From IMG/VR virus record IMGVR_UViG_3300025141_000016, positions 124,001-188,000 of that record: a stretch of 64,000 nucleotides of DNA; one strand, given 5' to 3'. Of the stretch, positions 1-64,000 are shown piece by piece. Both the position numbers and the translations under genes were made by a program. Below the pieces are notes generated by a model that saw nothing but the letters and a program-made list of their open reading frames with translations, was not told the DNA's origin and did no database searches. Numbering within the stretch: the first letter of the stretch is position 1; each line of letters opens with the position of its first letter.

Positions 1-474
1 AAGCCCCTGTTCGGGGGAGACATTCGCCACGGCGACGTGGCTCTGGTCCTCGATGCGGGTGGGATCAAAGGTCAACTGGTCAAGGTGGAGTACACCGAGC
101 GTTGGGCCGAAGCCAACCCCGAGCAGACTTCCTACATCGCAGGCGAGGGGTGGCGAGAGCAGTTCACTTACCCAGAGGACTGCGTTGACGAGGAAGGCTG
201 GGAAGACGACGAGTGCATGGAACGGGCGTACCACGAGGCCGAGGTTGACTCTTTCCTTTGGAAATCCGACGAAGCTGAATGGCTCACGAAGCGGGAGGGC
301 GCTCCTCTCTCTGTAGGCGGGGCAATCACGGGGCTTCTCGTCCCCGATGAGCGCAGCAAGGGACACGCGGAATCACTCATGGGGGGTCTTGGGCTGGACT
401 TGCCGGTATTCATAGGGAGAGGAGCGTCGGCTGTGCGTGTTGCAAAGCGGTTTCTTCTGGGAGATGCCGCATGA
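1..474 (+). CDS. 5'-truncated hypothetical protein ending in the basic RGASAVRVAKRF motif
   Basis: Frame 1 is open from base 1 (KPLFGGDIRHGDVALVLD...); acidic core; the C-terminal motif matches the linker motif of neighbouring proteins. Confidence 0.75.
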   Translation, partial: KPLFGGDIRHGDVALVLDAGGIKGQLVKVEYTERWAEANPEQTSYIAGEGWREQFTYPEDCVDEEGWEDDECMERAYHEAEVDSFLWKSDEAEWLTKREGAPLSVGGAITGLLVPDERSKGHAESLMGGLGLDLPVFIGRGASAVRVAKRFLLGDAA

Positions 475-767
475 CTGCTACTGAAATCCTGAACCAACTC
501 CAGCAACACAACCCCGAGGCGCTGCTCTTGGAGCCCCGCGAGGTCTACGACAAGGCTCTGGTTGGGGTCACGAACACCCCTGACGACCATTGGCCGCGCA
601 CTAACGGCATCTGGGTAGCGGTGTATGACGAGGAACTGTGCCTGGAAGCCATCATGGAATGGCATGAGTGTGGTTACAGCGATGCCGCTGACTGGTTCGG
701 CCACAACACTTCCGGGGCATGGGCTGGGGAGGGCACTCCGACGTTCCGCTCACACGGCGAGGAATGA
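471..767 (+). CDS. Conserved phage hypothetical protein
   Basis: ATGA overlap with upstream stop; pattern ALVGV..VAVYD..C..AI..DAADWF.HN..GAW.GE.TP.F resembles a common small phage protein family (recognised from memory). Confidence 0.8.
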   Translation: MTATEILNQLQQHNPEALLLEPREVYDKALVGVTNTPDDHWPRTNGIWVAVYDEELCLEAIMEWHECGYSDAADWFGHNTSGAWAGEGTPTFRSHGEE

Positions 768-789
768 CCCAGAGCGCCCCCCTCGGGGC

Positions 790-804
790 GGTACTTCCTT
801 TATG
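790..804 (+). promoter_or_regulatory. Putative late-promoter motif GGTA-N6-TTATG
   Basis: Same spacing as copies at 10083, 15682, 18893 and 49744(-); each lies 22-35 nt upstream of a start codon. Confidence 0.5.
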
Positions 805-829
805 GGAAGGTAGGGTGGCAGGAGTGTGA

Positions 830-3800
830 ATGGAATCCCTACCCAAAATGCAGGCCGTTGTAGATCGGCTTCATATAGACGGGGTGTTGTGGCCTCACAT
901 GGATGTGTATTTCGACTACCAGCGGGTTCCCGCAAAGTTGAAGGATCATGCCGCATGGTGGGTGTATAGAGGCTCGCACAAAGATATGCTGTTCAAGGCT
1001 TGGCGTGCGCTCCCCCCAGAACAGAAGGAAGCCCTCGACATCGCCAACGAAGCCGCCCATCAAGGATCTACGCTGACCCTCTACCGAACCCCCACCGGAA
1101 CAGAGCACACCGATCATGCAGGGGCCTCCTTCACGACGGACAAGAGCTTGTGGGGCGACGAAGGCTACGCGGTGCGTGTGCCCGTGGGTGATGTGTTGAT
1201 CTCCTACAAGACTCCGGGCTTCGAGGACATCTTCAACAACCAACGATACGGGCACGAGAAGGAGGTCATCCTCAAACCGACCGCATCAGCCGCTCGGGTC
1301 GCTTCCCGGTACATTCGGGCAGGTGGGTCGTTTCCTGCTATGCAATCCGCTGTGGACCGGCTCTACAATGAGGGTGTCATCGACTACCCCATCGAGGTCC
1401 GGTACTTCGGCCCCAGTGGTAGTGGGAACGTCGAGATTCAACTCCTCAAAGACGGTCGCCCCGGTGACTACGCTGGTCACTTCTTCACGTCCAAGCACGC
1501 GGATGGGTGGGAATCTCCGAGCACCTTGCGGGGGATCTCCGATCCATGCTTGAAGGCATACCGTAAGGTGCGGCGCAAGAACAAAGGCGCAGGTCTATGG
1601 TCAGTCCAATGGGCTTTCCTGAAGGACAAGGCCCTGTGGGGTCACGGGCTTGGCAAGATGGCCTACGAACAGATCCTCAAAGACGCGGGCAAGTTTGGGG
1701 CTGTCGTGTTCCCTGCATGGTGCGCCACAGGAGGGTCCACTACTCCGATGGCACAGCGAGTGTGGGACTCCGTAGGGAAACGCCATAGCACCGAAGGGGT
1801 GGTTGTCATCCCCAAGAACCTCCGGGTCGCTTCGACGGTAGGCGTTGCGACTCGGTACGCGAACCGCACACTCACCCAACAGACCCAACGGCTGGAGAGT
1901 GCCGTCACAGCCTTCATGGACGCTCTGCGGGAAACGGGGCGAGCCATCGGAGGGTGGAGGCGCAAGCCAATGCCCCCAGGCACCCCGGCTGCTATGCGGG
2001 CTGCTGCATCCACCCTCTATGACCTGCTCGACATTCAGTTTGAGCGCGAGTACGACGCTGCCCGGTTGAAGAAGTACCTCCGCAGGGCCAAGAACCTGCG
2101 GAAACTGGTGGGGCAGTACCGTCAGGTGGCCGACGCAGAGGAGTTGGAGGAGGTCTACCGAGCACAGTCATCCAAGACCAAGGATGCCTGGGAGAAGATC
2201 AGGGACTACACCAGCGAGGTCATTTCTCTCCTCACCACTTTCGACTCGGAGCCAGCCGGAGGATTCCGCGTCGGGGGGATGAGGGTCGCCTTGATCCAGC
2301 AAGGGGGTGCGTCATGGAACGACGAGATGATCGAGAAGTTGAAGGCGGTCCTCGCAAAGACCGATGCTTTCCTCAAAGGACGAGGGCTCGGAGTGCTGAC
2401 CAAGGGTCTTCTCGTCTTTGCGTACCCCACCTCTGGGATCCCTGGCATCGGTTCGGCAAACGCCTTCTACAACCGGGCAAAAGATATTGCTGCCATCGCC
2501 GCAGGGTCCAACTGGTTCCGCAAATCTTCCGTGAACCGGATGGTTCAAACCATGGTTCACGAGTTGGGTCATCGAGCCTACTACCAGATCATCGGGAACA
2601 CAGGTCGCGGGGCCTGGGAAGGGTTCTTTGAAGCCATGCAGAGCCCTCCCGATGTGGATGGGATGATCCGACGGTGGAAGGCATGGGTGCAGCAAGCCAA
2701 TGACCCCAAGGAACAGCGCCGACGCAGCCATTTCGGCATGTGGTTCCCCGAGTTGTCAGGCCAGGACGCGGAAGCGGCTCAATGGTTGCTCATGGCAGTC
2801 CGATCACTGGGGATCCAGAAAGGGGAGAAGTTCGACTCGTACCGTGGGAACCCTACCCCCACCTCGGTAGCCGCTTTGGACGTGCTGGAAGACCGGAAGG
2901 ATGAGGTCAAGGTTTTCGCGGAGCCCGTTACCGCCTACTCCGCGACCAACCCATCGGAGTTGTTCGCGGAAGTGTTCGCCCACTACATCGCCCACGGTCC
3001 TCGCACCCTTTCACCACGAGTACGGGCCGAGTTCAAGCGGAGCATCCCCCAGATGAAGGTGGGCCGAGCCTCCATGACTCACCGCTTCGCCTATCAAGGG
3101 GGACACACGCCCCCCGACGACGGCGCACAGGCACACGATCTTGGTGCGGGCACCCATTTCCCAGCGGACATTCTGACCCACCCCGAGTGGTACACCGGAT
3201 TTCGGGGTCATTTACGGTCGTTCTGGGACTCCATTCTCAAAGCGCAAGGCAAGCCGGGGTCACGCATCTCGGTTTACCGAGCACTTCCCGGTCAGCACAC
3301 CACGTTTTCTTCGGGAGATTGGGTCACCCCCTCCCTCCGCTACGCACAGGATCACGCTGCGGGTGAGGAGGGATGGCACATCATCAAGGCCACTGTTCCA
3401 GCCCGAACCCTTCGATTTGCTGGAGATGACCTCGTGGAGTGGGGCTACTGGGGTCCGACCGTCGAAGGGAAGGTCGTTGGTCACGCACGAGCAGCGAACA
3501 GGAGTATCCCAATGAAGGTAGCCCTCACACGACGTATGGCAGCACGAGTCGTAGCCCGACACGTCCGAGACAAGATTGACTGGCACGGTCAGGTGGCAGA
3601 CCTGCGGTCACAGGTCGAGAACCTGCGGGTGCTCCGACAGGGCTACCGCAAGCAGATCGGAGACATTCGACGGGCGGTTGGTGCTCTGGATAAGTCACTG
3701 GCGGGTTCCTCGATGCACCGGGACATTCGGCAGGGGTTGTCCAGAGCGGTTCAGTCGCTCGATGGCCATGATCCCCGCACCACGTCGTTCCTGGGTCAAC

Positions 3801-3847
3801 TTGACTACCTCACAAGTCAGTACGACCAGATCGGGATGGGGCTGTGA
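830..3847 (+). CDS. Polyvalent multidomain protein (ART-like / GNAT / zincin metallopeptidase / ART-like / coiled coil), putative virion-packaged effector
   Basis: TLYR..SFTT..HEKEV (R-S-E ART pattern); LWGHGLGKMAYE (GNAT motif A); MVHELGHRAY plus ELFAEVFAHY (HExxH zincin); VYRALP..GDWVT..YAQDH (ART-like); domains separated by RVAxR[YF]-type linkers; RBS GCAGGAG. Confidence 0.8.
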   Translation: MESLPKMQAVVDRLHIDGVLWPHMDVYFDYQRVPAKLKDHAAWWVYRGSHKDMLFKAWRALPPEQKEALDIANEAAHQGSTLTLYRTPTGTEHTDHAGASFTTDKSLWGDEGYAVRVPVGDVLISYKTPGFEDIFNNQRYGHEKEVILKPTASAARVASRYIRAGGSFPAMQSAVDRLYNEGVIDYPIEVRYFGPSGSGNVEIQLLKDGRPGDYAGHFFTSKHADGWESPSTLRGISDPCLKAYRKVRRKNKGAGLWSVQWAFLKDKALWGHGLGKMAYEQILKDAGKFGAVVFPAWCATGGSTTPMAQRVWDSVGKRHSTEGVVVIPKNLRVASTVGVATRYANRTLTQQTQRLESAVTAFMDALRETGRAIGGWRRKPMPPGTPAAMRAAASTLYDLLDIQFEREYDAARLKKYLRRAKNLRKLVGQYRQVADAEELEEVYRAQSSKTKDAWEKIRDYTSEVISLLTTFDSEPAGGFRVGGMRVALIQQGGASWNDEMIEKLKAVLAKTDAFLKGRGLGVLTKGLLVFAYPTSGIPGIGSANAFYNRAKDIAAIAAGSNWFRKSSVNRMVQTMVHELGHRAYYQIIGNTGRGAWEGFFEAMQSPPDVDGMIRRWKAWVQQANDPKEQRRRSHFGMWFPELSGQDAEAAQWLLMAVRSLGIQKGEKFDSYRGNPTPTSVAALDVLEDRKDEVKVFAEPVTAYSATNPSELFAEVFAHYIAHGPRTLSPRVRAEFKRSIPQMKVGRASMTHRFAYQGGHTPPDDGAQAHDLGAGTHFPADILTHPEWYTGFRGHLRSFWDSILKAQGKPGSRISVYRALPGQHTTFSSGDWVTPSLRYAQDHAAGEEGWHIIKATVPARTLRFAGDDLVEWGYWGPTVEGKVVGHARAANRSIPMKVALTRRMAARVVARHVRDKIDWHGQVADLRSQVENLRVLRQGYRKQIGDIRRAVGALDKSLAGSSMHRDIRQGLSRAVQSLDGHDPRTTSFLGQLDYLTSQYDQIGMGL

Positions 3848-4326
3848 TGAGCGGAGCCTCTGCCCGTCGAGTCGCGTCCCGCGCTGTCGGGAAACGTCTC
3901 CAGCAGTTTTTCCACTCCCCCGAGATTCGTGCTCTTGCACCACCCGCAACCCGGAGTGGAGGTTCCCCCTGGATGCTGGGTGGGTGTCTGATCGCCGCAG
4001 AGGCCATCCAGAACATCTATGGGGGGAAACTCATTGGCTTGGATGCAGATGGTGGGGAGAAGCCGGGTGATGATGTAGTCCATGTCGTTGTCACTCACGG
4101 GGGCGGCTACCTTGATGCCCTCGGCTTCCATCGGAGCCTTGACGACATTCAAACCATCTTGGATAACAAATACCATTTGGATCAGCCGGTCTACCCGGTG
4201 CCCGGACGCTACGCGCTGAAAAGTGGAATCAAGCAAGACAGAGGGCTCTCTGACACCCTCGCGGACCTTTTCACCACGCCCAAGACAGCCCGAATGACGA
4301 AACAGATCGGGAAGGTGTTGCGGTGA
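3847..4326 (+). CDS. Putative papain-like (Cys-His-Asp) fold protein with N-terminal RRVASR motif
   Basis: GGCLIAAEA, HVVVTHGG and YLDALG give a C/H/D triad in order; TGATG overlap (alternative GTG start at 3844). Confidence 0.6.
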   Translation: MSGASARRVASRAVGKRLQQFFHSPEIRALAPPATRSGGSPWMLGGCLIAAEAIQNIYGGKLIGLDADGGEKPGDDVVHVVVTHGGGYLDALGFHRSLDDIQTILDNKYHLDQPVYPVPGRYALKSGIKQDRGLSDTLADLFTTPKTARMTKQIGKVLR

Positions 4327-6137
4327 TCCTCTACAGGGCCACGACCGACTCTATTGCCCGCCAAGGTGCTCATTTCACCGAGCACCTTGAGGATGCCGTC
4401 GCGTACACGGACAACCCCGGATTCGGGGGTTCCACCGTGTATTCGTATCGGGTGAGCCCCCGGAACGCTCTGGAAGTTGGCGATCGGGAAGACCTCGCAG
4501 AAGCCTACCTCGACCTGCTCGATGACGACCAGAAGTGGGAGTGGGACTACAAACTGGGTGAACCCCCGACCGCCCACCTTCTCGCACGCTTCTGGCAGGG
4601 TAGCGGCCTCATCTTTGTGTTCCATGTCCTTGAACACTTGGAGCGGGGTGTTCCAGATGTGGAGGAAGTCTTGGCAGACAAGTACGATTGGATCTCGTAC
4701 CCCGATGACTTCCCTGCGGGGTCTACGACATGGAAGTACCTTGGCACGGGGTCGTTGAAGCCGGACAGTAAAGACCCTCTCCACCGCAGAGCCTCTGCCT
4801 CCCGTGTTGCTCTCCGGTTCGCCACGGCCCGTGGCAAGACCTTGTGGCACATCACAAAGGATCGGAACTTCCGGCCTGACCCCGACTTCCGACCTGTCTC
4901 GGGAGGGGGTTGGGACACAGCCCGAAAGCCCATGATCTACGCGACGACCAGCCCACTCTACTGGCACAGAGTGAGTGGTGGGGGTGAGGGTCCGTGGACG
5001 AAGGGTCGTGCATGGGCAGCGGAACTGGAACTGTTGCCCGGTCACCCTCCGGTCAAGCGGGAAAACCCCTTGCGTCCACAGACGATCCTCGACCCGGAGT
5101 TCGTTCGGGTCAAGCGCGTGATCCCGGTGGAGCACGCCATCGCAGAGGAGACGGGGTATCTGGGCAACGAGTACGTCGGTGGCGATTACATCTACGGAAA
5201 GACCGCTGCCCCCTTCGTGGACGAAGGCATGGTCGGAGAGGATTGGGGGTCGTCCGCCTCCGGTCTGCTCGTCACGGACGGCGACCGGGTGCTCCTGCTC
5301 AAACGGTCGCCCTACGTTCAAGACCCCGGCTTGTGGGGAATCCCCGGTGGAGCCGTCCCGGTGGACTACGACACCGGGAAGCGGAAGGACGCCAAGAAGT
5401 CTGCACTGGACGAGGCCCGTGAGGAGATGCGGGGCATCCCGTCTGGCTCTGTGGTCGGCAAGCATGTGTTCCGCAAGCCTTCTGGTTTCTCCTTCACGAC
5501 CTTCGTGTGGGAGACGGACCCGGACTCTCTGGACCAGTTCACGCCCCGGCTCAACTGGGAGCACACCGACTGGAAGGTCGAGGACATTGGAGACGTGGGG
5601 TCAGGGACTCACCCAGGAGTGGTGTGGGTGTTGAAGAAGATGGGTCCGGGCCGAGTGGCGAGACGTGCCGGTCGCGAGCATTACCCCGGTCAGGTGGACA
5701 AGGGGAAACTCAACGCCTTCATGTCAGACTACAAGGGCATGACCTACCCGCCATTCATGCAGGACATGAGGATCTGGACAGACGACCCAAAAGACCCAGA
5801 CGCTCCTTTCGTGATGACAGAACTCAAACCCTTCGATGGCTACATCTCATTCCATGCCATCTACTCCCCGGACAAGCAGGGAGCGGGGCTCGCGAGCGGC
5901 GTTATCAAGAAACTGACGGCGATAGCAGACAAGCATGGTGTGTCCATGACGCTCGATGCCAAGCCCTTCAGCACCATCGACAACCAACTGAAAAAGTCTG
6001 ACCTCATTGGTTGGTACAAGAGGCACGGCTGGATTCGGCGGCCTGACTACGGCGACTCGTCGTCTATGATTCGCTACCCTGGCGGAAGTCGAACGCCACC
6101 CGCTCGTACAGCTTCCTTCACCCATGGGAGGGCGTAA
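4323..6137 (+). CDS. Polyvalent protein: two ART-like domains, NUDIX hydrolase, GNAT
   Basis: ILYRA..HFT..AVAY; LWHIT..IYATT; LLLKRS..LWGIPGG..SALDEAREEMRG (NUDIX box variant); QGAGLASGVIKKL..LIGWYKRHGW (GNAT); GTGA overlap. Confidence 0.8.
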   Translation: MILYRATTDSIARQGAHFTEHLEDAVAYTDNPGFGGSTVYSYRVSPRNALEVGDREDLAEAYLDLLDDDQKWEWDYKLGEPPTAHLLARFWQGSGLIFVFHVLEHLERGVPDVEEVLADKYDWISYPDDFPAGSTTWKYLGTGSLKPDSKDPLHRRASASRVALRFATARGKTLWHITKDRNFRPDPDFRPVSGGGWDTARKPMIYATTSPLYWHRVSGGGEGPWTKGRAWAAELELLPGHPPVKRENPLRPQTILDPEFVRVKRVIPVEHAIAEETGYLGNEYVGGDYIYGKTAAPFVDEGMVGEDWGSSASGLLVTDGDRVLLLKRSPYVQDPGLWGIPGGAVPVDYDTGKRKDAKKSALDEAREEMRGIPSGSVVGKHVFRKPSGFSFTTFVWETDPDSLDQFTPRLNWEHTDWKVEDIGDVGSGTHPGVVWVLKKMGPGRVARRAGREHYPGQVDKGKLNAFMSDYKGMTYPPFMQDMRIWTDDPKDPDAPFVMTELKPFDGYISFHAIYSPDKQGAGLASGVIKKLTAIADKHGVSMTLDAKPFSTIDNQLKKSDLIGWYKRHGWIRRPDYGDSSSMIRYPGGSRTPPARTASFTHGRA

Positions 6138-6139
6138 CC

Positions 6140-6448
6140 ATGGCACGATGCGGACGATGCGGGTTGTGGAACAAGTATCCAGACGACCACCACGAGCAGA
6201 AGCACGCGGGCGTGTGCATGTGGTATCAGATCCGACTCCAAGAGACGGACGTTTGGGAACCCCGTGAGTGCTCGGATTTCTTTGAACGCATCCCTGGCCT
6301 CCATGCGTTTGACCACTTCAAGTACAAGATTCAGCGGGACAACATCGGAGATGCCTACCGCACAGCGCGGTTCTCCAAACGTCTCGCCATCCTGGGGGCA
6401 ATCATCTCGGTGGTGAGCATCCTCCTTTCCTTGTGGGGTGCTTTATGA
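6140..6448 (+). CDS. Cys-rich small protein with C-terminal transmembrane helix
   Basis: CxxC at the N terminus plus further Cys; hydrophobic tail LAILGAIISVVSILLSLWGAL. Confidence 0.7.
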   Translation: MARCGRCGLWNKYPDDHHEQKHAGVCMWYQIRLQETDVWEPRECSDFFERIPGLHAFDHFKYKIQRDNIGDAYRTARFSKRLAILGAIISVVSILLSLWGAL

Positions 6449-7071
6449 CCAAGAAGATTAGCCGCCTCCGGGGCCTGTACGGAAAGCCCCTGTTAGCCCA
6501 AGGGACTACAGCCCAGGTCAGCCAAGACAATCTCAAAAAGGCTGCTGCCATCATCTTGAAGGCAATCAAGGCCGAGATTCGTCGTGACATAGCCAAATCC
6601 AGGGGGCTGCGCGGGGGCACCTATCCCCAACCCTACACGGATCGCGACCCTGTTCCTCTCCCCCAGACGGAACGCTTCGTCCGGTCTTTCTTCTGGAGGA
6701 TCAGCGGAGTCTCCACCGTCGAGTTCGCCTCGTCGTGGCCCACAGCCGTTGCTCATACGGAAAAGCCCACGACAACCGGCTTGGCAAAGCGAAACCCCCC
6801 AAGGACCACCCGCGCCCGTTTTGGCGCGGGCATCCCCATGAAGTGGCTCGTTCAACCCAAGGTCAAGATTGTCCCCATCATCACCCGTGATGGACAGGTC
6901 ATCTTTCGGACAGCCCCGCTTTCCTTGGACAAGGCTTGGATTCATCCGGGGTTTATGCGCTACACCTTCATCGAACGGGGCATCCGTAAGGGCAAGATCA
7001 AAGCCGTCCATGAACTCAAAGACGATCTTGTGCAGACGTTCCTCAACCAAGGAGCTTTGTTCCCACCATGA
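6445..7071 (+). CDS. Basic protein, possibly HK97-gp10-like neck/tail-completion protein
   Basis: ATGA overlap; C-terminal WIHPGF..FIERGIRKG resembles the HPG..PF pattern of gp10-like proteins; function tentative. Confidence 0.45.
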   Translation: MTKKISRLRGLYGKPLLAQGTTAQVSQDNLKKAAAIILKAIKAEIRRDIAKSRGLRGGTYPQPYTDRDPVPLPQTERFVRSFFWRISGVSTVEFASSWPTAVAHTEKPTTTGLAKRNPPRTTRARFGAGIPMKWLVQPKVKIVPIITRDGQVIFRTAPLSLDKAWIHPGFMRYTFIERGIRKGKIKAVHELKDDLVQTFLNQGALFPP

Positions 7072-7811
7072 CCCAAGGATACCGATTGGATGCGCCAGAG
7101 CCCGTGCTGGTGAAGGATCTCAACCTTATGGTTGGGAAGGAACCTGTGTGGGTGAGCCGGGAAGACATGCAGGGTTCCGACTGCCTCCAGGCTCTCCTAC
7201 GCATGGGAAAAGTGAGGGTATGGTCAGGACAGAGGTGTAGAGTGGCCAAAGAACCGAAAAGACCAGTTGCTCGGGCCGTTCTCATGTCACGCCCCTCGCG
7301 GGTAGCGCGAACCACCCCCACAACATCCACCTCAATCCCCGCAGCAGCCGCGACCCCTCCCGCGACCCCTCCCGCGACCCCAGCCGCATCGCCCACAACA
7401 ACCATTGTCCACACTGGGATCACGCCAGAAGAAGCAGCCAAAATGGCGCAAACCGCAGCCGAGGAGGCCGCCAAACAAGCGATTGCTTCGATGACCCCGC
7501 TCATGCAGTCCATGTTGGACACGATGCAGAAGTCGCAGACTCCCTCTGCAACCCCCGAGGATTTTGAAGCCCGCATCGAGCAAGCCATGGCCCGAGCCTT
7601 GGGGTCAGTTCAGATCGGCCACATCGCGGGCACGGATGGAAAGGCAGCCCCAACGGACGGCCCTGACGAGCCCGTGTTCATCCCGACGGGTATCGTGAAA
7701 GCTGACGCGGAGAGTCTGGATGTGCAGTCCAAGTCATCGGAAGATGATGGGGGACTGGACGACGCGGCCTCGGCCCTGAAGGCCCTTCGCAATCGAAAAC
7801 GGAAGAAGTAG
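7068..7811 (+). CDS. Hypothetical protein with Pro/Ala/Thr-rich linker and basic C-terminal helix
   Basis: ATGA overlap; ATPP repeats from a 12-bp tandem (GCGACCCCTCCC x~3 at 7350-7381); ends ALKALRNRKRKK. Confidence 0.75.
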   Translation: MTQGYRLDAPEPVLVKDLNLMVGKEPVWVSREDMQGSDCLQALLRMGKVRVWSGQRCRVAKEPKRPVARAVLMSRPSRVARTTPTTSTSIPAAAATPPATPPATPAASPTTTIVHTGITPEEAAKMAQTAAEEAAKQAIASMTPLMQSMLDTMQKSQTPSATPEDFEARIEQAMARALGSVQIGHIAGTDGKAAPTDGPDEPVFIPTGIVKADAESLDVQSKSSEDDGGLDDAASALKALRNRKRKK

Positions 7812-7821
7812 GAGATTTCCC

Positions 7822-8835
7822 ATGGCATCAAAGAAAGCAGCCCCATTGGGTGTCGGTTTAGACATCGGCACCATGAATCTTGTCTCGGCTCGTCGCACAG
7901 CGGACGGCTCGGTGGAGACGACCCGGATGCGGGATGCGTTCCTCGATCTGGATGCCAGCGCCAAGAAGATGTTGAAGCTCTCTGGGGTCAACTTCATCGA
8001 CCATGGGGAGGACGGGATCATCGTCGTTGGAGATGCAGCCATGGAGATGGCCAACGTGTTCGGACGCGAGGCCCGACGACCTTTGTCGCAGGGTTTGATC
8101 TCGGCAGGGGAGATGGATGCCCTTGATGTGTTGGGCGTTCTGGTCAAGAACGTCATCGGTGAGCCCGCCAAGGCAGATGAAGTCTGCTACTTCTCTGTCC
8201 CCGCAGCCCCCGTGGATGAGAGCCGTGATGTGGTGTACCACCGAGGCGTGTTTGAACGCATCGTGACCGAGTGCGGATACGAGCCCTACGCCTCCAACGA
8301 AGCGATGGCGATCATCTACGCCGAAACAGCCGCCGACGGGTTCTCGGGCCTTGGCATCTCTTTCGGGTCAGGGATGTGCAACCTCGCCCTCGCTGTATCT
8401 GGGGTCGAGGGGATGGTGTTCAGCGTGGCTCGGGGTGGTGACTGGATTGATGCTGGAGCCGCGAAGGCCACTGGGTCAACCCAAAGCCGGATGTGCGCCA
8501 TCAAAGAACGGGGGGTGGACCTCATGGACCCGAAGTCTCGGGAAGAGGAAGCCCTCATTCTCTACTACAAGAGTCTCATCGAGTACGCCCTGGACCAGAC
8601 GACCCGTGAGTTCATCAAGATCAAGGACCGCTTCTCTCTCCCCCGACCAATCCCCATCGTGGTGTCGGGTGGAACAAGCCTCGCAGGCAACTTCCTGCCG
8701 TTCTTTGAGCAGGTCTTTGAGAAGAAGCGTCGGAAGTTCCCCATCGAGATCAGCGAGATTCGGCACGCGAGCGATCCCATGAACGCCGTCGCCCGAGGTC
8801 TGCTCATCCAGGCTATGCAAGAGTATGAGGACTGA
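7822..8835 (+). CDS. Actin-like ATPase (MreB/MamK/FtsA-fold, ASKHA superfamily)
   Basis: Phosphate-1 GLDIGTMNL, connect NEAMAI, phosphate-2-like ISFGSGMCN, adenosine VSGGTS; RBS AGGAG. Confidence 0.85.
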   Translation: MASKKAAPLGVGLDIGTMNLVSARRTADGSVETTRMRDAFLDLDASAKKMLKLSGVNFIDHGEDGIIVVGDAAMEMANVFGREARRPLSQGLISAGEMDALDVLGVLVKNVIGEPAKADEVCYFSVPAAPVDESRDVVYHRGVFERIVTECGYEPYASNEAMAIIYAETAADGFSGLGISFGSGMCNLALAVSGVEGMVFSVARGGDWIDAGAAKATGSTQSRMCAIKERGVDLMDPKSREEEALILYYKSLIEYALDQTTREFIKIKDRFSLPRPIPIVVSGGTSLAGNFLPFFEQVFEKKRRKFPIEISEIRHASDPMNAVARGLLIQAMQEYED

Positions 8836-9412
8836 ACGGTAGAATCCTACGCTTCCACAGGTACAGGCGAAGACGGGTCTTTCCCTTCCAGCCCATACGA
8901 CAAGTGAGGTTGTAGAGCCGTTGGGTATCTCGGGCATCTTTGAGGGCGGTGTGTGCCCCTTCCTTTCCCCATCCGAGGAAGTCGCGGATCGGGTCTAACC
9001 CCAACCGAGGAAGCCCCAAGGGGGTCAGATGCTCATGGGCGAGAGTCACGGTATCTACCTTGTGGTAGGGAACACGCTTCTGGAATCCAGCCCGTTTCAG
9101 GTTGGAGTTGATCATCTCCTCGTCAAAGGAGACGTTGTGACCGCACAGCGCACTTCCTTTGAGGAAGGCCAAGAGGTCAACCCCCACTTCCTTCATGGTG
9201 GGGGCATCCTCCCATCGTTCGGGGGCAGCGGCGTACCCATTGATTTCCAGTGCTTTGGGATGGGCTGTGTGGATGTGCTCCGGGCGGATGAGAGTGTGGA
9301 AGACACGCTCGTTCCCCCCTTCCACCCGGATAGCAGCGACTTCGATGACCTCGGCTACGGAAGAATCGAGCCCGGTGGTTTCAGTGTCTATGAACGTAAT
9401 GGCCTTTATCAA
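8813..9412 (-). CDS. DEDDh 3'-5' exonuclease (DnaQ/PolIII-epsilon-like)
   Basis: ExoI FIDTETTGLD, ExoII GHNVSFDEEM, ExoIII HTALKDA; start re-chosen as TTG at 9412 behind AGGAGG. Confidence 0.9.
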   Translation of the reverse strand: MIKAITFIDTETTGLDSSVAEVIEVAAIRVEGGNERVFHTLIRPEHIHTAHPKALEINGYAAAPERWEDAPTMKEVGVDLLAFLKGSALCGHNVSFDEEMINSNLKRAGFQKRVPYHKVDTVTLAHEHLTPLGLPRLGLDPIRDFLGWGKEGAHTALKDARDTQRLYNLTCRMGWKGKTRLRLYLWKRRILPFSPHTLA

Positions 9413-9541
9413 GAACCCTCCTGTGTTCCTTATTACACGAAAAGCCTCGCCCACGGACCCCCCCTTGCAAGGCTCCCTGTGGGGGTTGGGGGGTTGGAGT
9501 TGGCGCACAGCGGGTAAAGAGGGAGAGGGAGAGGAGTATCC

Positions 9542-10087
9542 TTGACTCGGAAAATGAAACCCATCGAGATCCCAGTACCAGGGACGATCAGGGAGGCTGT
9601 GTTCTCCGTGGCCGTTCCTATTGGCGATGGCACGTTCACGACCGTAGGCACCCTGATTGAAGAAGCGCAGCGTGCGTTGGGCAGAGCGAACGAAGTCCTC
9701 TCCACCAACGCCCTGGTTGCCCTTGCAGCCCAGGACATGGCCCGCCAGTATCGGCGCAGAGGACACTCTTCCATCTCCATCCGTGCTGACGGTGAAGTGG
9801 TGTTTCGGGTTCAGTACACGGACCCCCAGGATCCCCTTCCCCCCGAGCCTCCGAGTGCTCCTGGGGGTGCGGGCCTCCCTCTCCTCTCGGCCTTGCGTGA
9901 GAGGGCGGGCGAGTTGGGGGTAGACATTTCCGACCTGGGTCGCCAGAAGCGCAAGATCATGCGGAGGTTGGCGGAAGCCTCTCTCCCCCCAGACTCCCCA
10001 AAGACAATGGAAGAACCCCCCCCACGACTACGGGATGAGGTCACGACAAGCACTCCCCTCCACACGACGAAGTTGCCCGGTCGGTAG
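9542..10087 (+). CDS. Hypothetical protein
   Basis: TTG start with strong GAGGAG RBS; 181 aa. Confidence 0.65.
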   Translation: MTRKMKPIEIPVPGTIREAVFSVAVPIGDGTFTTVGTLIEEAQRALGRANEVLSTNALVALAAQDMARQYRRRGHSSISIRADGEVVFRVQYTDPQDPLPPEPPSAPGGAGLPLLSALRERAGELGVDISDLGRQKRKIMRRLAEASLPPDSPKTMEEPPPRLRDEVTTSTPLHTTKLPGR

Positions 10088-10097
10088 TACGTCTATG
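10083..10097 (+). promoter_or_regulatory. Putative late-promoter motif GGTA-N6-CTATG
   Basis: Exact-spacing match, 22 nt upstream of ATG 10120. Confidence 0.5.
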
Positions 10098-10119
10098 GGA
10101 ATCAACAGGGGGAGTCACT

Positions 10120-10494
10120 ATGTCTGAATATGGCTATTGGAACTATGGGGGGAAGAACGGGCTGGAAGGCGCGGAGTCCACCATCGAAGAACTCCCCGAC
10201 GGGACCGAATGGTTGAAGAAAGACCCAGATCACCCGTGCGTATTGGAGGATGAGTTCATCTTGTTCGCCGTGCGAAACGACCATCAAGCCCTCACCCAGT
10301 TCCACCAACTGCTACCCACCATGGATGCTGTGAGCCAAGAGCGACTACAAGGTCTTCTGGCGAGGCACCCCGCTTCTTTTCAACCTCGTCCTGATGAGAC
10401 GACCACTTCCGACAACATCCAGCGTAAGGAAGCCCAAGCGGGCCTCCATGTGGATCTCAAACGCCTACAAAGTGGTGTCAACCGACACCGATAG
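10120..10494 (+). CDS. Hypothetical protein
   Basis: RBS GGGGGAG; 124 aa. Confidence 0.7.
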   Translation: MSEYGYWNYGGKNGLEGAESTIEELPDGTEWLKKDPDHPCVLEDEFILFAVRNDHQALTQFHQLLPTMDAVSQERLQGLLARHPASFQPRPDETTTSDNIQRKEAQAGLHVDLKRLQSGVNRHR

Positions 10495-10502
10495 GAGCAA
10501 TC

Positions 10503-10775
10503 ATGGCCCGTATCCCGTCAGTCACAATGTCCCGGCCCAGCCGGGTTTCCCGTATCCGCCCAACGGCAGCACCGGCTCCCGCAGCAGCACCGGCTCCCGC
10601 TCCGGCAGCAGCAGCACCGGCTCCCGCTCCCGCTCCGGCAGCACCGGCAGCCGAGCAGTTGACCATGGCCAACACCAAGGCCGAACTGACCGCCGCAGCC
10701 GAAGCCGCTGGGATCGATGTGGGTTCTTCGGACACCAAGGCCCAGATCCTTGCAGCCCTCTACCCGGACTCCTAA
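10503..10775 (+). CDS. Small protein: Ala/Pro linker plus C-terminal HeH/LEM (Rho-N-like) helical domain
   Basis: RBS AGGAG; APAAAPAPA repeats, then TKAELTAAAEAAGIDVGSSDTKAQILAAL. Confidence 0.65.
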   Translation: MARIPSVTMSRPSRVSRIRPTAAPAPAAAPAPAPAAAAPAPAPAPAAPAAEQLTMANTKAELTAAAEAAGIDVGSSDTKAQILAALYPDS

Positions 10776-10787
10776 TCGGAGGAGTCC

Positions 10788-11207
10788 GTGCCCTTGATGC
10801 GGATAGACCTATACTCCGTGGACCAGGGTTATGGCTTCTGCCTCCCACTCCAGGGGGACAGCCCCCGTGTGTTCTTCCGGGTCGAGGACTTCACGCGGTT
10901 GAAGGCGGGTGGCCCACTCCCTATCAGTGGGGAAGAGGTAGAAGTTCCCGAAGTGATCGAGGGTAGCCCGTCTCCACGAGCCAGGACAGTTCTGCGGGTC
11001 ACGGAGCCCCTACTTCTACGCGGACGGGTAAGGTCTTTCGACTCCAATAAGGGATGGGGGTTTGTTGAGGTTGGCTCGGAGGTCTACTTCCTCCATCGGA
11101 GTGACCTTCAAGAGCCTTTCCTCCCGGTGATCGGAACCACTATCTCATTCTACGCTGGCTCACGGCGGCAACGACCTCGCGCCTGCTACGTCCATCGAGA
11201 CGGGTAG
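10788..11207 (+). CDS. Tandem cold-shock-domain (OB-fold) nucleic-acid-binding protein
   Basis: GTG behind GGAGGAG; two RNP1/RNP2-like sets (GYGF..VFFRVEDF; KGWGFV..YFLHRSDL). Confidence 0.8.
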   Translation: MPLMRIDLYSVDQGYGFCLPLQGDSPRVFFRVEDFTRLKAGGPLPISGEEVEVPEVIEGSPSPRARTVLRVTEPLLLRGRVRSFDSNKGWGFVEVGSEVYFLHRSDLQEPFLPVIGTTISFYAGSRRQRPRACYVHRDG

Positions 11208-11229
11208 GGTGTACAAAGAGGGAGATCCC

Positions 11230-11907
11230 ATGAAAGAACAAAACCCATTCGGCGGCTTGGCAACCAGCCTCTACACCCCCATGTCCGAAGACGAGCAGGA
11301 AGTCCTGTCCCGGTTGAAAGCCGCCAACGACTTTCGGATCATCGTGAAGGGGTGGGCTACGATTGACCAGCCCCGAGTGATTGTGGGCGATCTGCGCCTT
11401 GCACTCCACTTCCGGCTGAACATTACGAAGCCGGAAATCCCTGTGCCTGTCCATTTCTTCGACCTTGAACTCCGCACGGGGGCCGGGATCCTCTTGTTCA
11501 AGGAACGGCAATCAGTCGTTTACGACGGGAAGCCCATCATGGTGGGGGACGGGTTGTTCTTCGACATGGCCTGGGACATAGCCATCACAGCCATGGACCC
11601 GAAGCTGGTGAAGATGCTCAAACCCGGAGCCACCGGATTGACCTCTCGTTGGACAGACCGGGACACCGGGGACCTGACTGTGCTCGGCAACACTCGCATG
11701 ACCTCCGAGCAACGCCAGTTGGTCCACAAACTACGGAGCGGCGAAGCGGGAAGTCGCCAAGACACCCAACGACAAGTAGCAAAGGCGACTGCCCAGGCAA
11801 AGGGGCCAAAGGCCACGGAAGGGGTAGTAACGCTTGGGCAGGGGAACGCAGAGGCGGAATCCGTGGCGGGCACGACGGTAGAGGTTCACCGACACACTGA
11901 CAAGTAG
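11230..11907 (+). CDS. Hypothetical protein
   Basis: ATG behind GAGGGAG; protein-like composition. Confidence 0.75.
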   Translation: MKEQNPFGGLATSLYTPMSEDEQEVLSRLKAANDFRIIVKGWATIDQPRVIVGDLRLALHFRLNITKPEIPVPVHFFDLELRTGAGILLFKERQSVVYDGKPIMVGDGLFFDMAWDIAITAMDPKLVKMLKPGATGLTSRWTDRDTGDLTVLGNTRMTSEQRQLVHKLRSGEAGSRQDTQRQVAKATAQAKGPKATEGVVTLGQGNAEAESVAGTTVEVHRHTDK

Positions 11908-11908
11908 G

Positions 11909-12082
11909 TCAGTGCCAGACAGACCCCACACAGGGGTTGCCTCCCCAACAGCGCAAAAGCAACTCCCATGCCTCTACGGGCAGCGATTTTGCATGGCGTT
12001 GGGCCAGGATCATCAGGTAGATGGTGATTTCTCGTGAGCCCAACCCTACAAGGTTACGGCTGGCGGTCCATTCTGAAAGCAT
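11909..12082 (-). CDS. Small hypothetical protein (57 aa)
   Basis: Strong GGAGGT RBS 4 nt before ATG. Confidence 0.45.
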   Translation of the reverse strand: MLSEWTASRNLVGLGSREITIYLMILAQRHAKSLPVEAWELLLRCWGGNPCVGSVWH

Positions 12083-12120
12083 GGTTACCTCCACGTCGAG
12101 GATACCTCTAAACCCCCCCA

Positions 12121-12149
12121 GCCCGAAAGTAAATCCTTCACTTTCGGGC
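12121..12149. terminator. Perfect 10-bp inverted repeat GCCCGAAAGT-N9-ACTTTCGGGC
   Basis: Lies just downstream of the minus-strand Hc1-like gene; no U-tract, so it could instead be an operator. Confidence 0.4.
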
Positions 12150-12192
12150 CAAAGGGTTCAACTTTCACTTCTCATAGGACCATTACCGAGGT

Positions 12193-12606
12193 TCAGCCCT
12201 TACGAGCCTCCAGAACGGCTTTGCGAAGTTCGGACAAGTCCTTCCCCGCTCGTGTGGCGACTTTACGGAGCCGGGTGCCGGGACTTCCGGCCTTTCCGCT
12301 GTCTACCTTTTCAGCGTCCTCGACGGCGGCCTGGAGGTGGTGGATGATCTCGTTCAACTTATCGGTGATGCTCATGGGGCACTCTCTCTGGTAATAGGGC
12401 GAAAGCCCCGGTTTTGGGATCGGGTTGGTCCGAATGACCTCGGTGCGGTAATCGCGTGCCGTGGCATACGGTTCCTCGTTGCTGCCGATCATACCCTCCA
12501 ACCACTCGGAAGCAGCGGTGAGAGCCGCTTCCAAGCCGATGTAGGTGCAGGGGAGTTCCCCTGACGTGCTCTCGGTGCTCCACACGATCTTGTAGGTAGG
12601 GGTCAC
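12193..12606 (-). CDS. Histone H1-like Hc1-family small protein (ATG 12375, 60 aa), in frame with a 77-aa upstream extension from GTG 12606
   Basis: AEKVDSGKAGSPGTRLRKVATRAGKDLSELRKAVLE resembles the Hc1-family pattern EKF..GNKAAGTR.RK....K..A..LR. Confidence 0.6.
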   Translation of the reverse strand: MTPTYKIVWSTESTSGELPCTYIGLEAALTAASEWLEGMIGSNEEPYATARDYRTEVIRTNPIPKPGLSPYYQRECPMSITDKLNEIIHHLQAAVEDAEKVDSGKAGSPGTRLRKVATRAGKDLSELRKAVLEARKG

Positions 12607-12917
12607 TCCTCCCCCCTGATCAGGTGCTCCAATCCGAACTGGCGAGCAAGGTCGTTTGCGAGCCCCCGTACATGGGTGACAAGAAGTTCAGCCTCGTACT
12701 GTGTCTCGGGAGGTCGGAGGGGAAGGCTCTCTCCCCCTCGACGGCGAGCCTCCAGATCAACGACCAAGGCGTTCCACCCGTACACCTCTGGACCCCAGAT
12801 GACTTCAACATAAGCCAGGGGTTCGGTGTCGAGGTCCGGGGCTCCCGGCTTCCCTTCCAGGGCGAGTCGGATGCGGTGTTGGTCGAGATCAACTACTTTG
12901 GGGGGATCGTCGCTCAT
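12603..12917 (-). CDS. Hypothetical protein
   Basis: 104-aa ORF; its stop overlaps the next GTG (GTGA). Confidence 0.7.
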   Translation of the reverse strand: MSDDPPKVVDLDQHRIRLALEGKPGAPDLDTEPLAYVEVIWGPEVYGWNALVVDLEARRRGGESLPLRPPETQYEAELLVTHVRGLANDLARQFGLEHLIRGEE

Positions 12918-12925
12918 GGGGAAGT

Positions 12926-13207
12926 CTACCCGCGTGGGGCAGCGAGCCCGAGTCTGCGGTGGAGAGATTGGAGTTCACGGAGGCCATTCCCATCCGCGAT
13001 AAGGCCACCCAAACGCTTCAACAACGCGAGGGCCTTGTCGGCATCGAGGGGCTTGCTCTCCTTTTCCAGCAAGCCATCCCGCTGGTAAAGAGTGGTGCCG
13101 GGAGAGTAGCCGTCCCCGTCACAGGGATGGACACAGAAGGCCACGCGCCCTTCCGGGCCTTCGACCTCAAATCCCACGCAGTCACAATCGTAGACGCGAA
13201 ACTCCAT
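12926..13207 (-). CDS. Hypothetical Cys-containing protein
   Basis: ATG 13207 behind GGGAGG. Confidence 0.65.
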   Translation of the reverse strand: MEFRVYDCDCVGFEVEGPEGRVAFCVHPCDGDGYSPGTTLYQRDGLLEKESKPLDADKALALLKRLGGLIADGNGLRELQSLHRRLGLAAPRG

Positions 13208-13288
13208 GTGTGGCCTCCCTATGTGTGGCACCAAGGTTTACCCGAAAGGACACGGAACCGACCCCCCCTCCCAAAAAAATCTCCCGAG

Positions 13289-13322
13289 GGGGGTTCAACT
13301 CCCCCTGGTATCTCCGTATGTG
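13289..13322 (+). promoter_or_regulatory. Repeated early-type promoter GGGGG-TTCAAC-N17-TATGTG with hairpin
   Basis: One of five copies (others at 53.67, 54.48, 54.97 and 55.59 kb on the minus strand); preceded by an A7 tract; upstream of gene 13371. Confidence 0.75.
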
Positions 13323-13370
13323 CGTGTACCCCCAATCCTGCGCCCCACCGAGGGGCCAACCGGAGAAGCC

Positions 13371-13637
13371 ATGTCACCCTCTTTCACTGTTGCCCCTGAC
13401 GGCACCGTCACCCCGTACCCACCCGCGAACGGCACCCACTTCACCCTTGAAGAGATGCAAACAGCGGTGGGCGGCTACGTTCAAACCGTCGGGATGGCTG
13501 ATGGTCGCTTGATGATCGTCCACGAGGACGGTCTTCTCATTGGACTCCCGCGCAACGCGATGGCATCGGCTCACTACGGCGAAGGCGCGAACATCGTTGG
13601 CACCATCCTCGTATGCCCGAGTTCGATGCTTCGGTAG
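13371..13637 (+). CDS. DUF3846-like phage protein
   Basis: FTLEEMQTAVGGYVQTV..MIVHEDGLLIGLPRNAMAS..IVGTILV pattern; RBS GGAG. Confidence 0.75.
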   Translation: MSPSFTVAPDGTVTPYPPANGTHFTLEEMQTAVGGYVQTVGMADGRLMIVHEDGLLIGLPRNAMASAHYGEGANIVGTILVCPSSMLR

Positions 13638-13652
13638 GTGCGTCAGGTCACT

Positions 13653-13672
13653 GACCCCGAGGGGGGTCTTTC
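13653..13672 (+). terminator. Rho-independent terminator
   Basis: GACCCC-GAGG-GGGGTC followed by TTTC, 15 nt after the stop. Confidence 0.6.
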
Positions 13673-13807
13673 ATCGTGCAGCACCGGTATAGGGCACACC
13701 CCGGACTGCTGTGCTGATCGCCAACTGTCAGAAATATGAGTTTTTCGTGTCCGATTTCCACCCATCACGTCGTTCACACAAGTAGCAACCCCCAGGAGTC
13801 TTCTCTC

Positions 13808-14731
13808 ATGCACGTTCTTCACGCACCCACAGCCGACCTCGCCCGTTCCATCGTACTGCCTGTCCTCACCGTCGAGGCCGAGTACGGTTCCTACGTCTGC
13901 GAAGGTCGCTTCTACACGGCAGCGCACCACCAAGGGGAAGGCCCCTTTGCGGGTCGCCACCTCCCCGGCCACGAGGGTACGGGTCGTCCCGCGCCCTGTA
14001 ACGACGACGGAATCACCATGATTGGTGAGGAAGACGTGGTTGTGGTTTCCCACATCGACCTCGACACCCTGGGCGGCTGTCTCCGTGCCACGGGTCGCCA
14101 CAACTCCCTCTTTGCAGGTGAGTTCGGCTCCTTTTGGGAGTTGGCCGAGTTCGTGGACGTGACCGGTCCTCACCACATGGCTCCTGATCACCCCGAGGCC
14201 CCACGCCTCCGAGCAGTCTGGGCGTGGCTCCAAGAGCACCGTCCCCGCTACCCTCGCGACGAGATCGTGGAAGTCACGGACCTCGTGTTGGCATTCGGTG
14301 ACGTTCTCCAGGCCATCCTCGCCGGGAACGAGGACTTCCTCGCCGCAGGTCAGGCGATGGCGGATGCGGAAGATACTCTCAACGAGGCTTCCTTCCGTTC
14401 CACCACGGATCCCGTGTGCGATGCGTACATCGTGGCGCGTGAGGCAGGTCAGTTCGTCAACCACCTCTACCGCACCCCCACAGGCATCGTCGGCTCCGCT
14501 GTCGTCGCTCTCAACACCACGATGAACAGCGTCACGGTTTCCCTGGCGAACCCCATCGAGGGTGTGAACTGTTGCGATCTGGTCCAGTCCCTCTGGGGTC
14601 CAGAAGCGGGGGGCCACGCAGGTATCGCTGGGTCGCCCCGTGGTCAGGTCATGGGATGGACTGACGTGGAAGAACTGTGTGGTGCCGTCCACGGCGCTCT
14701 CCGCGCAACCCTCAACCCCCGAGAGGCATGA
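13808..14731 (+). CDS. DHH/DHHA1-like phosphoesterase-family protein
   Basis: SHIDLDTLGG, DVTGPHH and C-terminal GGHAGIAGS (DHHA1-like); RBS AGGAG. Confidence 0.6.
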   Translation: MHVLHAPTADLARSIVLPVLTVEAEYGSYVCEGRFYTAAHHQGEGPFAGRHLPGHEGTGRPAPCNDDGITMIGEEDVVVVSHIDLDTLGGCLRATGRHNSLFAGEFGSFWELAEFVDVTGPHHMAPDHPEAPRLRAVWAWLQEHRPRYPRDEIVEVTDLVLAFGDVLQAILAGNEDFLAAGQAMADAEDTLNEASFRSTTDPVCDAYIVAREAGQFVNHLYRTPTGIVGSAVVALNTTMNSVTVSLANPIEGVNCCDLVQSLWGPEAGGHAGIAGSPRGQVMGWTDVEELCGAVHGALRATLNPREA

Positions 14732-15219
14732 TGAAAACTATCCTCAAACGCTGCACTATGACCGACGATGGGGACTTCCACGGGCACTCTTGCGAGAAGT
14801 GCGACCACGAAGTGGGGGGGAACGGTCCTGACCCTTACGTCCTCACGGACGATGAGTCCATCGTATGTGTGGTCTGCGCGTTGGGGGCACCGGAAAAACC
14901 CGTCTTCATCCTCGACCCAGCGACAACCCACGAAGAGGACACCGTAGATAAAGTCCTCACGGCTGGGTTGTGGGAACACTCCTACCTCACAGGACTCCGT
15001 GCGGCCCAGGCAGACCCCGAGTACCAAGAAGCCCAGCGCCGATGGTTCAACCTGGGCCGCGCCAGGAATGGGGAGCCCCTGGAAGGGGAGGGTGTCTGGG
15101 ACGAGGACACCGAAGGGCCGTTCTGGAGATGGTGTGACCGGCACCATCGTCCTTTCCTGATGGCTGCGTTCAAGTCCCTGTGTGACCAACTCATGGCCCC
15201 GGAGACTGCCGAGCCCTGA
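14728..15219 (+). CDS. Hypothetical protein with CxxC pairs
   Basis: ATGA overlap; CEKC, CVVC. Confidence 0.7.
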   Translation: MMKTILKRCTMTDDGDFHGHSCEKCDHEVGGNGPDPYVLTDDESIVCVVCALGAPEKPVFILDPATTHEEDTVDKVLTAGLWEHSYLTGLRAAQADPEYQEAQRRWFNLGRARNGEPLEGEGVWDEDTEGPFWRWCDRHHRPFLMAAFKSLCDQLMAPETAEP

Positions 15220-15251
15220 TTCACCACCCCAGCCCCTTCACTGATCCCGTT

Positions 15252-15292
15252 AGCCCTCCTATCCCCTCTCTGGGGGTAGGAGGGCTTTTCTT
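15252..15292 (+). terminator. 15-bp hairpin terminator overlapping the nuclease RBS
   Basis: AGCCCTCCTATCCCC-TCTCT-GGGGGTAGGAGGGCT (one G.U pair) followed by TTTCTT. Confidence 0.8.
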
Positions 15293-15294
15293 GT

Positions 15295-15669
15295 ATGGCC
15301 GAGACACCTACCCCATACGTCTACCGAGCCCAGGTCTTGTCGGTCTACGACGGGGACACCATCACGGTGATGATCGACCTGGGGTTGAGCATCAAGGTCA
15401 AAGCCTCTTGTCGGTTACTGGGGATAGACACCCCGGAGATCCGCACCAAGTCCGCTTCCGAGAAGAAACTTGCCTATGAGGCACGAGATCGGTTGCGGGG
15501 GATGGTCCTCGACAAAGAGGTGACCCTGCACTCCGTCGTCAAGCCCGACAAGTATGGCCGACTGACCGTGAAGGTCTGGAGCGACGAGCACGGGTACGTC
15601 AATGGGGTGTTGTTGGACGAGGGGTTAGCCCGCGTCTATGATGGGGGCACCCGCCAACCCTGGGGCTGA
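15295..15669 (+). CDS. Thermonuclease (staphylococcal nuclease-like, SNase)
   Basis: VYDGDTI..RLLGIDTPE..DKYGR..LLDEGLARVYDGG; no signal peptide. Confidence 0.92.
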   Translation: MAETPTPYVYRAQVLSVYDGDTITVMIDLGLSIKVKASCRLLGIDTPEIRTKSASEKKLAYEARDRLRGMVLDKEVTLHSVVKPDKYGRLTVKVWSDEHGYVNGVLLDEGLARVYDGGTRQPWG

Positions 15670-15681
15670 TTCCCCGTTTTC

Positions 15682-15696
15682 GATAGTCCGACTATA
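15682..15696 (+). promoter_or_regulatory. Putative late-promoter motif GATA-N6-CTATA
   Basis: Spacing match; contains the inverted repeat ATAGTC-C-GACTAT; 35 nt upstream of the tail tube start. Confidence 0.5.
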
Positions 15697-15731
15697 CCCA
15701 ACTGTAAGTAGCACCCGACGGAGATTTCATC

Positions 15732-16487
15732 ATGGCCAACACCGACCATTCACCGGGCCTTGGAGTTCAAGGATCCTCACAGATTTACAAGTTCGGAACC
15801 TCACCCAATACCCGGAGTGTGGTGACTCAAAAGGTGCGTGTACTTGCTCCTGCCTACGGCGCTACCAATCCGACACTGTTTCAGATTGGGGTCTTGTCCA
15901 ACTTTGGACCGACCGAGAGCCGTACTATCGAGAACGTGCGCGGAATCGGCTTTGGTGACATCATCGCGGAACTGGTGCCGGGAAATACGGAGCCCATGAC
16001 GGCTTCTATTGAACGCACCATGCTCTACCTATCAAACCTCTGGCAAGCGACGGGCTACGCTTCGGGTGTTAGCGGTCCTGTCCGATCTCTTCGGCATCAC
16101 CGTTGGCCCTTCGACATTGAGCAACAGATTGTGTTCAGTGTCATCGCAGACACAGAGATGGGTGGAGGAACGACCTCCTCAACGGACTTCGGTTCGTATG
16201 GCACCTTGGAATACTCCGGTGCCATCGGAGGTGGCGGCCCCCTTGGAAACGGAAGCGACCCAGGCTCCCACAACATCCTCATCACCTATTACGAAGGTTG
16301 CTGGTGGGGAGACTGGAGCACCGCTTACCAAAAGGACTCCGCTATGGTCATGGAGTCGGGCACGGTGACTATCACCGACGTTCACGACTTCTCCAGCGTC
16401 ACCTACGGTGAGTTCCTGGCAACAGGTAACGACCCGAGCATCGGTGAGTTCTCGTCCAATATCTTTGGGACGACTTTCAGTTCATAG
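15732..16487 (+). CDS. Tail tube protein (gp19-like fold)
   Basis: QIGVLSNF..ESRTIENVRGIG..AELVPG..ITYYEGCWW..SAMVMESGTVTITDV; position ahead of chaperones and tape measure. Confidence 0.7.
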   Translation: MANTDHSPGLGVQGSSQIYKFGTSPNTRSVVTQKVRVLAPAYGATNPTLFQIGVLSNFGPTESRTIENVRGIGFGDIIAELVPGNTEPMTASIERTMLYLSNLWQATGYASGVSGPVRSLRHHRWPFDIEQQIVFSVIADTEMGGGTTSSTDFGSYGTLEYSGAIGGGGPLGNGSDPGSHNILITYYEGCWWGDWSTAYQKDSAMVMESGTVTITDVHDFSSVTYGEFLATGNDPSIGEFSSNIFGTTFSS

Positions 16488-16557
16488 TTCAACGCCCTCT
16501 ACCTCTTGGTAGTCGGGTAGAGTCTTCCGTCGGGTAGTGTACTTTGACGGAGGACTC

Positions 16558-17676
16558 ATGTTGGATCTCAATGCCCTAAAAGAAGCTCTCGCACCGCTCG
16601 CCAAGATCGGTCGGGACGAACTGACTTTTGAATCGGGCGGGATGCAGTTGACCCTGCGCCCACTCCTTCCCATGGAAGAGGTTGCGGTTCAACGCTATGC
16701 GGCCTCCGTCTTGGACAAGATCCAGACGGACGAGGGGTTGAACCCAACCGACCAGATGAGCCGAGCCGCTGCTCTCGACTACTTTGACCGTTTCCGCATC
16801 GAGATCATCGCCTACGCCCTGGTCCAGATTGACGACTTGAACCTCCGCGACGTGGATAAGATCCCCACGGGGGAGACGTTGGAGAATGGCACCCCCATCC
16901 AGATGAGCCGCATGAGGGCGATGAGGGAAGTGGTCTACGACTGGTCCCGCGCCATGCTCACTGTCTGTTTCGCGAAGTACGGTGACCTCGTACAGAAGAT
17001 CGCGACCGAAGCTGACAAGATCGCCAGTTCCTCTATCTCTGACATTGATGCAGAAATCGAGCGCGTTGAGGAACGTCTGCAAATGCTGAAGGAAGACCGG
17101 GAAACCCGAGCCAAGGGTGATCCCACTGTCACCGCAAAGCAGATCACGGATCTGATTCGTGCCGGGGACGAGATGAAGCAGCAGGCTTCCCGATCCGCTT
17201 CATTGGCCCGTGCTCAACATTTAGCCGCCCAAGCAGACGCGCCCGCGCCTCCCACACAAGAGCCCGCGCCTCCACCAGAAACCGCGCCCCGAAAGTCGGT
17301 CATCCCTCCCTCCTCCCCTCCACCCTCTACATCAGGGTGGGCACCACCACAGGCAACAGCAGTCCCCGGTGAAGTCCGTTCATCCTTTGAGGATGGGGAA
17401 GACCCCGAAATAGTGGCCGCCGAGGAAGCCCGAATCATGGCAGCCCGTAAACAAGCCATGAAGGCTCGCCAGGAAGAAGAATCCCGTGACCCCCTCTCCC
17501 GCGCAACTCCAGTAGGCACCGTGGATGGGGTGGAGGCATACCGCCTTCCCTCTGAAGAAGTTTCCCCCCGAGGGAAAACCAAGCCCAAAGGCGGGAGCAA
17601 GGGCAGGGAGTCCAAAACCCAGGTTGACCAAGAATCACAAGGGACAGCGAATCCTCACTACAAGCCACGACAATGA
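16558..17676 (+). CDS. Putative tail assembly chaperone
   Basis: Between tube and tape measure; ATG behind GGAGG; Pro-rich disordered C terminus. Confidence 0.55.
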   Translation: MLDLNALKEALAPLAKIGRDELTFESGGMQLTLRPLLPMEEVAVQRYAASVLDKIQTDEGLNPTDQMSRAAALDYFDRFRIEIIAYALVQIDDLNLRDVDKIPTGETLENGTPIQMSRMRAMREVVYDWSRAMLTVCFAKYGDLVQKIATEADKIASSSISDIDAEIERVEERLQMLKEDRETRAKGDPTVTAKQITDLIRAGDEMKQQASRSASLARAQHLAAQADAPAPPTQEPAPPPETAPRKSVIPPSSPPPSTSGWAPPQATAVPGEVRSSFEDGEDPEIVAAEEARIMAARKQAMKARQEEESRDPLSRATPVGTVDGVEAYRLPSEEVSPRGKTKPKGGSKGRESKTQVDQESQGTANPHYKPRQ

Positions 17677-17685
17677 GGGGGGACC

Positions 17686-18897
17686 ATGGATCGGAAGGCC
17701 ATTCTACGGGAGGCCGCCGAGGAGTCCCTACTTCGTGAGGCAGACAGACGGCGTTTCCTCTACGTTGATGTAGAGACTTTATTGGACCCAGGGTTCCTCT
17801 CCCACACCGTAGAGGTAGAGGAGACTAACTTCACCCTACGGACGATGCTGCCCTCGGACTTGCACAATCTCCTACCGCGCACCCAAAACTCCAGAGGATA
17901 TGACTGGAAGAGATGGTATCTCTGCCACTCCGTCAGGATGATAGGCGGGTACATCATCGAAGACCGGGTAAACGGGCCATACCATCTTTTCCAGACGGTG
18001 AGGGATCTCCGATTGGAGTATGTGGAAATCCTCTTTACATGCGCGATGGGGTTGAGAAAACGCGAGGACAGGGCCTCCAAAATCACCCGAGCCTATTGCC
18101 ACGAGAACTACTCCAGGGGACGTTGGCGGTTGAGGGGAGCCCCCGAGGGTGAGCGCAACTTTATCCAAGACCTATGGGTTGCCCACAATGAGGCCCAAGA
18201 TGAGTTCGATGCAGACCAGCGGAAGTGGGCACACACGCGAGCCATCGCGGGGTCAATGTCCCACAAGGCTGCCAAGGCACTTCGTAAATCCCAAGACGAT
18301 TGGGTCAAAAGGAACGAGGATCTTGGACAGCGCGTCATCGAGGAGGCGGTCAACTGGGTCATCCAGGGGGACAAGAACGAACAGAAGCCGTTGACTGTCA
18401 CCCTTGGCGGGAAGACTTACGATGTTCCCACCGTCCATTCAGCCCAGACGGTCGAGGACTTGCAAGCCGAGATGGACCGGGCGATGCGCGGCGAAAAGGA
18501 CTACCACGATGTGATGGTGGACCAGTACAAGGCGTTCCACCGTGCTCGTCTCGTGGAAGCCAGGAAAGCACGCGAGGAAGCATGGACCAAGGCCACCGAG
18601 GGTGGGGGCGAAGTTGGGGTCACGGGTACGAGCGAGATGGTGGGCTACACCCCGGATCAGTTGGCAGAACTCAACCCAGACCTGCTCAAACACAAGCCCA
18701 CCACACGTCGCGATAGCACCCACCCCAGCCGTGAGGTGTTCGACCGCTACCTCACAAGTGATGAACAGGTGGGATGGATCGGGACTGGGGGGATGCCGGA
18801 ATCAGCCAAGGCTGCCCCTGCCCCCAAGAAACCATCCGATGATGGGGGTTCCCTCCAAGAGCGTGTTGCTCGTCGTAAACCACGCCTGAAATCATAG
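17686..18897 (+). CDS. Putative second tail assembly chaperone / pre-tape-measure protein
   Basis: Synteny; RBS GAGGGGGG. Confidence 0.5.
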   Translation: MDRKAILREAAEESLLREADRRRFLYVDVETLLDPGFLSHTVEVEETNFTLRTMLPSDLHNLLPRTQNSRGYDWKRWYLCHSVRMIGGYIIEDRVNGPYHLFQTVRDLRLEYVEILFTCAMGLRKREDRASKITRAYCHENYSRGRWRLRGAPEGERNFIQDLWVAHNEAQDEFDADQRKWAHTRAIAGSMSHKAAKALRKSQDDWVKRNEDLGQRVIEEAVNWVIQGDKNEQKPLTVTLGGKTYDVPTVHSAQTVEDLQAEMDRAMRGEKDYHDVMVDQYKAFHRARLVEARKAREEAWTKATEGGGEVGVTGTSEMVGYTPDQLAELNPDLLKHKPTTRRDSTHPSREVFDRYLTSDEQVGWIGTGGMPESAKAAPAPKKPSDDGGSLQERVARRKPRLKS

Positions 18898-18907
18898 TCT
18901 CTCTATG
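18893..18907 (+). promoter_or_regulatory. Putative late-promoter motif CATA-N6-CTATG
   Basis: Spacing match 23 nt upstream of the tape measure ATG. Confidence 0.45.
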
Positions 18908-18930
18908 ACCCGTCCCCGGTAGGAGATCAC

Positions 18931-21900
18931 ATGTCAGTTACCACTACCGTCGGCCTGGACTTCATGCTTGGGAGCATCACTGGCCAAGCCCGCTTGGAGA
19001 ACATGATCGAGTCGGCCACGGGGGGTGGTGCGTCCAAGGGACTGACGGGTGCGGTCAAAAGCACCGCAAAGAAGTTGGAATCGGCTTTCGGGGATGCCTA
19101 CATCAACTCTATCCGCTTGGGGGCCAAGGAAGAAGCCAAGCAGTTGCAAGCCTCTTTCAAGGAGCGCGAAAAGAGAATCAAGCGTGCCGCTGGCCTCCAA
19201 CAGAAGATGGAAGAAAAGCTGGAGCGGATCAAAGACCAAGCGGGGCAAGGCAGGCGAGCCCACAATCTACGGGAGCGCATAGCGGCTACGAAAAAAATCA
19301 TTCGGGCTCAACAAGATGGACAAGACAAGCTCATTTCGGACATGGCTGCGGCTCAAAAGGACCAGTTGGCGTTGCTGGATGAGGGGATGAAGCAATCTGC
19401 TAAATCCTTCGGGGACAAGCTGGAAAGTGGAGCAGATAACTTCTCCAGCATTATGAGCCAAGCCCTGTCTGCGGAGAACCTGAACGTCGGGGATCTCGTC
19501 AAGAACATCGGCGGGGCACTCAAAGACGCTGCCCCCAGCATGGTGAAGTTCGGCGCGAAACAAGGCGGAAAGAGCGGCATGATGGGTGGGCTCGGGAAGG
19601 TGATCGGCAAGCTGGGAGCGGCTGCCGGGGTCATCGCGGGAGTCGCTGCCGCTGTGGGAGCAGTCATCGCCCTCTTTATGGCTGCCTATGGGCAGACCAA
19701 AGAGTTCAACAAGGCCATTCTGGAAGGAGCTTCCGCAGTAGACCTGCTCTCGGGCAACGCTCTCTCAAATACGGCAGCGTTCGCAAACGAGTTGGGGGAT
19801 CTCCGCACGGCAGCTATCGACGTAGCCTTGGAGTTCCGGTACTCCGCAGAGCAGGCGCTCGGGCTCGCCAACGAGATGAACAGAGCAGGGCTTACCTACA
19901 AGGAACAAAGGAGCCTGTTTGGGAACTACACGGAATCAATCGAGTTGGCGCTGAAGGCCACCCAATCCTTTGGGGTAGGCGGGGGTGAAGTGGCTGGGAT
20001 GCTGGAAACCATGACCAAGAACATGGGCTTGCAGTTGCAAGGCATCGAGGATGGCTTCAGTAAGATTTTCGCTGGAGCCCAAATGTCAGGTATGGGCGTT
20101 GCATCGTTCTTCACTTCTATCAGTGAGGCCACTTCCGGCATGGCGCTGATGAACTTCCGCCTGGAAGACACCGTTGAACTCCTCTTGGGGATGGAGAAGA
20201 TCCTCGGGGAAGACTTGGCGAAGGAACAGTTGGGGGGCCTGCGCGGGAAGTATGCCGACATGGGCTTCCAAGAGCGGTACAAGACCACCATGCTGGCTGG
20301 AGCCTCGGGGGGGAGAATCATCGGGGCCGCTGCCACGCGCCAGGGGGCCGGGTACATGGACAAGTTGAACGAAGCCCTGGACAACATGAAAGTAGGTGAC
20401 CGGAAGAAGGCACGCGAACAACTCTCACAAGTCCGAAATGCCGACGGCACCATAAACATGGCTGGTTTGGGAGCCCTCAAAGGCCAAGATTTGGGGGTGT
20501 TGCAGAACACGATGGCGGCGTTGGGGCCGGAGTTTGAGCAACTTGCCCGTCAACTCGGAGACATGTCCCAGCTTGCCCGTGGGGTGGACACCACATCCAC
20601 TGGACGGCGAGCAGCAGCCTTGGGGAGCCTTGACGAATCATCCACCCTCGCTTTCAGCATGGTGTCTGCTCTGGGGGACCGCGCTATCGGGGACATGGAA
20701 GGCGTTGACCGGATGGCCTTTGAGGAGCAAACGGGCATTTCCGGCCAGCAGTTTGAACAGTACCAAGAAATCTTCAACCGCTTGGCAGGTCGAATGACAG
20801 CGGGGGAGGAAGGCTTTGAGAAGTTCAAAGGAAAGGAGATCACGACCTCGATGGTTGCCGAGGTCATCGCGGCGGGGGACATGTTGTCTCCCGAGGACAA
20901 GGCGGCCTTGGGGGCAGCCCAAGAGGCGGGCATGTCGGAGATGGAAACTCTCGCCCAGATGCAGTTGAAGGAGACGACCAGCATCCTCCAAACCCTCAAA
21001 AACGAGGTGGTGTCGATACTCAACTCCATCAATGGATGGGTCGAATCGGTATCCTCGTTGTTCGGGGTGGACAGCAAACAGACGCGGAAGCAGGATGCCG
21101 CCGAGATGGCTCAACAGTTTGGCGACAGACAAGCCGCCTTGGACAGAGAACGGGAGGCGGCAGAGGAGAAGGGAGACTTCTCTAAAGCAGCGGAGTTCGA
21201 CTTACGGCAAGAGAAGATCACCGAAGGGTCAGCGTTGGCTCGGGAGGTAAGTCGTTCGGGCGATGTGGAAGGTATGCAGGAACTCCGCACAATGATGTTG
21301 GAGGCGGCTGGGGTCACCCTGGGACCGGATGGGGTCATGTCCGGTCTTGGGATTGTGACGGGACAAAACCCCGTCACCTTCACCGACTTTGAAGGCAACG
21401 CGGTCGATGACCCCTTGACTGTTGGCGGCTGGTCGCAGCAGTACGGCTACGAGGGGGTCTTGACAAGCGGTGTTCCCATCTACGCGGGAACGCGGGAGCG
21501 GTCAACGCACTATCCCAAGATCGATGGGGTGCCGACCGGGATCGGATATGGCGGCAGGATGGTTACTTCGTCGGACTTGGACCCCAGCCAGATTACTAAA
21601 ATCGCAGACTGGCACGAAAACCGACAGGTTTCGACATACTGGGATGACCCTGGCGCTGGTGCCACTGGGAATACCCTTGGTGGGATACCGCTTCTCGACT
21701 TGGACGCGCTCGGGATGGACCTGAGCGGAGGTGAGGCCGATGTAATCACCGCGTGGCTCGACAAAGAACTACCCGAACAGTCTCAATCCCTGGAAGGCAT
21801 TGAGAGTGAGGGCAAGAAGACGGTCACTGGTTTAGCTGGTGTGGAGTCAGCGGTAAACGACCCGGACTGGGCGGGTCAGTTGTTTCTTGCAGAGGCAGGA

Positions 21901-22233
21901 GTCGTTGGAGACGACGAGGTGGCGGCAAGGGCGCGGATGAAGGAGATGGCAGCCGACCCGGCCTACGCTTCTTACATGGGGGCGTACAAAGAATACTTTG
22001 AGGCCCAGTACGGGAAATCCTACGACGACTTCATCTACCGTGGGTCCGGTGGTCCTGGCGGCACCATCCACCCCATCAATGGGCGTGATGTTGTGGGGGC
22101 ACTCCCAGAAAGCTGGAGCGCCATGGGGGGTGGGGGCAACGTGACCATCACCAACCTCACCATCCATGAGTCGGGTGATGCCAACAAGACCTTCGCGATG
22201 GTGAAAGCAGCCATCAAGGCAGCGAAAGTATGA
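18931..22233 (+). CDS. Tape measure protein
   Basis: 1100 aa; Ala/Gly/Leu-rich helical and coiled-coil; hydrophobic Gly/Ala segment; synteny. Confidence 0.8.
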   Translation: MSVTTTVGLDFMLGSITGQARLENMIESATGGGASKGLTGAVKSTAKKLESAFGDAYINSIRLGAKEEAKQLQASFKEREKRIKRAAGLQQKMEEKLERIKDQAGQGRRAHNLRERIAATKKIIRAQQDGQDKLISDMAAAQKDQLALLDEGMKQSAKSFGDKLESGADNFSSIMSQALSAENLNVGDLVKNIGGALKDAAPSMVKFGAKQGGKSGMMGGLGKVIGKLGAAAGVIAGVAAAVGAVIALFMAAYGQTKEFNKAILEGASAVDLLSGNALSNTAAFANELGDLRTAAIDVALEFRYSAEQALGLANEMNRAGLTYKEQRSLFGNYTESIELALKATQSFGVGGGEVAGMLETMTKNMGLQLQGIEDGFSKIFAGAQMSGMGVASFFTSISEATSGMALMNFRLEDTVELLLGMEKILGEDLAKEQLGGLRGKYADMGFQERYKTTMLAGASGGRIIGAAATRQGAGYMDKLNEALDNMKVGDRKKAREQLSQVRNADGTINMAGLGALKGQDLGVLQNTMAALGPEFEQLARQLGDMSQLARGVDTTSTGRRAAALGSLDESSTLAFSMVSALGDRAIGDMEGVDRMAFEEQTGISGQQFEQYQEIFNRLAGRMTAGEEGFEKFKGKEITTSMVAEVIAAGDMLSPEDKAALGAAQEAGMSEMETLAQMQLKETTSILQTLKNEVVSILNSINGWVESVSSLFGVDSKQTRKQDAAEMAQQFGDRQAALDREREAAEEKGDFSKAAEFDLRQEKITEGSALAREVSRSGDVEGMQELRTMMLEAAGVTLGPDGVMSGLGIVTGQNPVTFTDFEGNAVDDPLTVGGWSQQYGYEGVLTSGVPIYAGTRERSTHYPKIDGVPTGIGYGGRMVTSSDLDPSQITKIADWHENRQVSTYWDDPGAGATGNTLGGIPLLDLDALGMDLSGGEADVITAWLDKELPEQSQSLEGIESEGKKTVTGLAGVESAVNDPDWAGQLFLAEAGVVGDDEVAARARMKEMAADPAYASYMGAYKEYFEAQYGKSYDDFIYRGSGGPGGTIHPINGRDVVGALPESWSAMGGGGNVTITNLTIHESGDANKTFAMVKAAIKAAKV

Positions 22234-22248
22234 CCCCAGAGGTGAATC

Positions 22249-22869
22249 ATGGCTGAACAGCCTCCCATCTTTACAGGCGCGTTCCCCTCGGGGGTCGATG
22301 ACGAGTTCTCTGGGCGTGGGGTCAGGCCGGTCGTGTTCGACATTATCGCCCCGGATGGGGTCACTTCCATCCTCCCCGAAGACCTGAAACTGGTCCTCCA
22401 TGTGAACCCCACAAGCATGAAACTCTCCTATCAACGGGTGGTGGAGCGGATGCAGACGAAACGCGGGTTCGTAGAACAGCATTGGGGGGACGGCACCCAG
22501 ACCATTGACTTTGAGGCGGCCACGGGCGGCTTCATGCGGCTGTATGCAGGACTCGCCAACAACACCTCTCCCGACATGACGGAAGGCACGCGACGGGAGA
22601 CACTCGCCTACGATTCCTATCTCGATCTGCTCGCCCTGTTCCACAACAACGGCAGCGTCTACGACATAAACGGGCAGGTTGCCCTCCAAGGGATGATCAA
22701 GGTGTCCTTCGATGGGGGCGTGTACTACGGCTGGTTCACCAACTTCACGGTGACCGAGAGTTCAAGCAAGCCTTTCCAGTTCACCATGTCGGCCAACTTT
22801 GAGGTGAGCAGCGAAGTCCAAGTGTGGAGGACCGCCATCTCCGTCACCACCAACCCTTTCAGCCTATAA
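22249..22869 (+). CDS. Baseplate tube-initiator-like protein (paralog 1)
   Basis: LVLHVNPTSM..GFVEQHWG..IDFEAATGGF..NNGSVYD..YYGWFTNF; follows tape measure. Confidence 0.6.
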   Translation: MAEQPPIFTGAFPSGVDDEFSGRGVRPVVFDIIAPDGVTSILPEDLKLVLHVNPTSMKLSYQRVVERMQTKRGFVEQHWGDGTQTIDFEAATGGFMRLYAGLANNTSPDMTEGTRRETLAYDSYLDLLALFHNNGSVYDINGQVALQGMIKVSFDGGVYYGWFTNFTVTESSSKPFQFTMSANFEVSSEVQVWRTAISVTTNPFSL

Positions 22870-22879
22870 GGAGCCCCCT

Positions 22880-24085
22880 ATGTCTTCTGATACCGAAAGC
22901 AGCGACGAGTCCCAGTACATCGCAAGTCGATATGAAGCGGTCACGTCGGGGCCGGGACTCTCCTCCACTTTTGAGGTGCAGGAAGGGGTGCCTTACGACG
23001 GCACGAACAAACTCGCCCGCCAACTCTCTCCCTTCACCATCCGCATCGTCATCCCCGACCCCATCGCGGACATTGTGGGCACCGATGTAGACGTGAACCT
23101 CCTGGGCCGAGCGGGGCAGGAGTCCAGTGAAAAAACTAACCAAGCGAACGCGATCAGGGATGCGTTGGGCATCCCCCAGGTAACGGGGGCGGCTTCGGGG
23201 GAATCCAATCTCGTTACACTGCTCTCCACCATCTCCGCTGGGCAGCAACTCCAGGGCACCCTGGGAACGGATGCGAGGGCGATGATGGCTGACCTCACGA
23301 CGGTCGCTGACATCAAGTACCAAGTGGAGGTGGCCCTTCAGGTGCCACCACTGACCCTGTTCGTGAACCCCAGCGAAATGTCGATCTCGTACCAGACCGT
23401 CCAGCAGTTCTCGGCCCGGTCACGTCATGGGTTCATCTTTGAGCGGTGGGGTGAGGTGCAGCCGACGATTTCTTTCTCTGGGAGCACGGGAGCGTTCTGC
23501 GCTGGGGTCAACCCCTCCACCGTCACTGGGGTCGTTGCCAACGACGGCACAACGAACACGCCCTCGGGGGTGCAGTTCGCATCGAAGCGAGACTCCGCAG
23601 CCTTCCAGAACTTCGTGGCGCTCTACCAGTTCTACCGGAACAACGGCTACATCTACGACACCGTGAACGGCACCGAGGCCCACCTGATGATTGGGGCGCT
23701 CGCTATCGACTACGACCAGATGACCTACGTCGGCCACATCGACTCATTTGAATACTCCTACACCGAGGAGATGCAGCATCGCATCGAGTGGTCCATGACC
23801 TTCACGGTAGATCGCATGTATGACCATGCCGAGGCACCTGTCGTGGTGCTGCCGGAGTCCTCCCCCACCCCCGCACCAGGGTCACTGTCCACCGAGCAGT
23901 TGAACCGTATCGCGGCGGCCACCCCGAGCCGGACAGACATTGACGGGGCTGGGTGGGGCGCTGGGTTCGCAGGGATCTCGGGGACTACCCAGTTTCAGAG
24001 GGAGACGGATGAGGATGGCCAGCCTGTCTCTACTGCCCCCAACCCCGTCCTCGACTATTTCACCCCCACAGGGCTGCTTGGGTAA
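22880..24085 (+). CDS. Baseplate tube-initiator-like protein (paralog 2)
   Basis: LTLFVNPSEM..GFIFERWG..ISFSGSTGAF..NNGYIYD..YVGHIDSF, collinear with paralog 1. Confidence 0.6.
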   Translation: MSSDTESSDESQYIASRYEAVTSGPGLSSTFEVQEGVPYDGTNKLARQLSPFTIRIVIPDPIADIVGTDVDVNLLGRAGQESSEKTNQANAIRDALGIPQVTGAASGESNLVTLLSTISAGQQLQGTLGTDARAMMADLTTVADIKYQVEVALQVPPLTLFVNPSEMSISYQTVQQFSARSRHGFIFERWGEVQPTISFSGSTGAFCAGVNPSTVTGVVANDGTTNTPSGVQFASKRDSAAFQNFVALYQFYRNNGYIYDTVNGTEAHLMIGALAIDYDQMTYVGHIDSFEYSYTEEMQHRIEWSMTFTVDRMYDHAEAPVVVLPESSPTPAPGSLSTEQLNRIAAATPSRTDIDGAGWGAGFAGISGTTQFQRETDEDGQPVSTAPNPVLDYFTPTGLLG

Positions 24086-24093
24086 GGTGCTGC

Positions 24094-27000
24094 ATGAGTA
24101 TCAAAGACCGGCCATACGTCGGAACATGGCAGATGAACCGCACGGTTGTCCGCTACACCCCCGACGCAAAAGTGCTCATCAATGGGCACGCCGAGTTCGC
24201 GTCCTGTATGACGTGCAACAAGAAGCTGGACTTCAACAAGTACATCACCTCCATCTCCTGTGACCCCACGACGGACCCCATCACCGGGGCAAACTTCTCC
24301 CTGACCGTTCCCGCCGCTGCCTCCGATGTGTTCCGGCATGACGGCAACTATGTACTGGAGCCTGGGCTTGAAGTCGTCATCCTCATGCGGGGCTACTTCC
24401 CCATCACCGGATACGCGGCCAAGGGGCAAGATCCCCCAAAGGGGGGCGGGGCCACCGACGACAGTGTGCCTGTCTACCCCTACTATCAAGTCTTCCGGGG
24501 GGTGGTCACCGAGGTCAGCCACGAGTTCTCTGGGGGCTTCTACACCGCCAGCGTGACCTGCGCGAACATCCTCCACTTCTGGCAGTACCACTACGTCTCC
24601 ACCAACGGGTCTGTGTTCGGAGAAAAGCTGCCGGGTAGCGGGACAGGGATCAACCTGACGGGCCACAAGTTCACTGGGATGAGCCCTTACAGCATCATCT
24701 ACACCCTCATGCGGATCGGGTTTGGTGCAGCCTTCGGCCAGAACTGGACCATCGCCCAGGAGTCCAACCTCGCAGCAGTCGATGAGGGCTCTGGCCAGAG
24801 CCTCTACAAGCACGCAGCCTTGTGGTGGCAGAAGCGGTGGGAGGAGTCCTCCATGCGTCTCCGCATGTACGGCATGGACGGCTCCATCTTCAACGCCTTT
24901 GAGCAGGCATACCTCGGTATGTTCGACAACACCGGAGGCACCTCGGCCCAAGACTTCATCAACTCCTTCAACATCGAACTCCCCGACGAGTACAACCTTG
25001 ACGCGGTGAGCGACTTCAAGGAAGCAGCCCGTAGCGTTGGCTACCGGGGGATGGCCACGCAAGGCGCGGTGATGAACAAGGATGGCACCAAACTCGACGC
25101 GCTGAAGATGCAGGCGTACACCCTGGACCTCGGCTCACTGGGGTCAGTGAATATGTTTGAGGGCGAGTACATGTCCAAGTTGGAGATCGCCAACACTACG
25201 CTGGAGGTCTGTGGCTTTGAGTTCTACCAAGACGTAGACGGAGACATTGTTTTCAAGCCACCCATGTACAACCTCGACACTTCCGGGGACGAGGTGTACT
25301 GCATCAGGGATCGGGATCTCGTTTCCATCTCGGAGTCCGAGTCCGAGCCCGAGGCCACCTATGTCAAGGGGTCAGGAAGCCTCTTCCAGAACTTCAAGGG
25401 AGTCCTGTCGGGTGAGTTCGGGACACGCCAGGGCAAGTTCGTTGACTGGCGGCTCGTAGCGAAGTTCGGTTGGAGAGAGACGACCTTTGAGTCGAACTAC
25501 CTCTCCTCCAGCAAGGCCATGTATATCAGTGGGATCATGCGGATGGATCTGGCAAACGCAGAGATGCGAACAGCCAGCATCACCATCCCTCTCCGGCCAG
25601 AGATGCGACCGGGCTACCCCGTGTGGGTCGAGTGCCTGGATTGCTTCTTCTACGTCAAGGGGATCTCCCACTCCTTCGCAGTGGGGTCAGCGTGCCAGTC
25701 AACACTTACCTGCGTGGCCAAGCGTCCGAAGTTCCTTCCCCCTGGGAACCCTGACCGATCCGAGGGGGACGGCTCCCAGAGGCTCCCCACTCTCGATGAT
25801 GTGAAGCTATCGGCTCCTGGGGAATACCCGCCTATGCCCCTGTACGTTTTTCCAGAAGACATTGAAGGGGCCGAGGGCGGGTCATCCGGGCCACCACGCA
25901 TCCAGGGCTACCCGAACGTCGTTCTGGCCCTTGACCCAGACCGACTCAACATGCGGTCGGTGCCTGGGGGGCTGTCATTCTCATCAGCAGACACGCTGAT
26001 GGATTTTGCCCTCACCATGGGCATCCTGCGCCGTGACCCCGATTCAGTCGAAAGCAGTCCCACCTATCTGTTGAGTGAGGGCAACGACCCCTCCCAGGCC
26101 ATCAAAATCTCCCGAGATGAGATCGTTACCTCTTACGACTCGTACTCGGAAGTCATCTCCAACACCGTTTTCTCGGGCACGAACACACAGGGCACCCTTG
26201 AAGCGGTCAAAGACGAATCCCCGAACTTCGGGGCGCTTCTGGTGGCTGTGCAGCAAAAGAGTGCCAACAACATCGAGGACAGCGCGAACCTCGGCAACTA
26301 CCTTGCTCTCCAAACCGGCCTCAAACAGATGTTCGGTGAGTCCGGTATCACCGGGCAATACCGGTACTTCTCATCCTCTGCCCCTGATGAGTCTGATCAG
26401 TCCCCCTCGGAAGTCATCATAGATGAGGAAGCCTCAACTAAATCCGTGACGCGGATTGGGGAGGCCAAAGACAGCCACAGCGATGGGATCACCGTGCTCC
26501 GTCAGGATGGGGACCGAATCAGGATAGAGTCGGACATGCCGAAGCGCGGGTTCCGCATCTACGGGATCGATGCGGATGACGCGGATGACCAGACAGGCAA
26601 AATCTCCGGCACCAACGCCTACTCCGACGTGACCACAAAGGACATTCGCTTCTTTACCTTCCAGAAGATTCTGGTGCGGAAAGGAGTCAACAACATCACC
26701 CAGGGAGCATCGGAGTTTGCGAGGTTCCCCCTCATCAAAGAGAAGATGGCCGAGGTGTTTGCCTCCCATCTCCGAGTCTATGCCCAGACAGTAGACGCGG
26801 ATGAAGCCGCCACTGTTCGTTTCGGGGAGACGGAGACGGAAGCCGGATATGGGGCTATCAAGGCTTGGATTGACACGTACATCACAGGTTGTGAGATTAG
26901 CACCTCTGGGAGCAGCGAGGACTCCAACGTGCAGGCATTGATCACCTCTCTCGCTACGATAACGGAGCAGGTAAGCACCTTTGGTGGATCCCTCCACCCA

Positions 27001-28125
27001 CAGCAACGACTCCGCGTCGAAGCGGATTCCGAAATCAAGACCGGACGGCTGTGGAGGGAGGGCGATGCCAAGGCAATCGAAAACATCTCGGCCCAGAGCG
27101 GGGAAAAACTCGCAGCTTACCTCGACGCAGCCCAACAACTGTATCTCGCGACCGTCGCGTTGGATGACCCCGACGGGGTGTGGGGGGTGATCAGTGACAA
27201 AGCTGGGGCAGCCCGAGCGGAGTTGCTTACCCACTTCGACTCCTACGAGGAGGACGGGACTGGTGCAATCCGCATCGTCTCCCGAGAATACGAGGAGGGC
27301 GGCAAGGGTTCCTTCACCCCGGTCCTGCCTGTCTCGGACAATGGTGGCTACGAGGTCTACGGCACCCTCCCCTATGGGCGCGGGCTCGACATCACGAGGT
27401 ACAAGAGCCTTTTGAGCACCGCAGGGTCACCCACCACCAACTCTTCCATGCTTGCCGTGGAGACGTTCTTTGCCTCCCTCTCTGGTGGGGCCTCCGTGTC
27501 AAAGGTGTTGGGGGAGATGAGTAACGAGGCAAAGGCCAAGCTGGCAGAATCCGTGGATGTGGCAGTCGGTGATCTGGAGAACGCCCTCGCTGCAATCGCC
27601 ACAGAAGACGACTCCCCCTCGGTATTTATACGGAATACCCCCGTGACCTCACGCAGCAGAGGCATGTCCGTCACAGGTGACGTAGCCGCATCCGCCTTGG
27701 CCTCCCTCCAGGGGGAAGGGAATGAGGTGTGCCTGTGCAAAGGAACAGACGGGTCTTTCTGGCTCCAAGCCTTCACGGGTGAGTTCGTGGAACTGGCTGG
27801 GGACGAGAGCGTCAACGACTTCCTGTCGAGTGAGGCCGAGCATGTAGGTGCTGGTTGGTCCCTCACCAAGCAAGCCCTTGCGGGCCAGATGCTTGATACT
27901 CGTGCCACCAATAAACTGGCGGAAGTGATCCAGAGCACGCAGGACACGGGTTTGTTCGGACAAACGGCAGTGGGTGGAGCGATCACTGAAGCCCAAAAGG
28001 AGAGTGGCGCGGATTGGGAAGAAGCCAAGCAGGCAGCCCGGAAAGCCGCCAGAGGGATCTCAAAAGCGTCCGATCAGATAGAGCAAGACCGCATTGATGC
28101 CAGCGAGGCCGAGGAGGAAGGATGA
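24094..28125 (+). CDS. Baseplate hub protein (gp27/gpD-like) with long C-terminal extension
   Basis: 1343 aa; YQVFRGVVTEVSH, FEFYQDVDGDIVFKPPMY, ASITIPLRPEMRPGYPV..FYVKGISHSF patterns. Confidence 0.7.
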   Translation: MSIKDRPYVGTWQMNRTVVRYTPDAKVLINGHAEFASCMTCNKKLDFNKYITSISCDPTTDPITGANFSLTVPAAASDVFRHDGNYVLEPGLEVVILMRGYFPITGYAAKGQDPPKGGGATDDSVPVYPYYQVFRGVVTEVSHEFSGGFYTASVTCANILHFWQYHYVSTNGSVFGEKLPGSGTGINLTGHKFTGMSPYSIIYTLMRIGFGAAFGQNWTIAQESNLAAVDEGSGQSLYKHAALWWQKRWEESSMRLRMYGMDGSIFNAFEQAYLGMFDNTGGTSAQDFINSFNIELPDEYNLDAVSDFKEAARSVGYRGMATQGAVMNKDGTKLDALKMQAYTLDLGSLGSVNMFEGEYMSKLEIANTTLEVCGFEFYQDVDGDIVFKPPMYNLDTSGDEVYCIRDRDLVSISESESEPEATYVKGSGSLFQNFKGVLSGEFGTRQGKFVDWRLVAKFGWRETTFESNYLSSSKAMYISGIMRMDLANAEMRTASITIPLRPEMRPGYPVWVECLDCFFYVKGISHSFAVGSACQSTLTCVAKRPKFLPPGNPDRSEGDGSQRLPTLDDVKLSAPGEYPPMPLYVFPEDIEGAEGGSSGPPRIQGYPNVVLALDPDRLNMRSVPGGLSFSSADTLMDFALTMGILRRDPDSVESSPTYLLSEGNDPSQAIKISRDEIVTSYDSYSEVISNTVFSGTNTQGTLEAVKDESPNFGALLVAVQQKSANNIEDSANLGNYLALQTGLKQMFGESGITGQYRYFSSSAPDESDQSPSEVIIDEEASTKSVTRIGEAKDSHSDGITVLRQDGDRIRIESDMPKRGFRIYGIDADDADDQTGKISGTNAYSDVTTKDIRFFTFQKILVRKGVNNITQGASEFARFPLIKEKMAEVFASHLRVYAQTVDADEAATVRFGETETEAGYGAIKAWIDTYITGCEISTSGSSEDSNVQALITSLATITEQVSTFGGSLHPQQRLRVEADSEIKTGRLWREGDAKAIENISAQSGEKLAAYLDAAQQLYLATVALDDPDGVWGVISDKAGAARAELLTHFDSYEEDGTGAIRIVSREYEEGGKGSFTPVLPVSDNGGYEVYGTLPYGRGLDITRYKSLLSTAGSPTTNSSMLAVETFFASLSGGASVSKVLGEMSNEAKAKLAESVDVAVGDLENALAAIATEDDSPSVFIRNTPVTSRSRGMSVTGDVAASALASLQGEGNEVCLCKGTDGSFWLQAFTGEFVELAGDESVNDFLSSEAEHVGAGWSLTKQALAGQMLDTRATNKLAEVIQSTQDTGLFGQTAVGGAITEAQKESGADWEEAKQAARKAARGISKASDQIEQDRIDASEAEEEG

Positions 28126-30575
28126 GCAACGGAAACGGACCCCCGGTCACAACGGGGCGCATCAATCTTGAAGTCGCACCCACAGGATTGGCGAAGGCCA
28201 ACATTAGCCGCGACCAACGGTCTTTCCCTATCCGCTTCGCCGTGGTGACACGGGTGGACCCGAAGAAGATGGTGGTGGACCTGAAGCCCCTTTCAGGCGG
28301 TGGTTCCCCTTCATCCAACATCCCCATCACCTTCCCTGCGGCGGGAGCCCGTCACTTCATCGGTGCGATGCCCGAAGTGGGGGACATGTGCGTCGTTGGA
28401 TACGCCCCCACCGAGTCAGGAGCAGGTCAAAGGCCAGTGGTCTTGGGGTGGTATGTGCCCAGCACCCAGTCTGGATATGATTGGCTCAACGTCCGCTCCC
28501 ACTCCCCGGCAGAACTCGGCCTCACCGCCAAAGAGAAGATTGCCCTGGAAGGCGTGGCAAGCGAACGCCGACACAAGTTGCGCCAGATGGAAAAAGGGAA
28601 CGTGGTTGCGTCTTCCTCCCAAGGGGCAGACCTCCTGTTGACCGAGAGTGCCACCCTCGCCAACAGACGTGGCAACGAGGTCATCCTACGGGACCAAGAC
28701 CAAGCCCTCATCGTCAGAAGCCTGCAACAGTTCCACGCGGGGGCTGGGTTCCGCACCTACAGCGGCATGATCCAAAGGGATGCCAACCTCCTCCCCACGC
28801 AACTGGTGGAAACCGCCATCGACTACTGTTCTACACGACAGGTAGATGAAGCAGGGGTGCCTCTCCCCATCCTCGGGCTCGATGCGACCGAGAACGCAGG
28901 ATCAATACGAGCAAACACGGTCTATGACGGCACCGATTTCGCCGCCGATGTGAACTTTGACCCGGCCCAGATCCTCCGGCGAGGTCTATTCGTTGACGGG
29001 GATGGGGTGATGACTCTGGGGGGTGCCTCGGGGACCACCTACGGTGGGAAGCCCATGTACCGCGTATCCGTGGACAAAATGTCCAACTCCGCGAAGCACA
29101 TGAACGGGATCACCAACACAGGAGCAGGGGTCTTCACCGAGTACCGGATCGAGGTGGCCCACACCTCGGATGGTACGTTGCCCGTCACGGAGCAGACCGA
29201 CGGCATCGACATTGATCGTTTCCTTCCCAACGTCCCCAACCAAGACCCAGAGGGATCAGGAGGACCGGCAGGGGGAACCCTTGACCCCCTCAACATGTCC
29301 CCTGCCTCGCCGTTGGTGGAGTTCGTCTTGGGAACAGCCGTGGGGAACGACCCTTTCAACTACCCCGACCAGTACGGCGTGCCCCTTGTGGCCAAGATCA
29401 CCACCGAGTCAGGAAAAAGGCAAACCTCTTTGCGGGCCGCCACACCCGACGACCCCCTGTCGTCTCAACTGGCGTTCCTCATCCGGTCCCGTGACCCGTC
29501 TGATCCCACGAAGGAATCGTTCATCGCGCTTTCCAAGGGCGGGGCATGGCTGACCAACTTTCAAGGGTCGGGGTCGATGACGACCCAGGAAGACCTGCGA
29601 ACCGGAAAGATCAGCTTCTACGGACTCGGGCCTGATGGCGAGAGCAGGCGCATGGAAGCAACAGGCTCCGTCACCATCGCCAACACTGGGGTCGGGCGGT
29701 CAAAAGATAATGTTGGCATCGACATTCGATCTGCTGGAGGGGCCGTCGAAATCTTCGGGGGAGGTGCCACCACAGCCGGGGCAGCGAGCGCGGATAAGGA
29801 CAATCCCAATGCCACCCCTGCGGGCTCCAAGACCGCCTTGTCCCTCATCAGTGCCCAGAGCGCCATCCTGTCAGCAAAGGATAGGGTCAAGGTAACGGCG
29901 AAAGAGGTGGCTATCGAGGACGCCAGCGTCGTCGGGATCCGCGCTTCCTCGACCCTGGAAATGAGTATCGGGGACAGCATCACAATGGCTGCCAAGAAGA
30001 TCGGGGTGACCATCGCCGGGAAGGCCGAGTACACCTATGGCGGTCCCCTCGACTCCGACTCCACCAACGGAGAATCCCGGTCCACGAGTTTCACCGCTAC
30101 TCCCGCATCTGGGGGCATCGGAGGGACCGTTGATAAGTATGAGATCACCTATGGCGACCTGAAAGAGACGTTTACCTCGGGGCGGCGTACTACCGTGTGT
30201 ACTGTAGGCCACTTTGGGGTCTTCACTATGGGGACAGCCCCGACCTCCACTGGCCCTGGTTCGGGCTTTACTGTCAGTACAGGGGCGACAGGGGCAGATA
30301 ACAAGATCGATGCGGGGCTCACGGCCATCGACGTGATTGCAAACGCGGGAAGCGCCTCCCTCAAAGCGACGAAGGGGGCTACCACAGTGTCGGGCACCAC
30401 GGGAGCCACACTGAAATCCCAGGCCAAGGTGACCCTTCAAGCCACCTATGTGTCCGTAACCCAAGCCCCCGGCCCAAAGGGGGGAGTCCTTACTGATGGG
30501 TGTACCGATCCCCTCACAGGCGGGACTTTCCTCGCAGCAGGATCGGTCGGGTGTTCCGGTTTCAGGGTAGCGTAA
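28122..30575 (+). CDS. Central spike protein (gp5/gpV-like OB fold plus beta-helix)
   Basis: FAVVTRVDP..IGAMPEVGDMCVVGY OB fold; Thr/Gly/Ala-rich repetitive C terminus; ATGA overlap with the hub. Confidence 0.7.
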   Translation: MSNGNGPPVTTGRINLEVAPTGLAKANISRDQRSFPIRFAVVTRVDPKKMVVDLKPLSGGGSPSSNIPITFPAAGARHFIGAMPEVGDMCVVGYAPTESGAGQRPVVLGWYVPSTQSGYDWLNVRSHSPAELGLTAKEKIALEGVASERRHKLRQMEKGNVVASSSQGADLLLTESATLANRRGNEVILRDQDQALIVRSLQQFHAGAGFRTYSGMIQRDANLLPTQLVETAIDYCSTRQVDEAGVPLPILGLDATENAGSIRANTVYDGTDFAADVNFDPAQILRRGLFVDGDGVMTLGGASGTTYGGKPMYRVSVDKMSNSAKHMNGITNTGAGVFTEYRIEVAHTSDGTLPVTEQTDGIDIDRFLPNVPNQDPEGSGGPAGGTLDPLNMSPASPLVEFVLGTAVGNDPFNYPDQYGVPLVAKITTESGKRQTSLRAATPDDPLSSQLAFLIRSRDPSDPTKESFIALSKGGAWLTNFQGSGSMTTQEDLRTGKISFYGLGPDGESRRMEATGSVTIANTGVGRSKDNVGIDIRSAGGAVEIFGGGATTAGAASADKDNPNATPAGSKTALSLISAQSAILSAKDRVKVTAKEVAIEDASVVGIRASSTLEMSIGDSITMAAKKIGVTIAGKAEYTYGGPLDSDSTNGESRSTSFTATPASGGIGGTVDKYEITYGDLKETFTSGRRTTVCTVGHFGVFTMGTAPTSTGPGSGFTVSTGATGADNKIDAGLTAIDVIANAGSASLKATKGATTVSGTTGATLKSQAKVTLQATYVSVTQAPGPKGGVLTDGCTDPLTGGTFLAAGSVGCSGFRVA

Positions 30576-31153
30576 TGCCAATCACAGCCACAGCAGTCAC
30601 GAACGCCATCAGGGCAGCAGGCCCGACCCTCACAGGCCCGACATGGATGAAGTTGTCGTCGGCTATCGGGATTGCGGTCGTCAAGTGGTCTACCAACAGG
30701 GCCAATGTGGCACTCACGGGGAGTGGGGGTGGCGTGATGGGTGCGGGTACGGTCAATGGCACCCTCACCATCGTACCTAACGCTGTCCCTGTCACTGGGT
30801 CGCTCGCATCAGCAGGATTCAAGGGGCTCTCGGCCCCGAAAATCGGCGCAGCCGTGGGAATCGGGATTGGGAACTCCTACTCTGCATCAGCGACGTACAA
30901 GGGCCAAAGCGCCGGATGGGGGGTTGGGGCTGACGTTTCCAAGGTTTCAACAGCGATTTCCGCTTCTCTGACCCCGTTGCTGGTGTCGGCCATGGCAGGC
31001 CAGGGCCTCACTGGAACCCAAGCATCCTTACTGGCGGCAGGGCTCTCTCCCGGCATAGCTACTCTATTCCTTACAGGAGTCGGATCTGGTGCCGCAACGG
31101 GCGGTGGTGGGCCGATGGCGGGTACTGGTACAAGCACCAGTGGTGTGGTCTAA
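30575..31153 (+). CDS. Gly/Ala-rich baseplate-associated protein
   Basis: TAATG overlap with the spike stop. Confidence 0.65.
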   Translation: MPITATAVTNAIRAAGPTLTGPTWMKLSSAIGIAVVKWSTNRANVALTGSGGGVMGAGTVNGTLTIVPNAVPVTGSLASAGFKGLSAPKIGAAVGIGIGNSYSASATYKGQSAGWGVGADVSKVSTAISASLTPLLVSAMAGQGLTGTQASLLAAGLSPGIATLFLTGVGSGAATGGGGPMAGTGTSTSGVV

Positions 31154-31168
31154 AAGGAGTACAAATAA

Positions 31169-34100
31169 GTGGGCTTCAATCTCGATGGCTATGTCCTACG
31201 TCCGGCTCGCGTGGCTTCAGGGAACTCCCCTGACACGAACGAGGCGACTACGGGCGTGGATCGCAGTCAAATGGACGGGGCGGAAATGGCGACCCTCGGC
31301 TACACCGTGGCACCCACGGGTGGTCGTTTTACGACAGCCGTAGAACCCTACGGCGATATGTACCGGGCAGCCGTCCTCCAGAAGCCCGAGAGCCGCGAAG
31401 CAGAGGAGACGTACTGTGTGTTCGCGGCCACCACTGGTTCGTTGAGCACAGTGGAAAGCGAGTTCCTGGCGCAGTCTGCATCGAGTGATGCGGTTACCGT
31501 CGTCCCTGGAACCCTCGCCGTAGAGGGTGGCGTTTGGAACGATGGGACCGACACCTTCCTCGTCTTGGACCCTGGGGGGCGAGACATTAGTTCCGTGTCC
31601 TCCCTGGTCATCATCAAGGGACCGATTGTTCCGGGGGCTCCTCCCACCTACGTCACGATCACAGATGGGGGGAGTCCGGGCTTTTTGAGCCAAGACCCCT
31701 CGATTGGGAAGGTCGTCCTTGACTCCACCGCCTTGGACCCCGCCTACCTCAATGGCGGATTCTCCAAGGAACGTGGGGACCAAATCCTCCTCGTCACCTA
31801 CATCCTGGGAGGGCCAACCTTTTGGTGGACGCGGAATGACCAAGACGTGACCCGTTTCGGGTGGGACGGCAAGAACCAACGATGGAGCCCTCTCCAGGGC
31901 AGCCTCCCCCGTGACCTGGGGGCCGTCAATGGTGAGGATGAGTTCAAGTTGACCCCACCCCTCACCCGCTTCGCTGTGGGGGACATGCTCCCTTATGACG
32001 ACACCACTACGGATTCTTATGCGTTGGTTCGGTCTGGGCTCTACCCCGACTCCATCTCGACCCCACTGACCATCCTCGTGGTGACAGACGAGGAAGCCGC
32101 AAGCGGCACATGGAGCGGGTCATGGATAGACCCCGCGACCGGCACCGCTGCGGATGCTGTGGTGGGGGTCTACAGCGGGGATCTTCTCCTGAACCCCACT
32201 TACATCGAGGCCAATGCTGGACGCACCCTCTGGTACAACCCGGAAACCTTCGTCGTTGACGCGGATGGGGATCTGGGGGAAGTGGCCGACTTCTACCCTC
32301 TCGCGTTGGTCCCCACTTCCATCGGCTTTCCAGCCCTGTCTCCAGTTCCCGGTCCAACTGACCGTCCCTTCCTGCGGATCGGGTCGCGCCGTTACTTGAC
32401 CCCATACGCCGTGGACACGGATGCTGATCTCCCCACTCCTGCGGACTTCCCGGCGGGGAACTTCTACTGGTCCCGTATGACAGGCCGCATCGTGTTGTCC
32501 AAACACGACATTGACCGTTGCACGCCTGGGGCATCCACCACGAACCCCACCCCTGACTTTTCTGACTACGACATTTTCTACCTGGGGGCTCGGCTCTACT
32601 ACGACGGGGTGTCTCTCAACACGCAGCCCCTCCCGGTAAAGGCACCCACCCCGGTCTTCGATGAAGCGGGGCTCCCGTTGGACGGCGACCCCGAGACGGT
32701 CCCTATCTTTGGGAAACTCTACATCCCGCGTGCGGTTCCCCTTCCCCCTCCTGGGATCAGTGGGGTGCTGTGGGTGCCGGACGGCTCGGGGGACACACCT
32801 TCCATTGATGAAAAAACCATCCCTCTTACGCGCCCCAACGGGTGCGGAATGATGCGTGAGATCGAGGGTATCGGGGACACGTTCTTCTTCGGTGAATCCT
32901 ATGCCTACGAGAAAACCGATGTAGAGGAGTACGACGAAGACCTCCCCGTTCTGAAGTTCAAGGTGCCCAAGAACACAGTCGCCGTATCCCGGCTGCAAGA
33001 CCCGGATATGACAGGCTCCCCGTTGGAAGAATACTCCCGCCTCCAGATGCGCCGGAGGCTCGTCAAGGGGGAAGCCCTCTACTTCCTACAGGCCCAGATT
33101 ACTCCCTCGGTCTATGCCGACGAGGCCCGCATCTTCTCCCGCTTCGGGGAGCCCTTCACCCTCCTGGGAACGGAAACGCTCACCTTCAATGTGGATGACT
33201 TCGCGGGGGGCTACAAGTGGGTGGCCACCACATTGGGTGCGGGAGAGTTCTCTGCTGCCGAGGTAGCGGCTGACATACAGGCCACCTCCGGTGTCCCCGC
33301 AGGGTCCGTCGGGTCGCTACGAGGTCGTATCTTTATCCGTGACGCTGACCTCAAAATAGGGAAGGTGGAGATTGGATGGGATCAGTCAGACGCGACCGAC
33401 CTGTCTGGACCTGCTGCCCTCGGTTTCTTGCCCGGATGGCGCGTATCCCTCCCCCTTCCCGCAGCCCCAGCACCTAACTTCTGTTGGCTCCCAGACAACG
33501 GGGCCGCGATGGGAGTGTTCCGCAGCCCGGTCAACATGGACCGGAGAGATGACACCCCGGACATTCGTGCCAAGAGCCAGTTCGATGACCTGCTCCTCAC
33601 GGACAACATCACAGGGATGCCTTTCTTCAGCATCAACCAGCCGCCGTTGGAGGACATGCCAGGGTACGACGAGGGAGTTCACTTCCGTATGGCTATCGGG
33701 CTCCTCACGGTGGACTTGAAGAACTACCACACCACTCTCGGGGTTGGGATCAAGTACGACTGGGTGTTTGACCGGCTGGTCTGGACCGAGGAAGGAGAAA
33801 CCTCTGCAACCCAGGTGGCGTTCCCCACCTCAACCCTTCAGTTGGACCACCCTGCCATCCTTCCCGAGACAGTCTCGGCCCTCGCCATGGACGACACCGC
33901 TTTCGGCCTTCGGGTGAAGGGACCGCTGGATGACTCCTATGCCACCAAGATCCGGGGTGAGGATTTCCTCATGCCTGGAGGGGGTCAACCGGGTCAGGCA
34001 CTCTTGGTGTCTGTCGAAGGTGGGGTCAAGGCAAGCGGGGGGTGCGGCCAGTTCACCGCAGGCACCACCACGTTTGAAGACCCCAATGTCCCAGACCAAG

Positions 34101-37100
34101 ACGATCTGGCTGCCGAGGTGTTGGTTGGCTATCTCCTCCACGTCCTCACCGGGGAAGCCGAAGGGGTCTACCAGATCACAAAGGTCACAAGCGGACCCCC
34201 GACCGTACTCAACGTGTTTCCGGCTTTCCCGAGCAGCCAGACGACTGCCCAATGGCGCGTATACGAAGCCAAGCCTCGGGACGAGATCGACAACACTCTC
34301 GTAGCTGATGTGCAACAGCAGGTGATGAACCACCTGCCCTCCGAGCCTTTCAAGATCCGGCTGCTCACCTCCACCGGCACCGTGGGGGGATCCCTTGTGG
34401 CCGAGGTGGCCGATGCCATCTCCTCCAACCGCGTGATCTCGTTGCGTTTCGGGTTGGGGGAGGGTGGAAACGCCAATGAGGCCACCCCTGCCTATCTGGT
34501 GCGCGGGGTAAAGATGGGCACCGTGGTCGCCACCGGCCTGGAAATCCCCGACACTTCAGACCTTCACTTTCAAACCTCCCTTGCGGGTGGGACGGCGTAC
34601 TTCAGTTTCCGGGTGGGCGCTGCGGAGTTCACGAGCGGGGTCAACCTCGTCATGGTGGCCGTAGCAGGGACACCGGCTGCGGGAACCGTAGAGATCGTCG
34701 CGGGCAGCGGAGAAGTCGTCTTTGCCGACGATGTGGTTTCGGACCTCTCTGGGAGCACCGTCTTCTACGACCAACAGTTCCTCAACCCAGACGATCTCAC
34801 CGCAGGTGAGTGTGAGATCAACGCCTCCGACGGAAGCATCAACATCTCGACTTCCGATGCAGGCACCTATGCCGGTGAGACGGCGTACTTCGTGGAGGAG
34901 ATGGTCACGGTCAACGATCTCGACGTGAAGACCTCTCCCGTCAGCGGGAGCATCCTCTTCAAGAAGCCCTTGCGGGCCATGCAGATCGTTGAAACCAACT
35001 ACTTCCAGGCTGACACGAACGGGGACAAGGCCACCGACACCGACGGCAACTACATCGAGGTCACCGAGTTCCTTCCCCTCATCGTGAAGCTGGAGGTGGC
35101 GACTCGGATTGATGACTACACGTTCTCCTTCAACCCGACCGGGAGAACGTACTCCGAGGTAGTCGATCCCTTCATGTGGGTCGGCGTGGAACTCCAGAAC
35201 TTCGCAGGCATAGAGACAGCCTTCATCGAGGTAGACGAAGACCTCGGCATCTACCTCATCAAGTTGACGAGTGCCGTGGAATCCACGGACGAGGTGAAGA
35301 TCAACTACGGCGTGCTGGAAGCCTTTGGAGGCGAGTCAGCGTACACCGTCTCCACACCTCCGGTGTACCGGAAGCCGTTTTTTCTGTTGGAGGGTCAAAC
35401 GTCCTTCGACTTGGAGACTGACCGGTCAGCGGATTTCCCGGTGGGGCATCTCCTCATGCTGGGACCGCAGCCCCTCTACATCAAGACGGTGGCCTACGAC
35501 ATCACCACTGACCTCACGACAGTCACCATCACCCCGGATCCCTTGGGGGAACTCGGGAGCCGTGCGGTGGGACGGGATTCAGGGCTTACCGTCTCCGATT
35601 TCCCGGTGTCTGTGACCCTCTCTCCAACAGACACAGAGGGCTTCATGCCCACGCTGGACACCTCTACTGCAACAGGGACTCCCTTGCTTGCCGTGGATCG
35701 GGGTCAGTTGGAGGTGGTCTTCTACGGGGATGTGCGGCAGTACACCAAGCCCAATCACCTGCTGGAGATTGAGGAGTGCCCCTACATCATCATCAACTCC
35801 TCCATGTCTGATGATGGTCGCAACACCATCGTTGAGATCGCCACCCCAGCCTACAAAGCCCACGACAACAGCAACACGGTGCGGATCAGTATGCGCCCCG
35901 TTTACCAGCCCAGCCCCATGGAGTTTGCTGGGATTGCCCCTTTCGTGACCAGCGAGGAATACAACCTCTTCCTCATGGGGGCGACAGAGAGCGGGGTCGG
36001 CGTACCGGGCAAGGAGTTGATCGAGGGAACCCACTACACGACGGACGCAGCTACGGGGGAGATCATCTTCCAGACCCCCACACAGCCCCCGTTGAACCCC
36101 GGAGAATGGCTCCACTTCCGCTACACACGGCAGGTAGTGGTGAACCCCTTGGTGAAGGATGACGCGCTCCTATACCCGCTCTACAAGGGCAGCTACCTCT
36201 ATATGACGGTCCCCTCGGTCCCCAACAGGCTCCTCGGGAGCGTGTTGCGGGCCAAGTACACCTACCGGAACCCCGATTCTTTCTACTTCTCCACCCTTCC
36301 TATGAGGAACTACCTGGGAGACGTGGCCAAGGTATCCGCCGCCAAGGGCGGGTCAGCACCCTCGGGAGGCCCTGTCCTGGCGTTCCCCGGCGAGTCCAAC
36401 ATGGGAAGCCAGGGAGCCATGGGGTTGCGGGGGGAAGCACAGGACTACCGTGACCAAGACCGGGGAGGACGTGTCTACGTCGAGTTCTTCAACGGGGTCA
36501 TTGTGGCCTTTGAGCAAGTGCTTGAAGCCATGGATGGTCGCATCATCGGGGACAGAGACGGGAAGTTCCTTTTCTTCCTCGGGCGTGACAAGCGGTATCC
36601 ACCTCCCGGCTACGAGGACTCCATCAGCGGGGAGTTGAACCCTCGCCTCATCTGGCGCGAGGTCATCGAGAACTGGTCCCCCTCCGACTACACCGACAAC
36701 GATGGGTGGTACATGGAGGCGGATCCGGTATTTGACCCCACGACAGCGGAGATCCCCGACACGGGGGAACGCCCTGGCGCTCCCGATGGAATAACCCCGG
36801 ACCCCCACTCCCTCTCTTTCTACACGGGTCGGCAGCGCCATCGGGTGAAGAACGACATGGACGACCGCCTGTTGATCGGGTTCGGTCGGCCTCGTGGGCT
36901 CGCTTTCCTGTTCCCAAAGTTCGACGTGCCTGGGAAGTTCAAGGACATGTGGCAGGACCACGAGTACAGCCGCCTGTTCCCAGAGAAGACCACCCACTTC
37001 ACGCGGTTGTTCCCCGGCCTGGAAGCGGTCATGGGGGCAACGGGCTTCACAGATCCGGGCTACTACTCCTCTGGTCGTAAGATCGAGGTGCCTGGACCGG

Positions 37101-40100
37101 AGCCCGGAGAAACCACCGAGCAAAAGGTCAAGACACGCAAGACCGTCAATGGGGTCATCTGCAACCCAGCCCTGGGCGACATTCAGAACATCTCGGATGT
37201 GACTGCCGAGGACCGGCATCCCCGCGCTCGCGTGTGGGCTTACTATCCGTTGGGTAGTGCGGAGTTGGACGCGGCTTTGGGAACCACCACTGCAAGCCCT
37301 CCATCTGCGACATTCGTAGCCACGCCGGTTCCGTTGAGCGAGTTCCCGATCAACCCGGACACGGGGTTCCCTGACATTACGCAGTTGCTTTCGCAAGGTG
37401 GGGGCATTTCTGACTTGGAGTCAGGAGATGCAGCCCTGTCCACGCCAGCCTTTGTGGGGTCAACCACCGCTGGGGAGGCACCCCGAATCAACTTCGGAAA
37501 GCCGGACGGCACCATCTATTCCCTGACAGCGGACTCGGACCTCAACGGGGTCTATATCGGAGAGGTCCAGGCCGGTTGTGTTTTGGTGCTCGTTGATGTG
37601 ACGGGGGCACCGTTGGCTGGGTCCAGCGTCTTCGTCAATGAAACTATCCCCCTGGAAGACGTGATTTCCGCCGATGGTGGGTACGGAGACACGGTGTTCT
37701 GTGGTCCTACCAGCGGAACCCTGGACCCCACTTCCGTCCCGACACAGCCCACCCTGGATGAAACTGCTGAAGCTACCCAGGGGCTTCCCGACTACCGCAT
37801 CCAGTTCGACCTCAAAGTGGGCCGTCGGTCAGGCACCTTCATCGACGCATCGCTTCCCACCGCTGACGATGCGTTCCCGTTCCCTCTGCAAAAGTGGTTC
37901 GGCCAGAACCCTCCCTCTCCGCTGTCCTGCGTCGAGGGAGTGGTCGAGTTCGTCAACACGTCAACGCAGCCGCTCCAACTCCCGTGCCTGTTGGGCGAGG
38001 ACAAGGACGACAGCGGTGACTACCAGATCCCCTACATGCGGACCACGAACACCGAACTCGTGGTGCTCGGGGAAGTAGCTGCCTCACTGGTCCTGTTGTT
38101 CATCGACACGTCAGCAGCCCTGCCCCTCCCGGCAGGTGTTCCTGCCATCGAGCAGCAAGACCTTTCACTGGCGGTCTACCCCAACGAGATCGTCGTCAAC
38201 AACGGCACCATCGTCCAGGCCACCGACTATCCTGGCTATGCCCTCAACCCTGCCACTCTCTATGTGGGGGCTGCCGCCGCTGACGGTGACCTTCGCCCTG
38301 TGGAGACAGCGGGGGCCTACACCGCGAACTCGGGCATCGGAGACGTGCGGCGTTTCGACCTCATCTTGTCGCAAGCTGACCAAGCCCTCGTAGGGGCAGG
38401 AAGCATCCCGGCTGGAATGACCGGCATCTTGACCGTGGGCGACGTGGAGCAAACCGCTCCTTCAACTGACCCCAACCGTCCTTCGACGCTGGAAACCCCA
38501 CGGTTCGTGACCCCAACTGCCACAGGGATGGAACATAAGTACACCATCCGTGGGTTCGCAGCGAATGTGGCTGACGACACAGGGGACAACGGGTTCCACA
38601 TCACCGAAGTCTCGGGCGGTGGACAGCGGGATACCGTTTTCCACTTCGGGACGGTTCCCCTCATCCGACTCACAGAACTCGCAGCCCTCATCCCCGGCAC
38701 GCCTCCCGCCGCAGGTGTGGGAAACGCCCTGGTGATCCGCATCTATGACGCGGACCCCTCACTGGCTCCTGCGACGGACCCCTTCATCGGAGCCCTTGTC
38801 ATCCCCTGGGACGATCCGGGCGAGGTCATGTACGCCTGGAATGAGGCCGCAGCAGCGACAACAGCCATCACCACGGACCCTGCCGGGGTCGGGGTTGTAT
38901 TCACCGCCGACACTGTTTCTATCCAGTGTGTAGTGGCACAGCCGTCAATCATGGTTGCCTTGGGGCTCGTGGTTTCCACCCACTACGACTTCACGTTGGA
39001 CTTCGACACCTACTTCGACCCTGATACAGTGGCCTTCACGTCCGGGGTACTTGTCGGAGGTGCTGGTCTGGGCTCCTTGACCTGTGAGGTCGGGCGAGAT
39101 CGTCTGACCTTCAAAGAGGCGCTGGCCTTCAACCTCGCCAAGCCTCGGGGATACAGCCCCGCCAACGACCCAGGGAATACCAACCACGGACACGAACTCG
39201 GTGTCCAGATTGCCGTGCATGAGGTCACCTGCCAGGGTGTCCAGGGCTTCACGGTGAACTCCCCCGCTGCGATCAACGGAGCCCCGGCTCCGGGGGCGGC
39301 TGGGTTCGGAACCCACTACCTCACCTTGTTGGAGCGCATGGGTCCGAGTCCCGATGCAAGTGTCAGCGCCTTGGTGGAGTACACGGGCACCTGGGACGGC
39401 TCTGACGGCTCCCTCCGACTCATGGCATGGGAAGGGTACGAGAACACCCCCCTCGCCGCCGACGTGTCCACCATCAAGTTCGCCGGAGTCCCTTCATCCA
39501 ACGCCAATGAAACCGCCGAGATTGCGGCTGGGTTTGGAGTCATGGCAGACAAGGGCTTCATCGACACCACCATGGGGCTGGACCTCGATGGCAACCGCGA
39601 CTACATCTACGGGGCGGCTTTGTTCTTCCCCCTCGTACCGGACGTGGAGGCGGGAGACATTGTGGTGGTGGATGCCGGAACCACATCATCCGAAGCCGTC
39701 AAAGCTGGGACGTACCTTGTTCGTCATGCCGTGTCCTATGATGCAGGGGACGCATACGCGACCCCTGCTGCGAGCATCCCCTTCGTTCAGGCCCCGCTCC
39801 GTCCCGCTCGTCAATGGGACGATGCGACCGCTCCGGTCCCCAAGGCTGAAGCAAAGTTGGCGGGCACCCCTTCCGGGTCCGGGGGCTTTGACTGTGTGAA
39901 CGTGGACTTCCCCACCATCTTGGAAGTGGACTCCGTAACCAATGAGGTGACCCTACAGGGCGTAGTCCCCGTGCCTGGAACCCCGAACGGCCACGGATGG
40001 GCAGATCCGGCAACGGTGCCCAACAACCGCCATGTTCACTTGATTTTGGGGGATAAATACGCGGAATACGACAGTGCAACCTCCGCATGGCACATCAAGC

Positions 40101-42625
40101 AAGTCACTGTCCGTTTGGAGTACGACAGTCTGGGGGCCTACGACCCGGATGCTGGGACGTTGGTCCTCAACATGTCACCGGGAGCCACCCCATACTGGAC
40201 AGACAACCTCAACACCAAGGAAGGGCAGCCCACCACCGATGTTGACTGGTACACCTTGGCGGTTAGTGGCACTCGTGTCAGCGGGATCAACTACCTTCCC
40301 ATGCAACAGATGGGGACGCATCTCCCAGCCAATAATGTGGTTGGACCCAATGAGGTCGATGATGGATTCGGGCTCGGAATAAGCCTCATCGCAGGTTTCC
40401 GAAACGTGCTTGTGGGGAACCGGAACCCCGACATTATCGACGCATACATCAGTGATGTAGGCGATGATGTGTTCAAGGACTTCAACACCCCCATCACAGG
40501 CAATCTTCAGAACACCGTATTGGGGGCTGTTGACCCCAACAGTCTTGGGGTGGGGATCCCACTTCCCAAAGACAATACCGACTTCTACCCAGTACGCGGG
40601 GAGGCGGTGTACGGCAGGATCTACGACAACACGGGGGCGGGGACTCAACAGACTGAAATGTCCGGGGTAGCGACCTACTTGGACCTGTCCCAATGGGCCT
40701 CGCTGCTCGTGGACGATGCCTGGAGCCTCATTCACTTTGGCGACACAGACACTCACGGCATCGTATTCTACGACTCCACAAACACCCTCATGGGTACGAT
40801 CCCCCTCCCCCAGCCTCCCATCGTTCCGTGCCTGTTGCCGGGGGACCGGATCGTGTTCGGGGACGACATAGACCCGGCAACAGCGGCTCCTGGCTTCTTT
40901 GCCCTGGCAGGGATCTTCTTGGAGCCATCCTTCCCCCTTCCCACCGCGAACCTTCATTTGACGGCCCCTCGGGTGGTGGCGGCTTCTTACGGGGCACTCA
41001 CCACAGCCGACGTTGGAACACGAAACGTCCACGACTACACCCCCACTGGCTCCCCCAACTTGGACAATGAGGGGGTCCACTACTTCGTGCGGCGTGTCCG
41101 ACGATGGCACGATGCCCAGAATGAGATCATCTCGGGGTTGGATCCTTTGCGGTTCGCCTATGAGATCCGCCGTGGGGTCACCGCTTCCTACTCGACAGCA
41201 TCAACCTCACGGACCTTCGTGGCCGATCTGGCGACGTATGGAGCCGCCACCAACCTGGGAGCCTTCACCAACGAGGACGTGAACATCCACGCCGGGGACA
41301 TGCTTCGGGTCTTTGACTCCACCACGGGGCTTCTTCTCGACACGGCTGAAATCGAGTCCGTTGAGGGCACCGCCACTCTACGGTTGAAGCGTCCTGGCCT
41401 GACCGAAACCATCGTGGGCGGTGAGCCCTTTGAGATTTACCTGAACCAGCCCATCATCCCCCATGAGCAATCCAATGAGCAGTTGATGGACCTCGTGACG
41501 GACTCTGTTGTGTTCCGCCGCACCGTGGACTACGCCGCAGCGGAGACAGAGGGCGGCAAGGTCGTCGCCACGGGTGAACTGTCCGACACCACGACGGGAC
41601 CGGGTGCGATTACCACCTGGGCAGAGGAGGGGGTCGAGGAAGGTGACTATGTGATCATCGACCCAGCCGGTGTCCTCTACGAAGACACCGAGAGGGGAGG
41701 CAGACCTCTTGGCGATCAGAGCGTCACCGGACGCGCAATCCACATCGCAGGTGGCCCCACCAAGCTGGATGATAACCGAGGCTTCTACAAGGTCACGGCA
41801 GTCGATAAAGACTCGTCAGGGGCCAGCTTACCGGGAACTCTTGCCGTGGACGGCGAGTCTCGCTTCTCGGACGGGAGCATTTTCGGGGAAGACCCCACTA
41901 CGGAAGGGTACGTCGTGCTGCCCCTCATCACGCAATCTGACCTAACAGGCGGGGCCGAGGGCCAGCAAGACCTCCGACCCACCGCAGAGCCCGTCCCTGT
42001 AGGCGGCTCTTACTTGGACCGGGTTACCCCCGATGACTTCAAGAGCATCGAGCCTTTCGGGTACGAGATCATCCGGCCCAACAACATTTTCTCCGAGGAC
42101 GCACTGGAACTGGTGTTGTTCATGCGGGAGAGGATGTTCTCATGGATGGAGGAGATCGTGATTTCCCGCTCCCAGAGCGGCGACTACTTCGTCTTCCAGC
42201 GGGACGACCACATCATCGACGTGGGCTCCGCGACGGACCCCCTTGCGGGACTCGGGTTGATCTCCAACATCGTGGCAGAGAGCCTTGCGGGGCTCACCGC
42301 GACGACCCCGTTCGCCAACGTATCCGACTGTTTGAGTGTGCTTGACCGACGCTTCTGGATCCTCGACTTCCGTTTGGATGCCCTGGGCTACACCCAGTTC
42401 GTAGATGATACGTGGGGGCAACGTCCTGTCCTCCCCGACCTCATCGACGGGGTGTTGAACCTTGACGACCGCTTCCGCGACCAGCGGTACTCGTGGGTGT
42501 CCTTCCGTGCCAACCGAGAGGATGGCTCCATTCAAACCGCCCGCCGAGCCGAGAACCGCCTTCCTGGCCGCCTCCAGAAGCAGCGAGAAGCGTTGCTTCG
42601 GAAGAAAGCCTTGGATGAGTCGTAG
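31169..42625 (+). CDS. Giant 3818-aa virion structural protein (baseplate wedge/fibre-like)
   Basis: Uninterrupted 11.4-kb ORF with GTG start; acidic and G/T/P/V-rich, with repeated ..GxIxF-type beta modules; in the tail operon. Confidence 0.75.
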   Translation: MGFNLDGYVLRPARVASGNSPDTNEATTGVDRSQMDGAEMATLGYTVAPTGGRFTTAVEPYGDMYRAAVLQKPESREAEETYCVFAATTGSLSTVESEFLAQSASSDAVTVVPGTLAVEGGVWNDGTDTFLVLDPGGRDISSVSSLVIIKGPIVPGAPPTYVTITDGGSPGFLSQDPSIGKVVLDSTALDPAYLNGGFSKERGDQILLVTYILGGPTFWWTRNDQDVTRFGWDGKNQRWSPLQGSLPRDLGAVNGEDEFKLTPPLTRFAVGDMLPYDDTTTDSYALVRSGLYPDSISTPLTILVVTDEEAASGTWSGSWIDPATGTAADAVVGVYSGDLLLNPTYIEANAGRTLWYNPETFVVDADGDLGEVADFYPLALVPTSIGFPALSPVPGPTDRPFLRIGSRRYLTPYAVDTDADLPTPADFPAGNFYWSRMTGRIVLSKHDIDRCTPGASTTNPTPDFSDYDIFYLGARLYYDGVSLNTQPLPVKAPTPVFDEAGLPLDGDPETVPIFGKLYIPRAVPLPPPGISGVLWVPDGSGDTPSIDEKTIPLTRPNGCGMMREIEGIGDTFFFGESYAYEKTDVEEYDEDLPVLKFKVPKNTVAVSRLQDPDMTGSPLEEYSRLQMRRRLVKGEALYFLQAQITPSVYADEARIFSRFGEPFTLLGTETLTFNVDDFAGGYKWVATTLGAGEFSAAEVAADIQATSGVPAGSVGSLRGRIFIRDADLKIGKVEIGWDQSDATDLSGPAALGFLPGWRVSLPLPAAPAPNFCWLPDNGAAMGVFRSPVNMDRRDDTPDIRAKSQFDDLLLTDNITGMPFFSINQPPLEDMPGYDEGVHFRMAIGLLTVDLKNYHTTLGVGIKYDWVFDRLVWTEEGETSATQVAFPTSTLQLDHPAILPETVSALAMDDTAFGLRVKGPLDDSYATKIRGEDFLMPGGGQPGQALLVSVEGGVKASGGCGQFTAGTTTFEDPNVPDQDDLAAEVLVGYLLHVLTGEAEGVYQITKVTSGPPTVLNVFPAFPSSQTTAQWRVYEAKPRDEIDNTLVADVQQQVMNHLPSEPFKIRLLTSTGTVGGSLVAEVADAISSNRVISLRFGLGEGGNANEATPAYLVRGVKMGTVVATGLEIPDTSDLHFQTSLAGGTAYFSFRVGAAEFTSGVNLVMVAVAGTPAAGTVEIVAGSGEVVFADDVVSDLSGSTVFYDQQFLNPDDLTAGECEINASDGSINISTSDAGTYAGETAYFVEEMVTVNDLDVKTSPVSGSILFKKPLRAMQIVETNYFQADTNGDKATDTDGNYIEVTEFLPLIVKLEVATRIDDYTFSFNPTGRTYSEVVDPFMWVGVELQNFAGIETAFIEVDEDLGIYLIKLTSAVESTDEVKINYGVLEAFGGESAYTVSTPPVYRKPFFLLEGQTSFDLETDRSADFPVGHLLMLGPQPLYIKTVAYDITTDLTTVTITPDPLGELGSRAVGRDSGLTVSDFPVSVTLSPTDTEGFMPTLDTSTATGTPLLAVDRGQLEVVFYGDVRQYTKPNHLLEIEECPYIIINSSMSDDGRNTIVEIATPAYKAHDNSNTVRISMRPVYQPSPMEFAGIAPFVTSEEYNLFLMGATESGVGVPGKELIEGTHYTTDAATGEIIFQTPTQPPLNPGEWLHFRYTRQVVVNPLVKDDALLYPLYKGSYLYMTVPSVPNRLLGSVLRAKYTYRNPDSFYFSTLPMRNYLGDVAKVSAAKGGSAPSGGPVLAFPGESNMGSQGAMGLRGEAQDYRDQDRGGRVYVEFFNGVIVAFEQVLEAMDGRIIGDRDGKFLFFLGRDKRYPPPGYEDSISGELNPRLIWREVIENWSPSDYTDNDGWYMEADPVFDPTTAEIPDTGERPGAPDGITPDPHSLSFYTGRQRHRVKNDMDDRLLIGFGRPRGLAFLFPKFDVPGKFKDMWQDHEYSRLFPEKTTHFTRLFPGLEAVMGATGFTDPGYYSSGRKIEVPGPEPGETTEQKVKTRKTVNGVICNPALGDIQNISDVTAEDRHPRARVWAYYPLGSAELDAALGTTTASPPSATFVATPVPLSEFPINPDTGFPDITQLLSQGGGISDLESGDAALSTPAFVGSTTAGEAPRINFGKPDGTIYSLTADSDLNGVYIGEVQAGCVLVLVDVTGAPLAGSSVFVNETIPLEDVISADGGYGDTVFCGPTSGTLDPTSVPTQPTLDETAEATQGLPDYRIQFDLKVGRRSGTFIDASLPTADDAFPFPLQKWFGQNPPSPLSCVEGVVEFVNTSTQPLQLPCLLGEDKDDSGDYQIPYMRTTNTELVVLGEVAASLVLLFIDTSAALPLPAGVPAIEQQDLSLAVYPNEIVVNNGTIVQATDYPGYALNPATLYVGAAAADGDLRPVETAGAYTANSGIGDVRRFDLILSQADQALVGAGSIPAGMTGILTVGDVEQTAPSTDPNRPSTLETPRFVTPTATGMEHKYTIRGFAANVADDTGDNGFHITEVSGGGQRDTVFHFGTVPLIRLTELAALIPGTPPAAGVGNALVIRIYDADPSLAPATDPFIGALVIPWDDPGEVMYAWNEAAAATTAITTDPAGVGVVFTADTVSIQCVVAQPSIMVALGLVVSTHYDFTLDFDTYFDPDTVAFTSGVLVGGAGLGSLTCEVGRDRLTFKEALAFNLAKPRGYSPANDPGNTNHGHELGVQIAVHEVTCQGVQGFTVNSPAAINGAPAPGAAGFGTHYLTLLERMGPSPDASVSALVEYTGTWDGSDGSLRLMAWEGYENTPLAADVSTIKFAGVPSSNANETAEIAAGFGVMADKGFIDTTMGLDLDGNRDYIYGAALFFPLVPDVEAGDIVVVDAGTTSSEAVKAGTYLVRHAVSYDAGDAYATPAASIPFVQAPLRPARQWDDATAPVPKAEAKLAGTPSGSGGFDCVNVDFPTILEVDSVTNEVTLQGVVPVPGTPNGHGWADPATVPNNRHVHLILGDKYAEYDSATSAWHIKQVTVRLEYDSLGAYDPDAGTLVLNMSPGATPYWTDNLNTKEGQPTTDVDWYTLAVSGTRVSGINYLPMQQMGTHLPANNVVGPNEVDDGFGLGISLIAGFRNVLVGNRNPDIIDAYISDVGDDVFKDFNTPITGNLQNTVLGAVDPNSLGVGIPLPKDNTDFYPVRGEAVYGRIYDNTGAGTQQTEMSGVATYLDLSQWASLLVDDAWSLIHFGDTDTHGIVFYDSTNTLMGTIPLPQPPIVPCLLPGDRIVFGDDIDPATAAPGFFALAGIFLEPSFPLPTANLHLTAPRVVAASYGALTTADVGTRNVHDYTPTGSPNLDNEGVHYFVRRVRRWHDAQNEIISGLDPLRFAYEIRRGVTASYSTASTSRTFVADLATYGAATNLGAFTNEDVNIHAGDMLRVFDSTTGLLLDTAEIESVEGTATLRLKRPGLTETIVGGEPFEIYLNQPIIPHEQSNEQLMDLVTDSVVFRRTVDYAAAETEGGKVVATGELSDTTTGPGAITTWAEEGVEEGDYVIIDPAGVLYEDTERGGRPLGDQSVTGRAIHIAGGPTKLDDNRGFYKVTAVDKDSSGASLPGTLAVDGESRFSDGSIFGEDPTTEGYVVLPLITQSDLTGGAEGQQDLRPTAEPVPVGGSYLDRVTPDDFKSIEPFGYEIIRPNNIFSEDALELVLFMRERMFSWMEEIVISRSQSGDYFVFQRDDHIIDVGSATDPLAGLGLISNIVAESLAGLTATTPFANVSDCLSVLDRRFWILDFRLDALGYTQFVDDTWGQRPVLPDLIDGVLNLDDRFRDQRYSWVSFRANREDGSIQTARRAENRLPGRLQKQREALLRKKALDES

Positions 42626-42666
42626 CCGGTAATGTGGCTGTATCGGAGCAACAGGGAGAGAGCACC

Positions 42667-42894
42667 ATGAACGCAGACGAAATCAAGAAGAGGTTGAAGG
42701 ACATGGGCATCCCTGTGGGTGAGTTCGGTCAAACGACCGCGAGGGACAATCTGGAATCTCCCGTCTTGAAGCGTCAAAAGGAAGCCCTCTCCAAAATCGA
42801 AGTGCTCCTTGATGCCGAGTTGAGGCAAGAGCAAGAGAAGATGGCGACCGCCCATGCGGCCCTCCAGCGATTGAAGCACGGCGGGGGAGGGTGA
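42667..42894 (+). CDS. Small coiled-coil protein
   Basis: ATG behind GGGAGAG; heptad-like C terminus. Confidence 0.7.
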   Translation: MNADEIKKRLKDMGIPVGEFGQTTARDNLESPVLKRQKEALSKIEVLLDAELRQEQEKMATAHAALQRLKHGGGG

Positions 42895-42897
42895 TTT

Positions 42898-45426
42898 ATG
42901 GCTGAAAAGGAATGGATCACTATCCAGCCCAGCCTGGAGCCCATCATGGGGCCAGTCATCGCAGTCATCGAAACGATTGACTCGGTGCTCTCGGCCCTCA
43001 TTGTCATCCTGAACATCGTCCAGACCATCCTGAACATCGTCAAGGTGTTCCTCGTTGGGTTGCTTGACCCCATCCGCGCCATCGTAGAAGCCATCATCGA
43101 GGAGATCAGGAACATCATCCATGACCTCCGGCAGATGGGGTTCTACCTCCACGGGGATTGGGATCTGACAAAGAAGCCCTTTGATGAGTTGCGCGGAGGG
43201 TTCCAGGCATACGAGCGGCGGATGCTCAAACGCTTGCTGGACCGACGTGACCCCAACCGCCCGGACTTCTCCAGTTCCTCGGCAGCCTTGGCCATCTTCG
43301 CGTACCTCTCGCTGGAAGATGTGACCCTGATGGTCGAGTTCATCATGCGGCTGAAGGCGTTTTTCGGAGCCAAGGCCCCGACGAGTGGCCAACTCTTCCC
43401 AGCACCCACAACCCCGGAGATCAAGTTTGGCTCCTATTCGGCTGGGCTCGCGTCCTTCAAGAACCTGGGAGCATCGTTCGGAAACGCTCCTGACTCGATG
43501 ACAATAGAATGGACGATGCCGAGCACGGGAGCCCTCTTTTCCCCAGGCCCCACCGGTTTCCTTATCCATGTCTCCACGGAACCAGATGGATTCGGCGTGC
43601 AGGGACTCAAAGTCAAAGCCGACACGACGGACAAGATCGAGAATCTACCGGCACTGTTCCCCGTGGGGATCAACCCAAACACCGGCACCCCCCTACGCCT
43701 GTACGGTGGGGTGTGTGATTTGGAGTGTGACATCCCAGATTCGGTCTACGAGGCCGAACAAGGGAACAAACTCTACCTCACGTTGGGGTCCAACTCTCCG
43801 CTCATCTGGCCCTCCCAACTGGAAGGGGACATTCCCCTTGGGGCAGCGACCTACTTTATGAAGCCTCCGGGGGGTCTGGCGAAACTTGGCCCTGGCCAGA
43901 CCCTCTCAACCACTCTCCAGTGGGATCAACTCCCCAAGAAGATCACCGTGACCAACAACGGTGGGGCCAAGCCCGACATTGAAGAGGAGGATGCCTACAC
44001 TTTCTACGTCCGGGTCCGCGCCTTGACCAAGACCTATGTAGACGGGGGGTCATCCCTGACGGGCGGTCCTTTCGCCCCTTCCATTATCGGGAGCAGTGAG
44101 ATCAAGCCCTACCGCATCCTGGGCAGCACCCTCACAGAAACCACGGGGATGATCCTCAAACCCATCAACCCAAAGACTGCTGTGTCAGCCAGCAACTTCG
44201 GGGAAGCGTCCGAAGCGGGAATAGCCTCTTTCCCCACCGACTCGATGCTCGACTTCATAGAGGCGACCAAGGCGGCTCTGGCTCTCCTCTACCTCACCCG
44301 ATCCGACTTCACAGAGGTCATCGAGGAAGAAGGGGACCAGAAAGCAGCCGTGAACACCTATGTAGCGGGAGCCGAGACAGGTCTGGAAGGGTTCACCGAC
44401 ATGCTCGCCAAGTACGGTGACCCCATGAGCACCCTGTACAAGAACAGGGATGCTCCTTCCTTCCGACGGAAGATCCGCAAGCGCATCGCGGGACACACGA
44501 TGCGCTTCCTTTCCCAGCCTCCCCCCGAATCAGTCTGCGCCCATGTTGCAGAGGTTGGAGCCGACCTCCTCACCTTCAAGTGGTCGGACATAAACAGCGG
44601 GTGGCCTGACATGACCATCATGGAGACGATGCGCTCCAACCAAACGATGTTCGGGATCGCAGCAAACCCTCTTGGGATCGGGGGGCGCTCCCCCGCCCGG
44701 TTGCGTCAGGGTCGGCTCACCACTTCGGAAGCCCTGTGGATTAGCCGCACAAATGTATTCCCACTGACCCCACGGGGAGAATCCCTGGCAGCAAAGTCCG
44801 GCGGGTTCTTCAACGACATGGGGTATTCCGATTGGGCTCCGGTCCTCTACGAATGGACGGAGCCCTTCGACAGTTGGGGGGTGGTTGATAGTCCCCTCAA
44901 CATCGCGTACATCCGCAAGCTGCTGCTCGACTACGAGGATGGGAAAATCCTCCAGCAAGCCCAGGCAGTCTTGCAGGTGGCAGGAGCCACCGGATCCCGC
45001 TCTCCCTCCGAGGGGGAGTGGATTACCGTGCGCTTCTTTGACGCAGCCCTTGAACCTCTGGACGGCATACTGACAGACATTGAGAAGTTCCTCTTGGGGA
45101 TTCTCGACGGCCTCCAAGGGATGATCGACAAGATCGTTGCCTACATTGACGCTATCCAGGCCCGCATCTACCAGATCCAGGCCCTCATCGAGTTGATCCG
45201 GTCGATCCTCAACTCCCTCAAAGTGTTTGACCTGCCCTCCTTCAACGCCCTGGTGCTGGTAGAGAACGGGACAGACGGGCTCATCACAGGGCTCATCACA
45301 GCAGAGAACAAGCCTGATGACGGGGCCGCCGCATACGGCGGCGGGGTGGTCGCCATCGCAGGCGGGTTGCCCACCGTCATCTTGGAGATCCTGGCTCTAC
45401 TCTTTCCCCCCAGCGGAGGTGACTAA
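42898..45426 (+). CDS. Putative virion protein with amphipathic helical N- and C-termini
   Basis: 842 aa; Ile/Leu-rich helices at both ends. Confidence 0.7.
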   Translation: MAEKEWITIQPSLEPIMGPVIAVIETIDSVLSALIVILNIVQTILNIVKVFLVGLLDPIRAIVEAIIEEIRNIIHDLRQMGFYLHGDWDLTKKPFDELRGGFQAYERRMLKRLLDRRDPNRPDFSSSSAALAIFAYLSLEDVTLMVEFIMRLKAFFGAKAPTSGQLFPAPTTPEIKFGSYSAGLASFKNLGASFGNAPDSMTIEWTMPSTGALFSPGPTGFLIHVSTEPDGFGVQGLKVKADTTDKIENLPALFPVGINPNTGTPLRLYGGVCDLECDIPDSVYEAEQGNKLYLTLGSNSPLIWPSQLEGDIPLGAATYFMKPPGGLAKLGPGQTLSTTLQWDQLPKKITVTNNGGAKPDIEEEDAYTFYVRVRALTKTYVDGGSSLTGGPFAPSIIGSSEIKPYRILGSTLTETTGMILKPINPKTAVSASNFGEASEAGIASFPTDSMLDFIEATKAALALLYLTRSDFTEVIEEEGDQKAAVNTYVAGAETGLEGFTDMLAKYGDPMSTLYKNRDAPSFRRKIRKRIAGHTMRFLSQPPPESVCAHVAEVGADLLTFKWSDINSGWPDMTIMETMRSNQTMFGIAANPLGIGGRSPARLRQGRLTTSEALWISRTNVFPLTPRGESLAAKSGGFFNDMGYSDWAPVLYEWTEPFDSWGVVDSPLNIAYIRKLLLDYEDGKILQQAQAVLQVAGATGSRSPSEGEWITVRFFDAALEPLDGILTDIEKFLLGILDGLQGMIDKIVAYIDAIQARIYQIQALIELIRSILNSLKVFDLPSFNALVLVENGTDGLITGLITAENKPDDGAAAYGGGVVAIAGGLPTVILEILALLFPPSGGD

Positions 45427-46223
45427 TGCCGTCCTTCACCTATATGGACACCTTCCGCGAAGGCCAATGGAGGGCCTTGCGGCGTTTCGTGCTGGATGAG
45501 CGTCGTGACGCTGGGAGCCGCGAAGCCGCTATCGCTGCCGAGTTGGACCGCATCGGGAAGATTCGACTCCTCTACGCCACGGACTCGGAGACAGGAGTGG
45601 TCAGCCAGACCCGTTTTGGTATTGCAGTTGAAGGAAACCCCAACGCTTCTCTGGTCAAACTCATGCAGGCGTATGTGTCGTTTGGGGGCAACCCCCTCGA
45701 CATTAGCCTTTTCCTCTACTCCAACGATGCCGAGTGCCCTGGAGGGGGCTTTGCCTATCCAACGGGGTACACCTACTCGATGCAGGGTGCGGAAACCGAC
45801 TCTGATTCCAACATCGACAAGTACAAGCCGAGCGTGGTGGGGGGGACCATCGAAACAGGCTCCGAACTTCTGACGACGAACATGCAACTCATCCGCTCTT
45901 GGGTCACCAAGGAGATGTACTACAAGCGTATTCTCATCGAGGAACGCATCATCAAACTGTCTGACCTCTATGAGCAGTTGCAGCAAGAACTCATTGATCT
46001 CACCCGTGCCGTCCGGGGGGAAGGGATGAAAGAGCCCTACACCACTGACGAGTATCAGGAGAGCCACAGTATCCCGTCGTTGGTTTTCCTCTTTGACAAG
46101 ACATGGCGTGTGGCCGAGGAAGACGGTCGTGTCCCCGAGGATGCGGAGCCGAACACGGCTGCTCTGGGATCATTCCCCTTCCTGATAGACGACGGGGATG
46201 GCGACACGAACAATGCGCTCTGA
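45426..46223 (+). CDS. Hypothetical (probably virion) protein
   Basis: TAATG overlap; 265 aa. Confidence 0.7.
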   Translation: MPSFTYMDTFREGQWRALRRFVLDERRDAGSREAAIAAELDRIGKIRLLYATDSETGVVSQTRFGIAVEGNPNASLVKLMQAYVSFGGNPLDISLFLYSNDAECPGGGFAYPTGYTYSMQGAETDSDSNIDKYKPSVVGGTIETGSELLTTNMQLIRSWVTKEMYYKRILIEERIIKLSDLYEQLQQELIDLTRAVRGEGMKEPYTTDEYQESHSIPSLVFLFDKTWRVAEEDGRVPEDAEPNTAALGSFPFLIDDGDGDTNNAL

Positions 46224-46286
46224 CCCCCCTGACGGTAGGTAGTCGATAACCCTCCAAGGACACAAACCTCCTGTGAGGAAGCCACG

Positions 46287-48839
46287 GTGTCTGGGAAACG
46301 TCGCCAACCATCGCCCTCGCGGGTAGCCAAGAAGTGGAAGAAACTCCCGAAGGGGTGGACAGAGGAGTCCGTCGAGAAGTTCTGGGACACGCTGACGGGG
46401 GGCACCCCGGAGCACAAGGTCTGGGACTGCATCGACAAGATGACCAAGCCCTTCGGAGATGGTGCGGGTGCTTTCTGTGGTGGGCTGGCCGACTGGCAGA
46501 TGCCTGGATGGAGACAGAAGAACAAGAAAGAGTCTCCTGACGCTCGCTCCGATGCCAAGTCCTACTGGAAGGGCAAGATCAAAAAAAGGGCCAGCGCAGA
46601 GCGCGTGGCCGAGGAATGGTTTTCTGGAGCCCGAATGGCAAGCGCATCCGCACCCGTATTGAAGTTCCTCCAACGACTTCGGGGGAAGGGCAAGGGGGCT
46701 CTGAACATCAATGTGTTGGAAGAAGCCCTCCCGCTTCTGGGCTGGTCAATCACCAAGACCACAGCACCCCTCCGCATCGCTGATCCTGACTCGGTGAAGC
46801 CCCTACTGGAAGCCATGCTGAACCCCTCTTTCATCTGGGGGTACAGTGGGACCAAAGAGCCCAAGCGCGTTGACTTTGATAGCGTGGAGGAGGCCGAAGC
46901 AGGGCTGCGGAAATGGCAGAGGGAAGCCCAGAAAGGGAAGCCTCCCCGTCACCCCACCTTCAAGAAGTTCTACTACACCCAGGCTCTCTACCCGGTGGAG
47001 GAGAGAGCGGGCGGCTCCCGATTCAAGACGGGCTACTTCTTCGACATTATGGGCCTGTGGCTCGGGGTGGAAGCCTATGAGGTCACGAACCCCTCGGGAG
47101 CCTCGGTCCTCTTGCCCCTCAAACCTGACTACCGGGGTCGGTTCAAGGTCGATCTCCTACGCTGGAAGATGGCCACGTTCTGGACCTGGGCCTACAAGAA
47201 CGGCATCCAAGACGACGCAGCCGCATACCTCGATACCATCGGGGCCGAGGAAGTGGCGCGGGTCACAGCACCCGCCAGCGCCCGGTCCCTCGACGGCACT
47301 GGGACGTGCCCCGCGTGCTTCAATAATGTGAAGCTGCGGCGGGGCGAGAGAATCATGCGGCATGGCTGGCAGGTACAGGGTCAACGCCAATGGGGTTCCT
47401 ACGGGAACACATGGCACACCGGTCCCTGTTTCGGCACGGGCTACGTTGCTTTTGAGTTGAGCCCCGACGGGACCAAGGACTACCGGGACCAAGTTGTGAT
47501 CCCCTACAAGGGCAGCGTGGAGAACGAACTGGCCCGCGTGAAGCGGGGGGCCGACCCCATCACAGTGGATAAGGGTCGTCGTTGGGAGAGGACACTCCAA
47601 CCCGGCGACCCCGAGTATTCCCGGTATCAAGACATATCTATCAAGCAGGGGACCAAAGCTGTCTCCGACCTTGAGCAAGACATTCGGACCCTGGACTCTC
47701 GGATCACGGGCTGGAAGGAAGCACCTCTGCCTGGAGCGCGGATGGCGAGTTCCGTCCGGGTGGCTCTCCGGTTCGCCGTGAGGAAGGCACCTCCCATGCA
47801 GATGGGGTCAGCCACCATGCTCAAAAAGCAGGGGCTTACCCCTGTGGATGTGTTTTTCGGTGAGGCACGACCCCACAACAGGCCGACCCTGCAACTACTG
47901 GATTCTGTGCAAGACCGGAAGGGGGACGTGTACTTCTTTGTGGGGGTGGCCCCAGACGGGAGTGCCATCCTCGCTGAAACCGAAGGTGAGGCGAAGCGCA
48001 AGCACCGCAAGATCATCGAGGATCGGAAACACTACGAGTCGCGGATGGCTGACGGAAGTCCGCTCATGCTCCAACCCGACTACGGCACATCGAACGCTGC
48101 CCTCCCCCGTGAAGGAGCACGAACCAAGGGAAAGAGTCTGCCCGAGACGGGGTACACCCTCTCCGTAGCTTCCATCTATCGTGCCGTTCCCGCTGGGGTC
48201 ACCACCATCGAGCCGATGGACTATGTGACCCGCACCAAGAAATGGGCGCAGGGCCATGCTGACCATGTGGCTGCGGTGGAGGAAGACGAAGCAGTCGTCC
48301 TCAAAGCCATGGTCAAGGCAGCAGACGTGTATGAAGCCTCCAACCCCGGTGAATACTTCTACGATGGGCCTGCCGTGCGGGGCCGCGTTGTCTACCGGCA
48401 ACGGTATGCGTCGGTCCACAAGACCGCTCGGGACTTCCAGTTGACCGAGTTGGAGATCACCCCTGGCCAGGAACCCGCCTCCCCCGACATTGACTTCGCG
48501 ACGGTGATCACCGCCGAGTTCCTGTTGGACGGGAAGCCTCTGGCAAAGGTGCTCGGGGTCCAGCAACGGACCCTGGAACGGCACCTCGCCAAGCACTCGT
48601 CACGGAAGCTGCTTCACGCCCTTTTCGATTCCAAGGAAGGCGAGCGCATCCTGACGGCTCTCCAGCCCAAGATCAAAGCCATCCTGGCTGACCACGGCGC
48701 GGAACAGGGGCAAGGTCATCCCCACCATCTCTCTATCGAGTGGGACGCAGGGAGCAGCATCAACTCGGCTGCGGCTCGTCCGGGCCGTGGGGTCCACTAC
48801 ACGGTGGAGATCGACGCGCATGGAGAGTGGTCAGAATAA
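46287..48839 (+). CDS. Multidomain protein with RVAx[RKE][FW]-type linkers and a Cys/His zinc-binding-like module
   Basis: SRVAKKW, KRASAERVAEEW, RMASSVRVALRF linkers; GTCPAC..HG..HTGPCFG module; GTG start behind GAGGA. Confidence 0.8.
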   Translation: MSGKRRQPSPSRVAKKWKKLPKGWTEESVEKFWDTLTGGTPEHKVWDCIDKMTKPFGDGAGAFCGGLADWQMPGWRQKNKKESPDARSDAKSYWKGKIKKRASAERVAEEWFSGARMASASAPVLKFLQRLRGKGKGALNINVLEEALPLLGWSITKTTAPLRIADPDSVKPLLEAMLNPSFIWGYSGTKEPKRVDFDSVEEAEAGLRKWQREAQKGKPPRHPTFKKFYYTQALYPVEERAGGSRFKTGYFFDIMGLWLGVEAYEVTNPSGASVLLPLKPDYRGRFKVDLLRWKMATFWTWAYKNGIQDDAAAYLDTIGAEEVARVTAPASARSLDGTGTCPACFNNVKLRRGERIMRHGWQVQGQRQWGSYGNTWHTGPCFGTGYVAFELSPDGTKDYRDQVVIPYKGSVENELARVKRGADPITVDKGRRWERTLQPGDPEYSRYQDISIKQGTKAVSDLEQDIRTLDSRITGWKEAPLPGARMASSVRVALRFAVRKAPPMQMGSATMLKKQGLTPVDVFFGEARPHNRPTLQLLDSVQDRKGDVYFFVGVAPDGSAILAETEGEAKRKHRKIIEDRKHYESRMADGSPLMLQPDYGTSNAALPREGARTKGKSLPETGYTLSVASIYRAVPAGVTTIEPMDYVTRTKKWAQGHADHVAAVEEDEAVVLKAMVKAADVYEASNPGEYFYDGPAVRGRVVYRQRYASVHKTARDFQLTELEITPGQEPASPDIDFATVITAEFLLDGKPLAKVLGVQQRTLERHLAKHSSRKLLHALFDSKEGERILTALQPKIKAILADHGAEQGQGHPHHLSIEWDAGSSINSAAARPGRGVHYTVEIDAHGEWSE

Positions 48840-48853
48840 ACATCTGACCTGTG

Positions 48854-49714
48854 TTACTCGGTCACCAGTGAGGTGAGCACCGTCCTTCGGGATTGGCTGC
48901 CTTTGGGGAGAGCAGAAGCCAGTCGAATGAGGGCTTGGCGGGCTTGGCGGGAAGCGCGACGATGCTTGGCGGCTTCTCTTTCAGGCATATCGACCACGCC
49001 CTGCGCCCACACCTCTCCGACCTTTCCGGTGGGTGTGAGATAGACGCGCTTGGCGCTCTCCACAGGGATGTTCCAGTCCCCGGTTTCGGGATCCTGGCGC
49101 ATGAACCAAGTCATCCCTTCATGGGGGTTGTACCGAAGTTGAGTGTCGGTCTTACGACCCCCGCCCATACCGCCGTACTTCCCAATGATTCCCGCGTGAA
49201 CGGTCTTGTTCCCATCGTCCTCTGCCATCTTTTGACCTCCGGCTCGGACGATGAAGGTCGCATCACTGATGACGGTGGAAGGGACGTGGGCAACGGTGCG
49301 GCCCGAGAGGTTGGGGTTCTCTTTGACGGAAAAGGATTTGAGGTTGTAGTGCTTCTTCTTGTAGCCGAGGTTGAGATGGACAGCGACTCGGGAACCGCGC
49401 TTGGCAACATCGAAGTAGTAAGGGCTCGTGAGGAGAGCCTTGCGTTCTGCCTCGGACACATCTCCTTTGAGGGCTCGCTTGATGAGATCAGCATCCTTCG
49501 ATGCGTCCCACCTACGGTTGGCGGAATCTTCGATCTCCTGGCGTTGCTGTTCGGTGAGCCCATCGACGTTGAACCCTTCAGCGAGGGCATCACTGTGGAG
49601 GTCGGGGTGGCGCAAGGTGGCGAGAATGACCCGGCGCTCGGCATCACCGGGCGGGAGGGCAAGAGCCACCCGCACGAGAGTCTTTCGGGTAGATGCTGTG
49701 AGAGAGCGTGGCAT
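48854..49714 (-). CDS. Phage protein with duplicated N- and C-terminal ~25-aa helical motif
   Basis: RKTLVRVALALPPGDAERRVILATL vs RQALIRLASALPKGSQSRRTVLTSL; core HLNL..SFSVK..KTVHAGIIG..YNPH resembles a known phage family of unknown function. Confidence 0.75.
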   Translation of the reverse strand: MPRSLTASTRKTLVRVALALPPGDAERRVILATLRHPDLHSDALAEGFNVDGLTEQQRQEIEDSANRRWDASKDADLIKRALKGDVSEAERKALLTSPYYFDVAKRGSRVAVHLNLGYKKKHYNLKSFSVKENPNLSGRTVAHVPSTVISDATFIVRAGGQKMAEDDGNKTVHAGIIGKYGGMGGGRKTDTQLRYNPHEGMTWFMRQDPETGDWNIPVESAKRVYLTPTGKVGEVWAQGVVDMPEREAAKHRRASRQARQALIRLASALPKGSQSRRTVLTSLVTE

Positions 49715-49743
49715 AGAGGGAACTCCTGTTGATCTACCTCACC

Positions 49744-49758
49744 GATAGGGAGGATACC
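49744..49758 (-). promoter_or_regulatory. Putative late-promoter motif GGTA-N6-CTATC
   Basis: Spacing match 29 nt upstream of the minus-strand ATG 49714. Confidence 0.5.
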
Positions 49759-49812
49759 GCTTTACCGAGTCGTCTCACGGGTAGAGTAGAGGCCCACCCA
49801 GGAGGAAGCCCA

Positions 49813-50070
49813 GTGTATGAGAGTCGGGATCAACGAGCGCAAGTAGAAGCGTGGATCAACGCACAACCTACCTGCCCCACACGGAAGCAAACCCAACGGC
49901 AGTTCCCCGACGTGCTCCAAAAGCACGTTAGGGCAGCCCTCCAGTCCCGAAAAGATCGGGACAAGAAAGCTGCCCAAGGTGTGTGTACGCGATGTGGGGG
50001 TGAGGTGCCTGCGGGTAACGACTACGCCGTGTGCCCTGCGTCGAACTTCACCCTCCCGTGTGTGGCATGA
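49813..50070 (+). CDS. Small protein with C-terminal CxxC..C..C zinc ribbon
   Basis: GTG behind AGGAGG; CTRC..CPASNFTLPC. Confidence 0.65.
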   Translation: MYESRDQRAQVEAWINAQPTCPTRKQTQRQFPDVLQKHVRAALQSRKDRDKKAAQGVCTRCGGEVPAGNDYAVCPASNFTLPCVA

Positions 50071-50183
50071 AGTTCTACGGCCCGCGTGGAGAAGGGGTCA
50101 TCCGACCCGACTGGAAGGTCATCCTCCCCACCATCATCATCCTCTTGCTGTTTACTGGTGCCCTCACCTACTGGTTTCAATAG
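50067..50183 (+). CDS. 38-aa membrane peptide (not in ORF track)
   Basis: ATGA overlap; MKFYGPRGEGVIRPDWKVILPTIIILLLFTGALTYWFQ. Confidence 0.55.
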   Translation: MKFYGPRGEGVIRPDWKVILPTIIILLLFTGALTYWFQ

Positions 50184-50244
50184 AAAGTGTATGTCTGCAA
50201 GGAAGTGTCGCGAGGATACGCGGCTGTCCTGAAGAGAGTTCCCG

Positions 50245-50436
50245 ATGCCCCTGTTTGAATACCGTTGCGAGAACAAGGCTTGCGACCACAGATTTGAGCG
50301 CCTTGTTGGCCACACCGAGCGTGACAAGCCCCAAGAGTGCCCCAAGTGCAAGGCAAAGCACACCCAGAAACTCATCTCGCAGACCTCGTTCGCTCTCAAA
50401 GGAGGGGGTTGGGCAGCGGATGGATATGCCAGTTGA
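50245..50436 (+). CDS. FmdB-family zinc-ribbon protein
   Basis: MPLFEYRCENKACDHRFE..CPKC..KLISQTSFALKGGGWAADGY signature. Confidence 0.85.
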   Translation: MPLFEYRCENKACDHRFERLVGHTERDKPQECPKCKAKHTQKLISQTSFALKGGGWAADGYAS

Positions 50437-50538
50437 CCTGTGCGTAGAGGTGGAGGCAGCCCTATTCGCCTTGTGTGGGTGTGTTTCATCCTTGGGGGAG
50501 ATAGCCAAGGGTAGTGTGCCTGGGGCACAGGAGGTTCA

Positions 50539-51615
50539 ATGACTGTTTACGCCGAGTACATCTGGATCGATGGGGTCCAGCCCACACAAACGGTACGGTC
50601 GAAAACCAAGGTGCTCTGGGGGCACAACGACGGGGAAGTCTTTTGCGACAACCCCCTCGATCCTGACTGCTACCCCCATTGGGGGCATGACGGCTCCAGT
50701 ACCGGACAGGCCGAGGGCGGTGACTCCGATTGCGGGTTGGTCCCCGTCCGGGTCTTCAAGGATCCCATCCGAGGGGGCAACCATGTCCTCATCATGTGCG
50801 AGGTCACTGATGCAGACGGCACCCCTCACGAGTCCAACTCCCGAGCCCTGCTGCGTGAGGTCATTGACTGCGTTGGGGTGGAAGCCCAAAAGTGCTGGTT
50901 CGGCATGGAGCAGGAGCACACCCTGTTCCGAGGTTCACGCCCTCTGGGTTTCGGGGATGACCGCCGTTTCCCCCCATCGCAAGGCCCCTACTACTGTGGG
51001 GTCGGAGCCGATGAGGTCTATGGGCGCGATCTCATTGAGGAACACATGCGGGCATGTGTCGAGGCGGGCATCAGAATCAGTGGCATAAACGCCGAGGTGA
51101 TGCCCGGACAGTGGGAGTTCCAAGTGGGGCCGTTGCCCCCGCTGGAGGCAGGGGATCATCTCTGGGTGGCCCGCTGGCTCCTCTACCGACTCGGTGAGAA
51201 GCACGGAATCCACGCCACACTTGACCCCAAGCCTGTAGCTGGAGACTGGAACGGTGCCGGGATGCACACCAACTTTTCTACGGCGGCGATGCGAGAGGCA
51301 GGCGGCATCCAACACATCGAAGATTGGTGCCTCCGGGCGCGGGATCACGTCGAGGGACACCTCGCGGCCTACGGAGACGGCATCGAAGCCCGTCTCACCG
51401 GGAAGCACGAAACGTGTTCCTACCACCAGTTCAAGTGGGGGGTGAGTGACCGCACCGCCAGCATCCGAATCCCGATGGGAACAGCCAAGGATGGTTACGG
51501 GTACTTGGAAGACCGTAGGCCCAACGCAAACGCTTGCCCCTACGAAGTGGCATCCGTCATGCTCCGCACAGCCTTCAGTCAATGGCCCCAGAACGTAGTC
51601 CGACCTGCGTGTTGA
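50539..51615 (+). CDS. glnII: Glutamine synthetase, type II (GlnII/eukaryote-like)
   Basis: AEYIWIDG, DGSSTGQA, GPYYCGVG, NAEVMPGQWEFQVGP, DWNGAGMHTNFST, RLTGKHET, RTASIRIP, YLEDRRP; RBS AGGAGG. Confidence 0.95.
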   Translation: MTVYAEYIWIDGVQPTQTVRSKTKVLWGHNDGEVFCDNPLDPDCYPHWGHDGSSTGQAEGGDSDCGLVPVRVFKDPIRGGNHVLIMCEVTDADGTPHESNSRALLREVIDCVGVEAQKCWFGMEQEHTLFRGSRPLGFGDDRRFPPSQGPYYCGVGADEVYGRDLIEEHMRACVEAGIRISGINAEVMPGQWEFQVGPLPPLEAGDHLWVARWLLYRLGEKHGIHATLDPKPVAGDWNGAGMHTNFSTAAMREAGGIQHIEDWCLRARDHVEGHLAAYGDGIEARLTGKHETCSYHQFKWGVSDRTASIRIPMGTAKDGYGYLEDRRPNANACPYEVASVMLRTAFSQWPQNVVRPAC

Positions 51616-51624
51616 GGGGGGTGC

Positions 51625-51825
51625 ATGACCAAGAGCCAGATGTGGGCACCATCCGTAGGGAACCCTCTCTTTGCACGGCTCCCAAAGAGGTTTCAGTGGG
51701 CTTTCCACAACCTCATCGCTCATCCCTTGTCCGAGATCCTGTTCCAGTTCGGGTGTGAGGAAGCGGGCAACCGGCTCCACGACTGGTCGGTCCCTCTCCA
51801 TGAGAGAGGGACAGGCAGGGGGTGA
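51625..51825 (+). CDS. Small conserved hypothetical protein
   Basis: HNLIAHPLSEIL..LHDWSVP pattern; RBS GAGGGGG. Confidence 0.7.
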   Translation: MTKSQMWAPSVGNPLFARLPKRFQWAFHNLIAHPLSEILFQFGCEEAGNRLHDWSVPLHERGTGRG

Positions 51826-51908
51826 GAAAAGATCCAGTCCCTCTCCCGCTTCCCGTTTGTTCCGAACGCCTGGGGTGTCAGGAAGTGGTGAGGGGGGCTC
51901 TGCTCCCG

Positions 51909-52202
51909 TCAGATGAACAGGGGAGGTTGGTCGTCCAGGGGCCTCACCACAGCCTGGGCGTATTCAGCAGGTGACAGTTCGACCTCGTTGCCATTAGGGT
52001 CTGTCGCTGCCATGACCCAATAGGGGGCCGTCTTCCACTCCAGGGAGTCCAGAGGCACCCCATCAGAGGTGTGGGTGCCATCGGGGGGTCCAAGGACCAC
52101 ACGCCCGTTGCAGACGGCCCAGGGGAACTGGTCACCGACGGCAAGGTGAACGGTCAGACGTTGGTCCCCCCGTCGGAGGGTGATGGTCTTATCCGGCATC
52201 AT
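51909..52202 (-). CDS. Hypothetical protein
   Basis: Its start overlaps the end of the 52189-53610 gene. Confidence 0.6.
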   Translation of the reverse strand: MMPDKTITLRRGDQRLTVHLAVGDQFPWAVCNGRVVLGPPDGTHTSDGVPLDSLEWKTAPYWVMAATDPNGNEVELSPAEYAQAVVRPLDDQPPLFI

Positions 52203-53610
52203 TCGCTGTCTCCTCGCCCAACATGTAGGTGTGGGACTCAACGGCTCCGGCTTCTGTGCGGGAACCTTTCTGATAAGGCATTACCCACCGACGCTTGGCT
52301 GCGAGTTTTTCCCGCTGCTCATTGGCGCTCTTTTGGGCCTGTTCATGGGCCTTCCGCAACGCCGTCAGGTGAGGGAGATGGACCGCAAGGTCTTCGGGCT
52401 CTGACAGCCCCTCGGTACTCTGCACCATCTCGTCGTATGCTTCGGAAGCTGCCTGGACCTGGGCTTCTGCTGCCGCGATGCGACGGCGGATGGTATCCCG
52501 ACGAGGCCACCAGTGACCACGGACCCAATGCCTACGCTGGGGTGACCCAGAGGCGTTCTTGGAGCCTGTCGTCCCCCCAAAGGCCACAGAGCGACCTATC
52601 CAGACCACGTTGTCCACGGGCAGGGCAGCGAGACGCTTACGGAGATGCCGTCCCTTACGCTTCCGCTGATTCTTCATGCGGTCCAGGGCGGCTTGAATCT
52701 TTGAGCGTTCCTGGGTTGCTTCGACACATTCCGGGTCCACCTGTTGATCGGCACCCTCGGAGTCGAGGTAGAGCAGCGCGTTGAGGATGATACGGACCAC
52801 CGTGAACACACTGTCCGCGATCTTCTGGTCGTGGTCAGTTCCGCGACCCCAGGTAGCCGCGAGTCCCGGTGCATCCACAGGGCCGAGAGCCATGGGGTCG
52901 AGAGTCATAGGGGCAGTTCCCCCCAAGGCGACCGTGGGCTCACCCTGTTCGTTGCGGTACAGCCCCCGGAGCGCATCAGTCTGGTCCCTGCCGCCCTTCG
53001 CCAAGACGGAGAGGAGATAGGTTTCCACGTCCATCTTTCCCATCTCGTTGAGGTCCAGGGCCAACCAGATCGACGCATCATCCCCTGGCATCATGGATGC
53101 GTCATTTTCCATGCCCCAAAGGTAGAAGTGAATCACTCCCTTGTCTTGGTCGGGGGAGGGGGGAATCACGAGTGCAGACTTCCCGTCTGCACCCATCTTG
53201 TACCCTTCCTCGCCATGGCTGTGGCGAAGGAAGACTCCCCCCACCTTATGCCAACGGGTGTCTTCGCCGCCCCATATCTCGTGCTCACATCCCGGCAGCG
53301 CGATGTACTGGCTCGTGTAGGGGATCCGAATGTCCTCCACCCCCACCTCTTCCAGTGAGGTACGCGCCAGTGCTTCCTGCATAGGGGCCGGGATCACGAA
53401 CGACTGATTCCCTGACAGCCGGTAGTGGGCGAGGTGCAGCGTCAGGCAGTAGAGGGATCGGTGAAAGCCCACTCCTGGCACGTTGAAAAGGGCCTGGAGA
53501 GAACGAGGGTCAACCTCCCCTCTGACCAAACCGTCGATGATCCGCTCGTGAAACTCATCCCGAGGTACTTCGCGGGGCATCATTCGGATTTCGTTGAGTG
53601 CAGTGCTCAT
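52189..53610 (-). CDS. Conserved phage protein with RRHWVRGHW..RWVMP motif
   Basis: ATG behind AAGGA, downstream of a repeated promoter; motif resembles a widespread phage family of unknown function. Confidence 0.8.
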   Translation of the reverse strand: MSTALNEIRMMPREVPRDEFHERIIDGLVRGEVDPRSLQALFNVPGVGFHRSLYCLTLHLAHYRLSGNQSFVIPAPMQEALARTSLEEVGVEDIRIPYTSQYIALPGCEHEIWGGEDTRWHKVGGVFLRHSHGEEGYKMGADGKSALVIPPSPDQDKGVIHFYLWGMENDASMMPGDDASIWLALDLNEMGKMDVETYLLSVLAKGGRDQTDALRGLYRNEQGEPTVALGGTAPMTLDPMALGPVDAPGLAATWGRGTDHDQKIADSVFTVVRIILNALLYLDSEGADQQVDPECVEATQERSKIQAALDRMKNQRKRKGRHLRKRLAALPVDNVVWIGRSVAFGGTTGSKNASGSPQRRHWVRGHWWPRRDTIRRRIAAAEAQVQAASEAYDEMVQSTEGLSEPEDLAVHLPHLTALRKAHEQAQKSANEQREKLAAKRRWVMPYQKGSRTEAGAVESHTYMLGEETANDAG

Positions 53611-53653
53611 AGTGTTCCTTGACCGCTCAATGCGGAACTGGATGGGGGTTTCT

Positions 53654-53688
53654 CCTATACGGAGAAGCACGGGGGAGTTGAACCCCCC
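53654..53688 (-). promoter_or_regulatory. Repeated promoter TTCAAC-N17-TATAGG
   Basis: Reverse complement reads GGGGGG TTCAAC TCCCCCGTGCTTCTCCG TATAGG. Confidence 0.75.
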
Positions 53689-53690
53689 CA

Positions 53691-53734
53691 AACGAAGAAA
53701 ACCCACCCCTCCCCAAAATGGGGGTGGGGTGGGT
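53691..53734 (-). terminator. Rho-independent terminator directly upstream of the promoter
   Basis: 13-bp GC stem with one mismatch (53701-53734) followed on the minus strand by TTTTCTTCG. Confidence 0.7.
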
Positions 53735-53883
53735 TCCCTCGCGAGGTGGTCTACTGGTCACTGGGACGGAGGACAGTCCCCTCCCAGATCGTGGACCCGC
53801 AAGCGCGGGAGATAACAGGCGAAGGGGGCTGGGCTTACACGGCTCAACTACCGAGGCTCAACGGCCCCCTTCGCGATAAGGGT

Positions 53884-54252
53884 TCAGATGGTACAGGCTT
53901 CGGCCAGTGCGACCATCTCGGCTCGGGCGGCTCGCCAGTTACGGCCAGCCACTCGTCCCTCCCAAGACCGGCCCTCGCTGCCGAGGCCGAGGCCGACGAA
54001 CACGTCAGGGTAGGAGTCGTAGTGCGCGGAGTTGCACAGGGTCGTGAGCCGACCCTCGACGGCTTCGTCTCCGGTCAAGAGACGGGCCAGTTCGTAGCGC
54101 ACCGGGAAGTCCGGTCGGCCCTTGTCGTAGTGCTTACGACGCGGCCAGGACACCACGAGCACACCGTTGGCGGCTTCGTGGAGGATAGTGAGGTCACCAC
54201 CAACGCAGTTGACGGTGAGCCGGTCGCCTTCACGGCGGGCGATGATTCCCAT
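53884..54252 (-). CDS. Hypothetical protein
   Basis: ATG behind GGAG; protein-like composition. Confidence 0.65.
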   Translation of the reverse strand: MGIIARREGDRLTVNCVGGDLTILHEAANGVLVVSWPRRKHYDKGRPDFPVRYELARLLTGDEAVEGRLTTLCNSAHYDSYPDVFVGLGLGSEGRSWEGRVAGRNWRAARAEMVALAEACTI

Positions 54253-54464
54253 GTCAGTCTCCAAAGCAGGGGGTCAAAGAAAGCGCAGATGCCGCCACCC
54301 AGCCCGATGCCTCGGGCATCTTGGGTGTCGTCGTGTGCATCCCGCATAAATGTCGCTTCAAGGTATCAACCCGCTTGAGGCACCGGGCGTTGCTCTACCG
54401 TCATCCCTGCTCTGGCAACCGTCAAGCAGGGGGCTTTGGCTGGTCGTTGAATCCCCCGTCCACT

Positions 54465-54500
54465 CTTATAGGGAGATAGGGGGGGTGAGTTGAACCCCCC
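54465..54500 (-). promoter_or_regulatory. Repeated promoter TTCAAC-N18-TATAAG
   Basis: Reverse complement GGGGGG TTCAAC TCACCCCCCCTATCTCCC TATAAG; upstream A7 tract. Confidence 0.75.
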
Positions 54501-54522
54501 TACAGCGTTTTTTTCGCGAAAA

Positions 54523-54903
54523 TCAGAGGGTCATCATCATTTCGCTGTTTCGCCGTGCCGTATCCTCGGCATCAAAGTTCCAGTTTCTCCAGTTGAAGGT
54601 GTGGAATGTGAGCCGTCTCGTCCGACCACCCCGTCCAGGGTCAACAGTGACAGTCTTCTTGCCGACGCTCACGATGGTTCCCGTGTACGACAGGTTGTAG
54701 CTGTCGTACTCGACCGTATCCCCGACCCGGAACGTGCGCGTGTAGGGGTGGGTCACCATCTCACCGATTTCGGCCATCCATCGGGGCTTGGTACCGTGGA
54801 GAGTGATTTCGGCTCCGGTCCCTCGACCGGGGGTGACAGTCGCATATCCGGTGGCTTCGTCGCCCCGGTATTCGACCGCAACCGTTAGGGTTTTGGTCGT
54901 CAT
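54523..54903 (-). CDS. Conserved phage protein (YDSYNLSYTG motif, SH3-like beta barrel?)
   Basis: FRVGDTVEYDSYNLSYTGTIVSVGKKTV..FNWRN; ATG behind GGAGG. Confidence 0.75.
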   Translation of the reverse strand: MTTKTLTVAVEYRGDEATGYATVTPGRGTGAEITLHGTKPRWMAEIGEMVTHPYTRTFRVGDTVEYDSYNLSYTGTIVSVGKKTVTVDPGRGGRTRRLTFHTFNWRNWNFDAEDTARRNSEMMMTL

Positions 54904-54945
54904 TGGTAACCTCCAGTGGGCAGAAAGAGTAGAGGGGAAGGGAGC

Positions 54946-54989
54946 CCCCTCCACTTATATACGGAGATAGGGGGGCGAGTTGAACCCCC
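54946..54989 (-). repeat. 44-bp promoter repeat, copy A (TTCAAC-N17-TATATA)
   Basis: Identical to 55568-55611. Confidence 0.9.
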
Positions 54990-55004
54990 TTCGGGGAAGA
55001 AATG

Positions 55005-55538
55005 TCAGACAGGGCAGGTCGTGTCGGCAGGGGCATAGGTGAGCCAGATCGCACGGGCATCGCGGGGGGACAGTTCATCCAGCGCAGCCCGGAGTTCGCG
55101 CATCTCACGCTCGCCCGCTGCCCAACACCTATGGTCATCAGACATGTGCGAGTACCAGTCCATGCCTTCCAGCAACCGTCGGGCACGGTAGGCCGGTTCA
55201 GCGGCTCGCCGCGCCGACTCGGCATCAGCATCGGCCAGGAGTGAGAGAACCGCAGCGGCAGCGTCGGCAGCAGTCGCTCCCGTCGAGTAAACGAGGTGAC
55301 GGGTGACGGGGTTCATTGCCGTCCCTCCCCATTCACCCGTAGCCGGAGCGAGGGTGACATGGGCGATAGCCCCATGGTCAGTGGCGAGCAGCCGCAGGAT
55401 GCCAGTCACATCAGAGTAGTCCATCGGGATCAAGGTGCCATCGGCCAGGACCAACGCCCCCCGTGTGGGACCACAGTAGGGTCGCGAGGAGAGGGAGCCG
55501 GAGCGGAGCCAGCATCGAATGTTGCGTGCGTAGAGCAT
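55005..55538 (-). CDS. Ala-rich hypothetical protein flanked by the 44-bp repeats
   Basis: ATG behind GGAG; lies between two identical promoter repeats. Confidence 0.7.
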   Translation of the reverse strand: MLYARNIRCWLRSGSLSSRPYCGPTRGALVLADGTLIPMDYSDVTGILRLLATDHGAIAHVTLAPATGEWGGTAMNPVTRHLVYSTGATAADAAAAVLSLLADADAESARRAAEPAYRARRLLEGMDWYSHMSDDHRCWAAGEREMRELRAALDELSPRDARAIWLTYAPADTTCPV

Positions 55539-55567
55539 GGGGAATCTCCAAAAAGGCGAAGGGAGAA

Positions 55568-55611
55568 CCCCTCCACTTATATACGGAGATAGGGGGGCGA
55601 GTTGAACCCCC
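55568..55611 (-). repeat. 44-bp promoter repeat, copy B (TTCAAC-N17-TATATA)
   Basis: Identical to 54946-54989. Confidence 0.9.
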
Positions 55612-55667
55612 CGCAGCGAGAAATCTTGAAAGAAATCATGGTCTTATGGCTCGGTCAACCGCAGCCA

Positions 55668-56021
55668 CTAACCCCCAGACGAGGGGGACTGAATCTGACG
55701 GACAAACCACCGTAGGTTCTGGACCAGACCCTCAAAACTCCCGTCCTCTTTCGTGCCCTCATCGTCGTGTTCCCCATCCCATGTCTCATCGTCGTATTCC
55801 TCATCCTCCTCGGCCTCCTCAACAGGGGGAGGGATGATGGTTTCATCCCTGCGGAGGTCTTGGGCCTGCCTCATCAAGAGCAACGAGGCTGAACCCCCCT
55901 CGGGCCTTTCCTCCTCCACCACATAGGAGAGGGCTTCCAACACCGAGGCAATACGGTCAGGGTTGTTGGGGTAAAATCGGAGGTCTGAACACGCATCCAA
56001 GAGGTACTTCCAGTGGTCCAT
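55668..56021 (-). CDS. Hypothetical protein with acidic tail
   Basis: TGATG overlap; EEAEEDEEYDDE tract. Confidence 0.65.
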   Translation of the reverse strand: MDHWKYLLDACSDLRFYPNNPDRIASVLEALSYVVEEERPEGGSASLLLMRQAQDLRRDETIIPPPVEEAEEDEEYDDETWDGEHDDEGTKEDGSFEGLVQNLRWFVRQIQSPSSGG

Positions 56022-56467
56022 CACGCAGTCCATAGGTGGGGGACAGGACACGCCTCCGCGTCCTGTCGGGGTTTGGGTGTCTCCAGTAGGACAGTGATGG
56101 CTTCGGGGATCCAACCAACACGTCCACATGGCGTACCGGCCAATAGGGGATCAAACCACGCACATTCAGGACACGCGGTACTGGGCCACACAACGTCTTC
56201 CCTGCCGACCCCGAGAAGTGCCAGTCGTTCGGCCTCTTGCTCCGGGGTCTGCCTCTCCGCAGGGATGAGGTCTACCTCACACCCAAAGGATCGGATGGTG
56301 TCGAGGAGCCGAGAAACGTGGGCGGTCCCCAAGACTAAAGGAACTACCGTACTCCCCCCGCCATGTTCGATGGGAGGGTTATACGGGACTTGGATTTGGA
56401 AAGGGCTGCCCTTTCGGACCCACAAACGAAAGAGGTTGGGTGGCGGCTTTTCTCCATCGTTTGACAT
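56021..56467 (-). CDS. Hypothetical protein with C-terminal Cys cluster
   Basis: CPEC..C..CP; RBS AGGAG. Confidence 0.65.
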   Translation of the reverse strand: MSNDGEKPPPNLFRLWVRKGSPFQIQVPYNPPIEHGGGSTVVPLVLGTAHVSRLLDTIRSFGCEVDLIPAERQTPEQEAERLALLGVGREDVVWPSTACPECAWFDPLLAGTPCGRVGWIPEAITVLLETPKPRQDAEACPVPHLWTA

Positions 56468-56762
56468 GATCCGTCTCCTCTGTCGTCAGTACCCTACCCC
56501 CGTTGCACACCACCACACCCACGGAACCCCGATACGCGGGCACCGGGTCTTCGTACCGCTTGACGGAAAAGGTGCGGCCATCAGGTGTGCGCCACACAGA
56601 ACCCGTACAGGAAGACCCGTCAGGGAGCACCGAGCCCAGAACCTTACGGACCTCCGTCACGTCTTCCGAGGACGTAAGGAGAACGAGTTGACGGACGCTC
56701 TTACGGAGCGCGTTCCGAGCAATACGGCACGCGCAACTGGTCGCATGGTGATGGTCATTCAT
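56379..56762 (-). CDS. Hypothetical protein
   Basis: ATGA overlap; 3' end overlaps the next gene by ~90 nt. Confidence 0.55.
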   Translation of the reverse strand: MNDHHHATSCACRIARNALRKSVRQLVLLTSSEDVTEVRKVLGSVLPDGSSCTGSVWRTPDGRTFSVKRYEDPVPAYRGSVGVVVCNGGRVLTTEETDHVKRWRKAATQPLSFVGPKGQPFPNPSPV

Positions 56763-57811
56763 GGCTTACTCCTCGGACCCGCTACGAGGGTCCAACCGAA
56801 TCGTCTGTCAGCGATTCCATTGTAGGGACCAACTCGGATGCAAACCTCCGAGTGGTCTTGGATGAACTTGTACACGTCGTCGCACAGGGAGCCAATGGCC
56901 AGCGAGATTGGGTTGAAGTCCCCGCTCAAATCCTCGGCTCCCCACACCTCCATGGCCCACTGGGTCGAGACAGCGGTGTCTACATGGGGCTCTCCAGCCA
57001 CGGCATTGACTCCCCGTGCTCGGAGTTGGTCGATCACCCCTTTCTGCACCACAGGGGAAATAGACACACGCCCTTGCGTAGTCCCCAGGGACATGTAGAC
57101 GTACCGCGCCCGTTGTTCCTTGTTCAAGGCGAGGGCGGAAGCTGGATTGAGGACCACCTTTCGGAGCGCAGGCTTCTGGCCCGCCATGTATTTGGGAACG
57201 CCGACCGGGACGGGTGGGAGGTTCTTCTTGGCAACCTCCAACGCCGTCTTCCGGTAGTCTTGGTCCTTCCCATCAATCTCTTTCTCGACCCTGCCCATGA
57301 TCCGCAAGCACACGTCAGAGTGGTCCTCAATGGCTTGCTTGATCTCCCCCTCCACTTCTTTGGAGGCTCGTTCCAACTGCATCCCTACGACCACCGGGTC
57401 ATGGGAATCGGTAAGGACAGGCACAGCCGGGTAACCCCCCTCGGGGATCGCTCCTACTCGTGCCTCGGGTACATCGCCATCAAGGGTGGACCGCTCTGCC
57501 AGAGCAGCCTCCAGCAACGGGTTGAGCATGTCCATCCCGTTGTCGTGCTTCATCAGGACAGGGATGCCATCAGGGTTGTCGGCCCCCTTCACCGTGATGT
57601 TGAAGGTATCGGTCAGCTTGCTCGATGCTCGGACCAGAGCCTCCCCATGACCTGCTTCCAAAGCCAGTTCGGACAGCTTGGTCATCGCCTCCATCGGGTC
57701 AATCGTGCCGGTGCGAAGCGCATCCAACACAGGAACGGCACCGGGGGTGCCTTCCAGCAAGCGGGTCACTTCAGCCATCACCTTCAAGGCTTCGCGGGTC
57801 TTATTGTCCAT
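56759..57811 (-). CDS. Hypothetical protein
   Basis: Long ORF with helical composition; start behind GAGAGAG. Confidence 0.75.
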   Translation of the reverse strand: MDNKTREALKVMAEVTRLLEGTPGAVPVLDALRTGTIDPMEAMTKLSELALEAGHGEALVRASSKLTDTFNITVKGADNPDGIPVLMKHDNGMDMLNPLLEAALAERSTLDGDVPEARVGAIPEGGYPAVPVLTDSHDPVVVGMQLERASKEVEGEIKQAIEDHSDVCLRIMGRVEKEIDGKDQDYRKTALEVAKKNLPPVPVGVPKYMAGQKPALRKVVLNPASALALNKEQRARYVYMSLGTTQGRVSISPVVQKGVIDQLRARGVNAVAGEPHVDTAVSTQWAMEVWGAEDLSGDFNPISLAIGSLCDDVYKFIQDHSEVCIRVGPYNGIADRRFGWTLVAGPRSKP

Positions 57812-58013
57812 CTCTCTGCTCCTTGTCTTTCCCACGGCCCCAGGGGAAAGGCGCGACTGTGTGGCCGCGTGTCACGAATACGGCGCGAAGGGTGCCTCGT
57901 TTGTTATTCCGTCGGATACGGATTTCGCTCTCGGGGGGGAAAGCCATCCCTCGGGCCTCCAATGCTTCCCGCAAGAGGGCTTCAATCTCATCATGTTCCA
58001 GCACGAGTTCCAT
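57801..58013 (-). CDS. Small hypothetical protein
   Basis: TGATG overlap; MELVLEHDEIEALLREAL.. Confidence 0.6.
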   Translation of the reverse strand: MELVLEHDEIEALLREALEARGMAFPPESEIRIRRNNKRGTLRAVFVTRGHTVAPFPWGRGKDKEQRDGQ

Positions 58014-58408
58014 CACATTTCCTGCCCTGGACCGAACAGGTCCAACAAAAGGGTGCCTTCCAATGGAGATCCTTCCCCATCCATAGGGTGCTCTTGGAAG
58101 TCGTTGGCGACCGACCTGCGACTGGCGATCACCTTCACCATCAGACTGATCTCCTCGACCCATGACGGGGGGTAGACCGCTTTGAGATGGGTGCCGTTGC
58201 CAAACCGCTTCTGGATGAGGGCGAAAGGAGGGTGCGACAGCCCTGTGCGTTCTTTCCACCGCGAGGCCATACGGCTTCCGACCTCCCATGCCTCACGCTT
58301 GGTCAGGTCACGTCCGAGCACCGTTTCTCCAACGATGCACACGTCCACCCATCCGGGGAGCACAGAGAGAGCCTTGATGACTTCTTTCTCGCTGACGCTT
58401 TGACCCAT
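58013..58408 (-). CDS. Hypothetical protein
   Basis: ATG behind AGGAGG. Confidence 0.7.
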   Translation of the reverse strand: MGQSVSEKEVIKALSVLPGWVDVCIVGETVLGRDLTKREAWEVGSRMASRWKERTGLSHPPFALIQKRFGNGTHLKAVYPPSWVEEISLMVKVIASRRSVANDFQEHPMDGEGSPLEGTLLLDLFGPGQEM

Positions 58409-58419
58409 GTGTGCCCTCC

Positions 58420-59412
58420 TTATTTCTTCTTCTTACCGGAGCCGAAGGTCACGCGACCCCCCACTTCAATGACGCGATCCTTTGGCTTGGCCGGAGCCCA
58501 TGGGTCAGTCTCCTCGGCAACAGGGGGAGGGGCCTCCCCTCCGACCATGATCCCCCCTTGGGGAACAGAGGTGTTCATCCTCGTGGGGACGGGTTGAACC
58601 GGGGCAGCCACAGGGGGCGGGGAAGGATCATTGGCGGGCTCCACTACCTCGCGGGGTGCGTTCGCGATCCGAAAGGCGAGATCGCGAGCGTGCTTGCATG
58701 GGTTCTCCCGTGACGGGCACCCACATTCCCACCGCTCATCGGCATGGAGCACCACCTCGTAGATGGGGTGCTTGCCATCCTTCCCCACGGAGTCTCCCCG
58801 AACCTTCCATTTCCCCTCGATCTGGGGCTGTGTCGATTCCGACACTTCCGATTCTCGGCGTTCAACCTCCGCTTTCGGGGAGGGATAAGATTTCTTATCC
58901 TCGGGTAAGATTTCTTGTGCTGCCGAAGAGTCGGACTTGTCCGACTGTGGGGTCACTGTTGTAGGGGGCGTGGGGTCATTAGTGGGGTCAGCCTGGGGCT
59001 CGGGATCAGGCTCGTCAACTGGAGGGGATTCCGCCTGAAATGCAGCGGGGGGAGTCACCACTCCCATCATCTCCGCAGCCGCTCGGCCTACCTCGGCATC
59101 GGTGACGGGTTCCCAGTCTCCCTTCCTGTCTGAAATCTCCAACGCGATAGCGTGGCGCATCATGTCTCGGAAGTCGGGAAGGCCCATGTCCTCGGCAGTC
59201 CCCGGAGGGGCGAACTGCGGATTGTGGAGTAGGCGGTCTTCCTGGGTCAGCATCCGTTGGCTCCACTTCGATCCCCCTCCCCGACTGTTGCTACAGCCTG
59301 GGTTCAGACAGACGTTGCAGAACATCTGCTTGAACTGCTCGGGGGCCAACAGCTTCCGGTGCTCACCGTCGTAGCAACCGTCCCATAGGTCGGGGAGGGT
59401 CTTCTTGGCCAT
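58420..59412 (-). CDS. SWIM zinc-finger protein with Cys-rich N terminus and Pro-rich linker
   Basis: WECGCPSRENPCKH (CxC-x6-CxH); TGATG overlap with thymidine kinase. Confidence 0.7.
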   Translation of the reverse strand: MAKKTLPDLWDGCYDGEHRKLLAPEQFKQMFCNVCLNPGCSNSRGGGSKWSQRMLTQEDRLLHNPQFAPPGTAEDMGLPDFRDMMRHAIALEISDRKGDWEPVTDAEVGRAAAEMMGVVTPPAAFQAESPPVDEPDPEPQADPTNDPTPPTTVTPQSDKSDSSAAQEILPEDKKSYPSPKAEVERRESEVSESTQPQIEGKWKVRGDSVGKDGKHPIYEVVLHADERWECGCPSRENPCKHARDLAFRIANAPREVVEPANDPSPPPVAAPVQPVPTRMNTSVPQGGIMVGGEAPPPVAEETDPWAPAKPKDRVIEVGGRVTFGSGKKKK

Positions 59413-60026
59413 CAGCCTCTCCTCCCCCTCGCCCAACAGAGACGGCAACGGGCCTCATAGACTCCCGCTGCCCCAACCTGTACCAGTTCCCCCGTCGAGC
59501 GTTCGGGGATCCTGTACGAGCGCGTGGCTGGGTTCCCGCACACGGGACGGTCATACTTATCGACCACAGCCACGCACACGGCGGTCAGTTTGGTCACCTT
59601 GTCAGCACGAGCGAGGAGTTCGGCCATCGGCCCAAAGGGCTCGCCATTGGAATCGAGATCGAGCCCCGCCACAATGACCCTACGCCCTCGGTTGGCTTGG
59701 TCCTCCAACACCTCTACGACCTCGGGGTCCATGAACTGCACCTCGTCTACGCCCACTACCTCACCCGTGAGCGAGAAAGGATGGATAGCCAACGCCGCTT
59801 TGAGTTCAGCCACGGTAGAGACAGGGATCGCCCGAAAGGACTCGGAAGGTGTTTCCACACCGCTCACCACGACAGGGTGCGTGGCGATGCCCTCGGTCAC
59901 ATAGCGGTCATCCAGCGAAGGCTTGAACGCTTGGACATGCTGACCCGCGATCACACATCGTCGGAGCCGACGGATCAGTTCCTCGGACTTCCCCGAATAC
60001 ATGCAACCAGCAATCACTTCCAACAT
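59412..60026 (-). CDS. tdk: Thymidine kinase (type II, Zn-binding lasso)
   Basis: GCMYSGKSEEL P-loop, VDEVQF, VAGLDLD..PFG, KLTAVC..C..ATRS..YEARCRLC. Confidence 0.93.
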   Translation of the reverse strand: MLEVIAGCMYSGKSEELIRRLRRCVIAGQHVQAFKPSLDDRYVTEGIATHPVVVSGVETPSESFRAIPVSTVAELKAALAIHPFSLTGEVVGVDEVQFMDPEVVEVLEDQANRGRRVIVAGLDLDSNGEPFGPMAELLARADKVTKLTAVCVAVVDKYDRPVCGNPATRSYRIPERSTGELVQVGAAGVYEARCRLCWARGRRG

Positions 60027-60388
60027 CACCCACCCACCTGCTTGTAGAAACGACTCGTGCCGCTCTGTTCATCCAACACACCCACAGGACAACGGGGGAC
60101 GCACCCCCGTCGGCACCCTGGAAGGTGCTGGAGGATGAGATTCCCCGGCCACCTGCCTTGCTTCTGGCCTTTGGTCTGGTGGGTGGTGAACCCACCCTCA
60201 TACTTGCCGTACACCTTGTCATCGGCGGTGGCGGCTCCGGCTCCCTGTGTATGGGTCGTCAGCACTTCACCTGTCCGACAGGCGATCCGAGAAGCATCAA
60301 TGTTCAGCCCCCCACACCCATGCCGGAGGGTGTTGGCCGCGACAGTGCCCTCGGACAAGGGCTTCCGTAGGACGTGGACAACCCTCAT
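60026..60388 (-). CDS. Stand-alone DNA methyltransferase variable-region module B
   Basis: VLRKPLSEGTVAANTLRHGCGGLNIDASRI..GRWPGNL..CPVGVLDEQSGTSRFYK; matches the internal segment of phage beta-class N4/N6 MTases; paralog of 61480-61836. Confidence 0.75.
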   Translation of the reverse strand: MRVVHVLRKPLSEGTVAANTLRHGCGGLNIDASRIACRTGEVLTTHTQGAGAATADDKVYGKYEGGFTTHQTKGQKQGRWPGNLILQHLPGCRRGCVPRCPVGVLDEQSGTSRFYKQVGG

Positions 60389-60981
60389 TGGCCGAGTCCT
60401 GGCTTCTCCAGAAACCAGAGACGGTCAGGGTTCGTGTAGGTGTGGGTGAGTTCCTCCCCAGCATCAATGTTCCGCTTGGCATAGAAGTCCACAAACCGAC
60501 GATTGGTGTCAGGGTCAATGTAGGGTTCGTGCCGGAGGTTGGAGTGCATGGACCGTTCGTGGTTGTAGAGCATCCCGTAGCCCAGCAGGAGAACCCGATA
60601 CTTCTTCGTTGTGTCCTCTGCTTCGTCCACGATCCAAGGGAACAACATGTGCCCAAGCCTGATGTTGTCTTTTGAATCCGAATACGGAGCCATCGCCAGA
60701 GCGAGTAAGTGGGGGTTGACTTCCACGACGAACGCGGGGCAGCGTTCTACGAGTGACTTCTCGGGGATAAGGAGCGAAGTTACCACCCCCATCCCGCGAC
60801 CAGAAATATGTCGCAGTTGAAGGTGGCTGTTCTGCCCCAGCGGGATGAAGTCTCGTCTCTGACGATCACCCATGTCCTTCCCGCAGAAGCGACAGTTAGG
60901 AAGCGCATCCGAAAAAGAACTGATCTGACGGTATTCGTTGAGCATCCCACAGTGGGGGCATACAGCTTGCTTTATGTCCAT
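60385..60981 (-). CDS. Zinc-ribbon plus SET-domain protein (putative protein lysine methyltransferase)
   Basis: CPHC..CRFC; GRGMGV..VERCP..LGYGMLYNH..FYAKRNIDAGEELTHTY. Confidence 0.85.
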   Translation of the reverse strand: MDIKQAVCPHCGMLNEYRQISSFSDALPNCRFCGKDMGDRQRRDFIPLGQNSHLQLRHISGRGMGVVTSLLIPEKSLVERCPAFVVEVNPHLLALAMAPYSDSKDNIRLGHMLFPWIVDEAEDTTKKYRVLLLGYGMLYNHERSMHSNLRHEPYIDPDTNRRFVDFYAKRNIDAGEELTHTYTNPDRLWFLEKPGLGQ

Positions 60982-60988
60982 TTCTGCA

Positions 60989-61483
60989 TCACCCCAAGTT
61001 GAATCCGTCGCCACGCACAACGATCACATGGCGGCCTTCCCGCCATGCTGACAATACCCGCAGGAAAGTCTCGGCTACCCCTCTCGGGGTGCCCTCCGAG
61101 AGAGGGGGTTCGTAACATTCGGGGGGGCCTTCCTTCCGCCGATACCCCCTCCCGCTGAATCCCCCCGGTCGGCAGAGGGGGGCCTTCCACCCAATGCAGT
61201 TGCCTTTGAGAGCACACTCCCCTTCCTCGGCACTGACCCGACGCGCACTCGCTCGGGGATCACGCCCGAGTTCCTGTACCAACGGATGAAGCCGCCCATG
61301 TAGGGCATGAGACAACGCCTCGGCGGGGATCTCCTTGATCCCGCCTTCCCATGACGTGCCCCGCACCGACTCCAGCGCCCCCCAGTGGTCCGACTCCTCG
61401 GGGACGAACTCGATGAGCAGCAGCACCTTTTCGGCCTTGTGGTCCGGCAACGGGTCCGGGTCGGTGAGGTCAATGAACCTCAC
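60989..61483 (-). CDS. Hypothetical Cys-containing protein
   Basis: GTGA overlap with module A stop. Confidence 0.65.
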   Translation of the reverse strand: MRFIDLTDPDPLPDHKAEKVLLLIEFVPEESDHWGALESVRGTSWEGGIKEIPAEALSHALHGRLHPLVQELGRDPRASARRVSAEEGECALKGNCIGWKAPLCRPGGFSGRGYRRKEGPPECYEPPLSEGTPRGVAETFLRVLSAWREGRHVIVVRGDGFNLG

Positions 61484-61836
61484 TTGCCACCCCCAACCTG
61501 CTTGAAGAACCGCGATTCACCCAGTGCAGCAACAGGGCACCCTCCAGCGCAAACACCCTCACAGCCATCGAGGTGTTGAAGGATGAGGTTCCCCGGCCAC
61601 CGCCCTGTGGGTTGCTGGAAACTCCCAGCGTTGCCTTGCTCCCCCCGCTTGTACCGCCAGTTCTCGGCACCATCCCAACGCTCCGTGGGGTTCTCCGCGT
61701 AGGCCCCCCCGTTGAGGTTGTCATCGGTCGAGATACGAGAAACGCCAATGTTCAAGCCTCCCGTACCGTGCTTCACGGTGTTGGCGGCAACCGTCTTCTC
61801 GGACAGGGGTTTCCGTAGGACGTGGATTACCTTCAT
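61480..61836 (-). CDS. Stand-alone DNA methyltransferase variable-region module A
   Basis: ATGA overlap with the catalytic half; VLRKPLSEKTVAANTVKHGTGGLNI..GRWPGNL..CPVAALGESRFFK. Confidence 0.75.
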   Translation of the reverse strand: MKVIHVLRKPLSEKTVAANTVKHGTGGLNIGVSRISTDDNLNGGAYAENPTERWDGAENWRYKRGEQGNAGSFQQPTGRWPGNLILQHLDGCEGVCAGGCPVAALGESRFFKQVGGGK

Positions 61837-62696
61837 GCGGGCTTCCGGCCAACGACAACAGGCTCCCAACTCGGTTTCAAGGCGGTTCCCCACGAAGTCC
61901 ACTGACGGGCTTCGGGTGTATGAGGCAGCGTCACCGGCATCTCGCTCGGCCCATCACTGCTGAAGGCCACACCGGGGACGACTTTCTTGAAACCGATGAC
62001 CTCGCGCTCGGCTTCGGCAAAGAACCCGTCGAGTTCTGCCTCCCTGTCGGTGCCTTCAACCCCCAACACCTGCTTCATCACCTGCCACTTGGCTTGTGAG
62101 GGCAGCACGTTGAACCACGGATCGGGCTGCTTTCCCGGCTCCGGGTACGACAGGTAGTTGCAGGCACGGAACCCACACTCCCGATCAATGGCCTTGCGGC
62201 TCTTGCCCGAAGCATCGAACAGGGCGCGTAGTTCCTTTTTCAAGACCACGATAGAGACATGGATCCGGCCCTGGTGCTTATCGAGAGCCTTTCCTATGGA
62301 CATGGATTTCGGGAACCCGCTTCCGTAGGTCCATGCTTCCAGGCGCAGGTCCACGAGGCCAACCTCGGCCATCGCCGCTGTCATACGGTGAAACGTGCGA
62401 GTCCCACTGAACGCCTTGACCACCCCTCCGGGGCGAAGGACACGGTAAATCTCATCCCACAGCGTCAGGGAAAACGCGATGCCAGTACCATCCCAAGTCT
62501 TGCCCATGAACCCCCGACGATCCGTGCCCACACGAGCGCGTCCATACGGGTTGTCCACGAACTGACGGGAAGACCCCCCACGGCTCACCGAGGTCAGGTC
62601 ATAGGGGGGGTCGCAGACCACAGCCCCAACTGACCCTTCCTCATATTCTCGGAGCACCTTCACGCAATCTCCGTATCGTAAAGTCAACGTCTGCAT
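61833..62696 (-). CDS. DNA N4/N6 methyltransferase N-terminal (catalytic, DPPY) half with HTH-like insert
   Basis: GDCVKVL..VVCDPPY..FMGKTWD..YRVLRPGG..WTYGSGFPKS..GTALKPSWEP..RKP; no FxGxG motif. Confidence 0.85.
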   Translation of the reverse strand: MQTLTLRYGDCVKVLREYEEGSVGAVVCDPPYDLTSVSRGGSSRQFVDNPYGRARVGTDRRGFMGKTWDGTGIAFSLTLWDEIYRVLRPGGVVKAFSGTRTFHRMTAAMAEVGLVDLRLEAWTYGSGFPKSMSIGKALDKHQGRIHVSIVVLKKELRALFDASGKSRKAIDRECGFRACNYLSYPEPGKQPDPWFNVLPSQAKWQVMKQVLGVEGTDREAELDGFFAEAEREVIGFKKVVPGVAFSSDGPSEMPVTLPHTPEARQWTSWGTALKPSWEPVVVGRKPA

Positions 62697-62706
62697 CCCA
62701 CCCCCC

Positions 62707-63522
62707 TCAAAAGCCAAACAGATCGTCAAGAGTCAACGTCACGGGTTTCCCCTCCTGGGCTTTCTTGATGGTGTCCAGATCCGACGTGACCTTCGCAGCG
62801 TTCCACCCAGCTTCACGGGTGTTCCAATGACGAACGCGGCCTTCCGCGATGGTGAGGTATTCCTCCCCCATCTCGATACCGATGAACTCATGCCCCGTTC
62901 GGAGACAAGCGATACCTGTCGTCCCTGACCCCATGAAGGGGTCGGCCACCACAGCATCCTGGGGCACGTCTGCCAACAGCCTCTCCATGATCCCGATGGG
63001 CTTCACGGTCGGGTGGATGTTCCGGCGTTTCTGGACTCGGTTCAGGCCGATGCCTTGGGCCGCTTCGTAGTCCTCACCATCAGAGATGGCCCCTTGTGCT
63101 CCCCCTGACATGCCGAACACCTGCTCGGGGAGATGGTCGAGCCCTTCCTCTCGCTCGGAACGGCTGGCCTTGGCGACGTAATGAAGGTGGTCCCCATCAC
63201 CGGGCTGGTCGGGGACCATGATGCAATCACGGACCTCAAAGCCTCCGTCCTCGGCGTAGCAAGCCCCCGTGTGTCCCGTGGGCTCGTCGTCGGGTGCCGC
63301 CAACATCAGGTGACCCCCTGGTTTCAGGACGCGGTGCGCTTCCTTGATCGCCTGGAGGTCATCGAGAGGGCTCTCCAACACGATGCCGTGGACGCTCTCA
63401 TCCTCATGCCCGGACCAGTCATAGCCAGGAGTTGCATGGATGAAGACCCCATCGATCCCCTCTGGGTCGCCAGGGGTGATCATCGTCCGCAAGTAGTCCA
63501 CCAGTTCAAAGTGCAGGCTCAT
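62707..63522 (-). CDS. DNA N4/N6 methyltransferase C-terminal (SAM-binding) part with degenerate catalytic motif
   Basis: YVAKASRSER..HPTVKP..DPFMGSGTTG..FIGIE..YLTIAEGRV; VLESPL sits where DPPY is expected; ATGA overlap. Confidence 0.85.
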   Translation of the reverse strand: MSLHFELVDYLRTMITPGDPEGIDGVFIHATPGYDWSGHEDESVHGIVLESPLDDLQAIKEAHRVLKPGGHLMLAAPDDEPTGHTGACYAEDGGFEVRDCIMVPDQPGDGDHLHYVAKASRSEREEGLDHLPEQVFGMSGGAQGAISDGEDYEAAQGIGLNRVQKRRNIHPTVKPIGIMERLLADVPQDAVVADPFMGSGTTGIACLRTGHEFIGIEMGEEYLTIAEGRVRHWNTREAGWNAAKVTSDLDTIKKAQEGKPVTLTLDDLFGF

Positions 63523-63845
63523 GCGCCCCCCTTGGGCTTCAAGAGTTCTTTCAGCACATCCATGACGGGTTCTCCCCACGCTTCTTCCGTCATCACCGCT
63601 CGGGTCACCGAGGGCGAAGCGTAGGGGCACGCGGGGCACCCCAAGTAGGTACAGATGCCCTTGCCTCCACGGAGTTGGGGCATCTCGGCATCCACAACCA
63701 CGGAACACAAGTGGCCCCCACAGTTGGGACACGGAGGGGTGTCTGCTGGAGCACGCTCCCAAGTAGGGGTGCCTGTGGGTTCGGGGTCAGGGAGTCCGTA
63801 ATCGCGCAGGCTCATGGCTTGTTCCGAGGTCAGAGGGTGTGCCAT
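63519..63845 (-). CDS. Small zinc-finger protein
   Basis: CPNC..C..C..CPAC. Confidence 0.65.
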   Translation of the reverse strand: MAHPLTSEQAMSLRDYGLPDPEPTGTPTWERAPADTPPCPNCGGHLCSVVVDAEMPQLRGGKGICTYLGCPACPYASPSVTRAVMTEEAWGEPVMDVLKELLKPKGGA

Positions 63846-63879
63846 CTGTACCCGAGAGGGAGGGAGCCACAACCCCCCA

Positions 63880-64000
63880 CTACCAGATGGAGTCAGTGCG
63901 AGGCACCGGCTGGCCGTGCTGGCGCACCATCACGATCCCAACGACAATGAGAACCCCCACGCACAACCCCAGATGGACCGGAATGTAGAGGATCTTCTTC
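63880..64000 (-). CDS. 5'-truncated membrane protein
   Basis: ..KKILYIPVHLGLCVGVLIVVGIVMVRQHG..IW*; runs off the window edge. Confidence 0.55.
   Translation of the reverse strand, partial: KKILYIPVHLGLCVGVLIVVGIVMVRQHGQPVPRTDSIW

Follow-up and report, generated by a model that had tools for sequence, protein, structure and literature searches.

We analysed a window of 64,000 nucleotides (positions 124,001 to 188,000 of IMG/VR record IMGVR_UViG_3300025141_000016), which is part of a 297-kb contig of a marine huge phage. At its beginning lies a cluster of plus-strand genes whose products carry a short peptide, hereafter the tag. An earlier note had listed eight sites of this motif, and all eight peptides are present at the listed positions in plus-strand ORFs, five as strong and three as degenerate copies. 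The features are as follows, with scores in bits from the scoring matrix described below.

1..474, plus strand: ORFa, a single module ending in tag 1; 192 aa in full, starting ~105 nt upstream of the window
418..453, plus strand: tag 1, RGASAVRVAKRF, ORFa C-terminus, followed by a 6-residue stub and the stop; 19.4 bits
830..3847, plus strand: ORFc, 1005 aa, five-module polyvalent protein, C1 to C5
830..1276, plus strand: module C1, possible ADP-ribosyltransferase
1277..1312, plus strand: tag 2, PTASAARVASRY, C1/C2 joint, including TASAARVASRY (1280-1312); 27.1 bits
1313..1822, plus strand: module C2, matched by the lone gene P0007
1823..1858, plus strand: tag 3, RVASTVGVATRY, C2/C3 joint, degenerate (first R replaced by G)
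1859..3061, plus strand: module C3, helical bundle and gluzincin-type metallopeptidase
3062..3088, plus strand: tag 4, GRASMTHRF, C3/C4 joint, second half degenerate
3089..3529, plus strand: module C4, phrog_2579 at E 4e-30 (PHROG name "ParB C-terminal domain")
3530..3562, plus strand: tag 5, RRMAARVVARH, C4/C5 joint; 24.7 bits
3563..3847, plus strand: module C5, the ORFc stop falling just before the next tag
3844..4326, plus strand: ORFd, 160 aa; tag 6 lies at the very N-terminus
3850-3882, plus strand: tag 6, SGASARRVASR, of which GASARRVASR (3853-3882) is ORFd residues 4-13; 16.8 bits
4323..6137, plus strand: ORFe, 604 aa, in the order E1, tag 7, E2 with NUDIX, weak tag 8, E3
4785..4820, plus strand: tag 7, RRASASRVALRF; 15.9 bits
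5649..5666, plus strand: tag 8, GRVARR, degenerate and below the matrix threshold; the NUDIX/E3 boundary is supported by the end of P0164
46287..48839, plus strand: ORF-F, 850 aa, sixth tagged gene, missed in the earlier note, with a C4-like domain
46317-46337 (moderate, N-terminal), 46632-46667 (weak) and 47739-47774 (strong), plus strand: ORF-F tags

We searched 1.84 billion proteins with HMMER. In ORFc, residues 16-156, 163-347, 345-746, 750-885 and 901-1005 are each matched separately by homologs, so that each of the five modules occurs on its own elsewhere, and the ends of the matches (156/163, 345-347, 746-750 and ~885/901) coincide with the motifs. The earlier proposals that the motif delimits separable modules and always falls at domain boundaries or termini thus hold. 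No Pfam model matched ORFc at E up to 0.01, so that its membership in the domain families described for polyvalent proteins (Iyer et al., 2017) is only putative. Module C1, likewise without a Pfam match, contains YRG (965-979), SFTTD (1127-1141) and HEKEV (1253-1267), which in our own reading could be the motifs of a possible ADP-ribosyltransferase; the EspN, DRAT, ADPrib_exo_Tox and NarE clusters serve as a protein-atlas lead only. Its stand-alone homolog P0093 carries the tag at its end. P0007 (186 aa, 87% identical to C2) stands alone as a gene, in another genomic neighbourhood, and has kept the C-terminal tag.

Module C3 includes what appears to be a conserved and intact HExxH gluzincin domain. 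Both parts of the metallopeptidase signature, HELGH (2558-2572) and SELFAEVF (2954-2977), are intact, and their H, E, H and both E residues do not vary among 56 sequences. The AF2 model has a mean pLDDT of 90, and its structural matches are weak (E >0.03) and mostly M1 zinc peptidases. In alignments, tag 3 corresponds to the tags at the N-termini of C3 homologs that stand alone. The first half of tag 4, IPQMKVGRAS, is the conserved end of C3, with a proline that is nearly invariant in the family. Module C4 is the most widespread, occurring in proteins of up to 3995 aa, with the ADP-ribosyltransferase clan as its atlas lead; in Mycobacterium phages (e.g., Kostya, Bask21) it forms the C-terminal end of ParB-like nuclease genes. 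The sequence of C5 suggests an alpha-helical fold. Its stand-alone homolog P0079 begins with MRRTAQRVVARY, and in P0163, P0166 and P0094 the end of C5 continues in frame into a tag. The split between ORFc and ORFd is real, since the junction reads alike, free of indels, in contigs of four metagenome runs. At 21.7 bits, the NUDIX match of ORFe (PF00293) clears the cutoff of 21.1, and in the homolog P0164 the C5-tag is joined straight to the NUDIX module, the protein ending at the position of tag 8.

Amino acids 629-701 of ORF-F match phrog_2579, its domain F3 matches C4 at E 5e-9, and its tags score 16.7 and 11.3 bits with the independent matrix. The earlier note had not noticed the motif in tail or baseplate proteins, an absence that fails if this gene truly belongs to the tail/baseplate block in which it may lie, the block being assigned from sub-threshold matches in neighbouring genes only.

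The pattern AS..RVA.R occurs five times across the six frames of the window, always in plus-strand coding frames, against a chance expectation of ~0.004, which is our rough estimate from amino-acid frequencies, made without a tool. For an independent measure, we built a scoring matrix from distant homologs only, leaving out the window and its close relatives. It gave six matches of 15.9-27.1 bits in the 57-ORF proteome of the window, whereas shuffled proteomes gave a mean of 0.15 matches above 12 bits. The sites at 1823-1858, 3062-3088 and 5649-5666 fall below the matrix threshold, and we accepted them solely because they are positioned at module boundaries mapped by homologs. Among 149 homologs, the core matched 43 times, compared with 4.6 in shuffles, and 40 of these 43 matches lie at termini or module boundaries. 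That the motif recurs where enzyme modules end or join is therefore confirmed. Its consensus is P/A-S-A-x-R-V-A-x-R-Y/F/H-L, ~12 residues; in copies outside the window P/A-S-A-x-R-V-A-x-R-Y/F-L is conserved and positions -6 and -5 vary. The K/R-x-A specificity that had been proposed is not kept in distant copies. Because synonymous codons differ between tag copies and their DNA is only ~70% alike over 25 nt, the tag is not a DNA repeat, and selection acts on the peptide and not on the DNA. A phage of 44% GC retains R-I-A-S-K-F and R-M-A-S-K-Y versions of it.

The tag-bearing relatives, found in the HMMER search at 30-60% identity, belong to a clade of uncultured huge phages, here from marine metagenome runs. 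Their 73 tag copies comprise 25 at the N-terminus, 22 at the C-terminus and 26 at internal joints. All but one of the 25 N-terminal copies sit 4-10 residues after the Met, and the C-terminal copies are followed by a short stub of 2-21 residues. The 47 terminal copies, roughly two thirds of the total, occur in single-module proteins, and the terminal zones each make up only ~4.5% of all residues. Among 45 single-module C3 proteins, 12 have the tag only at the N-terminus, 12 only at the C-terminus and none at both; this exclusivity (Fisher p = 0.012, uncorrected for relatedness) is weak and confounded by phylogeny. The remaining 21 have no recognisable copy, and the tag is therefore not obligatory.

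Close relatives swap modules exactly at the tag. After the C5-tag, different genomes carry module D, module X or NUDIX, and gene fusions and fissions are located at tags. The whole ORFa module is also found inside P0122 (3182 aa), flanked by the same joint, and the ORFa tail LPVFVGRGASAVRVASRY reappears as an internal joint in P0003. The joint itself is bipartite: [ILV]-P-x-h-[KR]-x-A-S, its upstream half, closes C3 in almost every homolog. At the boundaries of C4, ARTAS/KTAS or RRNPE is seen in other lineages, and a second conserved linker peptide, L-x-L-Q-P-D-Y-G-x-S-x-A-x-L-P-R, is present in the same tails.

AlphaFold models place the tags in flexible segments, in agreement with the suggested position in inter-domain linkers; such low pLDDT does not separate a docking peptide from a plain linker. 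Both tags flanking the C3 metallopeptidase have pLDDT <50 (in tag 4 starting at the S), and a homolog gives <50 at its N-terminal tag and ~53 at the C-terminal one. A short helix is predicted over the tag in two models, including that of tag 3. In both models the tag lies outside the confidently folded core, and no docking of the tag in cis onto a folded domain is predicted. We infer that the tag forms an amphipathic helix capped by Ser, in which R0 and R4 share one face while V1, Y5 and L6 point to another.

Our leading, still tentative reading is that the tag serves as a shared docking or address peptide of polyvalent effectors, whose partner would most likely be a capsid component, and that it also marks their joints. 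With about one tag per module, at either end, one common partner could recognise otherwise unrelated enzymes (ADP-ribosyltransferase-like domains, the gluzincin and the NUDIX domain). If this partner belongs to the capsid under assembly, the modules would be packaged and injected, much as with the capsid-targeting sequence of T4 or the cargo-loading peptides of encapsulins. The tag also marks the joints at which modules are fused, genes split and parts exchanged between relatives, and the modules may then be separated there, as a secondary step, by the gluzincin encoded with them or by a head protease. This reading draws on the enrichment, the positions at termini and joints, the single copy at either end, the tag kept on the lone P0007, its presence on unrelated modules, its flexible and undocked setting, the selection on the peptide, the terminase-portal context in one related group and the module exchange at the tag. 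We count against docking that 21 of the 45 single-module C3 proteins have no recognisable copy, that no capsid, portal or protease gene was identified next to this phage's cluster, that the first modules of ORFc and ORFe lack a tag of their own, and that the Mycobacterium phage C4 is fused to a ParB-like nuclease outside an obvious virion context.

It is somewhat unlikely, in our estimate, that the tag is purely a protease site, with polyproteins cut at or near [KR]-x-A-S by the C3 gluzincin (in cis or trans) or by a prohead protease, and with terminal copies left as propeptides or relics. The two-part joint speaks for such cleavage, as do the near-invariant proline of its upstream half and the ARTAS/KTAS or RRNPE peptides of other lineages. 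Many single-module genes stop right after the upstream half, and the start of many others lies a few residues ahead of R-V-A; the natural gene ends therefore bracket A-S, as would the mature termini left by cutting a polyprotein. The herpesvirus protease assemblin, a relative in fold of the prohead proteases of phages, cuts V/L-x-A-S between A and S. In addition, an apparently intact HExxH...E-x3-E domain lies in the same protein with tags on both sides, and zincin-mediated processing of polyvalent proteins has been predicted (Iyer et al., 2017; PMC5512222). However, about two thirds of the copies are terminal in single-module proteins, where cleavage would free nothing, which disfavours cleavage of a polyprotein as the sole role and favours the earlier note's second option, an address or "zip-code". 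Down to 30% identity, whole tags persist at C-termini with stubs of 2-14 residues and at N-termini 4-10 residues from the Met, the basic residue proposed to determine specificity varies outside the window, and AlphaFold puts neither flanking tag in or near a folded domain.

The format of the tag fits equally well with docking to a partner outside the virion, such as a host factor, nucleic acid, a phage-made compartment or the C3 helical bundle as a substrate-recruiting site, which we consider unlikely. The tag is basic, the second linker peptide suggests several binding motifs in the linkers, and the N-terminal four-helix bundle of C3 has weak structural matches (probability 0.8-0.97; TM 0.45-0.5 on the target) to the FAT-like bundles of GIT1 and p130Cas, to which paxillin LD motifs bind as short amphipathic helices. 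Such matches are generic, however, designed bundles scoring alike, and docking in cis is not predicted, nor was a partner identified. A linker cassette spread by in-frame recombination that shuffles modules, an evolutionary joint devoid of a biochemical role, is quite unlikely. It would explain why close relatives diverge exactly at tags, why the ORFa tail is an internal joint in P0003 and why fusions and fissions fall there, but ~70% DNA identity over 25 nt is too little for homologous recombination, and the tag persists at the free ends of lone genes in very distant relatives from 44% to 62% GC. The N-terminal copy in the C3 family directly adjoins the domain's first helix, as would suit a structural element of a repeated domain; this reading, or one of chance or composition in an Arg/Ala-rich proteome, is highly improbable, being contradicted by modules that are mostly not homologous to one another, by the position outside the folded core in two models and by the shuffled proteomes.

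Comparable peptides are those that load cargo into encapsulins and the tail that targets the HK97 protease to the capsid from its C-terminus. They are ~10 residues long, sit on flexible tethers at the N- or C-terminus, are common to unrelated cargo enzymes, usually one per cargo, and bind inside an HK97-fold shell. The tag differs in sequence and system, and no shell partner was identified for it; we know of no encapsulin counterpart to the internal polyprotein copies. In T4, a short peptide, the capsid targeting sequence, directs to the prohead a set of otherwise unrelated proteins, one of them an ADP-ribosyltransferase; it is coupled to a nearby protease site, and Alt and the internal proteins are cleaved by gp21 (Mullaney and Black, 1996, as cited in PMC10052503 and PMC9026906). 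The T4 signal is strictly N-terminal, unrelated in sequence and removed at L/I-x-E, whereas the tag is basic and found at either end or internally, with targeting and removal as candidate functions only. The prohead protease motifs of giant phages (S/A/G-x-E for phiKZ gp175 and A-x-E for SPN3US gp245) are also short and recur in many head and ejection proteins, where they define propeptides; they have Glu at P1, and all cleavages but one remove an N-terminal propeptide (PMC10052503). In contrast, the tag has no acidic residue, extends over ~12 residues, is probably helical and occurs at both termini.

As a whole, the tagged proteins look like the polyvalent effector proteins described for phages and conjugative elements by Iyer, Burroughs, Anand, de Souza and Aravind (2017; PMC5512222); packaging and cleavage are each a plausible prediction. 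In that article, these proteins have a zincin-like metallopeptidase hub and are predicted to be packaged and processed by the peptidase into units. The likeness lies in unrelated enzymatic domains in series (ADP-ribosyltransferase-like, NUDIX, peptidase, and in the relatives 2H phosphoesterase and nucleotidyltransferase), in the HExxH peptidase as the commonest partner and in being phage-encoded. Unlike polyvalent proteins as described there, those studied here have a defined peptide at every joint and at single-module free ends; term searches of that article revealed no conserved peptide between domains or at termini. The DdrB/Dar antirestriction system of phage P1 likewise has a large protein with a C-terminal zincin that is proteolytically processed and incorporated into the head (as summarised in PMC5512222). 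It shares no defined signal peptide with the tagged proteins, and no sequence similarity was found, C3 having no match in the phage collection. Genes for capsid, portal or protease were not identified beside the cluster of this phage. In L006/L009/L027, one group of related phages, terminase and portal are followed directly by the gene of the C3 polyvalent protein and then by those of tagged proteins of 604, 669 and 1467 aa, which is the setting in which packaged polyvalent proteins have been placed (Iyer et al., 2017; PMC5512222).

The tag, a short basic peptide with the consensus P/A-S-A-x-R-V-A-x-R-Y/F-L, marks the ends and joints of modules in a cluster of five co-oriented, tightly packed genes within the first 6.2 kb of the window.

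Genes of the tagged cluster (window coordinates, strand, product)
Start about 105 nt before the window, end at 474, + strand: ORFa, 192 residues in full
471-767, + strand: ORFb, an ORF of the tagged cluster
830-3847, + strand: ORFc, 1005 residues, with five modules, C1 to C5
3844-4326, + strand: ORFd, 160 residues
4323-6137, + strand: ORFe, 604 residues

The window was taken from the 297,104-bp IMG/VR viral contig IMGVR_UViG_3300025141_000016, and several marine metagenome runs hold near-identical contigs. Among 50,697 deposited phage records, we found no nucleotide match for window positions 1-8000 and no protein match for C3, the module comprising a helical bundle and a gluzincin-type metallopeptidase.

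All eight peptides listed in the earlier note were found at their reported positions in the reading frames of the cluster. The six-frame translation of the window contains the pattern AS..RVA.R at five sites, all in coding frames of the + strand; the fifth site (47745-47771) was absent from the earlier list. To avoid circularity, we derived a scoring matrix of 14 columns from 38 tag instances, all in distant homologs; neither the window nor its close relatives contributed. Applied to the 57 window ORFs, this independent matrix gave six matches scoring 15.9-27.1 bits, at residues 156 and 906 of ORFc, 146 of ORFa, 9 of ORFd, 161 of ORFe, and 491 of ORF-F (46287-48839, + strand), a tagged gene of 850 residues with a C4-like domain, which has an additional 11.3-bit match at residue 12. 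Shuffled proteomes yielded a mean of 0.15 matches above 12 bits, confirming an enrichment over chance. Three of the eight sites (1823-1858, 3062-3088 and 5649-5666) are too degenerate for the matrix and are therefore counted by position only. A further candidate, NVASRY at 54349-54366, was discarded as a ninth copy. Its host ORF (53746-54378, + strand) ends in ...C-A-S-R-I-N-V-A-S-R-Y-Q-P-A, like a C-terminal tag, and is probably no gene; the atypical codon-position GC and a more protein-like ORF on the opposite strand make the match probably spurious. The Arg, Val, Ala and Ser codons vary synonymously between tag copies, and their DNA is about 70% alike over 25 nt, indicating that conservation acts at the peptide level. 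A DNA repeat or recombination hot spot was rejected as the main cause on the same grounds. A structural or chance origin of the motif is excluded.

An exhaustive HMMER search with ORFc against 1.84 billion representative proteins returned 1878 matches. The homologs, all named "hypothetical protein" at their source, cover five separate stretches (residues 16-156, 163-347, 345-746, 750-885 and 901-1005) and never ORFc as a whole; each stretch also exists alone or differently combined, the longest such protein having 3995 residues. The ends of the stretches coincide with motifs at ORFc residues 150-161, 332-343, 745-753 and 901-911, as expected from the earlier proposal that the motif delimits modules. 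A profile search of a 5.8-billion-protein set found at least 28 proteins and gained little. A MAFFT alignment of the module fragments was misaligned (about 16% identity against the 30-55% expected) and was set aside. All-against-all BLAST of 14 modules detected C4 and the C-terminal part of ORF-F as the sole similarity, by which a repeated homologous domain was rejected. ORFa also occurs as an internal module of a 3182-residue protein, with the same joint on its flanks, and the NUDIX homolog P0164 stops exactly at the position of GRVARR in ORFe.

The C3 family spans about 400 residues, with H-E-x-G-H and E-x3-E invariant in 56 sequences, and by its sequence carries a gluzincin signature. In the AlphaFold model of C3 (mean pLDDT 90), a helical bundle at the N-terminus leads into an alpha/beta part that resembles a peptidase. 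Foldseek returned weak matches only, mostly to M1 zinc peptidases and also to lethal-factor peptidases. ORFc gave no Pfam match at E up to 0.01, and the NUDIX domain of ORFe scores marginally over the Pfam cutoff. For C1 and C4, a protein atlas alone offers ADP-ribosyltransferase-clan assignments, which stay leads because no Pfam match was found for either module. The PHROGs name for C4, "ParB C-terminal domain", arises from its fusion to ParB-like nucleases in Mycobacterium phages such as Kostya and Bask21; in phage records the only C4 matches are ParB-like nuclease genes from such phages and a few others, and this fusion carries no information on packaging.

The joint consists of two parts, an upstream [ILV]-P-x-h-[KR]-x-A-S and the downstream R-V-A-x-R-Y peptide. 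The upstream part is the conserved end of C3, in which the Pro is near-invariant, and the ends of C1, C2, C4 and ORFa in the window resemble it. Many single-module genes end right after the upstream part, and many begin a few residues ahead of the downstream part. In two AlphaFold models, the folded core stops at the upstream part and the tag segments have pLDDT values from below 50 to about 53, in agreement with the suggestion that the motif lies in flexible linkers. Both models predict a short helix over the tag itself; its low confidence and its position outside the core leave unsupported the idea that the tag is an integral helix of the C3 fold contributed from either end. Plotted as a helical wheel, R0 and R4 fall on one side and V1, Y5 and L6 on another, and the P/A-S ahead of the helix would fit a capping box. 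A second conserved linker peptide, S-P-L-M-L-Q-P-D-Y-G-T-S-N-A-A-L-P-R-E-G (48057-48116, + strand), is common to ORF-F and the C-terminal tails of several C3 homologs (P0171, P0173, P0020), where it lies between the domain end and the R-V-A-x-R-Y tag.

The core R-[VI]-[AVLSG]-x-[RK]-[FYHW] occurs 43 times in the 149 best homologs, compared with 4.6 times in shuffles, and 40 of these copies are located at a terminus or a mapped module boundary. The matrix scan of relatives recovered 73 tag copies in 173 proteins. Nearly two thirds (47/73) lie in the terminal zones of 30 residues, each of which makes up 4.5% of all residues scanned: 25 are N-terminal, and in 24 of these the first Arg follows the start by 4-10 residues, and 22 are C-terminal, followed by a stub of 2-21 residues. 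The 26 internal copies are at module joints. Among single-module C3 proteins of 30-40% identity, some begin M-T-T-P-I-A-T-R-V-A-A-R-Y or M-R-P-S-A-A-R-V-A-R-R-F, and others finish with R-V-A-A-R-Y and a few residues. In 45 single-module C3 proteins, the tag is at the N-terminus only in 12, at the C-terminus only in 12 and at both in none (p = 0.012, relatedness ignored); half of the C3 homologs have no clear copy. One protein of 1467 residues bears copies at residues 6, 646 and 898, and a 2531-residue protein from a phage of 44% GC retains the versions R-I-A-S-K-F and R-M-A-S-K-Y. The consensus of the distant copies reads P/A(-4) S(-3) A(-2) x R V A x R Y/F/H L. Some low-GC relatives have a topoisomerase-like module behind a tag; it pointed to Xanthomonas jumbo phages as possible cultured relatives, but their genes are tagless. 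In other lineages, the boundaries of C4 bear different recurring motifs, A-R-T-A-S/K-T-A-S or R-R-N-P-E (P0049, P0101, P0108, P0053, P0072 and others), so joint peptides may be lineage-specific variants of one principle.

Close relatives (57-87% identity) exchange modules at the tag. P0002 and P0162 contain C3-tag-C5 as a stand-alone arrangement, P0163 connects C5 in frame via ...Q-I-G-M-G-L-R-L-D-S-A-R-R-V-A-S-R-H to a different module, P0164 joins a NUDIX module directly to C5-tag, and in P0003 the tail of ORFa is the internal joint after C3. An isolated C2 gene of 87% identity has retained the tag at its C-terminus within unrelated surroundings. In the window, ORFc ends in ...Q-I-G-M-G-L, and ORFd opens with the tag in another frame; contigs from four metagenome runs are in agreement at this point and show no indels, hence the gene split is real. 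The ORFc/ORFd (3827-3850) and ORFd/ORFe (4303-4326) junctions have CAGATCGGGA.GG.G... in common, after which the stop and start codons overlap (GTGATGA, GGTGA), with a shift of one frame back at each. From their sequence, the overlaps suggest that translation is coupled; relatives have the same junction in frame.

When about 30 neighbouring proteins were scanned with PHROG and Pfam, no head gene was recognised near the cluster in the window. The scans gave sub-threshold matches only, of tail type, including one protein with Phage_base_V (PF04717) at 18.4 bits (cutoff 23.8) and a weak PHROG baseplate-assembly match, and another with a weak tape-measure-like match. The cluster is thus flanked by replication and metabolic genes, without recognisable head genes: these are a DNA polymerase exonuclease-like gene (8813-9766, - strand; phrog_192, E 5e-35) and a gene for a calcineurin-like phosphoesterase located upstream of the window (L001 1908-2696, + strand). 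Directly downstream of the cluster is a huge-phage gene for a 337-residue actin-fold protein (7822-8835, + strand) with a full-length match to Pfam Volactin (PF25216, E 2e-75). In 20 related viral loci, tag copies are found in genes adjoining the C3 gene on the same strand.

The tag would be one short helical peptide per unit, held by a flexible tether at either end and common to unrelated enzymes, which judging from the sequences is how an address or docking peptide would be laid out. Our most economical guess for its partner is a capsid component, because the proteins are polyvalent effectors, the cluster comes after terminase and portal in one phage group (L006, L009, L027), and T4 provides a precedent for targeting coupled to cleavage (PMC10052503, PMC9026906). 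Of the functions raised in the earlier note, a zip-code appears to fit the data better than a protease with K/R-x-A specificity, for which the basic residue at -6 or -5 proved to be confined to the window copies. That the tag is purely a cleavage site fits less well than a zip-code: it would account for the copies inside proteins, for the division of the joint into two parts and for the intact peptidase, but two thirds of the copies are at free ends with nothing to release, and the placement at one end or the other in C3 proteins (12, 12 and 0 of 45) is left unexplained. A neutral recombination joint is unlikely in view of the selection at the peptide level. Extending the zip-code reading, the tag might be an encapsidation-and-processing code in a large clade of uncultured huge phages, by which tagged modules would be loaded and joined ones freed by the co-packaged gluzincin; we consider this possible, if rather improbable.

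Polyvalent proteins as a class, and the idea of their processing by peptidases, are already known from Iyer et al. (2017, PMC5512222), and the module make-up of ORFc and ORFe is that of the proteins described there. Such proteins combine at least two domains of disparate biochemical activity in one polypeptide, as in the tagged cluster, and are encoded by phages and conjugative elements, typically near portal/terminase or late genes. In L006 and L009 the cluster comes after terminase and portal; in the window, the scans recognised no head gene nearby. Compared with their zincin-like MPTase clades, C3 has an invariant catalytic signature, no Pfam match and weak structure matches. A search by term of the text of Iyer et al. 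(2017) found no inter-domain or terminal peptide of this type, and Pfam and PHROG models do not capture the tag. Short addressing or cleavage motifs in giant-phage heads are described in PMC10052503, namely the T4 capsid targeting sequence with L/I-x-E, and A-x-E in SPN3US and phiKZ. The tag differs from them in sequence, charge, length and positional freedom. The T4 targeting sequence is N-terminal, has about 10 residues followed by the gp21 site (L/I-x-E), and binds the scaffolding core, whereas the tag is N-terminal, C-terminal or internal and lacks a Glu-containing site. Giant-phage prohead protease sites (A-x-E or S/A/G-x-E) have Glu at P1 and a small P3 residue; in P/A-S-A-x-R-V-A-x-R-Y, no acidic residue is conserved at any position. 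Viral polyprotein junctions place a motif between mature products; the tag lies between modules, yet 47 of 73 copies are terminal. These differences, together with the absence from the 2017 paper, Pfam and PHROG, suggest a new peptide in a protein class already known, within a limited literature coverage that makes an earlier description possible. As modelled, the tag resembles encapsulin-like cargo-loading peptides, which attach to the inner face of the shell and suffice for loading, in being short, terminal, flexibly tethered, attached to unrelated proteins and present about once in each.

Phages and conjugative elements commonly encode polyvalent effector proteins. To our knowledge, the delivery and separation of their domains has been a prediction since 2017, and a signal for either has so far been undefined. 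A conserved and portable peptide marking every joint and many free ends offers a concrete handle on this question, defines module boundaries in proteins left blank by Pfam and PHROGs, and provides a route to listing candidate co-delivered effectors of uncultured huge phages. It also reduces the packaging and cutting questions to simple experiments with one peptide and one peptidase. A loading tag would be a second, unrelated case of a T4-type capsid address and a possible cargo-loading tool. If the encapsidation-and-processing code held, the injected effector set could be read from sequence, and adding the tag could load foreign cargo.

As for the wider gene content, C3 homologs were also found in very large phage contigs, the 659-kb L002 and the 94-kb contig of P0009, which encode ribosomal protein L12, EF-Tu-like, CoaE and tRNA-binding proteins. 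In the window, a single ORF of 3818 residues (31169-42625, + strand), without a tag copy and without a Pfam match at E up to 0.01, sits between the protein with the sub-threshold PF04717 match and the weakly tape-measure-like protein. The window additionally contains a glutamine synthetase-like gene (50539-51615, + strand; Pfam Gln-synt_C E 2e-22, Gln-synt_N 2e-9) and an adjoining pair of DNA methyltransferase-like genes (61833-63762, - strand; phrog_67, E 3e-31 and 7e-22).

Follow-up and report, generated by a model that had tools for sequence, protein, structure and literature searches.

The locus described here raises the question of what two long neighbouring reading frames of a huge marine phage encode, and of how their products would be put to use during infection. 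The window analysed is a 64,000-nucleotide stretch of IMG/VR record IMGVR_UViG_3300025141_000016 (positions 124,001 to 188,000), a 297-kb record of an uncultivated phage that is estimated to be 67% complete. A preliminary description, made from the letters of the DNA, saw in positions 830-6137 a compact arsenal for post-translational modification, with four ADP-ribosyltransferase (ART)-like domains, two GNATs, a zincin and a NUDIX in two proteins. Both reading frames (830-3847, 1005 aa, and 4323-6137, 604 aa) proved to be real, tightly coupled genes, here called gene A (P0001) and gene C (P0002), and the quoted motifs all occur in the sequence where they had been placed; since the quoted residues are invariant within each module's family, these motifs represent more than chance. 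Both proteins and their domain assignments hold up, but a 160-aa gene between them, gene B (P0003, 3844-4326), had been overlooked, as had a helical region of about 230 aa, a C-terminal helical module, peptide tags between modules and the hypervariability of the locus.

The three adjoining genes lie on the + strand, as do all features given below; gene B overlaps both neighbours by 4 nt, and the genes are translationally coupled. Gene B is an orphan for which our searches found neither a family nor a relative, and it carries the tag SARRVASRA at 3859-3885. The gene just upstream of the cassette resembles a "minor tail protein" or "structural protein". Neighbouring genes are mostly without annotation.

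Modules of genes A and C

Genes A and C are predicted to encode chains of small, exchangeable enzyme modules, most of them modifiers of proteins that use NAD. Gene A reads ART (A1), tag, GNAT-like (A2), tag, helical region plus zincin (A3/A4), ART (A5), tag and helical tail (A6), and gene C reads ART (C1), tag, ART (C2), NUDIX (C3), tag and GNAT-like (C4). None of the ART or GNAT models of Pfam scored above threshold on the cassette proteins, and hhalign found no mutual relation between A1, A5 and C1. The structural Z-scores reported here are all below 8, which is middling by the tool's own scale, so the argument for ART folds is the uniformity of the match lists.

For A5 (3080-3487, aa 751-886), the AF2 model (pLDDT 89.7) takes an ART fold with an R-T/S-E triad formed by R817 in VYRALP (3272-3289), T833/S835 in GDWVTPS (GDWVT at 3314-3328) and E870 in LVEWGY. 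ART-fold proteins fill about 45 of its best 50 VIA-align rows, reaching a Z of 6.7, R817 falls on Arg7 of LT in the structural alignment, and R817 and E870 are strictly invariant in a family of 65 diverse sequences. A5 has no sequence relative in Pfam or PDB. C1 (4323-4778, aa 1-152) is likewise modelled as an ART fold, with a helical insert, the block of aa 1-150 having a pLDDT of 69-96, mostly around 90. Its best VIA-align match is chain B of the cyanophage A4 pre-ejectosome (Z 7.0 over 130 aa), followed by ParT (6.8), diphtheria toxin (6.7), Xre-RES (6.6), MbcT (6.4) and AcrIF11 (5.4), and Foldseek returned 9k3a_B (E 2e-3) and AcrIF11 (E 3.5e-3). The candidate triad of C1 consists of R5 (ILYRAT), T19 (AHFTE) and the acidic D122 (YDW) before strand 5, with Asp instead of Glu at the catalytic position.

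C2 (4830-5198, aa 170-292) is probably an Arr/RES-like ART fold of the H-Y-E type, with H176 (LWHIT), Y206 (IYATT) and E234 (AAELE), judging from its ESM Atlas features (Arr-ms/PARP/Tox-ART-HYD1 at 0.91-0.92), its Atlas shape (RES TM 0.53, Arr 0.51, also DUF952 and DUF3990) and a single VIA-align row (BC2332, Z 5.1); H, T and E are invariant in nine relatives. A1 (875-1285, aa 16-152) is a candidate R-S-ExE ART, proposed from its invariant R..S..ExE motif, with weak ESM Atlas leads (DUF4765 0.88, Arr-ms 0.84, PARP 0.84). Its motifs are WWVYRG (956-973), TLYR (1076-1087), GASFT (1121-1135) and HEKEV (1253-1267), and R86, G98, S100, Y140, H142, E143 and E145 are invariant among seven relatives (37-59% identity), all standalone proteins of about 170-190 aa; A1 has no Pfam match. 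The claim of four ART-like domains therefore holds to different degrees: A5 and C1 have confident models whose structural matches are ART-fold proteins almost throughout, while C2 is assigned by Atlas features and shape and A1 by motif.

Among the remaining modules, A3/A4 (1862-3079, aa 345-750) is one family unit of about 400 aa, in which the N-terminal helical region belongs with the gluzincin; dozens of standalone proteins, each about 410 aa long, match aa ~345-750 of P0001 from end to end. The signature HExGH...E..AE (HELGH at 2558-2572, ELFAE at 2957-2971; H577, E578, H581, E710, E714) is invariant in 48 relatives, which show consistent sub-threshold matches to four zincin families: Peptidase_Mx (10/48), ATLF (5/48), Peptidase_Mx1 (4/48) and MPTase-PolyVal (2/48). 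The NUDIX hydrolase C3 (5211-5642, aa 297-440) passes the Pfam cut-off (22.5 against 21.1 bits), and a relative at 87% identity reaches 26.1 bits. Its box (GGAVP...DEAREEMRG) is non-canonical, with an insertion of about 6 aa, R replaced by D, and R where relatives keep G; E364, E367 and E368 are conserved in 12 NUDIX relatives, and the family profile finds MutT 5x1x (E 2.7e-5) and RenU (2e-3) as nearest solved relatives by sequence. The two GNATs stand as GNAT-like modules with consistent family matches, but both stay below threshold, at 12-17 bits. For A2 (1328-1816, aa 167-329; motif A WGHGLGKMAY at 1637-1666), three of nine family members match Acetyltransf_1 (best E 0.024), and an hhalign comparison with the bona fide GNAT of P0012 yields a sub-threshold probability of 38% (E 3e-4). 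For C4 (5697-6116, aa 459-598; motif A DKQGAGLA at 5871-5894), all four members match Acetyltransf_7 below threshold (E 0.008-0.27), and the relative P0030 is named GNAT by JGI. The helical module A6 (3566-3844) has relatives in P0108, P0123, P0159 and P0009/P0010 (aa 417-510).

A shared peptide tag and a hypervariable locus

The borders between modules are marked by a peptide of about 10 residues with the consensus [PS]S.SRVA[SA]R[YFWH]. Genome-wide it was counted 36 times against 3.1 expected, with which an HMM inventory agrees, and since its codons vary synonymously among copies, it is conserved at the peptide level. Tag 1 (SAARVASRY, 1286-1312) lies between A1 and A2, the degenerate, bipartite tag 2 (NLRVASTVGVATRY, 1817-1858) between A2 and A3/A4, and tag 3 (RRMAARVVARHV, 3530-3565) between A5 and A6. 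In gene C, tag 5 (SASRVALRF, 4794-4820) occupies the low-confidence linker between C1 and C2, where AF2 gives a pLDDT below 50 for aa 157-170 and models an isolated helix at 159-171, and the degenerate tag 6 (GPGRVARRA, 5643-5669) separates C3 from C4; the homologue P0008 terminates with GPGRVAASFAHGRL at this point. A weak match to the tag HMM (7.3 bits) lies at 421-456.

Of 174 retrieved homologues, 20 carry the tag where 0.6 would be expected, in every case at the end of a module, and its placement across proteins is N-terminal, internal or C-terminal. Standalone zincin-family proteins have it at the N- or C-end. In the phage genome itself, many proteins of a single module begin or finish with the tag, and its bearers there include true ART-PolyVal, GNAT, C39 peptidase and PolyA_pol proteins. 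In this form it is rare in a 485-kb relative and in a low-GC relative, and no occurrence of four tag peptide strings was found in the literature searched.

The cassette locus is a hypervariable island. In the related phage sequences L007 and L008 the flanking genes are kept at 58-88% identity with a different cassette between them, and the related LR745208.1 has no cassette. Single modules also come and go: a marine metagenome contig has lost nt 875-1372, the A1 module, in frame, and this segment is missing from P0008 as well, while a near-identical marine contig lacks nt 5697-6116, exactly the 140 codons of C4, again in frame. A metagenome contig has an in-frame deletion of 16 codons (3491-3538) just upstream of tag 3. 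Elsewhere, relatives of individual modules occur in fusion with Pfam ART-PolyVal, ParB_N, SprT-like zincin, SET and GGACT domains. ART and NUDIX share one chain in P0002, P0013, P0014 and P0008, and relatives also have the NUDIX with quite different partners, namely SET, a zincin or GNAT alone.

Relation to known systems

The suggestion that these proteins resemble polyvalent proteins of phages and plasmids was upheld by such fusions, by the true ART-PolyVal proteins that the same genome encodes and by BFVD structural matches of P0002:1-300, among them proteins labelled "ART-PolyVal-like" and "large polyvalent protein associated domain". As in the polyvalent proteins of Iyer, Burroughs, Anand, de Souza and Aravind (2017; PMC5512222), one phage polypeptide combines catalytic domains that are unrelated to each other (ART, GNAT, zincin peptidase), and the architectures are highly mosaic, with module relatives fused to ART-PolyVal, ParB and SprT-like domains. 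Unlike the H-Y-D ART-PolyVal described for those proteins, three of the four ART folds here have Arg-based triads; none matches PF18760, a NUDIX sits in the chain, and a conserved inter-module tag is present, of which we found no mention in the passages of that source consulted. The cassette proteins are thus polyvalent proteins distinguished by R-S-E-type ART folds, an ART-NUDIX fusion and a shared tag.

A5 corresponds to that part of PHROG 2579 which is named "ParB C-terminal domain" and is known from Mycobacterium cluster E phages such as Kostya and from Gordonia phage Skog: it matches the last 130 profile positions (E 4e-30) at about 37% identity to the mycobacteriophage proteins. That name gives no function, whereas the A5 model has the fold of an ART, its Arg and Glu are invariant, and it occurs without ParB. 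Structurally, A5, C1 and C2 come closest to AcrIF11, ParT, RES/MbcT, Arr, Tpt1/KptA, TreTu/TreX and the diphtheria-toxin catalytic domain, all compact NAD+-using enzymes from conflict systems, at 5-18% sequence identity and Z of at most 7; compared with these, the beta1-beta2 connection of the cassette folds is unusually short, at about 14 residues from the Arg to the S/T strand. Phage T4 has an ART, Alt, that like the cassette ARTs would act as soon as infection begins, although it has no sequence relation to them. The capsid-targeting sequence of T4 internal proteins is comparable to the tag in that one short peptide would commit a set of unrelated proteins to a common fate, but it is N-terminal only and removed by gp21, whereas the tag, a putative packaging or cleavage signal, also occurs within chains and at their C-termini. 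C3 resembles the virion-associated phage NUDIX proteins of the T4 NudE and NadM clades (PMC9503650) in having a NUDIX fold, belonging to a large phage and plausibly acting early; phage NUDIX domains are typically standalone according to that work, while C3 sits behind two ART folds and before a GNAT-like module, and its box differs from theirs by the insertion of about 6 residues.

Deployment of the modules

With folds and motifs, the tag and its enrichment, module shuffling among relatives and natural in-frame loss of single modules established, we consider it reasonably likely that this hypervariable accessory island encodes polyvalent effector proteins made of independently mobile, tag-bounded modules that are probably packaged in the head and ejected. 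The products of genes A and C would be beads-on-a-string assemblies whose modules act separately as effectors early in infection. The ART modules may spend NAD+ to ADP-ribosylate host targets, or degrade it; the GNAT modules may acylate targets; the NUDIX may cleave an NDP-X compound, for instance ADP-ribose, a signal derived from ADPR or a NAD cap; and the zincin may process its own chain or host proteins. Packaging and ejection with the DNA appear the most likely route, as predicted for polyvalent proteins generally (PMC5512222), and in phages both ARTs and NUDIX proteins are frequently associated with the virion (PMC9503650). The tag could be a shared packaging or docking signal, a processing site, or both. 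Virion delivery, tag function and an anti-defence role of the cassette are what we infer, and the preliminary description is partly supported in its interpretation.

A possible but doubtful reading is that the tags are cleavage sites, the polyproteins being cut at RVA|S-like sites into single-domain enzymes by the embedded zincin or a prohead protease. The tags lie exactly at module borders, standalone zincin-family proteins carry them at their ends, and A|S is the cut site of herpes-type assemblin proteases. Autoproteolytic processing by zincins is also a published prediction for polyvalent proteins (PMC5512222). However, cleavage of tags at the extreme N-terminus (residues 2-14) or C-terminus would free only a few residues, so that a propeptide or docking signal fits these better than polyprotein processing, and no prohead protease of the usual families was found in the record, itself incomplete. 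It is rather unlikely that the proteins remain unpackaged as cytoplasmic enzymes of early host takeover or anti-defence, with a tag that docks to a hub (ribosome, RNA polymerase, phage compartment) or regulates stability. The fold evidence fits such enzymes equally, docking motifs are typically short amphipathic helices that sit in flexible linkers, tag position varies, and phage NUDIX and Macro genes also occur in early regions (PMC9503650); against this stand the virion-like upstream neighbour, the packaged ejection protein of cyanophage A4 as best structural match of C1, and the delivery predicted for polyvalent proteins as a class (PMC5512222).

The preliminary description had paired the ARTs as writers with the NUDIX as eraser or scavenger, delivered together, perhaps against NAD/ADPR-based defences such as Thoeris, SIR2 or DarTG. 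The four ART-NUDIX fusions agree with this, and the broader concept, in which phages package ARTs and NUDIX proteins and use them against signals made from NAD, has been published before (PMC9503650) and is therefore no new inference. Modules lost one at a time and NUDIX in quite different combinations argue for independent effectors rather than an obligate pair, and with MutT and RenU as nearest solved relatives of the NUDIX we regard a functional pair as improbable. Highly improbable, finally, is that the ART-like domains are catalytically dead scaffolds and the proteins structural or internal parts of the virion. A domain with an ART-like fold is not necessarily an ART: domain 4 of CNFy (DUF4765), which is among the matches of A5 and A1, is without detected NAD+ binding or ART activity (PMC7883292), and the Z-scores are middling. 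Yet the putative catalytic Arg and Glu are invariant throughout the A5 family, as are R, S and ExE across that of A1, which is the pattern expected of active sites, and the adjoining zincin and NUDIX keep their metal ligands.

Genes and modules of the cassette

Polyvalent proteins are a class predicted computationally. According to the available text of one study of the class, they would be packaged in the head and delivered together with the DNA, and the zincin may process them autocatalytically (PMC5512222). The class is marked by at least two unrelated catalytic or effector domains on a single polypeptide encoded by a phage or conjugative element, and the products of gene A (P0001; 830-3847, + strand, 1005 aa), with at least four enzyme-like modules, and gene C (P0002; 4323-6137, + strand, 604 aa), with four, are polyvalent proteins sensu Iyer et al. 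2017. The likeness pointed out in the preliminary description was well founded, as several unrelated enzyme-like modules lie on each chain in a phage record, and its further idea, that an ART writer and a NUDIX eraser would be delivered together against host defences, is a special case of a concept already in the literature (PMC9503650). As to the domain network of the class, around MPTase-PolyVal, ART-PolyVal, DdrB-ParB and the LPDs, homologues of the modules are fused to Pfam ART-PolyVal (61.7 bits in P0011, weaker in P0010 and P0016) and to a weak ParB_N.

Genes A and C flank gene B (P0003; 3844-4326, + strand, 160 aa), which the preliminary description did not list; the three genes are co-directional and fill 830-6137, each start overlapping the preceding stop by 4 nt. 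The record is a linear virus of 297,104 bp with an estimated CheckV completeness of 67%; the window spans its bases 124,001-188,000, and GC is uniform along it (~60%). Among the data sets listed for the stretch, those with more than small shares are all marine metagenomes, and none of those listed is an RNA run. The closest deposited genomes, 485 and 595 kb in size, are those of huge phages that are uncultured. No match to the locus came from a megablast search of isolated phages or from the related-locus searches with P0001 and with P0003. The sole clearly annotatable neighbour is a gene similar to a DNA polymerase exonuclease subunit (8813-9766, - strand; PHROG 192, E 5e-35). Farther downstream, an open frame of 3818 aa without PHROG match (31169-42625, + strand) and its surroundings may be a tail region, given the weak baseplate and tape-measure matches of neighbouring ORFs.

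Family scans of the whole proteins returned only NUDIX at 19.7 bits and a few weak zincin matches; PHROG 2579, 'ParB C-terminal domain', matched aa 750-882 of P0001 (E 4e-30). Scans of the dissected pieces added several weak zincin families and brought NUDIX above its cut-off (PF00293, 22.5 vs 21.1 bits for P0002:295-455), and no ART or GNAT match reached threshold in Pfam scans of either whole proteins or pieces. Relatives were gathered by word search and by a single exhaustive phmmer run with P0001 as the query, which found 1878 cluster representatives at E <= 1e-3. The module limits are sharp, since each module has its own relatives with unrelated neighbours. By the extents of these relatives, P0001 consists of A1 (ART-like, aa ~16-160), A2 (GNAT-like, aa 163-347), A3/A4 (helical region and zincin, aa 345-750, a single unit that also occurs as dozens of standalone proteins of ~410 aa), A5 (ART-like, aa 750-885) and the helical tail A6 (aa 900-1005); P0002 consists of C1 and C2 (both ART-like, aa 1-165 and 166-295), C3 (NUDIX, aa 292-442) and C4 (GNAT-like, aa 445-604).

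Folds and conserved residues of the modules

In the ART-like module A5, Arg817 (YRA) and Glu870 (LxEWGY) are invariant across 65 diverse relatives, in which H, Y, A, P, G, W and V (GDWV[TS]) and YA..H are near-invariant, and the triad positions are R817/T833-S835/E870. A Pfam scan of the 65 members gave nothing consistent, and the profile search of PDB sequences yielded no relative. The AF2 model of A5 has a pLDDT of 89.7, and many ARTs appear among its weak Foldseek matches (Vis, Arr, VIP2, TreTu/TreX, cholera toxin, Tpt1). In VIA-align, run against 48,161 representative chains, almost all of the top 50 are of the ART fold, led by BC2332 (Z 6.7), KptA (6.6), TreX (5.7), CNFy domain 4 (5.6) and TreTu (5.6), with further matches to Arr, diphtheria toxin, Scabin, pertussis toxin, LT, AcrIF11, RES, ParT and PARPs; in the alignment with LT (model 70..145, LT 4..133), Arg817 falls on LT Arg7. 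All Z-scores are middling, none of them above 8, so that the assignment of A5 draws on the uniformity of the hit list and on the invariant Arg and Glu. The structure of BC2332 had itself earlier led to the inference of a diphtheria-toxin-like ART (PMC3024214).

C1 was modelled as aa 1-150 within P0002:1-300, with block pLDDT of 69-96, mostly ~90. VIA-align returned nearly only ART folds for it, with ParT (Z 6.8), diphtheria toxin (6.7), Xre-RES (6.6), MbcT (6.4) and AcrIF11 (5.4) behind the best match, chain B of the cyanophage A4 pre-ejectosome (Z 7.0 over 130 residues). With Foldseek, neither the A5 model nor the P0002:1-300 model matched a PDB entry at E <= 1e-3, and the fold assignments follow from the make-up of the weaker Foldseek lists, which for C1 include 9k3a_B (E 2e-3) and AcrIF11 (3.5e-3), together with VIA-align. 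In BFVD, P0002:1-300 had seven matches at E <= 1e-3, in a list that includes 'ART-PolyVal-like' proteins (one at E 4e-4), LPD proteins and, more weakly, an N4-like vRNAP (E 7e-3). The strand order of C1 is beta1 (ILYR), beta2 (HFT), helix, beta3, beta4, a five-helix insert and beta5; the acidic residue before beta5 is D122 (E or D in distant relatives), giving the triad R5/T19/D122. Judged from the models, A5 and C1 have the split beta-sheet fold of ARTs. The part of PDB 9k3a chain B that is the best structural match of C1, ~1422-1639 of a packaged ejection protein, also matches A5; the terms 'ADP-ribosyl' and 'transferase' were not found in the available text of the paper on that structure.

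C2 was modelled less well, with one VIA-align row (BC2332, Z 5.1). An ART fold for it is supported by the ESM Atlas, in which its sequence features match Arr-ms, PARP and Tox-ART-HYD1 clusters at 0.91-0.92, the ten best all in one clan, and its predicted shape adjoins RES, Arr, DUF952 and DUF3990 (TM ~0.5). Its His176, Thr178 and Glu234 are invariant in nine relatives; in the triad H176/Y206/E234, relatives have Y, F or I at the place of the Tyr. For A1, seven relatives of 37-59% identity keep TLYR, G.S and Y.HE.E.I.KP, and R86/S100/E143xE145 are invariant in the family, a motif that reads as the classical R-S-ExE pattern; ESM Atlas features (DUF4765 0.88, Arr-ms 0.84) are leads only. The canonical spacing from R to STS in R-S-E ARTs of the Alt/VIP2/C3 type is ~40 residues. 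In A1, 14 residues separate TLYR from GASFT, or 53 if the candidate catalytic Arg is that of the upstream WWVYRG (R47).

None of the four ART-like modules matched the Pfam model of Alt/VIP2/C3-type R-S-E ARTs (PF03496), and none matched Pfam ART-PolyVal (PF18760, H-Y-D, cut-off 31.2 bits) at E up to 10; the latter has two matches genome-wide, both in other genes. A 'YR-x12-14-G.hhT' core common to A1, A5 and C1 is suggested by inspection and fold only, and hhalign among the three profiles gave no signal (probabilities < 2%). Overall, a conserved triad of the R-S-E or H-Y-E/D kind appears at strands 1, 2 and 5. Of the four ART-like domains claimed in the preliminary description, then, A5 and C1 stand on their models and C2 is supported by the ESM Atlas matches; A1 remains a motif pattern. 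An ART-like fold can be inactive and alone is no proof of activity; in CNFy domain 4, neither NAD+ binding nor ART activity could be detected (PMC7883292). The NAD+-dependent activity predicted for A5 is directly testable, as its Arg and Glu are invariant. The available text of the study of the class gives H-Y-D as the type of the polyvalent ART family and finds no Alt/VIP2-clade ARTs (R-S-E) in genuine polyvalent proteins (PMC5512222); unlike those proteins as that text describes them, three ART folds here have Arg-based triads. The locus offers three compact families of the ART fold that no Pfam model covers, and that of A5, whose sole name so far is 'ParB C-terminal domain', is very widespread, since most of the best 150 of 518 cluster representatives (E <= 1e-10) match A5.

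In the zincin, H577, E578, G580 and H581 (HExGH) and E710, A713 and E714 (E..AE) are invariant in 48 sequences, so that HExxH is followed by a conserved Glu, the predicted downstream ligand of a gluzincin. Pfam matches of the family members are to zincins only, all below cut-off (of the 48, Peptidase_Mx 10, anthrax lethal factor, ATLF, 5, Peptidase_Mx1 4 and MPTase-PolyVal 2); P0001 itself scores 12.5 bits against MPTase-PolyVal (cut-off 27.5), and the family profile returned noise or weak motif matches from PDB sequences. For the NUDIX module, the above-threshold Pfam score agrees with that of a relative of 87% identity in P0009 (26.1 bits) and with the family profile, which finds MutT at E 2.7e-5. 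The canonical Nudix box is G-x5-E-x7-R-E-U-x-E-E-x-G-U. All three metal-binding Glu of REUxEE (E364, E367, E368) are invariant in the module; the canonical Arg is missing (D/I/H/Q/K across the family), the loop has an insertion of ~6 residues, and P0002 has R at the G position of its relatives. Phage NUDIX proteins are described as typically standalone (PMC9503650), whereas this one is fused into a larger chain.

A2 and C4 both contain GNAT motif A (Q/R-x-x-G-x-G/A) and are probably GNATs, judging from sequence. Members of both families touch GNAT models consistently below threshold, the modules scoring 12-17 bits against Pfam cut-offs of 20.7-27 and reaching hhalign probabilities of 38% and 13%. 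Their profiles found weak motif-A matches only among PDB sequences, hhalign of one family against the other gave no signal, and one relative is named GNAT by JGI. The zincin and NUDIX calls of the preliminary description hold, and its two GNATs are upheld in motif A but fall short of the Pfam threshold.

A hypervariable island

The cassette locus is a hypervariable island. On a related contig (L007/L008), the genes upstream of the cassette are 80%, 58% and 72% identical and those downstream 64%, 60%, 43% and 88%. Between these flanks lie two genes only, again tagged with the border peptide treated in the next section, whose modules are one ART-like of HxT type, one GNAT-like, the same NUDIX at 86% identity and a further two ART-like ones of a 'YHAT' type. 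In the 485-kb genome LR745208.1 (335500-343500), the flanks are ~1.2 kb apart, without the polyvalent cassette. P0008, which among full-length relatives comes closest to gene A (88% identity), is without A1 and has the NUDIX at its own C-terminus, so that gene borders are as fluid as module borders. Other modules occur in the cassettes of relatives (L007 5083-7565, P0015, P0020), namely HxT/YHAT ART-like, SET (37.9 bits) and GGACT/AIG2 gamma-glutamyl cyclotransferase domains, which there share a chain with the C1 or NUDIX modules of this cassette.

Contigs of other marine metagenomes aligned on nt 600-6400 have three in-frame joints. The joint from 874 to 1373, with 6 bases between, removes A1 and its tag (875-1372) and yields an N-terminus of the P0008 type, MESLPKMQAVVDRLHAEGVIDYP; that from 5696 to 6117 takes out C4 precisely (5697-6116, 140 codons) in a contig with otherwise one mismatch in 1.9 kb; and that from 3490 to 3539 deletes a 16-codon piece of the linker between A5 and A6 (3491-3538). 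On a further contig, the NUDIX module (90% identity) is joined to L007-type flanks at 5202, a module border. The A1 region had no coverage in any of the four runs compared. These single-module natural variants show an arsenal under re-assortment in present-day marine populations, and, since modules are gained and lost one by one, they argue that the modules of genes A and C act independently. The peptide LPxMQxxVDRLxxxGV occurs twice, before A1 (830-910) and before A2 (1325-1405); about half of the aligned columns match in the DNA of the two copies, and the metagenomic A1 deletion joins both.

A peptide at the module borders

The modules are bordered by a peptide of about ten residues, first seen between modules as SAARVASRY, SARRVASRA and SASRVALRF. 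Across the genome, the called proteins contain 36 matches to the pattern R[VIL]A[SAL][RT] vs 3.1 ± 1.7 in shuffles, and an HMM built from the instances finds ~25 strong sites. In the form [PS]S.SRVA[SA]R[YFWH], the tag is found in ~25 proteins at N-termini, module borders and C-termini, the N-terminal sites lying directly behind start codons (e.g. MIKPSASRVASRY, MTKPSPSRVASRY). Sites in the window are 421-456, 1286-1312, 1817-1858, 3530-3565, 3859-3885, 4794-4820, 5643-5669 and, in ORF 46287-48839, near aa 491. Tagged proteins of the genome include Pfam ART-PolyVal, GNAT, Peptidase_C39_2 and a poly(A)-polymerase-type nucleotidyltransferase. Of 174 homologues retrieved from other metagenomes, 20 have the strict motif (0.6 expected), again at module ends; in standalone zincin proteins, for instance, it stands at the N- or the C-terminus. 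A common tag at module borders sets these proteins apart from the polyvalent proteins in the available text of Iyer et al., and none of four tag peptide strings was found in the papers searched. The tag HMM has one weak match each in the 485-kb and 316-kb relatives; because this exact form is so rare there, we do not claim the tag clade-wide, and it may be lineage-specific.

The tag does not stem from a repeat at the DNA level, an origin that was considered and discarded: every synonymous codon is in use, and the motif persists as KIA[SK]LHKIA in a low-GC relative, which means that the tag is conserved as a peptide, not as DNA. In the P0002 model, it is predicted as an isolated helix in a linker (pLDDT < 50). 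Short, conserved and present wherever modules meet, the tag could be the long-sought packaging or processing signal; it could serve for docking or packaging, as a cleavage site, or both. As to cleavage, a complex prediction of the zincin with Zn and a 40-residue tag segment scored 0.07 vs a mark of 0.32, which counts neither for nor against binding, and no prohead protease of S77 or S78 was found in the record, which is ~67% complete and in which the S77 control gave no match. Virion association is weakly hinted at by the upstream gene, which is similar to minor tail or structural proteins, and by the best match of C1, a packaged ejection protein.

A more specific proposal, which we put forward tentatively and regard as somewhat unlikely, is that SRVA[SA]R[YF] is a portable address label of this phage lineage that would bring tagged modules to a single site, with the inside of the capsid or the ejectosome as the most plausible one, and/or have them cut free there, leaving the modules swappable. 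Such a label would work at either end of a module or between modules and with any enzyme module, and mere in-frame recombination would be enough to add new effector modules to the delivered set or to discard old ones, as is suggested by the population variants. If the address-label reading is true, encapsulin cargo-loading peptides and the T4 capsid-targeting sequence would be its counterparts, but the proposed label would differ from both in being position-independent and in forming the joint of polyvalent proteins. A targeting signal of this kind would be a tool for cargo loading into phage particles.

Other proteins of the same phage share these features. The 850-aa product of 46287-48839 (+ strand) is another polyvalent protein, with a paralogous A5-type ART-fold domain at aa 624-708 (PHROG 2579, E 7e-11) and the tag. 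In the coordinates of the whole record, further polyvalent proteins are encoded at 190585-195144 (1519 aa, three tags) and 231505-235248 (1247 aa, Pfam ART-PolyVal at 46 bits). A second repeated peptide, DR..LIRLAST[LM]..GS.ERK.IL, occurs in at least six otherwise different proteins of the record, in ORFs 121011-121739, 196643-197203, 197240-198244, 222015-223886 (- strand), 266923-268161 and 275013-275348.

What the first reader, a model, noticed from the sequence alone, without database searches (positions are those of the whole stretch)
13289..55611. Five-copy hairpin promoter whose -35 box sits in a loop identical to a tRNA T-arm
Seen: consensus GGGGG-TTCAAC-T-C(C/G/A)CCC..TCTCC(G/C)-TAT at 13289(+), 53654, 54465, 54956 and 55578(-), with 17 nt (once 18) between TTCAAC and the TAT-starting hexamer; each lies upstream of a gene. 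In two copies GGGGG-TTCAACT-CCCCC is a perfect 5-bp stem with a 7-nt TTCRANY loop, and the following 7+1 nt then CCG mirror tRNA acceptor/discriminator/CCA spacing. Established: sigma70 geometry; T4-type PeSL promoter-stem-loop cassettes; N4 hairpin promoters. Inference: dual-function elements (promoter plus terminator, RNA-processing signal or extruded hairpin), possibly derived from a tRNA 3' end.
Basis: partly seen in the sequence, partly recalled or inferred. Interest (0 to 1): 0.65.

Follow-up and report, generated by a model that had tools for sequence, protein, structure and literature searches.

The report
Repeated promoter of a giant phage
The five repeats are copies of a 23-copy, phage-specific promoter in a very large uncultivated phage, probably read with the phage's own sigma factor; the hairpin and the tRNA look-alike are side effects of the sequence and show no sign of being functional parts.

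Summary
All five sites exist at the stated coordinates with 17-nt (once 18-nt) hexamer spacing. They are 5 of 23 near-identical copies (plus 2 half-variants) in a 297-kb phage record; a shuffled genome gives 0. All 25 sites are intergenic and point the same way as the downstream gene. Twenty lie 16-106 nt before the called start; the other five distances reflect my gene calls or long leaders. An A/T-rich tract sits where an UP element would.

Related huge phages carry multi-copy elements with the same skeleton (GTT...fixed spacing...CCGTA) but a different -35 half. Two of them have unrelated spacers and no stem.

The phage record shows no recognisable RNA polymerase. It does encode a divergent ECF-like sigma factor. 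Its region 2 is conserved and its region 4 variable, mirroring the conserved -10 and variable -35 halves.

The stem is not supported as a functional unit:
- The exact T-arm geometry occurs in only 8 of 25 copies.
- No pair shows compensatory change.
- Pairing is no better in register than when slid.
- Natural copies with no possible stem keep the rest of the motif.
- Swapping spacers between copies barely changes stability.

tRNA ancestry has no support. Verdict: a real phage promoter class and a new member of a known kind. Expression data were unavailable.

The parts
13289..13322 (+). Promoter copy P1: G-run plus TTCAAC (-35 half), C-run spacer, CCGTATGTG (-10 half). Perfect 5-bp stem with a 7-nt loop in this copy.
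13270..13279 (+). A-rich tract upstream of P1, at the position of an UP element (about -55 to -45).
13342..13356 (+). Leader stem-loop GCCCC-ACCGA-GGGGC. It is followed by CAA, GGAG (13362-13365) and ATG (13371). It belongs to a covarying 5'-UTR hairpin family.
13371..13637 (+). First gene downstream of P1 (88 aa, no family assigned).
53654..53687 (-). Promoter copy P2. Perfect 5-bp stem with a 7-nt loop; spacer subtype CCCCCGTGCTTC.
53691..53733 (-). Intrinsic-terminator-like hairpin plus T-tract immediately upstream of P2. The T-tract doubles as the A/T-rich upstream tract.
   Evidence: (-25.7 kcal/mol)
53623..53635 (-). Leader stem-loop CCGC-ATTGA-GCGG, upstream of the ribosome-binding site of the 473-aa gene.
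52189..53610 (-). Gene downstream of P2 (473 aa from ATG 53610; no Pfam family for the part tested).
54465..54499 (-). Promoter copy P3. It is the only copy with one extra spacer base, and it has CCCTATA in place of CCGTATA.
53884..54252 (-). Gene downstream of P3 (122 aa). About 210 nt lie between the element and the start codon.
54956..54989 (-). Promoter copy P4. Spacer subtype TCGCCCCCCTATC; the stem is possible only with a 9-10-nt loop.
54523..54903 (-). Gene downstream of P4 (126 aa). Weak match to a phage ProQ C-terminal-like domain (E 0.0045, below the curated cut-off).
55578..55611 (-). Promoter copy P5. It is identical to P4 through 12 nt past the -10 half, which suggests cassette duplication or conversion.
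55005..55538 (-). Gene downstream of P5 (177 aa, no family).

Best explanation
The repeats are one class of transcription promoters of a very large uncultivated phage. Each element has four parts:
- an A/T-rich upstream tract, in some copies the T-tail of the preceding gene's terminator;
- a -35 half, GGGGGTTCAAC;
- a 15-16-nt C-rich spacer;
- a -10 half centred on CCGTA(TA).

Transcription should start a few bases downstream, in the conserved aGtg.a stretch. In about half the copies the transcript then runs through a conserved leader hairpin and a GGAG ribosome-binding site.

This layout suits a bacterial multisubunit polymerase carrying a sigma-70-family factor. The most likely factor is the phage's own divergent ECF-like sigma (P0001, 306 aa, genome 107568-108488, minus strand) bound to host core polymerase. 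Its region 4 would read the -35 half and its region 2 the CCGTA half.

The class drives non-structural genes and small ORFans. A second, compact motif class sits before the large genes.

The G-run belongs to the -35 recognition sequence, and the C-run is a moderately conserved spacer feature. Together they can pair, which produces the hairpin and, in a third of copies, a T-arm look-alike. I take this to be a by-product.

Shown: the repeat family, its placement and orientation, its relatives, the sigma-family membership of P0001, and the lack of stem covariation.
Inferred: that it initiates transcription, where transcription starts, and which sigma reads it.
For: Promoter behaviour.
- 25 of 25 sites are intergenic and co-oriented with the downstream gene. 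Twenty lie 16-106 nt before the called start. The other five distances (214-871 nt) reflect my gene calls or long leaders; the window starts were re-checked.
- A/T content is enriched at about -60 to -48.
- Clear terminators lie directly upstream of some copies.

Bipartite nature.
- A related phage, G003, has 23 copies of GGGGTTCC-N15-CCGTA. All have exactly 15-nt spacers of unrelated sequence, and the reversed control gives 0.
- G002 has 16 copies of CGTTAAAA-N9-GCTTCCGTAAG, control 0.
- L037 and L039 carry further variants, and L036 carries the same motif.

Not a primary sigma.
- The TAT hexamer never ends in T.
- TTCAAC-N15-CGTA fits the ECF pattern: AAC in the -35 element, CGTA in the -10 element, spacers of 14-17 nt (PMC5758882).

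Polymerase and sigma.
- The 297-kb record has no beta, beta-prime or T7-type polymerase domain.
- The profile of the P0001 family matches a sigma-H structure across regions 2-4 (3mzy, E 1.6e-4).
- 7 of 15 members give weak Sigma70_r2 hits and 4 give Sigma70_ECF hits.
- For the alignment-based model (pLDDT 77), the best structural matches are almost all sigma factors.
- The nearest protein-atlas clusters include viral ECF-sigma clusters.
- Region 2 is 85% identical among the six closest phages and region 4 only 46%. This parallels the invariant CCGTA and the variable -35 half.
- The sigma gene's own upstream region lacks the motif.

Precedent. Phage 7-11 sigma gp47 reads a bipartite GTAAtg-16-aCTA, and phiEco32 gp36 reads tAATGTAtA (PMC8948821).
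Against: - There are no expression data.
- The link between P0001 and this class is correlative. All relatives were found through P0001 itself, so there is no negative control.
- L037 and L038 have nearly identical region-4 helices but different -35 halves.
- A second conserved motif class and the block upstream of the sigma gene also contain a GTA core and could be the sigma's true targets.
- The genes served (ligase, kinase, phosphoesterase, ORFans) look early or middle. A phage-made sigma cannot read the very first genes unless it is injected.
- The record is only 67% complete, and the probable fuller 552-kb contig could not be searched. An unrecognised phage polymerase is therefore not excluded.
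- The spacer is far more conserved within this phage than a sigma alone would require.
- The stem is more stable than with permuted spacers, so a role for the C-run, structural or not, remains open.
Confidence: 0.55

Rival explanations
1. Early promoters read by a host sigma factor, organised as PeSL-like mobile regulatory cassettes. The A/T tract, boxes and polyG...polyC stem-loop together act as promoter plus attenuator and as recombination sites that shuffle small ORFan genes.
For: - The architecture matches the published PeSL description, including stems that overlap the -35 box and GGGG...CCCC arms (PMC2839356, PMC4122927).
- The downstream genes are small ORFans and nucleic-acid enzymes.
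- Discrete spacer subtypes are shared by copies up to 100 kb apart, and P4 and P5 are identical beyond the -10 half. This fits cassette spread by recombination.
- The score distribution is bimodal, with no weak copies.
Against: - The boxes do not fit a primary sigma: the -10 hexamer never ends in T, and TTCAAC matches TTGACA at 3 of 6 positions.
- The -35 half differs between closely related phages, which is not expected for a fixed host factor.
- The stem is not followed by a T-run, and separate terminators lie upstream.
- The host is unknown.
Confidence: 0.2
2. The hairpin is functional. One version is a DNA cruciform or single-strand structure that gates access to the -35 box. The other is an RNA stem in read-through transcripts that stops, stabilises or marks them for processing.
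For: - 20 of 25 copies can form a stem of -4 kcal/mol or better.
- Over 58 distinct elements from several metagenomes, the stem is more stable than with permuted spacers (-5.7 against -3.8 kcal/mol, p about 1e-8).
- A few copies extend the complementarity into the variable flanks, and one looks like a compensated G:C to A:T change.
- The swap test is marginal, not flat (p about 0.06).
Against: - No pair shows compensatory change in the 25 copies. Pairing is 82.9% in register, 93.1% when slid by -1 and about 82% when slid by 2. One pair is broken in 13 of 23 copies.
- 7 of 58 distinct elements have essentially no stem, including spacers beginning TCGGGGG, yet keep both boxes.
- Flank-spacer pairing is not above swapped controls (p about 0.17).
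- Relatives G002 and G003 lack the stem.
- No T-run follows the stem.
Confidence: 0.15
3. Promoters for an unrecognised phage-encoded RNA polymerase. Candidates are an N4-like virion enzyme that reads hairpins, a single-subunit enzyme, or a divergent multisubunit enzyme. It would be encoded in the missing part of the genome or among the large ORFans.
For: - About 40 nt are conserved, including bases around the presumed start, as for phage polymerase promoters.
- TATAGGAG and TATAGAAG resemble the start region of T7/SP6-type promoters (my recollection, not tested).
- The window holds a 3818-aa ORF with no known family.
- The record is 67% complete.
Against: - No polymerase domain of any type is found in the 297 kb. 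The T7-type search had no positive control, so it is weak.
- The 3818-aa ORF has no match to any solved structure sequence, N4 polymerase included.
- The bipartite -35/-10 layout with a variable spacer in relatives and an UP-like tract is the signature of a sigma-dependent enzyme.
- N4 hairpins have 3-nt loops, and their stems are obligatory.
Confidence: 0.07
4. The element descends from, or mimics, the 3' half of a tRNA (T-arm, acceptor strand, discriminator, CCA).
For: - The loop TTCAACT fits the T-loop pattern TTCRANY.
- 8 of 25 copies have the 5-bp stem with a 7-nt loop, followed by 7+1 nt and CCG.
- In two copies outside the window the flanks extend the stem to a minihelix-like 11-12 bp.
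Against: - No tRNA or tmRNA is found in the 297 kb.
- Rfam finds nothing at gathering scores. One tRNA-like hit at E 7.9 appears at a single site.
- The end is always CCG, never CCA.
- The required 5' strand pairs at 1, 2, 5, 2, 1, 3, 5 and 6 of 7 positions, and at 1 and 3 in the two window copies.
- 17 of 25 copies lack the register.
- Relatives have GTTAAAA, GTTGGAG or GTTCC in place of the loop.
Confidence: 0.02

Closest known systems
Promoters of phage-encoded sigma factors (Salmonella phage 7-11 gp47: GTAAtg-16-aCTA; coliphage phiEco32 gp36: tAATGTAtA), PMC8948821
   Same: - A phage without its own polymerase encodes a divergent sigma-70-family factor.
- It carries a multi-copy, phage-specific consensus in front of a gene class.
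- The consensus differs between related phages, while the genome positions are kept.
   Different: - Here the assignment of sigma to promoter is inferred, not shown.
- The element is much longer and includes a conserved spacer.
- The genes served look non-structural, not late.
- The phage is several times larger and has at least one further motif class.
ECF sigma promoters of bacteria (e.g. Bacillus subtilis sigma-W: tgaAAC ... CGTA), PMC5758882
   Same: - AAC ends the -35 element and CGTA lies in the -10 element.
- The spacer is within the 14-17-nt range.
- A spacer sequence adjoining the -35 element can modulate recognition.
   Different: - The -35 halves of the related phages lack AAC (GTTCC, GTTAAAA, GTTGGAG).
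- The G-run and the extended -10 context (TCTCCGTATAGG) have no counterpart.
PeSL (promoter-early stem-loop) cassettes of T4-type phages, PMC2839356 and PMC4122927
   Same: - An A/T-rich tract, -35/-10 boxes and a polyG...polyC stem that can overlap the -35 box.
- Many near-identical copies before small ORFans.
- Close association with terminators.
   Different: - PeSL promoters are near-consensus sigma-70 promoters, and their stems were shown to terminate transcription.
- Here the boxes are not sigma-70-like, the stem lacks a T-run and is dispensable in natural copies, and recombination between copies was not examined.
N4 early promoters (hairpin promoters read by the virion RNA polymerase)
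   Same: A short G+C stem lies within a phage promoter.
   Different: - N4 needs a 5-7-bp stem with a 3-nt loop and a giant virion single-subunit polymerase (my recollection of the literature).
- Here the loops are 7-10 nt, the stem is optional, and no such polymerase is detectable.

Membership tests
Sigma-70-family (ECF-type) dependent bipartite promoter | Two conserved blocks at fixed spacing, with a spacer free to vary | tested here: met
   The hexamers are 17 nt apart (once 18) in 23 copies. In relative G003, all 23 copies have exactly 15 nt of unrelated spacer. G002 has 16 copies with variable 9-nt inner spacers.
Sigma-70-family (ECF-type) dependent bipartite promoter | Intergenic, upstream of and co-oriented with genes | tested here: met
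   25 of 25 sites are intergenic and co-oriented. Twenty lie 16-106 nt before the called start. The window starts were verified.
Sigma-70-family (ECF-type) dependent bipartite promoter | AAC in the -35 element, CGT(A) in the -10 element, spacer of 14-17 nt | tested here: inconclusive
   This phage and L036 have TTCAAC-N15-CGTATA (PMC5758882). Related phages keep CCGTA but have GTTCC, GTTAAAA or GTTGGAG at -35.
Sigma-70-family (ECF-type) dependent bipartite promoter | A cognate sigma factor is available | tested here: met
   The P0001 family profile matches a sigma-H structure (E 1.6e-4) across regions 2-4. Members give weak Pfam r2, ECF and r4_2 hits. The best structural matches are sigma factors. 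That this sigma reads this class is not shown.
Sigma-70-family (ECF-type) dependent bipartite promoter | Transcription starts about 6-9 nt downstream of the -10 element | not testable with these tools
Primary sigma-70 promoter | -10 hexamer TAnnnT, with A at position 2 and T at position 6; -35 close to TTGACA | tested here: not met
   The sixth base is G or A in all 23 copies. TTCAAC matches TTGACA at 3 of 6 positions. The base after CCGTA is not conserved across relatives.
PeSL cassette (T4-type phages) | A/T-rich tract, promoter boxes and an adjacent or overlapping G/C stem-loop, in many copies before ORFans | tested here: met
   compared with PMC2839356. The stem is present in about 80% of copies.
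PeSL cassette (T4-type phages) | Near-consensus sigma-70 early promoter | tested here: not met
   See the primary sigma-70 row.
PeSL cassette (T4-type phages) | The stem-loop terminates transcription; cassettes mediate insertions and deletions between related genomes | not tested
   Termination needs an assay. By sequence, no T-run follows the stem, and separate terminators lie upstream of some copies. Comparison of insertions and deletions between closely related genomes was not done.
N4-type hairpin promoter | An obligatory short stem with a 3-nt loop, read by a giant virion single-subunit polymerase | tested here: not met
   Loops are 7-10 nt and the stem is absent in 4 of 25 copies. No polymerase family match was found (though that search had no positive control). 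The 3818-aa ORF has no match among solved structures.
tRNA-derived or tRNA-like element | Recognised as tRNA, tmRNA or tRNA-like by structure models | tested here: not met
   ARAGORN finds 0 genes in the window and in the 297 kb. Rfam gives 0 at gathering scores, and a single tRNA-like hit at E 7.9.
tRNA-derived or tRNA-like element | T-arm (5-bp stem, 7-nt loop), a paired acceptor strand and a 3' CCA, kept across copies | tested here: not met
   The register is present in 8 of 25 copies. Acceptor pairing is 1-6 of 7, and the end is always CCG. The stem shows no covariation.

The most novel reading that the evidence does not exclude
The G-run/-35/C-run stem is a real regulatory device of a sigma-dependent promoter. 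When extruded in supercoiled DNA, or formed in read-through RNA, it would hide or expose the -35 box or stop upstream transcripts. Each cassette would then insulate its gene and switch with the state of the phage DNA, giving a PeSL-like module in a lineage of half-megabase phages. The stem-less natural variants would be a differently regulated subclass.
Probability: 0.12. Interest if true: 0.55.

Novelty: new member of a known kind. Interest (0 to 1): 0.3.

Why it matters
The result gives a usable transcription map for an uncultivated, very large phage:
- one promoter class for non-structural genes (23 copies);
- a second, compact class before the large genes;
- a candidate phage sigma factor whose conserved and variable domains parallel the conserved and variable promoter halves across a family of huge phages.

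This is a testable case of sigma and promoter evolving together. The promoter consensus can also be used to annotate relatives and to find more of them in metagenomes.

It does not change how promoters are understood. The eye-catching tRNA resemblance is a coincidence of a G-run, a -35 box and a C-rich spacer.

Tried and rejected
- Known phages: megablast of 6 kb against the phage collection found nothing.
- Exact-pattern scans of viral contigs returned only a second assembly of the same phage. G001 has identical site spacings and lies wholly within G000. A looser scan returned two single chance hits.
- T7-type polymerase search: no hit, but the family rang in none of the control genomes, so that negative is weak.
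- Structure: the single-sequence prediction of P0001 failed (pLDDT 34). The alignment-based model worked, but its Foldseek E-values are weak (0.016 and above). I rely on the profile match together with the uniform sigma-factor ranking.
- Sigma-70-type consensus upstream of the sigma gene: none.
- Host: three short metagenome-assembled contigs (Terriglobia, Altiarchaeales, an uncultured bacterium) carry sigma relatives. This is too weak to name a host.
- My first pattern for the G002 promoter had a spacing slip and found nothing. It was corrected.
- The 552-kb metagenome contig that probably holds the fuller genome is not held by the genome search.
- A transcription-factor operator or a neutral repeat was considered and rejected. 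There is no dyad symmetry beyond G-run/C-run, and orientation with downstream genes is strict.
- Matching the region-4 helix to the -35 sequence phage by phage was rejected as evidence, because L037 and L038 have nearly the same helix but different -35 halves.
- Complex prediction was not used, because no protein-protein claim is made.
- Gene coordinates outside the verified window starts come from my own crude ORF caller.

Full report
1. THE OBSERVATION

The five sites are real and correctly placed. They lie at 13289-13322 (+), 53654-53687 (-), 54465-54499 (-), 54956-54989 (-) and 55578-55611 (-). TTCAAC and the TAT-starting hexamer are 17 nt apart, and 18 nt in the 54499 copy. Two copies (13289 and 53687) have the perfect GGGGG/CCCCC stem around the loop TTCAACT.

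The 12-mer GGGGGTTCAACT, with up to one mismatch, occurs 6 times against 0.69 expected. The sixth match (36633-36644, -) lies inside a 3818-aa ORF and lacks the second half, so it is a chance match.

2. CONTEXT

The window is bases 124001-188000 of a 297,104-bp virus record. The record has about 60% G+C, is classed as linear, and is estimated 67% complete. It has no close relative among deposited phages.

Genome-wide there are 23 full copies and 2 variants that keep the first half but have a different second half. A position-weight scan that allows one base of spacer slack scores those 23 copies at 42-61 bits. It finds nothing between 20 and 42 bits and nothing in a shuffled genome.

Its consensus is aG-GGGGG-TTCAAC-TC.CCC...tATCTCCGTATAgg-aGtg.a. 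An A/T-rich tract precedes it at 8-20 nt before the G-run, which is about -60 to -48 if TTCAAC is the -35 hexamer.

3. PLACEMENT

I called genes with a simple codon-usage ORF caller.
- All 25 sites are intergenic and point the same way as the gene downstream.
- Twenty lie 16-106 nt before the called start.
- The other five distances (214-871 nt) come from my caller picking too early a start (for example 13289), from missed small genes, or from genuinely long leaders.
- The five window starts were verified by hand: 13371, 53610, 54252, 54903 and 55538.

In some copies a clear terminator hairpin with a T-tail ends just before the G-run. Examples are window 53691-53733 and genome 118704 and 207606. 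In other copies there is only an A-rich or T-rich tract. No T-run follows the G5/C5 stem itself.

The genes served are non-structural:
- a MoxR-type AAA+ ATPase and a VWA protein;
- a P-loop kinase;
- an NAD-dependent DNA ligase;
- a metallophosphoesterase;
- a SWIM-finger protein;
- many small ORFans.

No copy lies in the blocks of very large ORFs.

4. RELATIVES

A second assembly (G001) has the same site spacings in reverse and is the same phage, so it is not independent.

Homologues of the phage's sigma-like protein P0001 led to 16 loci in other large phage contigs, up to 536 kb. The closest ones carry their own multi-copy elements with the same skeleton.

| Relative | Sigma identity | Element | Copies |
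|---|---|---|---|
| L036 | 66% | same motif | 2 in 20 kb |
| G002 (L038 phage) | 67% | CGTTAAAA-N9-GCTTCCGTAAG | 16; reversed control 0 |
| L037 | 63% | GGTGGTTGGAGC...TTCCCGTACCTA | |
| L039 | 56% | GGGGTTCCCGACCCCCCC...CCCGTAAGTA | |
| G003 (L040 phage) | 50% | GGGGTTCC-N15-CCGTA, spacers all exactly 15 nt and unrelated in sequence | 23; control 0 |

The family-wide core is therefore GTT, a fixed distance, then CCGTA, preceded by an A/T tract.
- The G-run belongs to the conserved first half in most lineages.
- The stem and the T-loop match do not carry over. G002 has no G-run, and G003 has no C-run.

5. WHICH POLYMERASE

The record contains no beta, beta-prime or T7-type polymerase domain. 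The T7-type search had no positive control, so that negative is weak. The 3818-aa ORF matches no Pfam family and no solved structure.

The TAT hexamer never ends in T, and the bases after CCGTA are not conserved across relatives. A primary sigma-70 reading therefore fails. TTCAAC-N15-CGTA does fit the ECF pattern: AAC at -35, CGTA at -10, spacers of 14-17 nt (PMC5758882).

The phage encodes two sigma-related proteins.

P0001 is 306 aa and lies at genome 107568-108488 on the minus strand.
- By eye it has regions 2 and 4 behind an N-terminal extension of about 130 aa.
- Alone it gives only weak family hits.
- A profile of 15 homologues (A1) matches a sigma-H structure across regions 2-4 at E 1.6e-4.
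- 7 of 15 members hit Sigma70_r2 and 4 hit Sigma70_ECF.
- The alignment-based model has pLDDT 77. Its best structural matches are almost all sigma factors, at weak E-values.
- The nearest protein-atlas clusters include viral ECF-sigma clusters.

P0002 is 202 aa and lies at genome 271749-272357. It is a tandem region-4 protein next to a weakly NusG/KOW-like gene.

Among the six closest phages, region 2 of P0001 is 85% identical and region 4 is 46%. This parallels the invariant CCGTA and the variable first half. The sigma gene's own upstream region lacks the motif and has a different conserved block.

This is circumstantial. All relatives were found through P0001, and L037 and L038 have nearly the same region-4 helix but different first halves.

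The characterised precedents are phage 7-11 gp47 (bipartite GTAAtg-16-aCTA) and phiEco32 gp36 (tAATGTAtA). In both, starts lie 6-9 bp from the promoter element (PMC8948821).

6. THE HAIRPIN

In the 25 copies:
- The exact 5-bp stem with a 7-nt loop occurs in 8.
- A displaced stem with a 9-10-nt loop occurs in most others.
- Four have essentially none (GGGCCGG, GGCCTCC and CTGGC spacers), yet the rest of the element is intact.

Counted on the alignment (A4):
- The T-arm register has 82.9% paired cells. Slid registers give 93.1% (-1) and about 82% (-2, +2).
- None of the five pairs shows a compensatory change.
- One pair is broken in 13 of 23 copies.

The leader hairpin of the same transcripts makes a useful contrast. 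It has 98.9% paired cells against 24-53% when slid, and all five pairs change on both sides.

One metagenome scan left both arms unspecified and added about 33 distinct real copies from other samples.
- Over 58 distinct elements the stem is more stable than with permuted spacers (-5.7 against -3.8 kcal/mol, p about 1e-8). The contiguous C-run is therefore a real feature.
- Seven elements have no stem, including spacers that begin TCGGGGG.
- Swapping spacers between copies hardly lowers stability: native -5.85, chimeric -5.59, with 305 of 5000 permutations at least as stable.
- Pairing between the variable flank and the spacer is not above swapped controls (839 of 5000).

I conclude that stem potential follows from a G-run in the -35 half facing a moderately conserved C-run. 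It is common but dispensable, and copies do not maintain it by compensation. A role is not excluded; I give it about 0.15.

7. THE tRNA IDEA

TTCAACT does fit TTCRANY, and the 7+1+CCG count is right in the copies with the T-arm register. The evidence against ancestry is strong:
- There is no tRNA or tmRNA in the window or in the 297 kb.
- Rfam finds nothing at gathering scores, and only one tRNA-like hit (E 7.9) at one site.
- The end is always CCG.
- The 5' strand needed for an acceptor helix pairs at 1-6 of 7 positions, and at 1 and 3 in the two window copies.
- Relatives replace the loop sequence.

This is a coincidence.

8. COMPARISON WITH KNOWN SYSTEMS

The closest functional analogues are the promoters of phage-encoded sigma factors. 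The closest architectural analogue is the PeSL cassette of T4-type phages. A PeSL has an A/T tract, promoter boxes and a polyG...polyC stem that may overlap the -35 box, and it occurs in many copies before ORFans (PMC2839356, PMC4122927).

It is not a member of that family as defined. The boxes are not sigma-70-like, and the stem lacks the features of a terminator. Shared spacer subtypes between distant copies, and the identity of P4 and P5 beyond the -10 half, do suggest spread of cassettes by duplication or conversion.

9. VERDICT

This is a real, multi-copy, phage-specific promoter class. My confidence in each part:

| Claim | Confidence |
|---|---|
| It is a promoter | about 0.9 |
| It is read by a sigma-dependent multisubunit polymerase | about 0.75 |
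| The sigma is P0001 | about 0.45-0.5 |
| The stem is incidental | about 0.75 |
| tRNA ancestry | below 0.03 |

It is a new member of a known kind, of modest interest. The transcription start, the timing and the reading factor are inferred, because no expression data could be obtained.

Noticed in passing
window 13342-13356 (+), 53623-53635 (-); genome 37679, 96584, 111526, 112184, 113951, 116912, 203482, 207520, 209335, 210590, 211153; also L036, L037, L038: A conserved 5'-UTR stem-loop: a 5-bp stem, the loop AYYGA closed by C-G, then C(A/C)A, GGAG and the start codon. On 19 copies from four phages all five pairs show compensatory changes (98.9% paired; 24-53% when slid). The full pattern occurs 12 times against 1.7 +/- 1.4 in dinucleotide shuffles. 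Twelve of 13 copies lie 52-111 nt downstream of a promoter copy. It is probably a translational operator or a protein-binding site, and it is structurally better supported than the promoter hairpin. The instances were chosen by requiring a stem, so the paired percentage is biased; the enrichment and the unselected invariant C after the stem are not.
   Followed up: partly
window 10081-10096 (+) and 46232-46247 (+); 21 further intergenic copies in the genome: A second promoter-like class, tCGGTAGG-N4-CTAT. There are 31 copies against 5.6 +/- 2.1 in shuffles, 23 of them intergenic and co-oriented. Most lie 28-147 nt before large genes (850, 1193, 1778 and 1829 aa). It is present in nearly the same form in L036, L037, L038 and L040. 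It is possibly the late class, and the factor that reads it is unknown.
   Followed up: partly
L009:1159-2079 (-) = genome 107568-108488; upstream block in alignment A3: The sigma gene (P0001) has its own conserved upstream block in four phages, GGGGGGTaaGG..N13..TCGGTAyTGTG. It differs from both motif classes but shares a GTA core.
   Followed up: partly
L010:1366-1974 (+) and L010:825-1373 (+) = genome about 271.2-272.4 kb: A 202-aa protein with two sigma region-4 domains and no region 2 (Sigma70_r4, E 6e-15). It follows a gene with weak NusG/KOW similarity. This may be a pair of transcription modifiers.
   Followed up: partly
genome 200.8-203.1 kb, 212.7 kb, 219.5 kb (outside the window; L052): Clusters of the palindrome GTGACAGTCAC (often ACGTGACTGTCACGT) in a few intergenic regions. 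Four copies lie directly upstream of promoter copy 203033. They look like operators or iterons.
   Followed up: no
window 7822-8835 (+): A 337-aa protein with a strong match to the actin-like Volactin family (Pfam E 2e-75), unusual cargo for a phage. The window also holds a glutamine-synthetase-like gene (50539-51615) and an N6/N4 DNA methylase (62707-63762, -).
   Followed up: no
window 31169-42625 (+): A 3818-aa ORF with no Pfam family and no sequence match to any solved structure. It lies in a run of very large ORFans (18931-48839).
   Followed up: partly
metagenome contig Ga0080013_1000001 (loci L059, L066, L074, L076-L078, L082, L088): A 552,571-bp contig carries 22 promoter copies whose 160-nt contexts are identical to this phage. 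It is probably the fuller genome, which would make this a half-megabase phage. It could not be searched as a whole.
   Followed up: partly
window 53884-54464 (-): About 210 nt lie between promoter P3 and the start of the 122-aa gene, far longer than the other leaders. This leaves room for a small RNA or a small unannotated ORF.
   Followed up: no
L049 and L046/L047 (related phage contigs): L049 is rich in tRNA T-arm-like words (GGTTCGAATCC and similar), which suggests a tRNA gene cluster in that relative. L046/L047 hold a dense array of a repeat seen up to 27 times.
   Followed up: no
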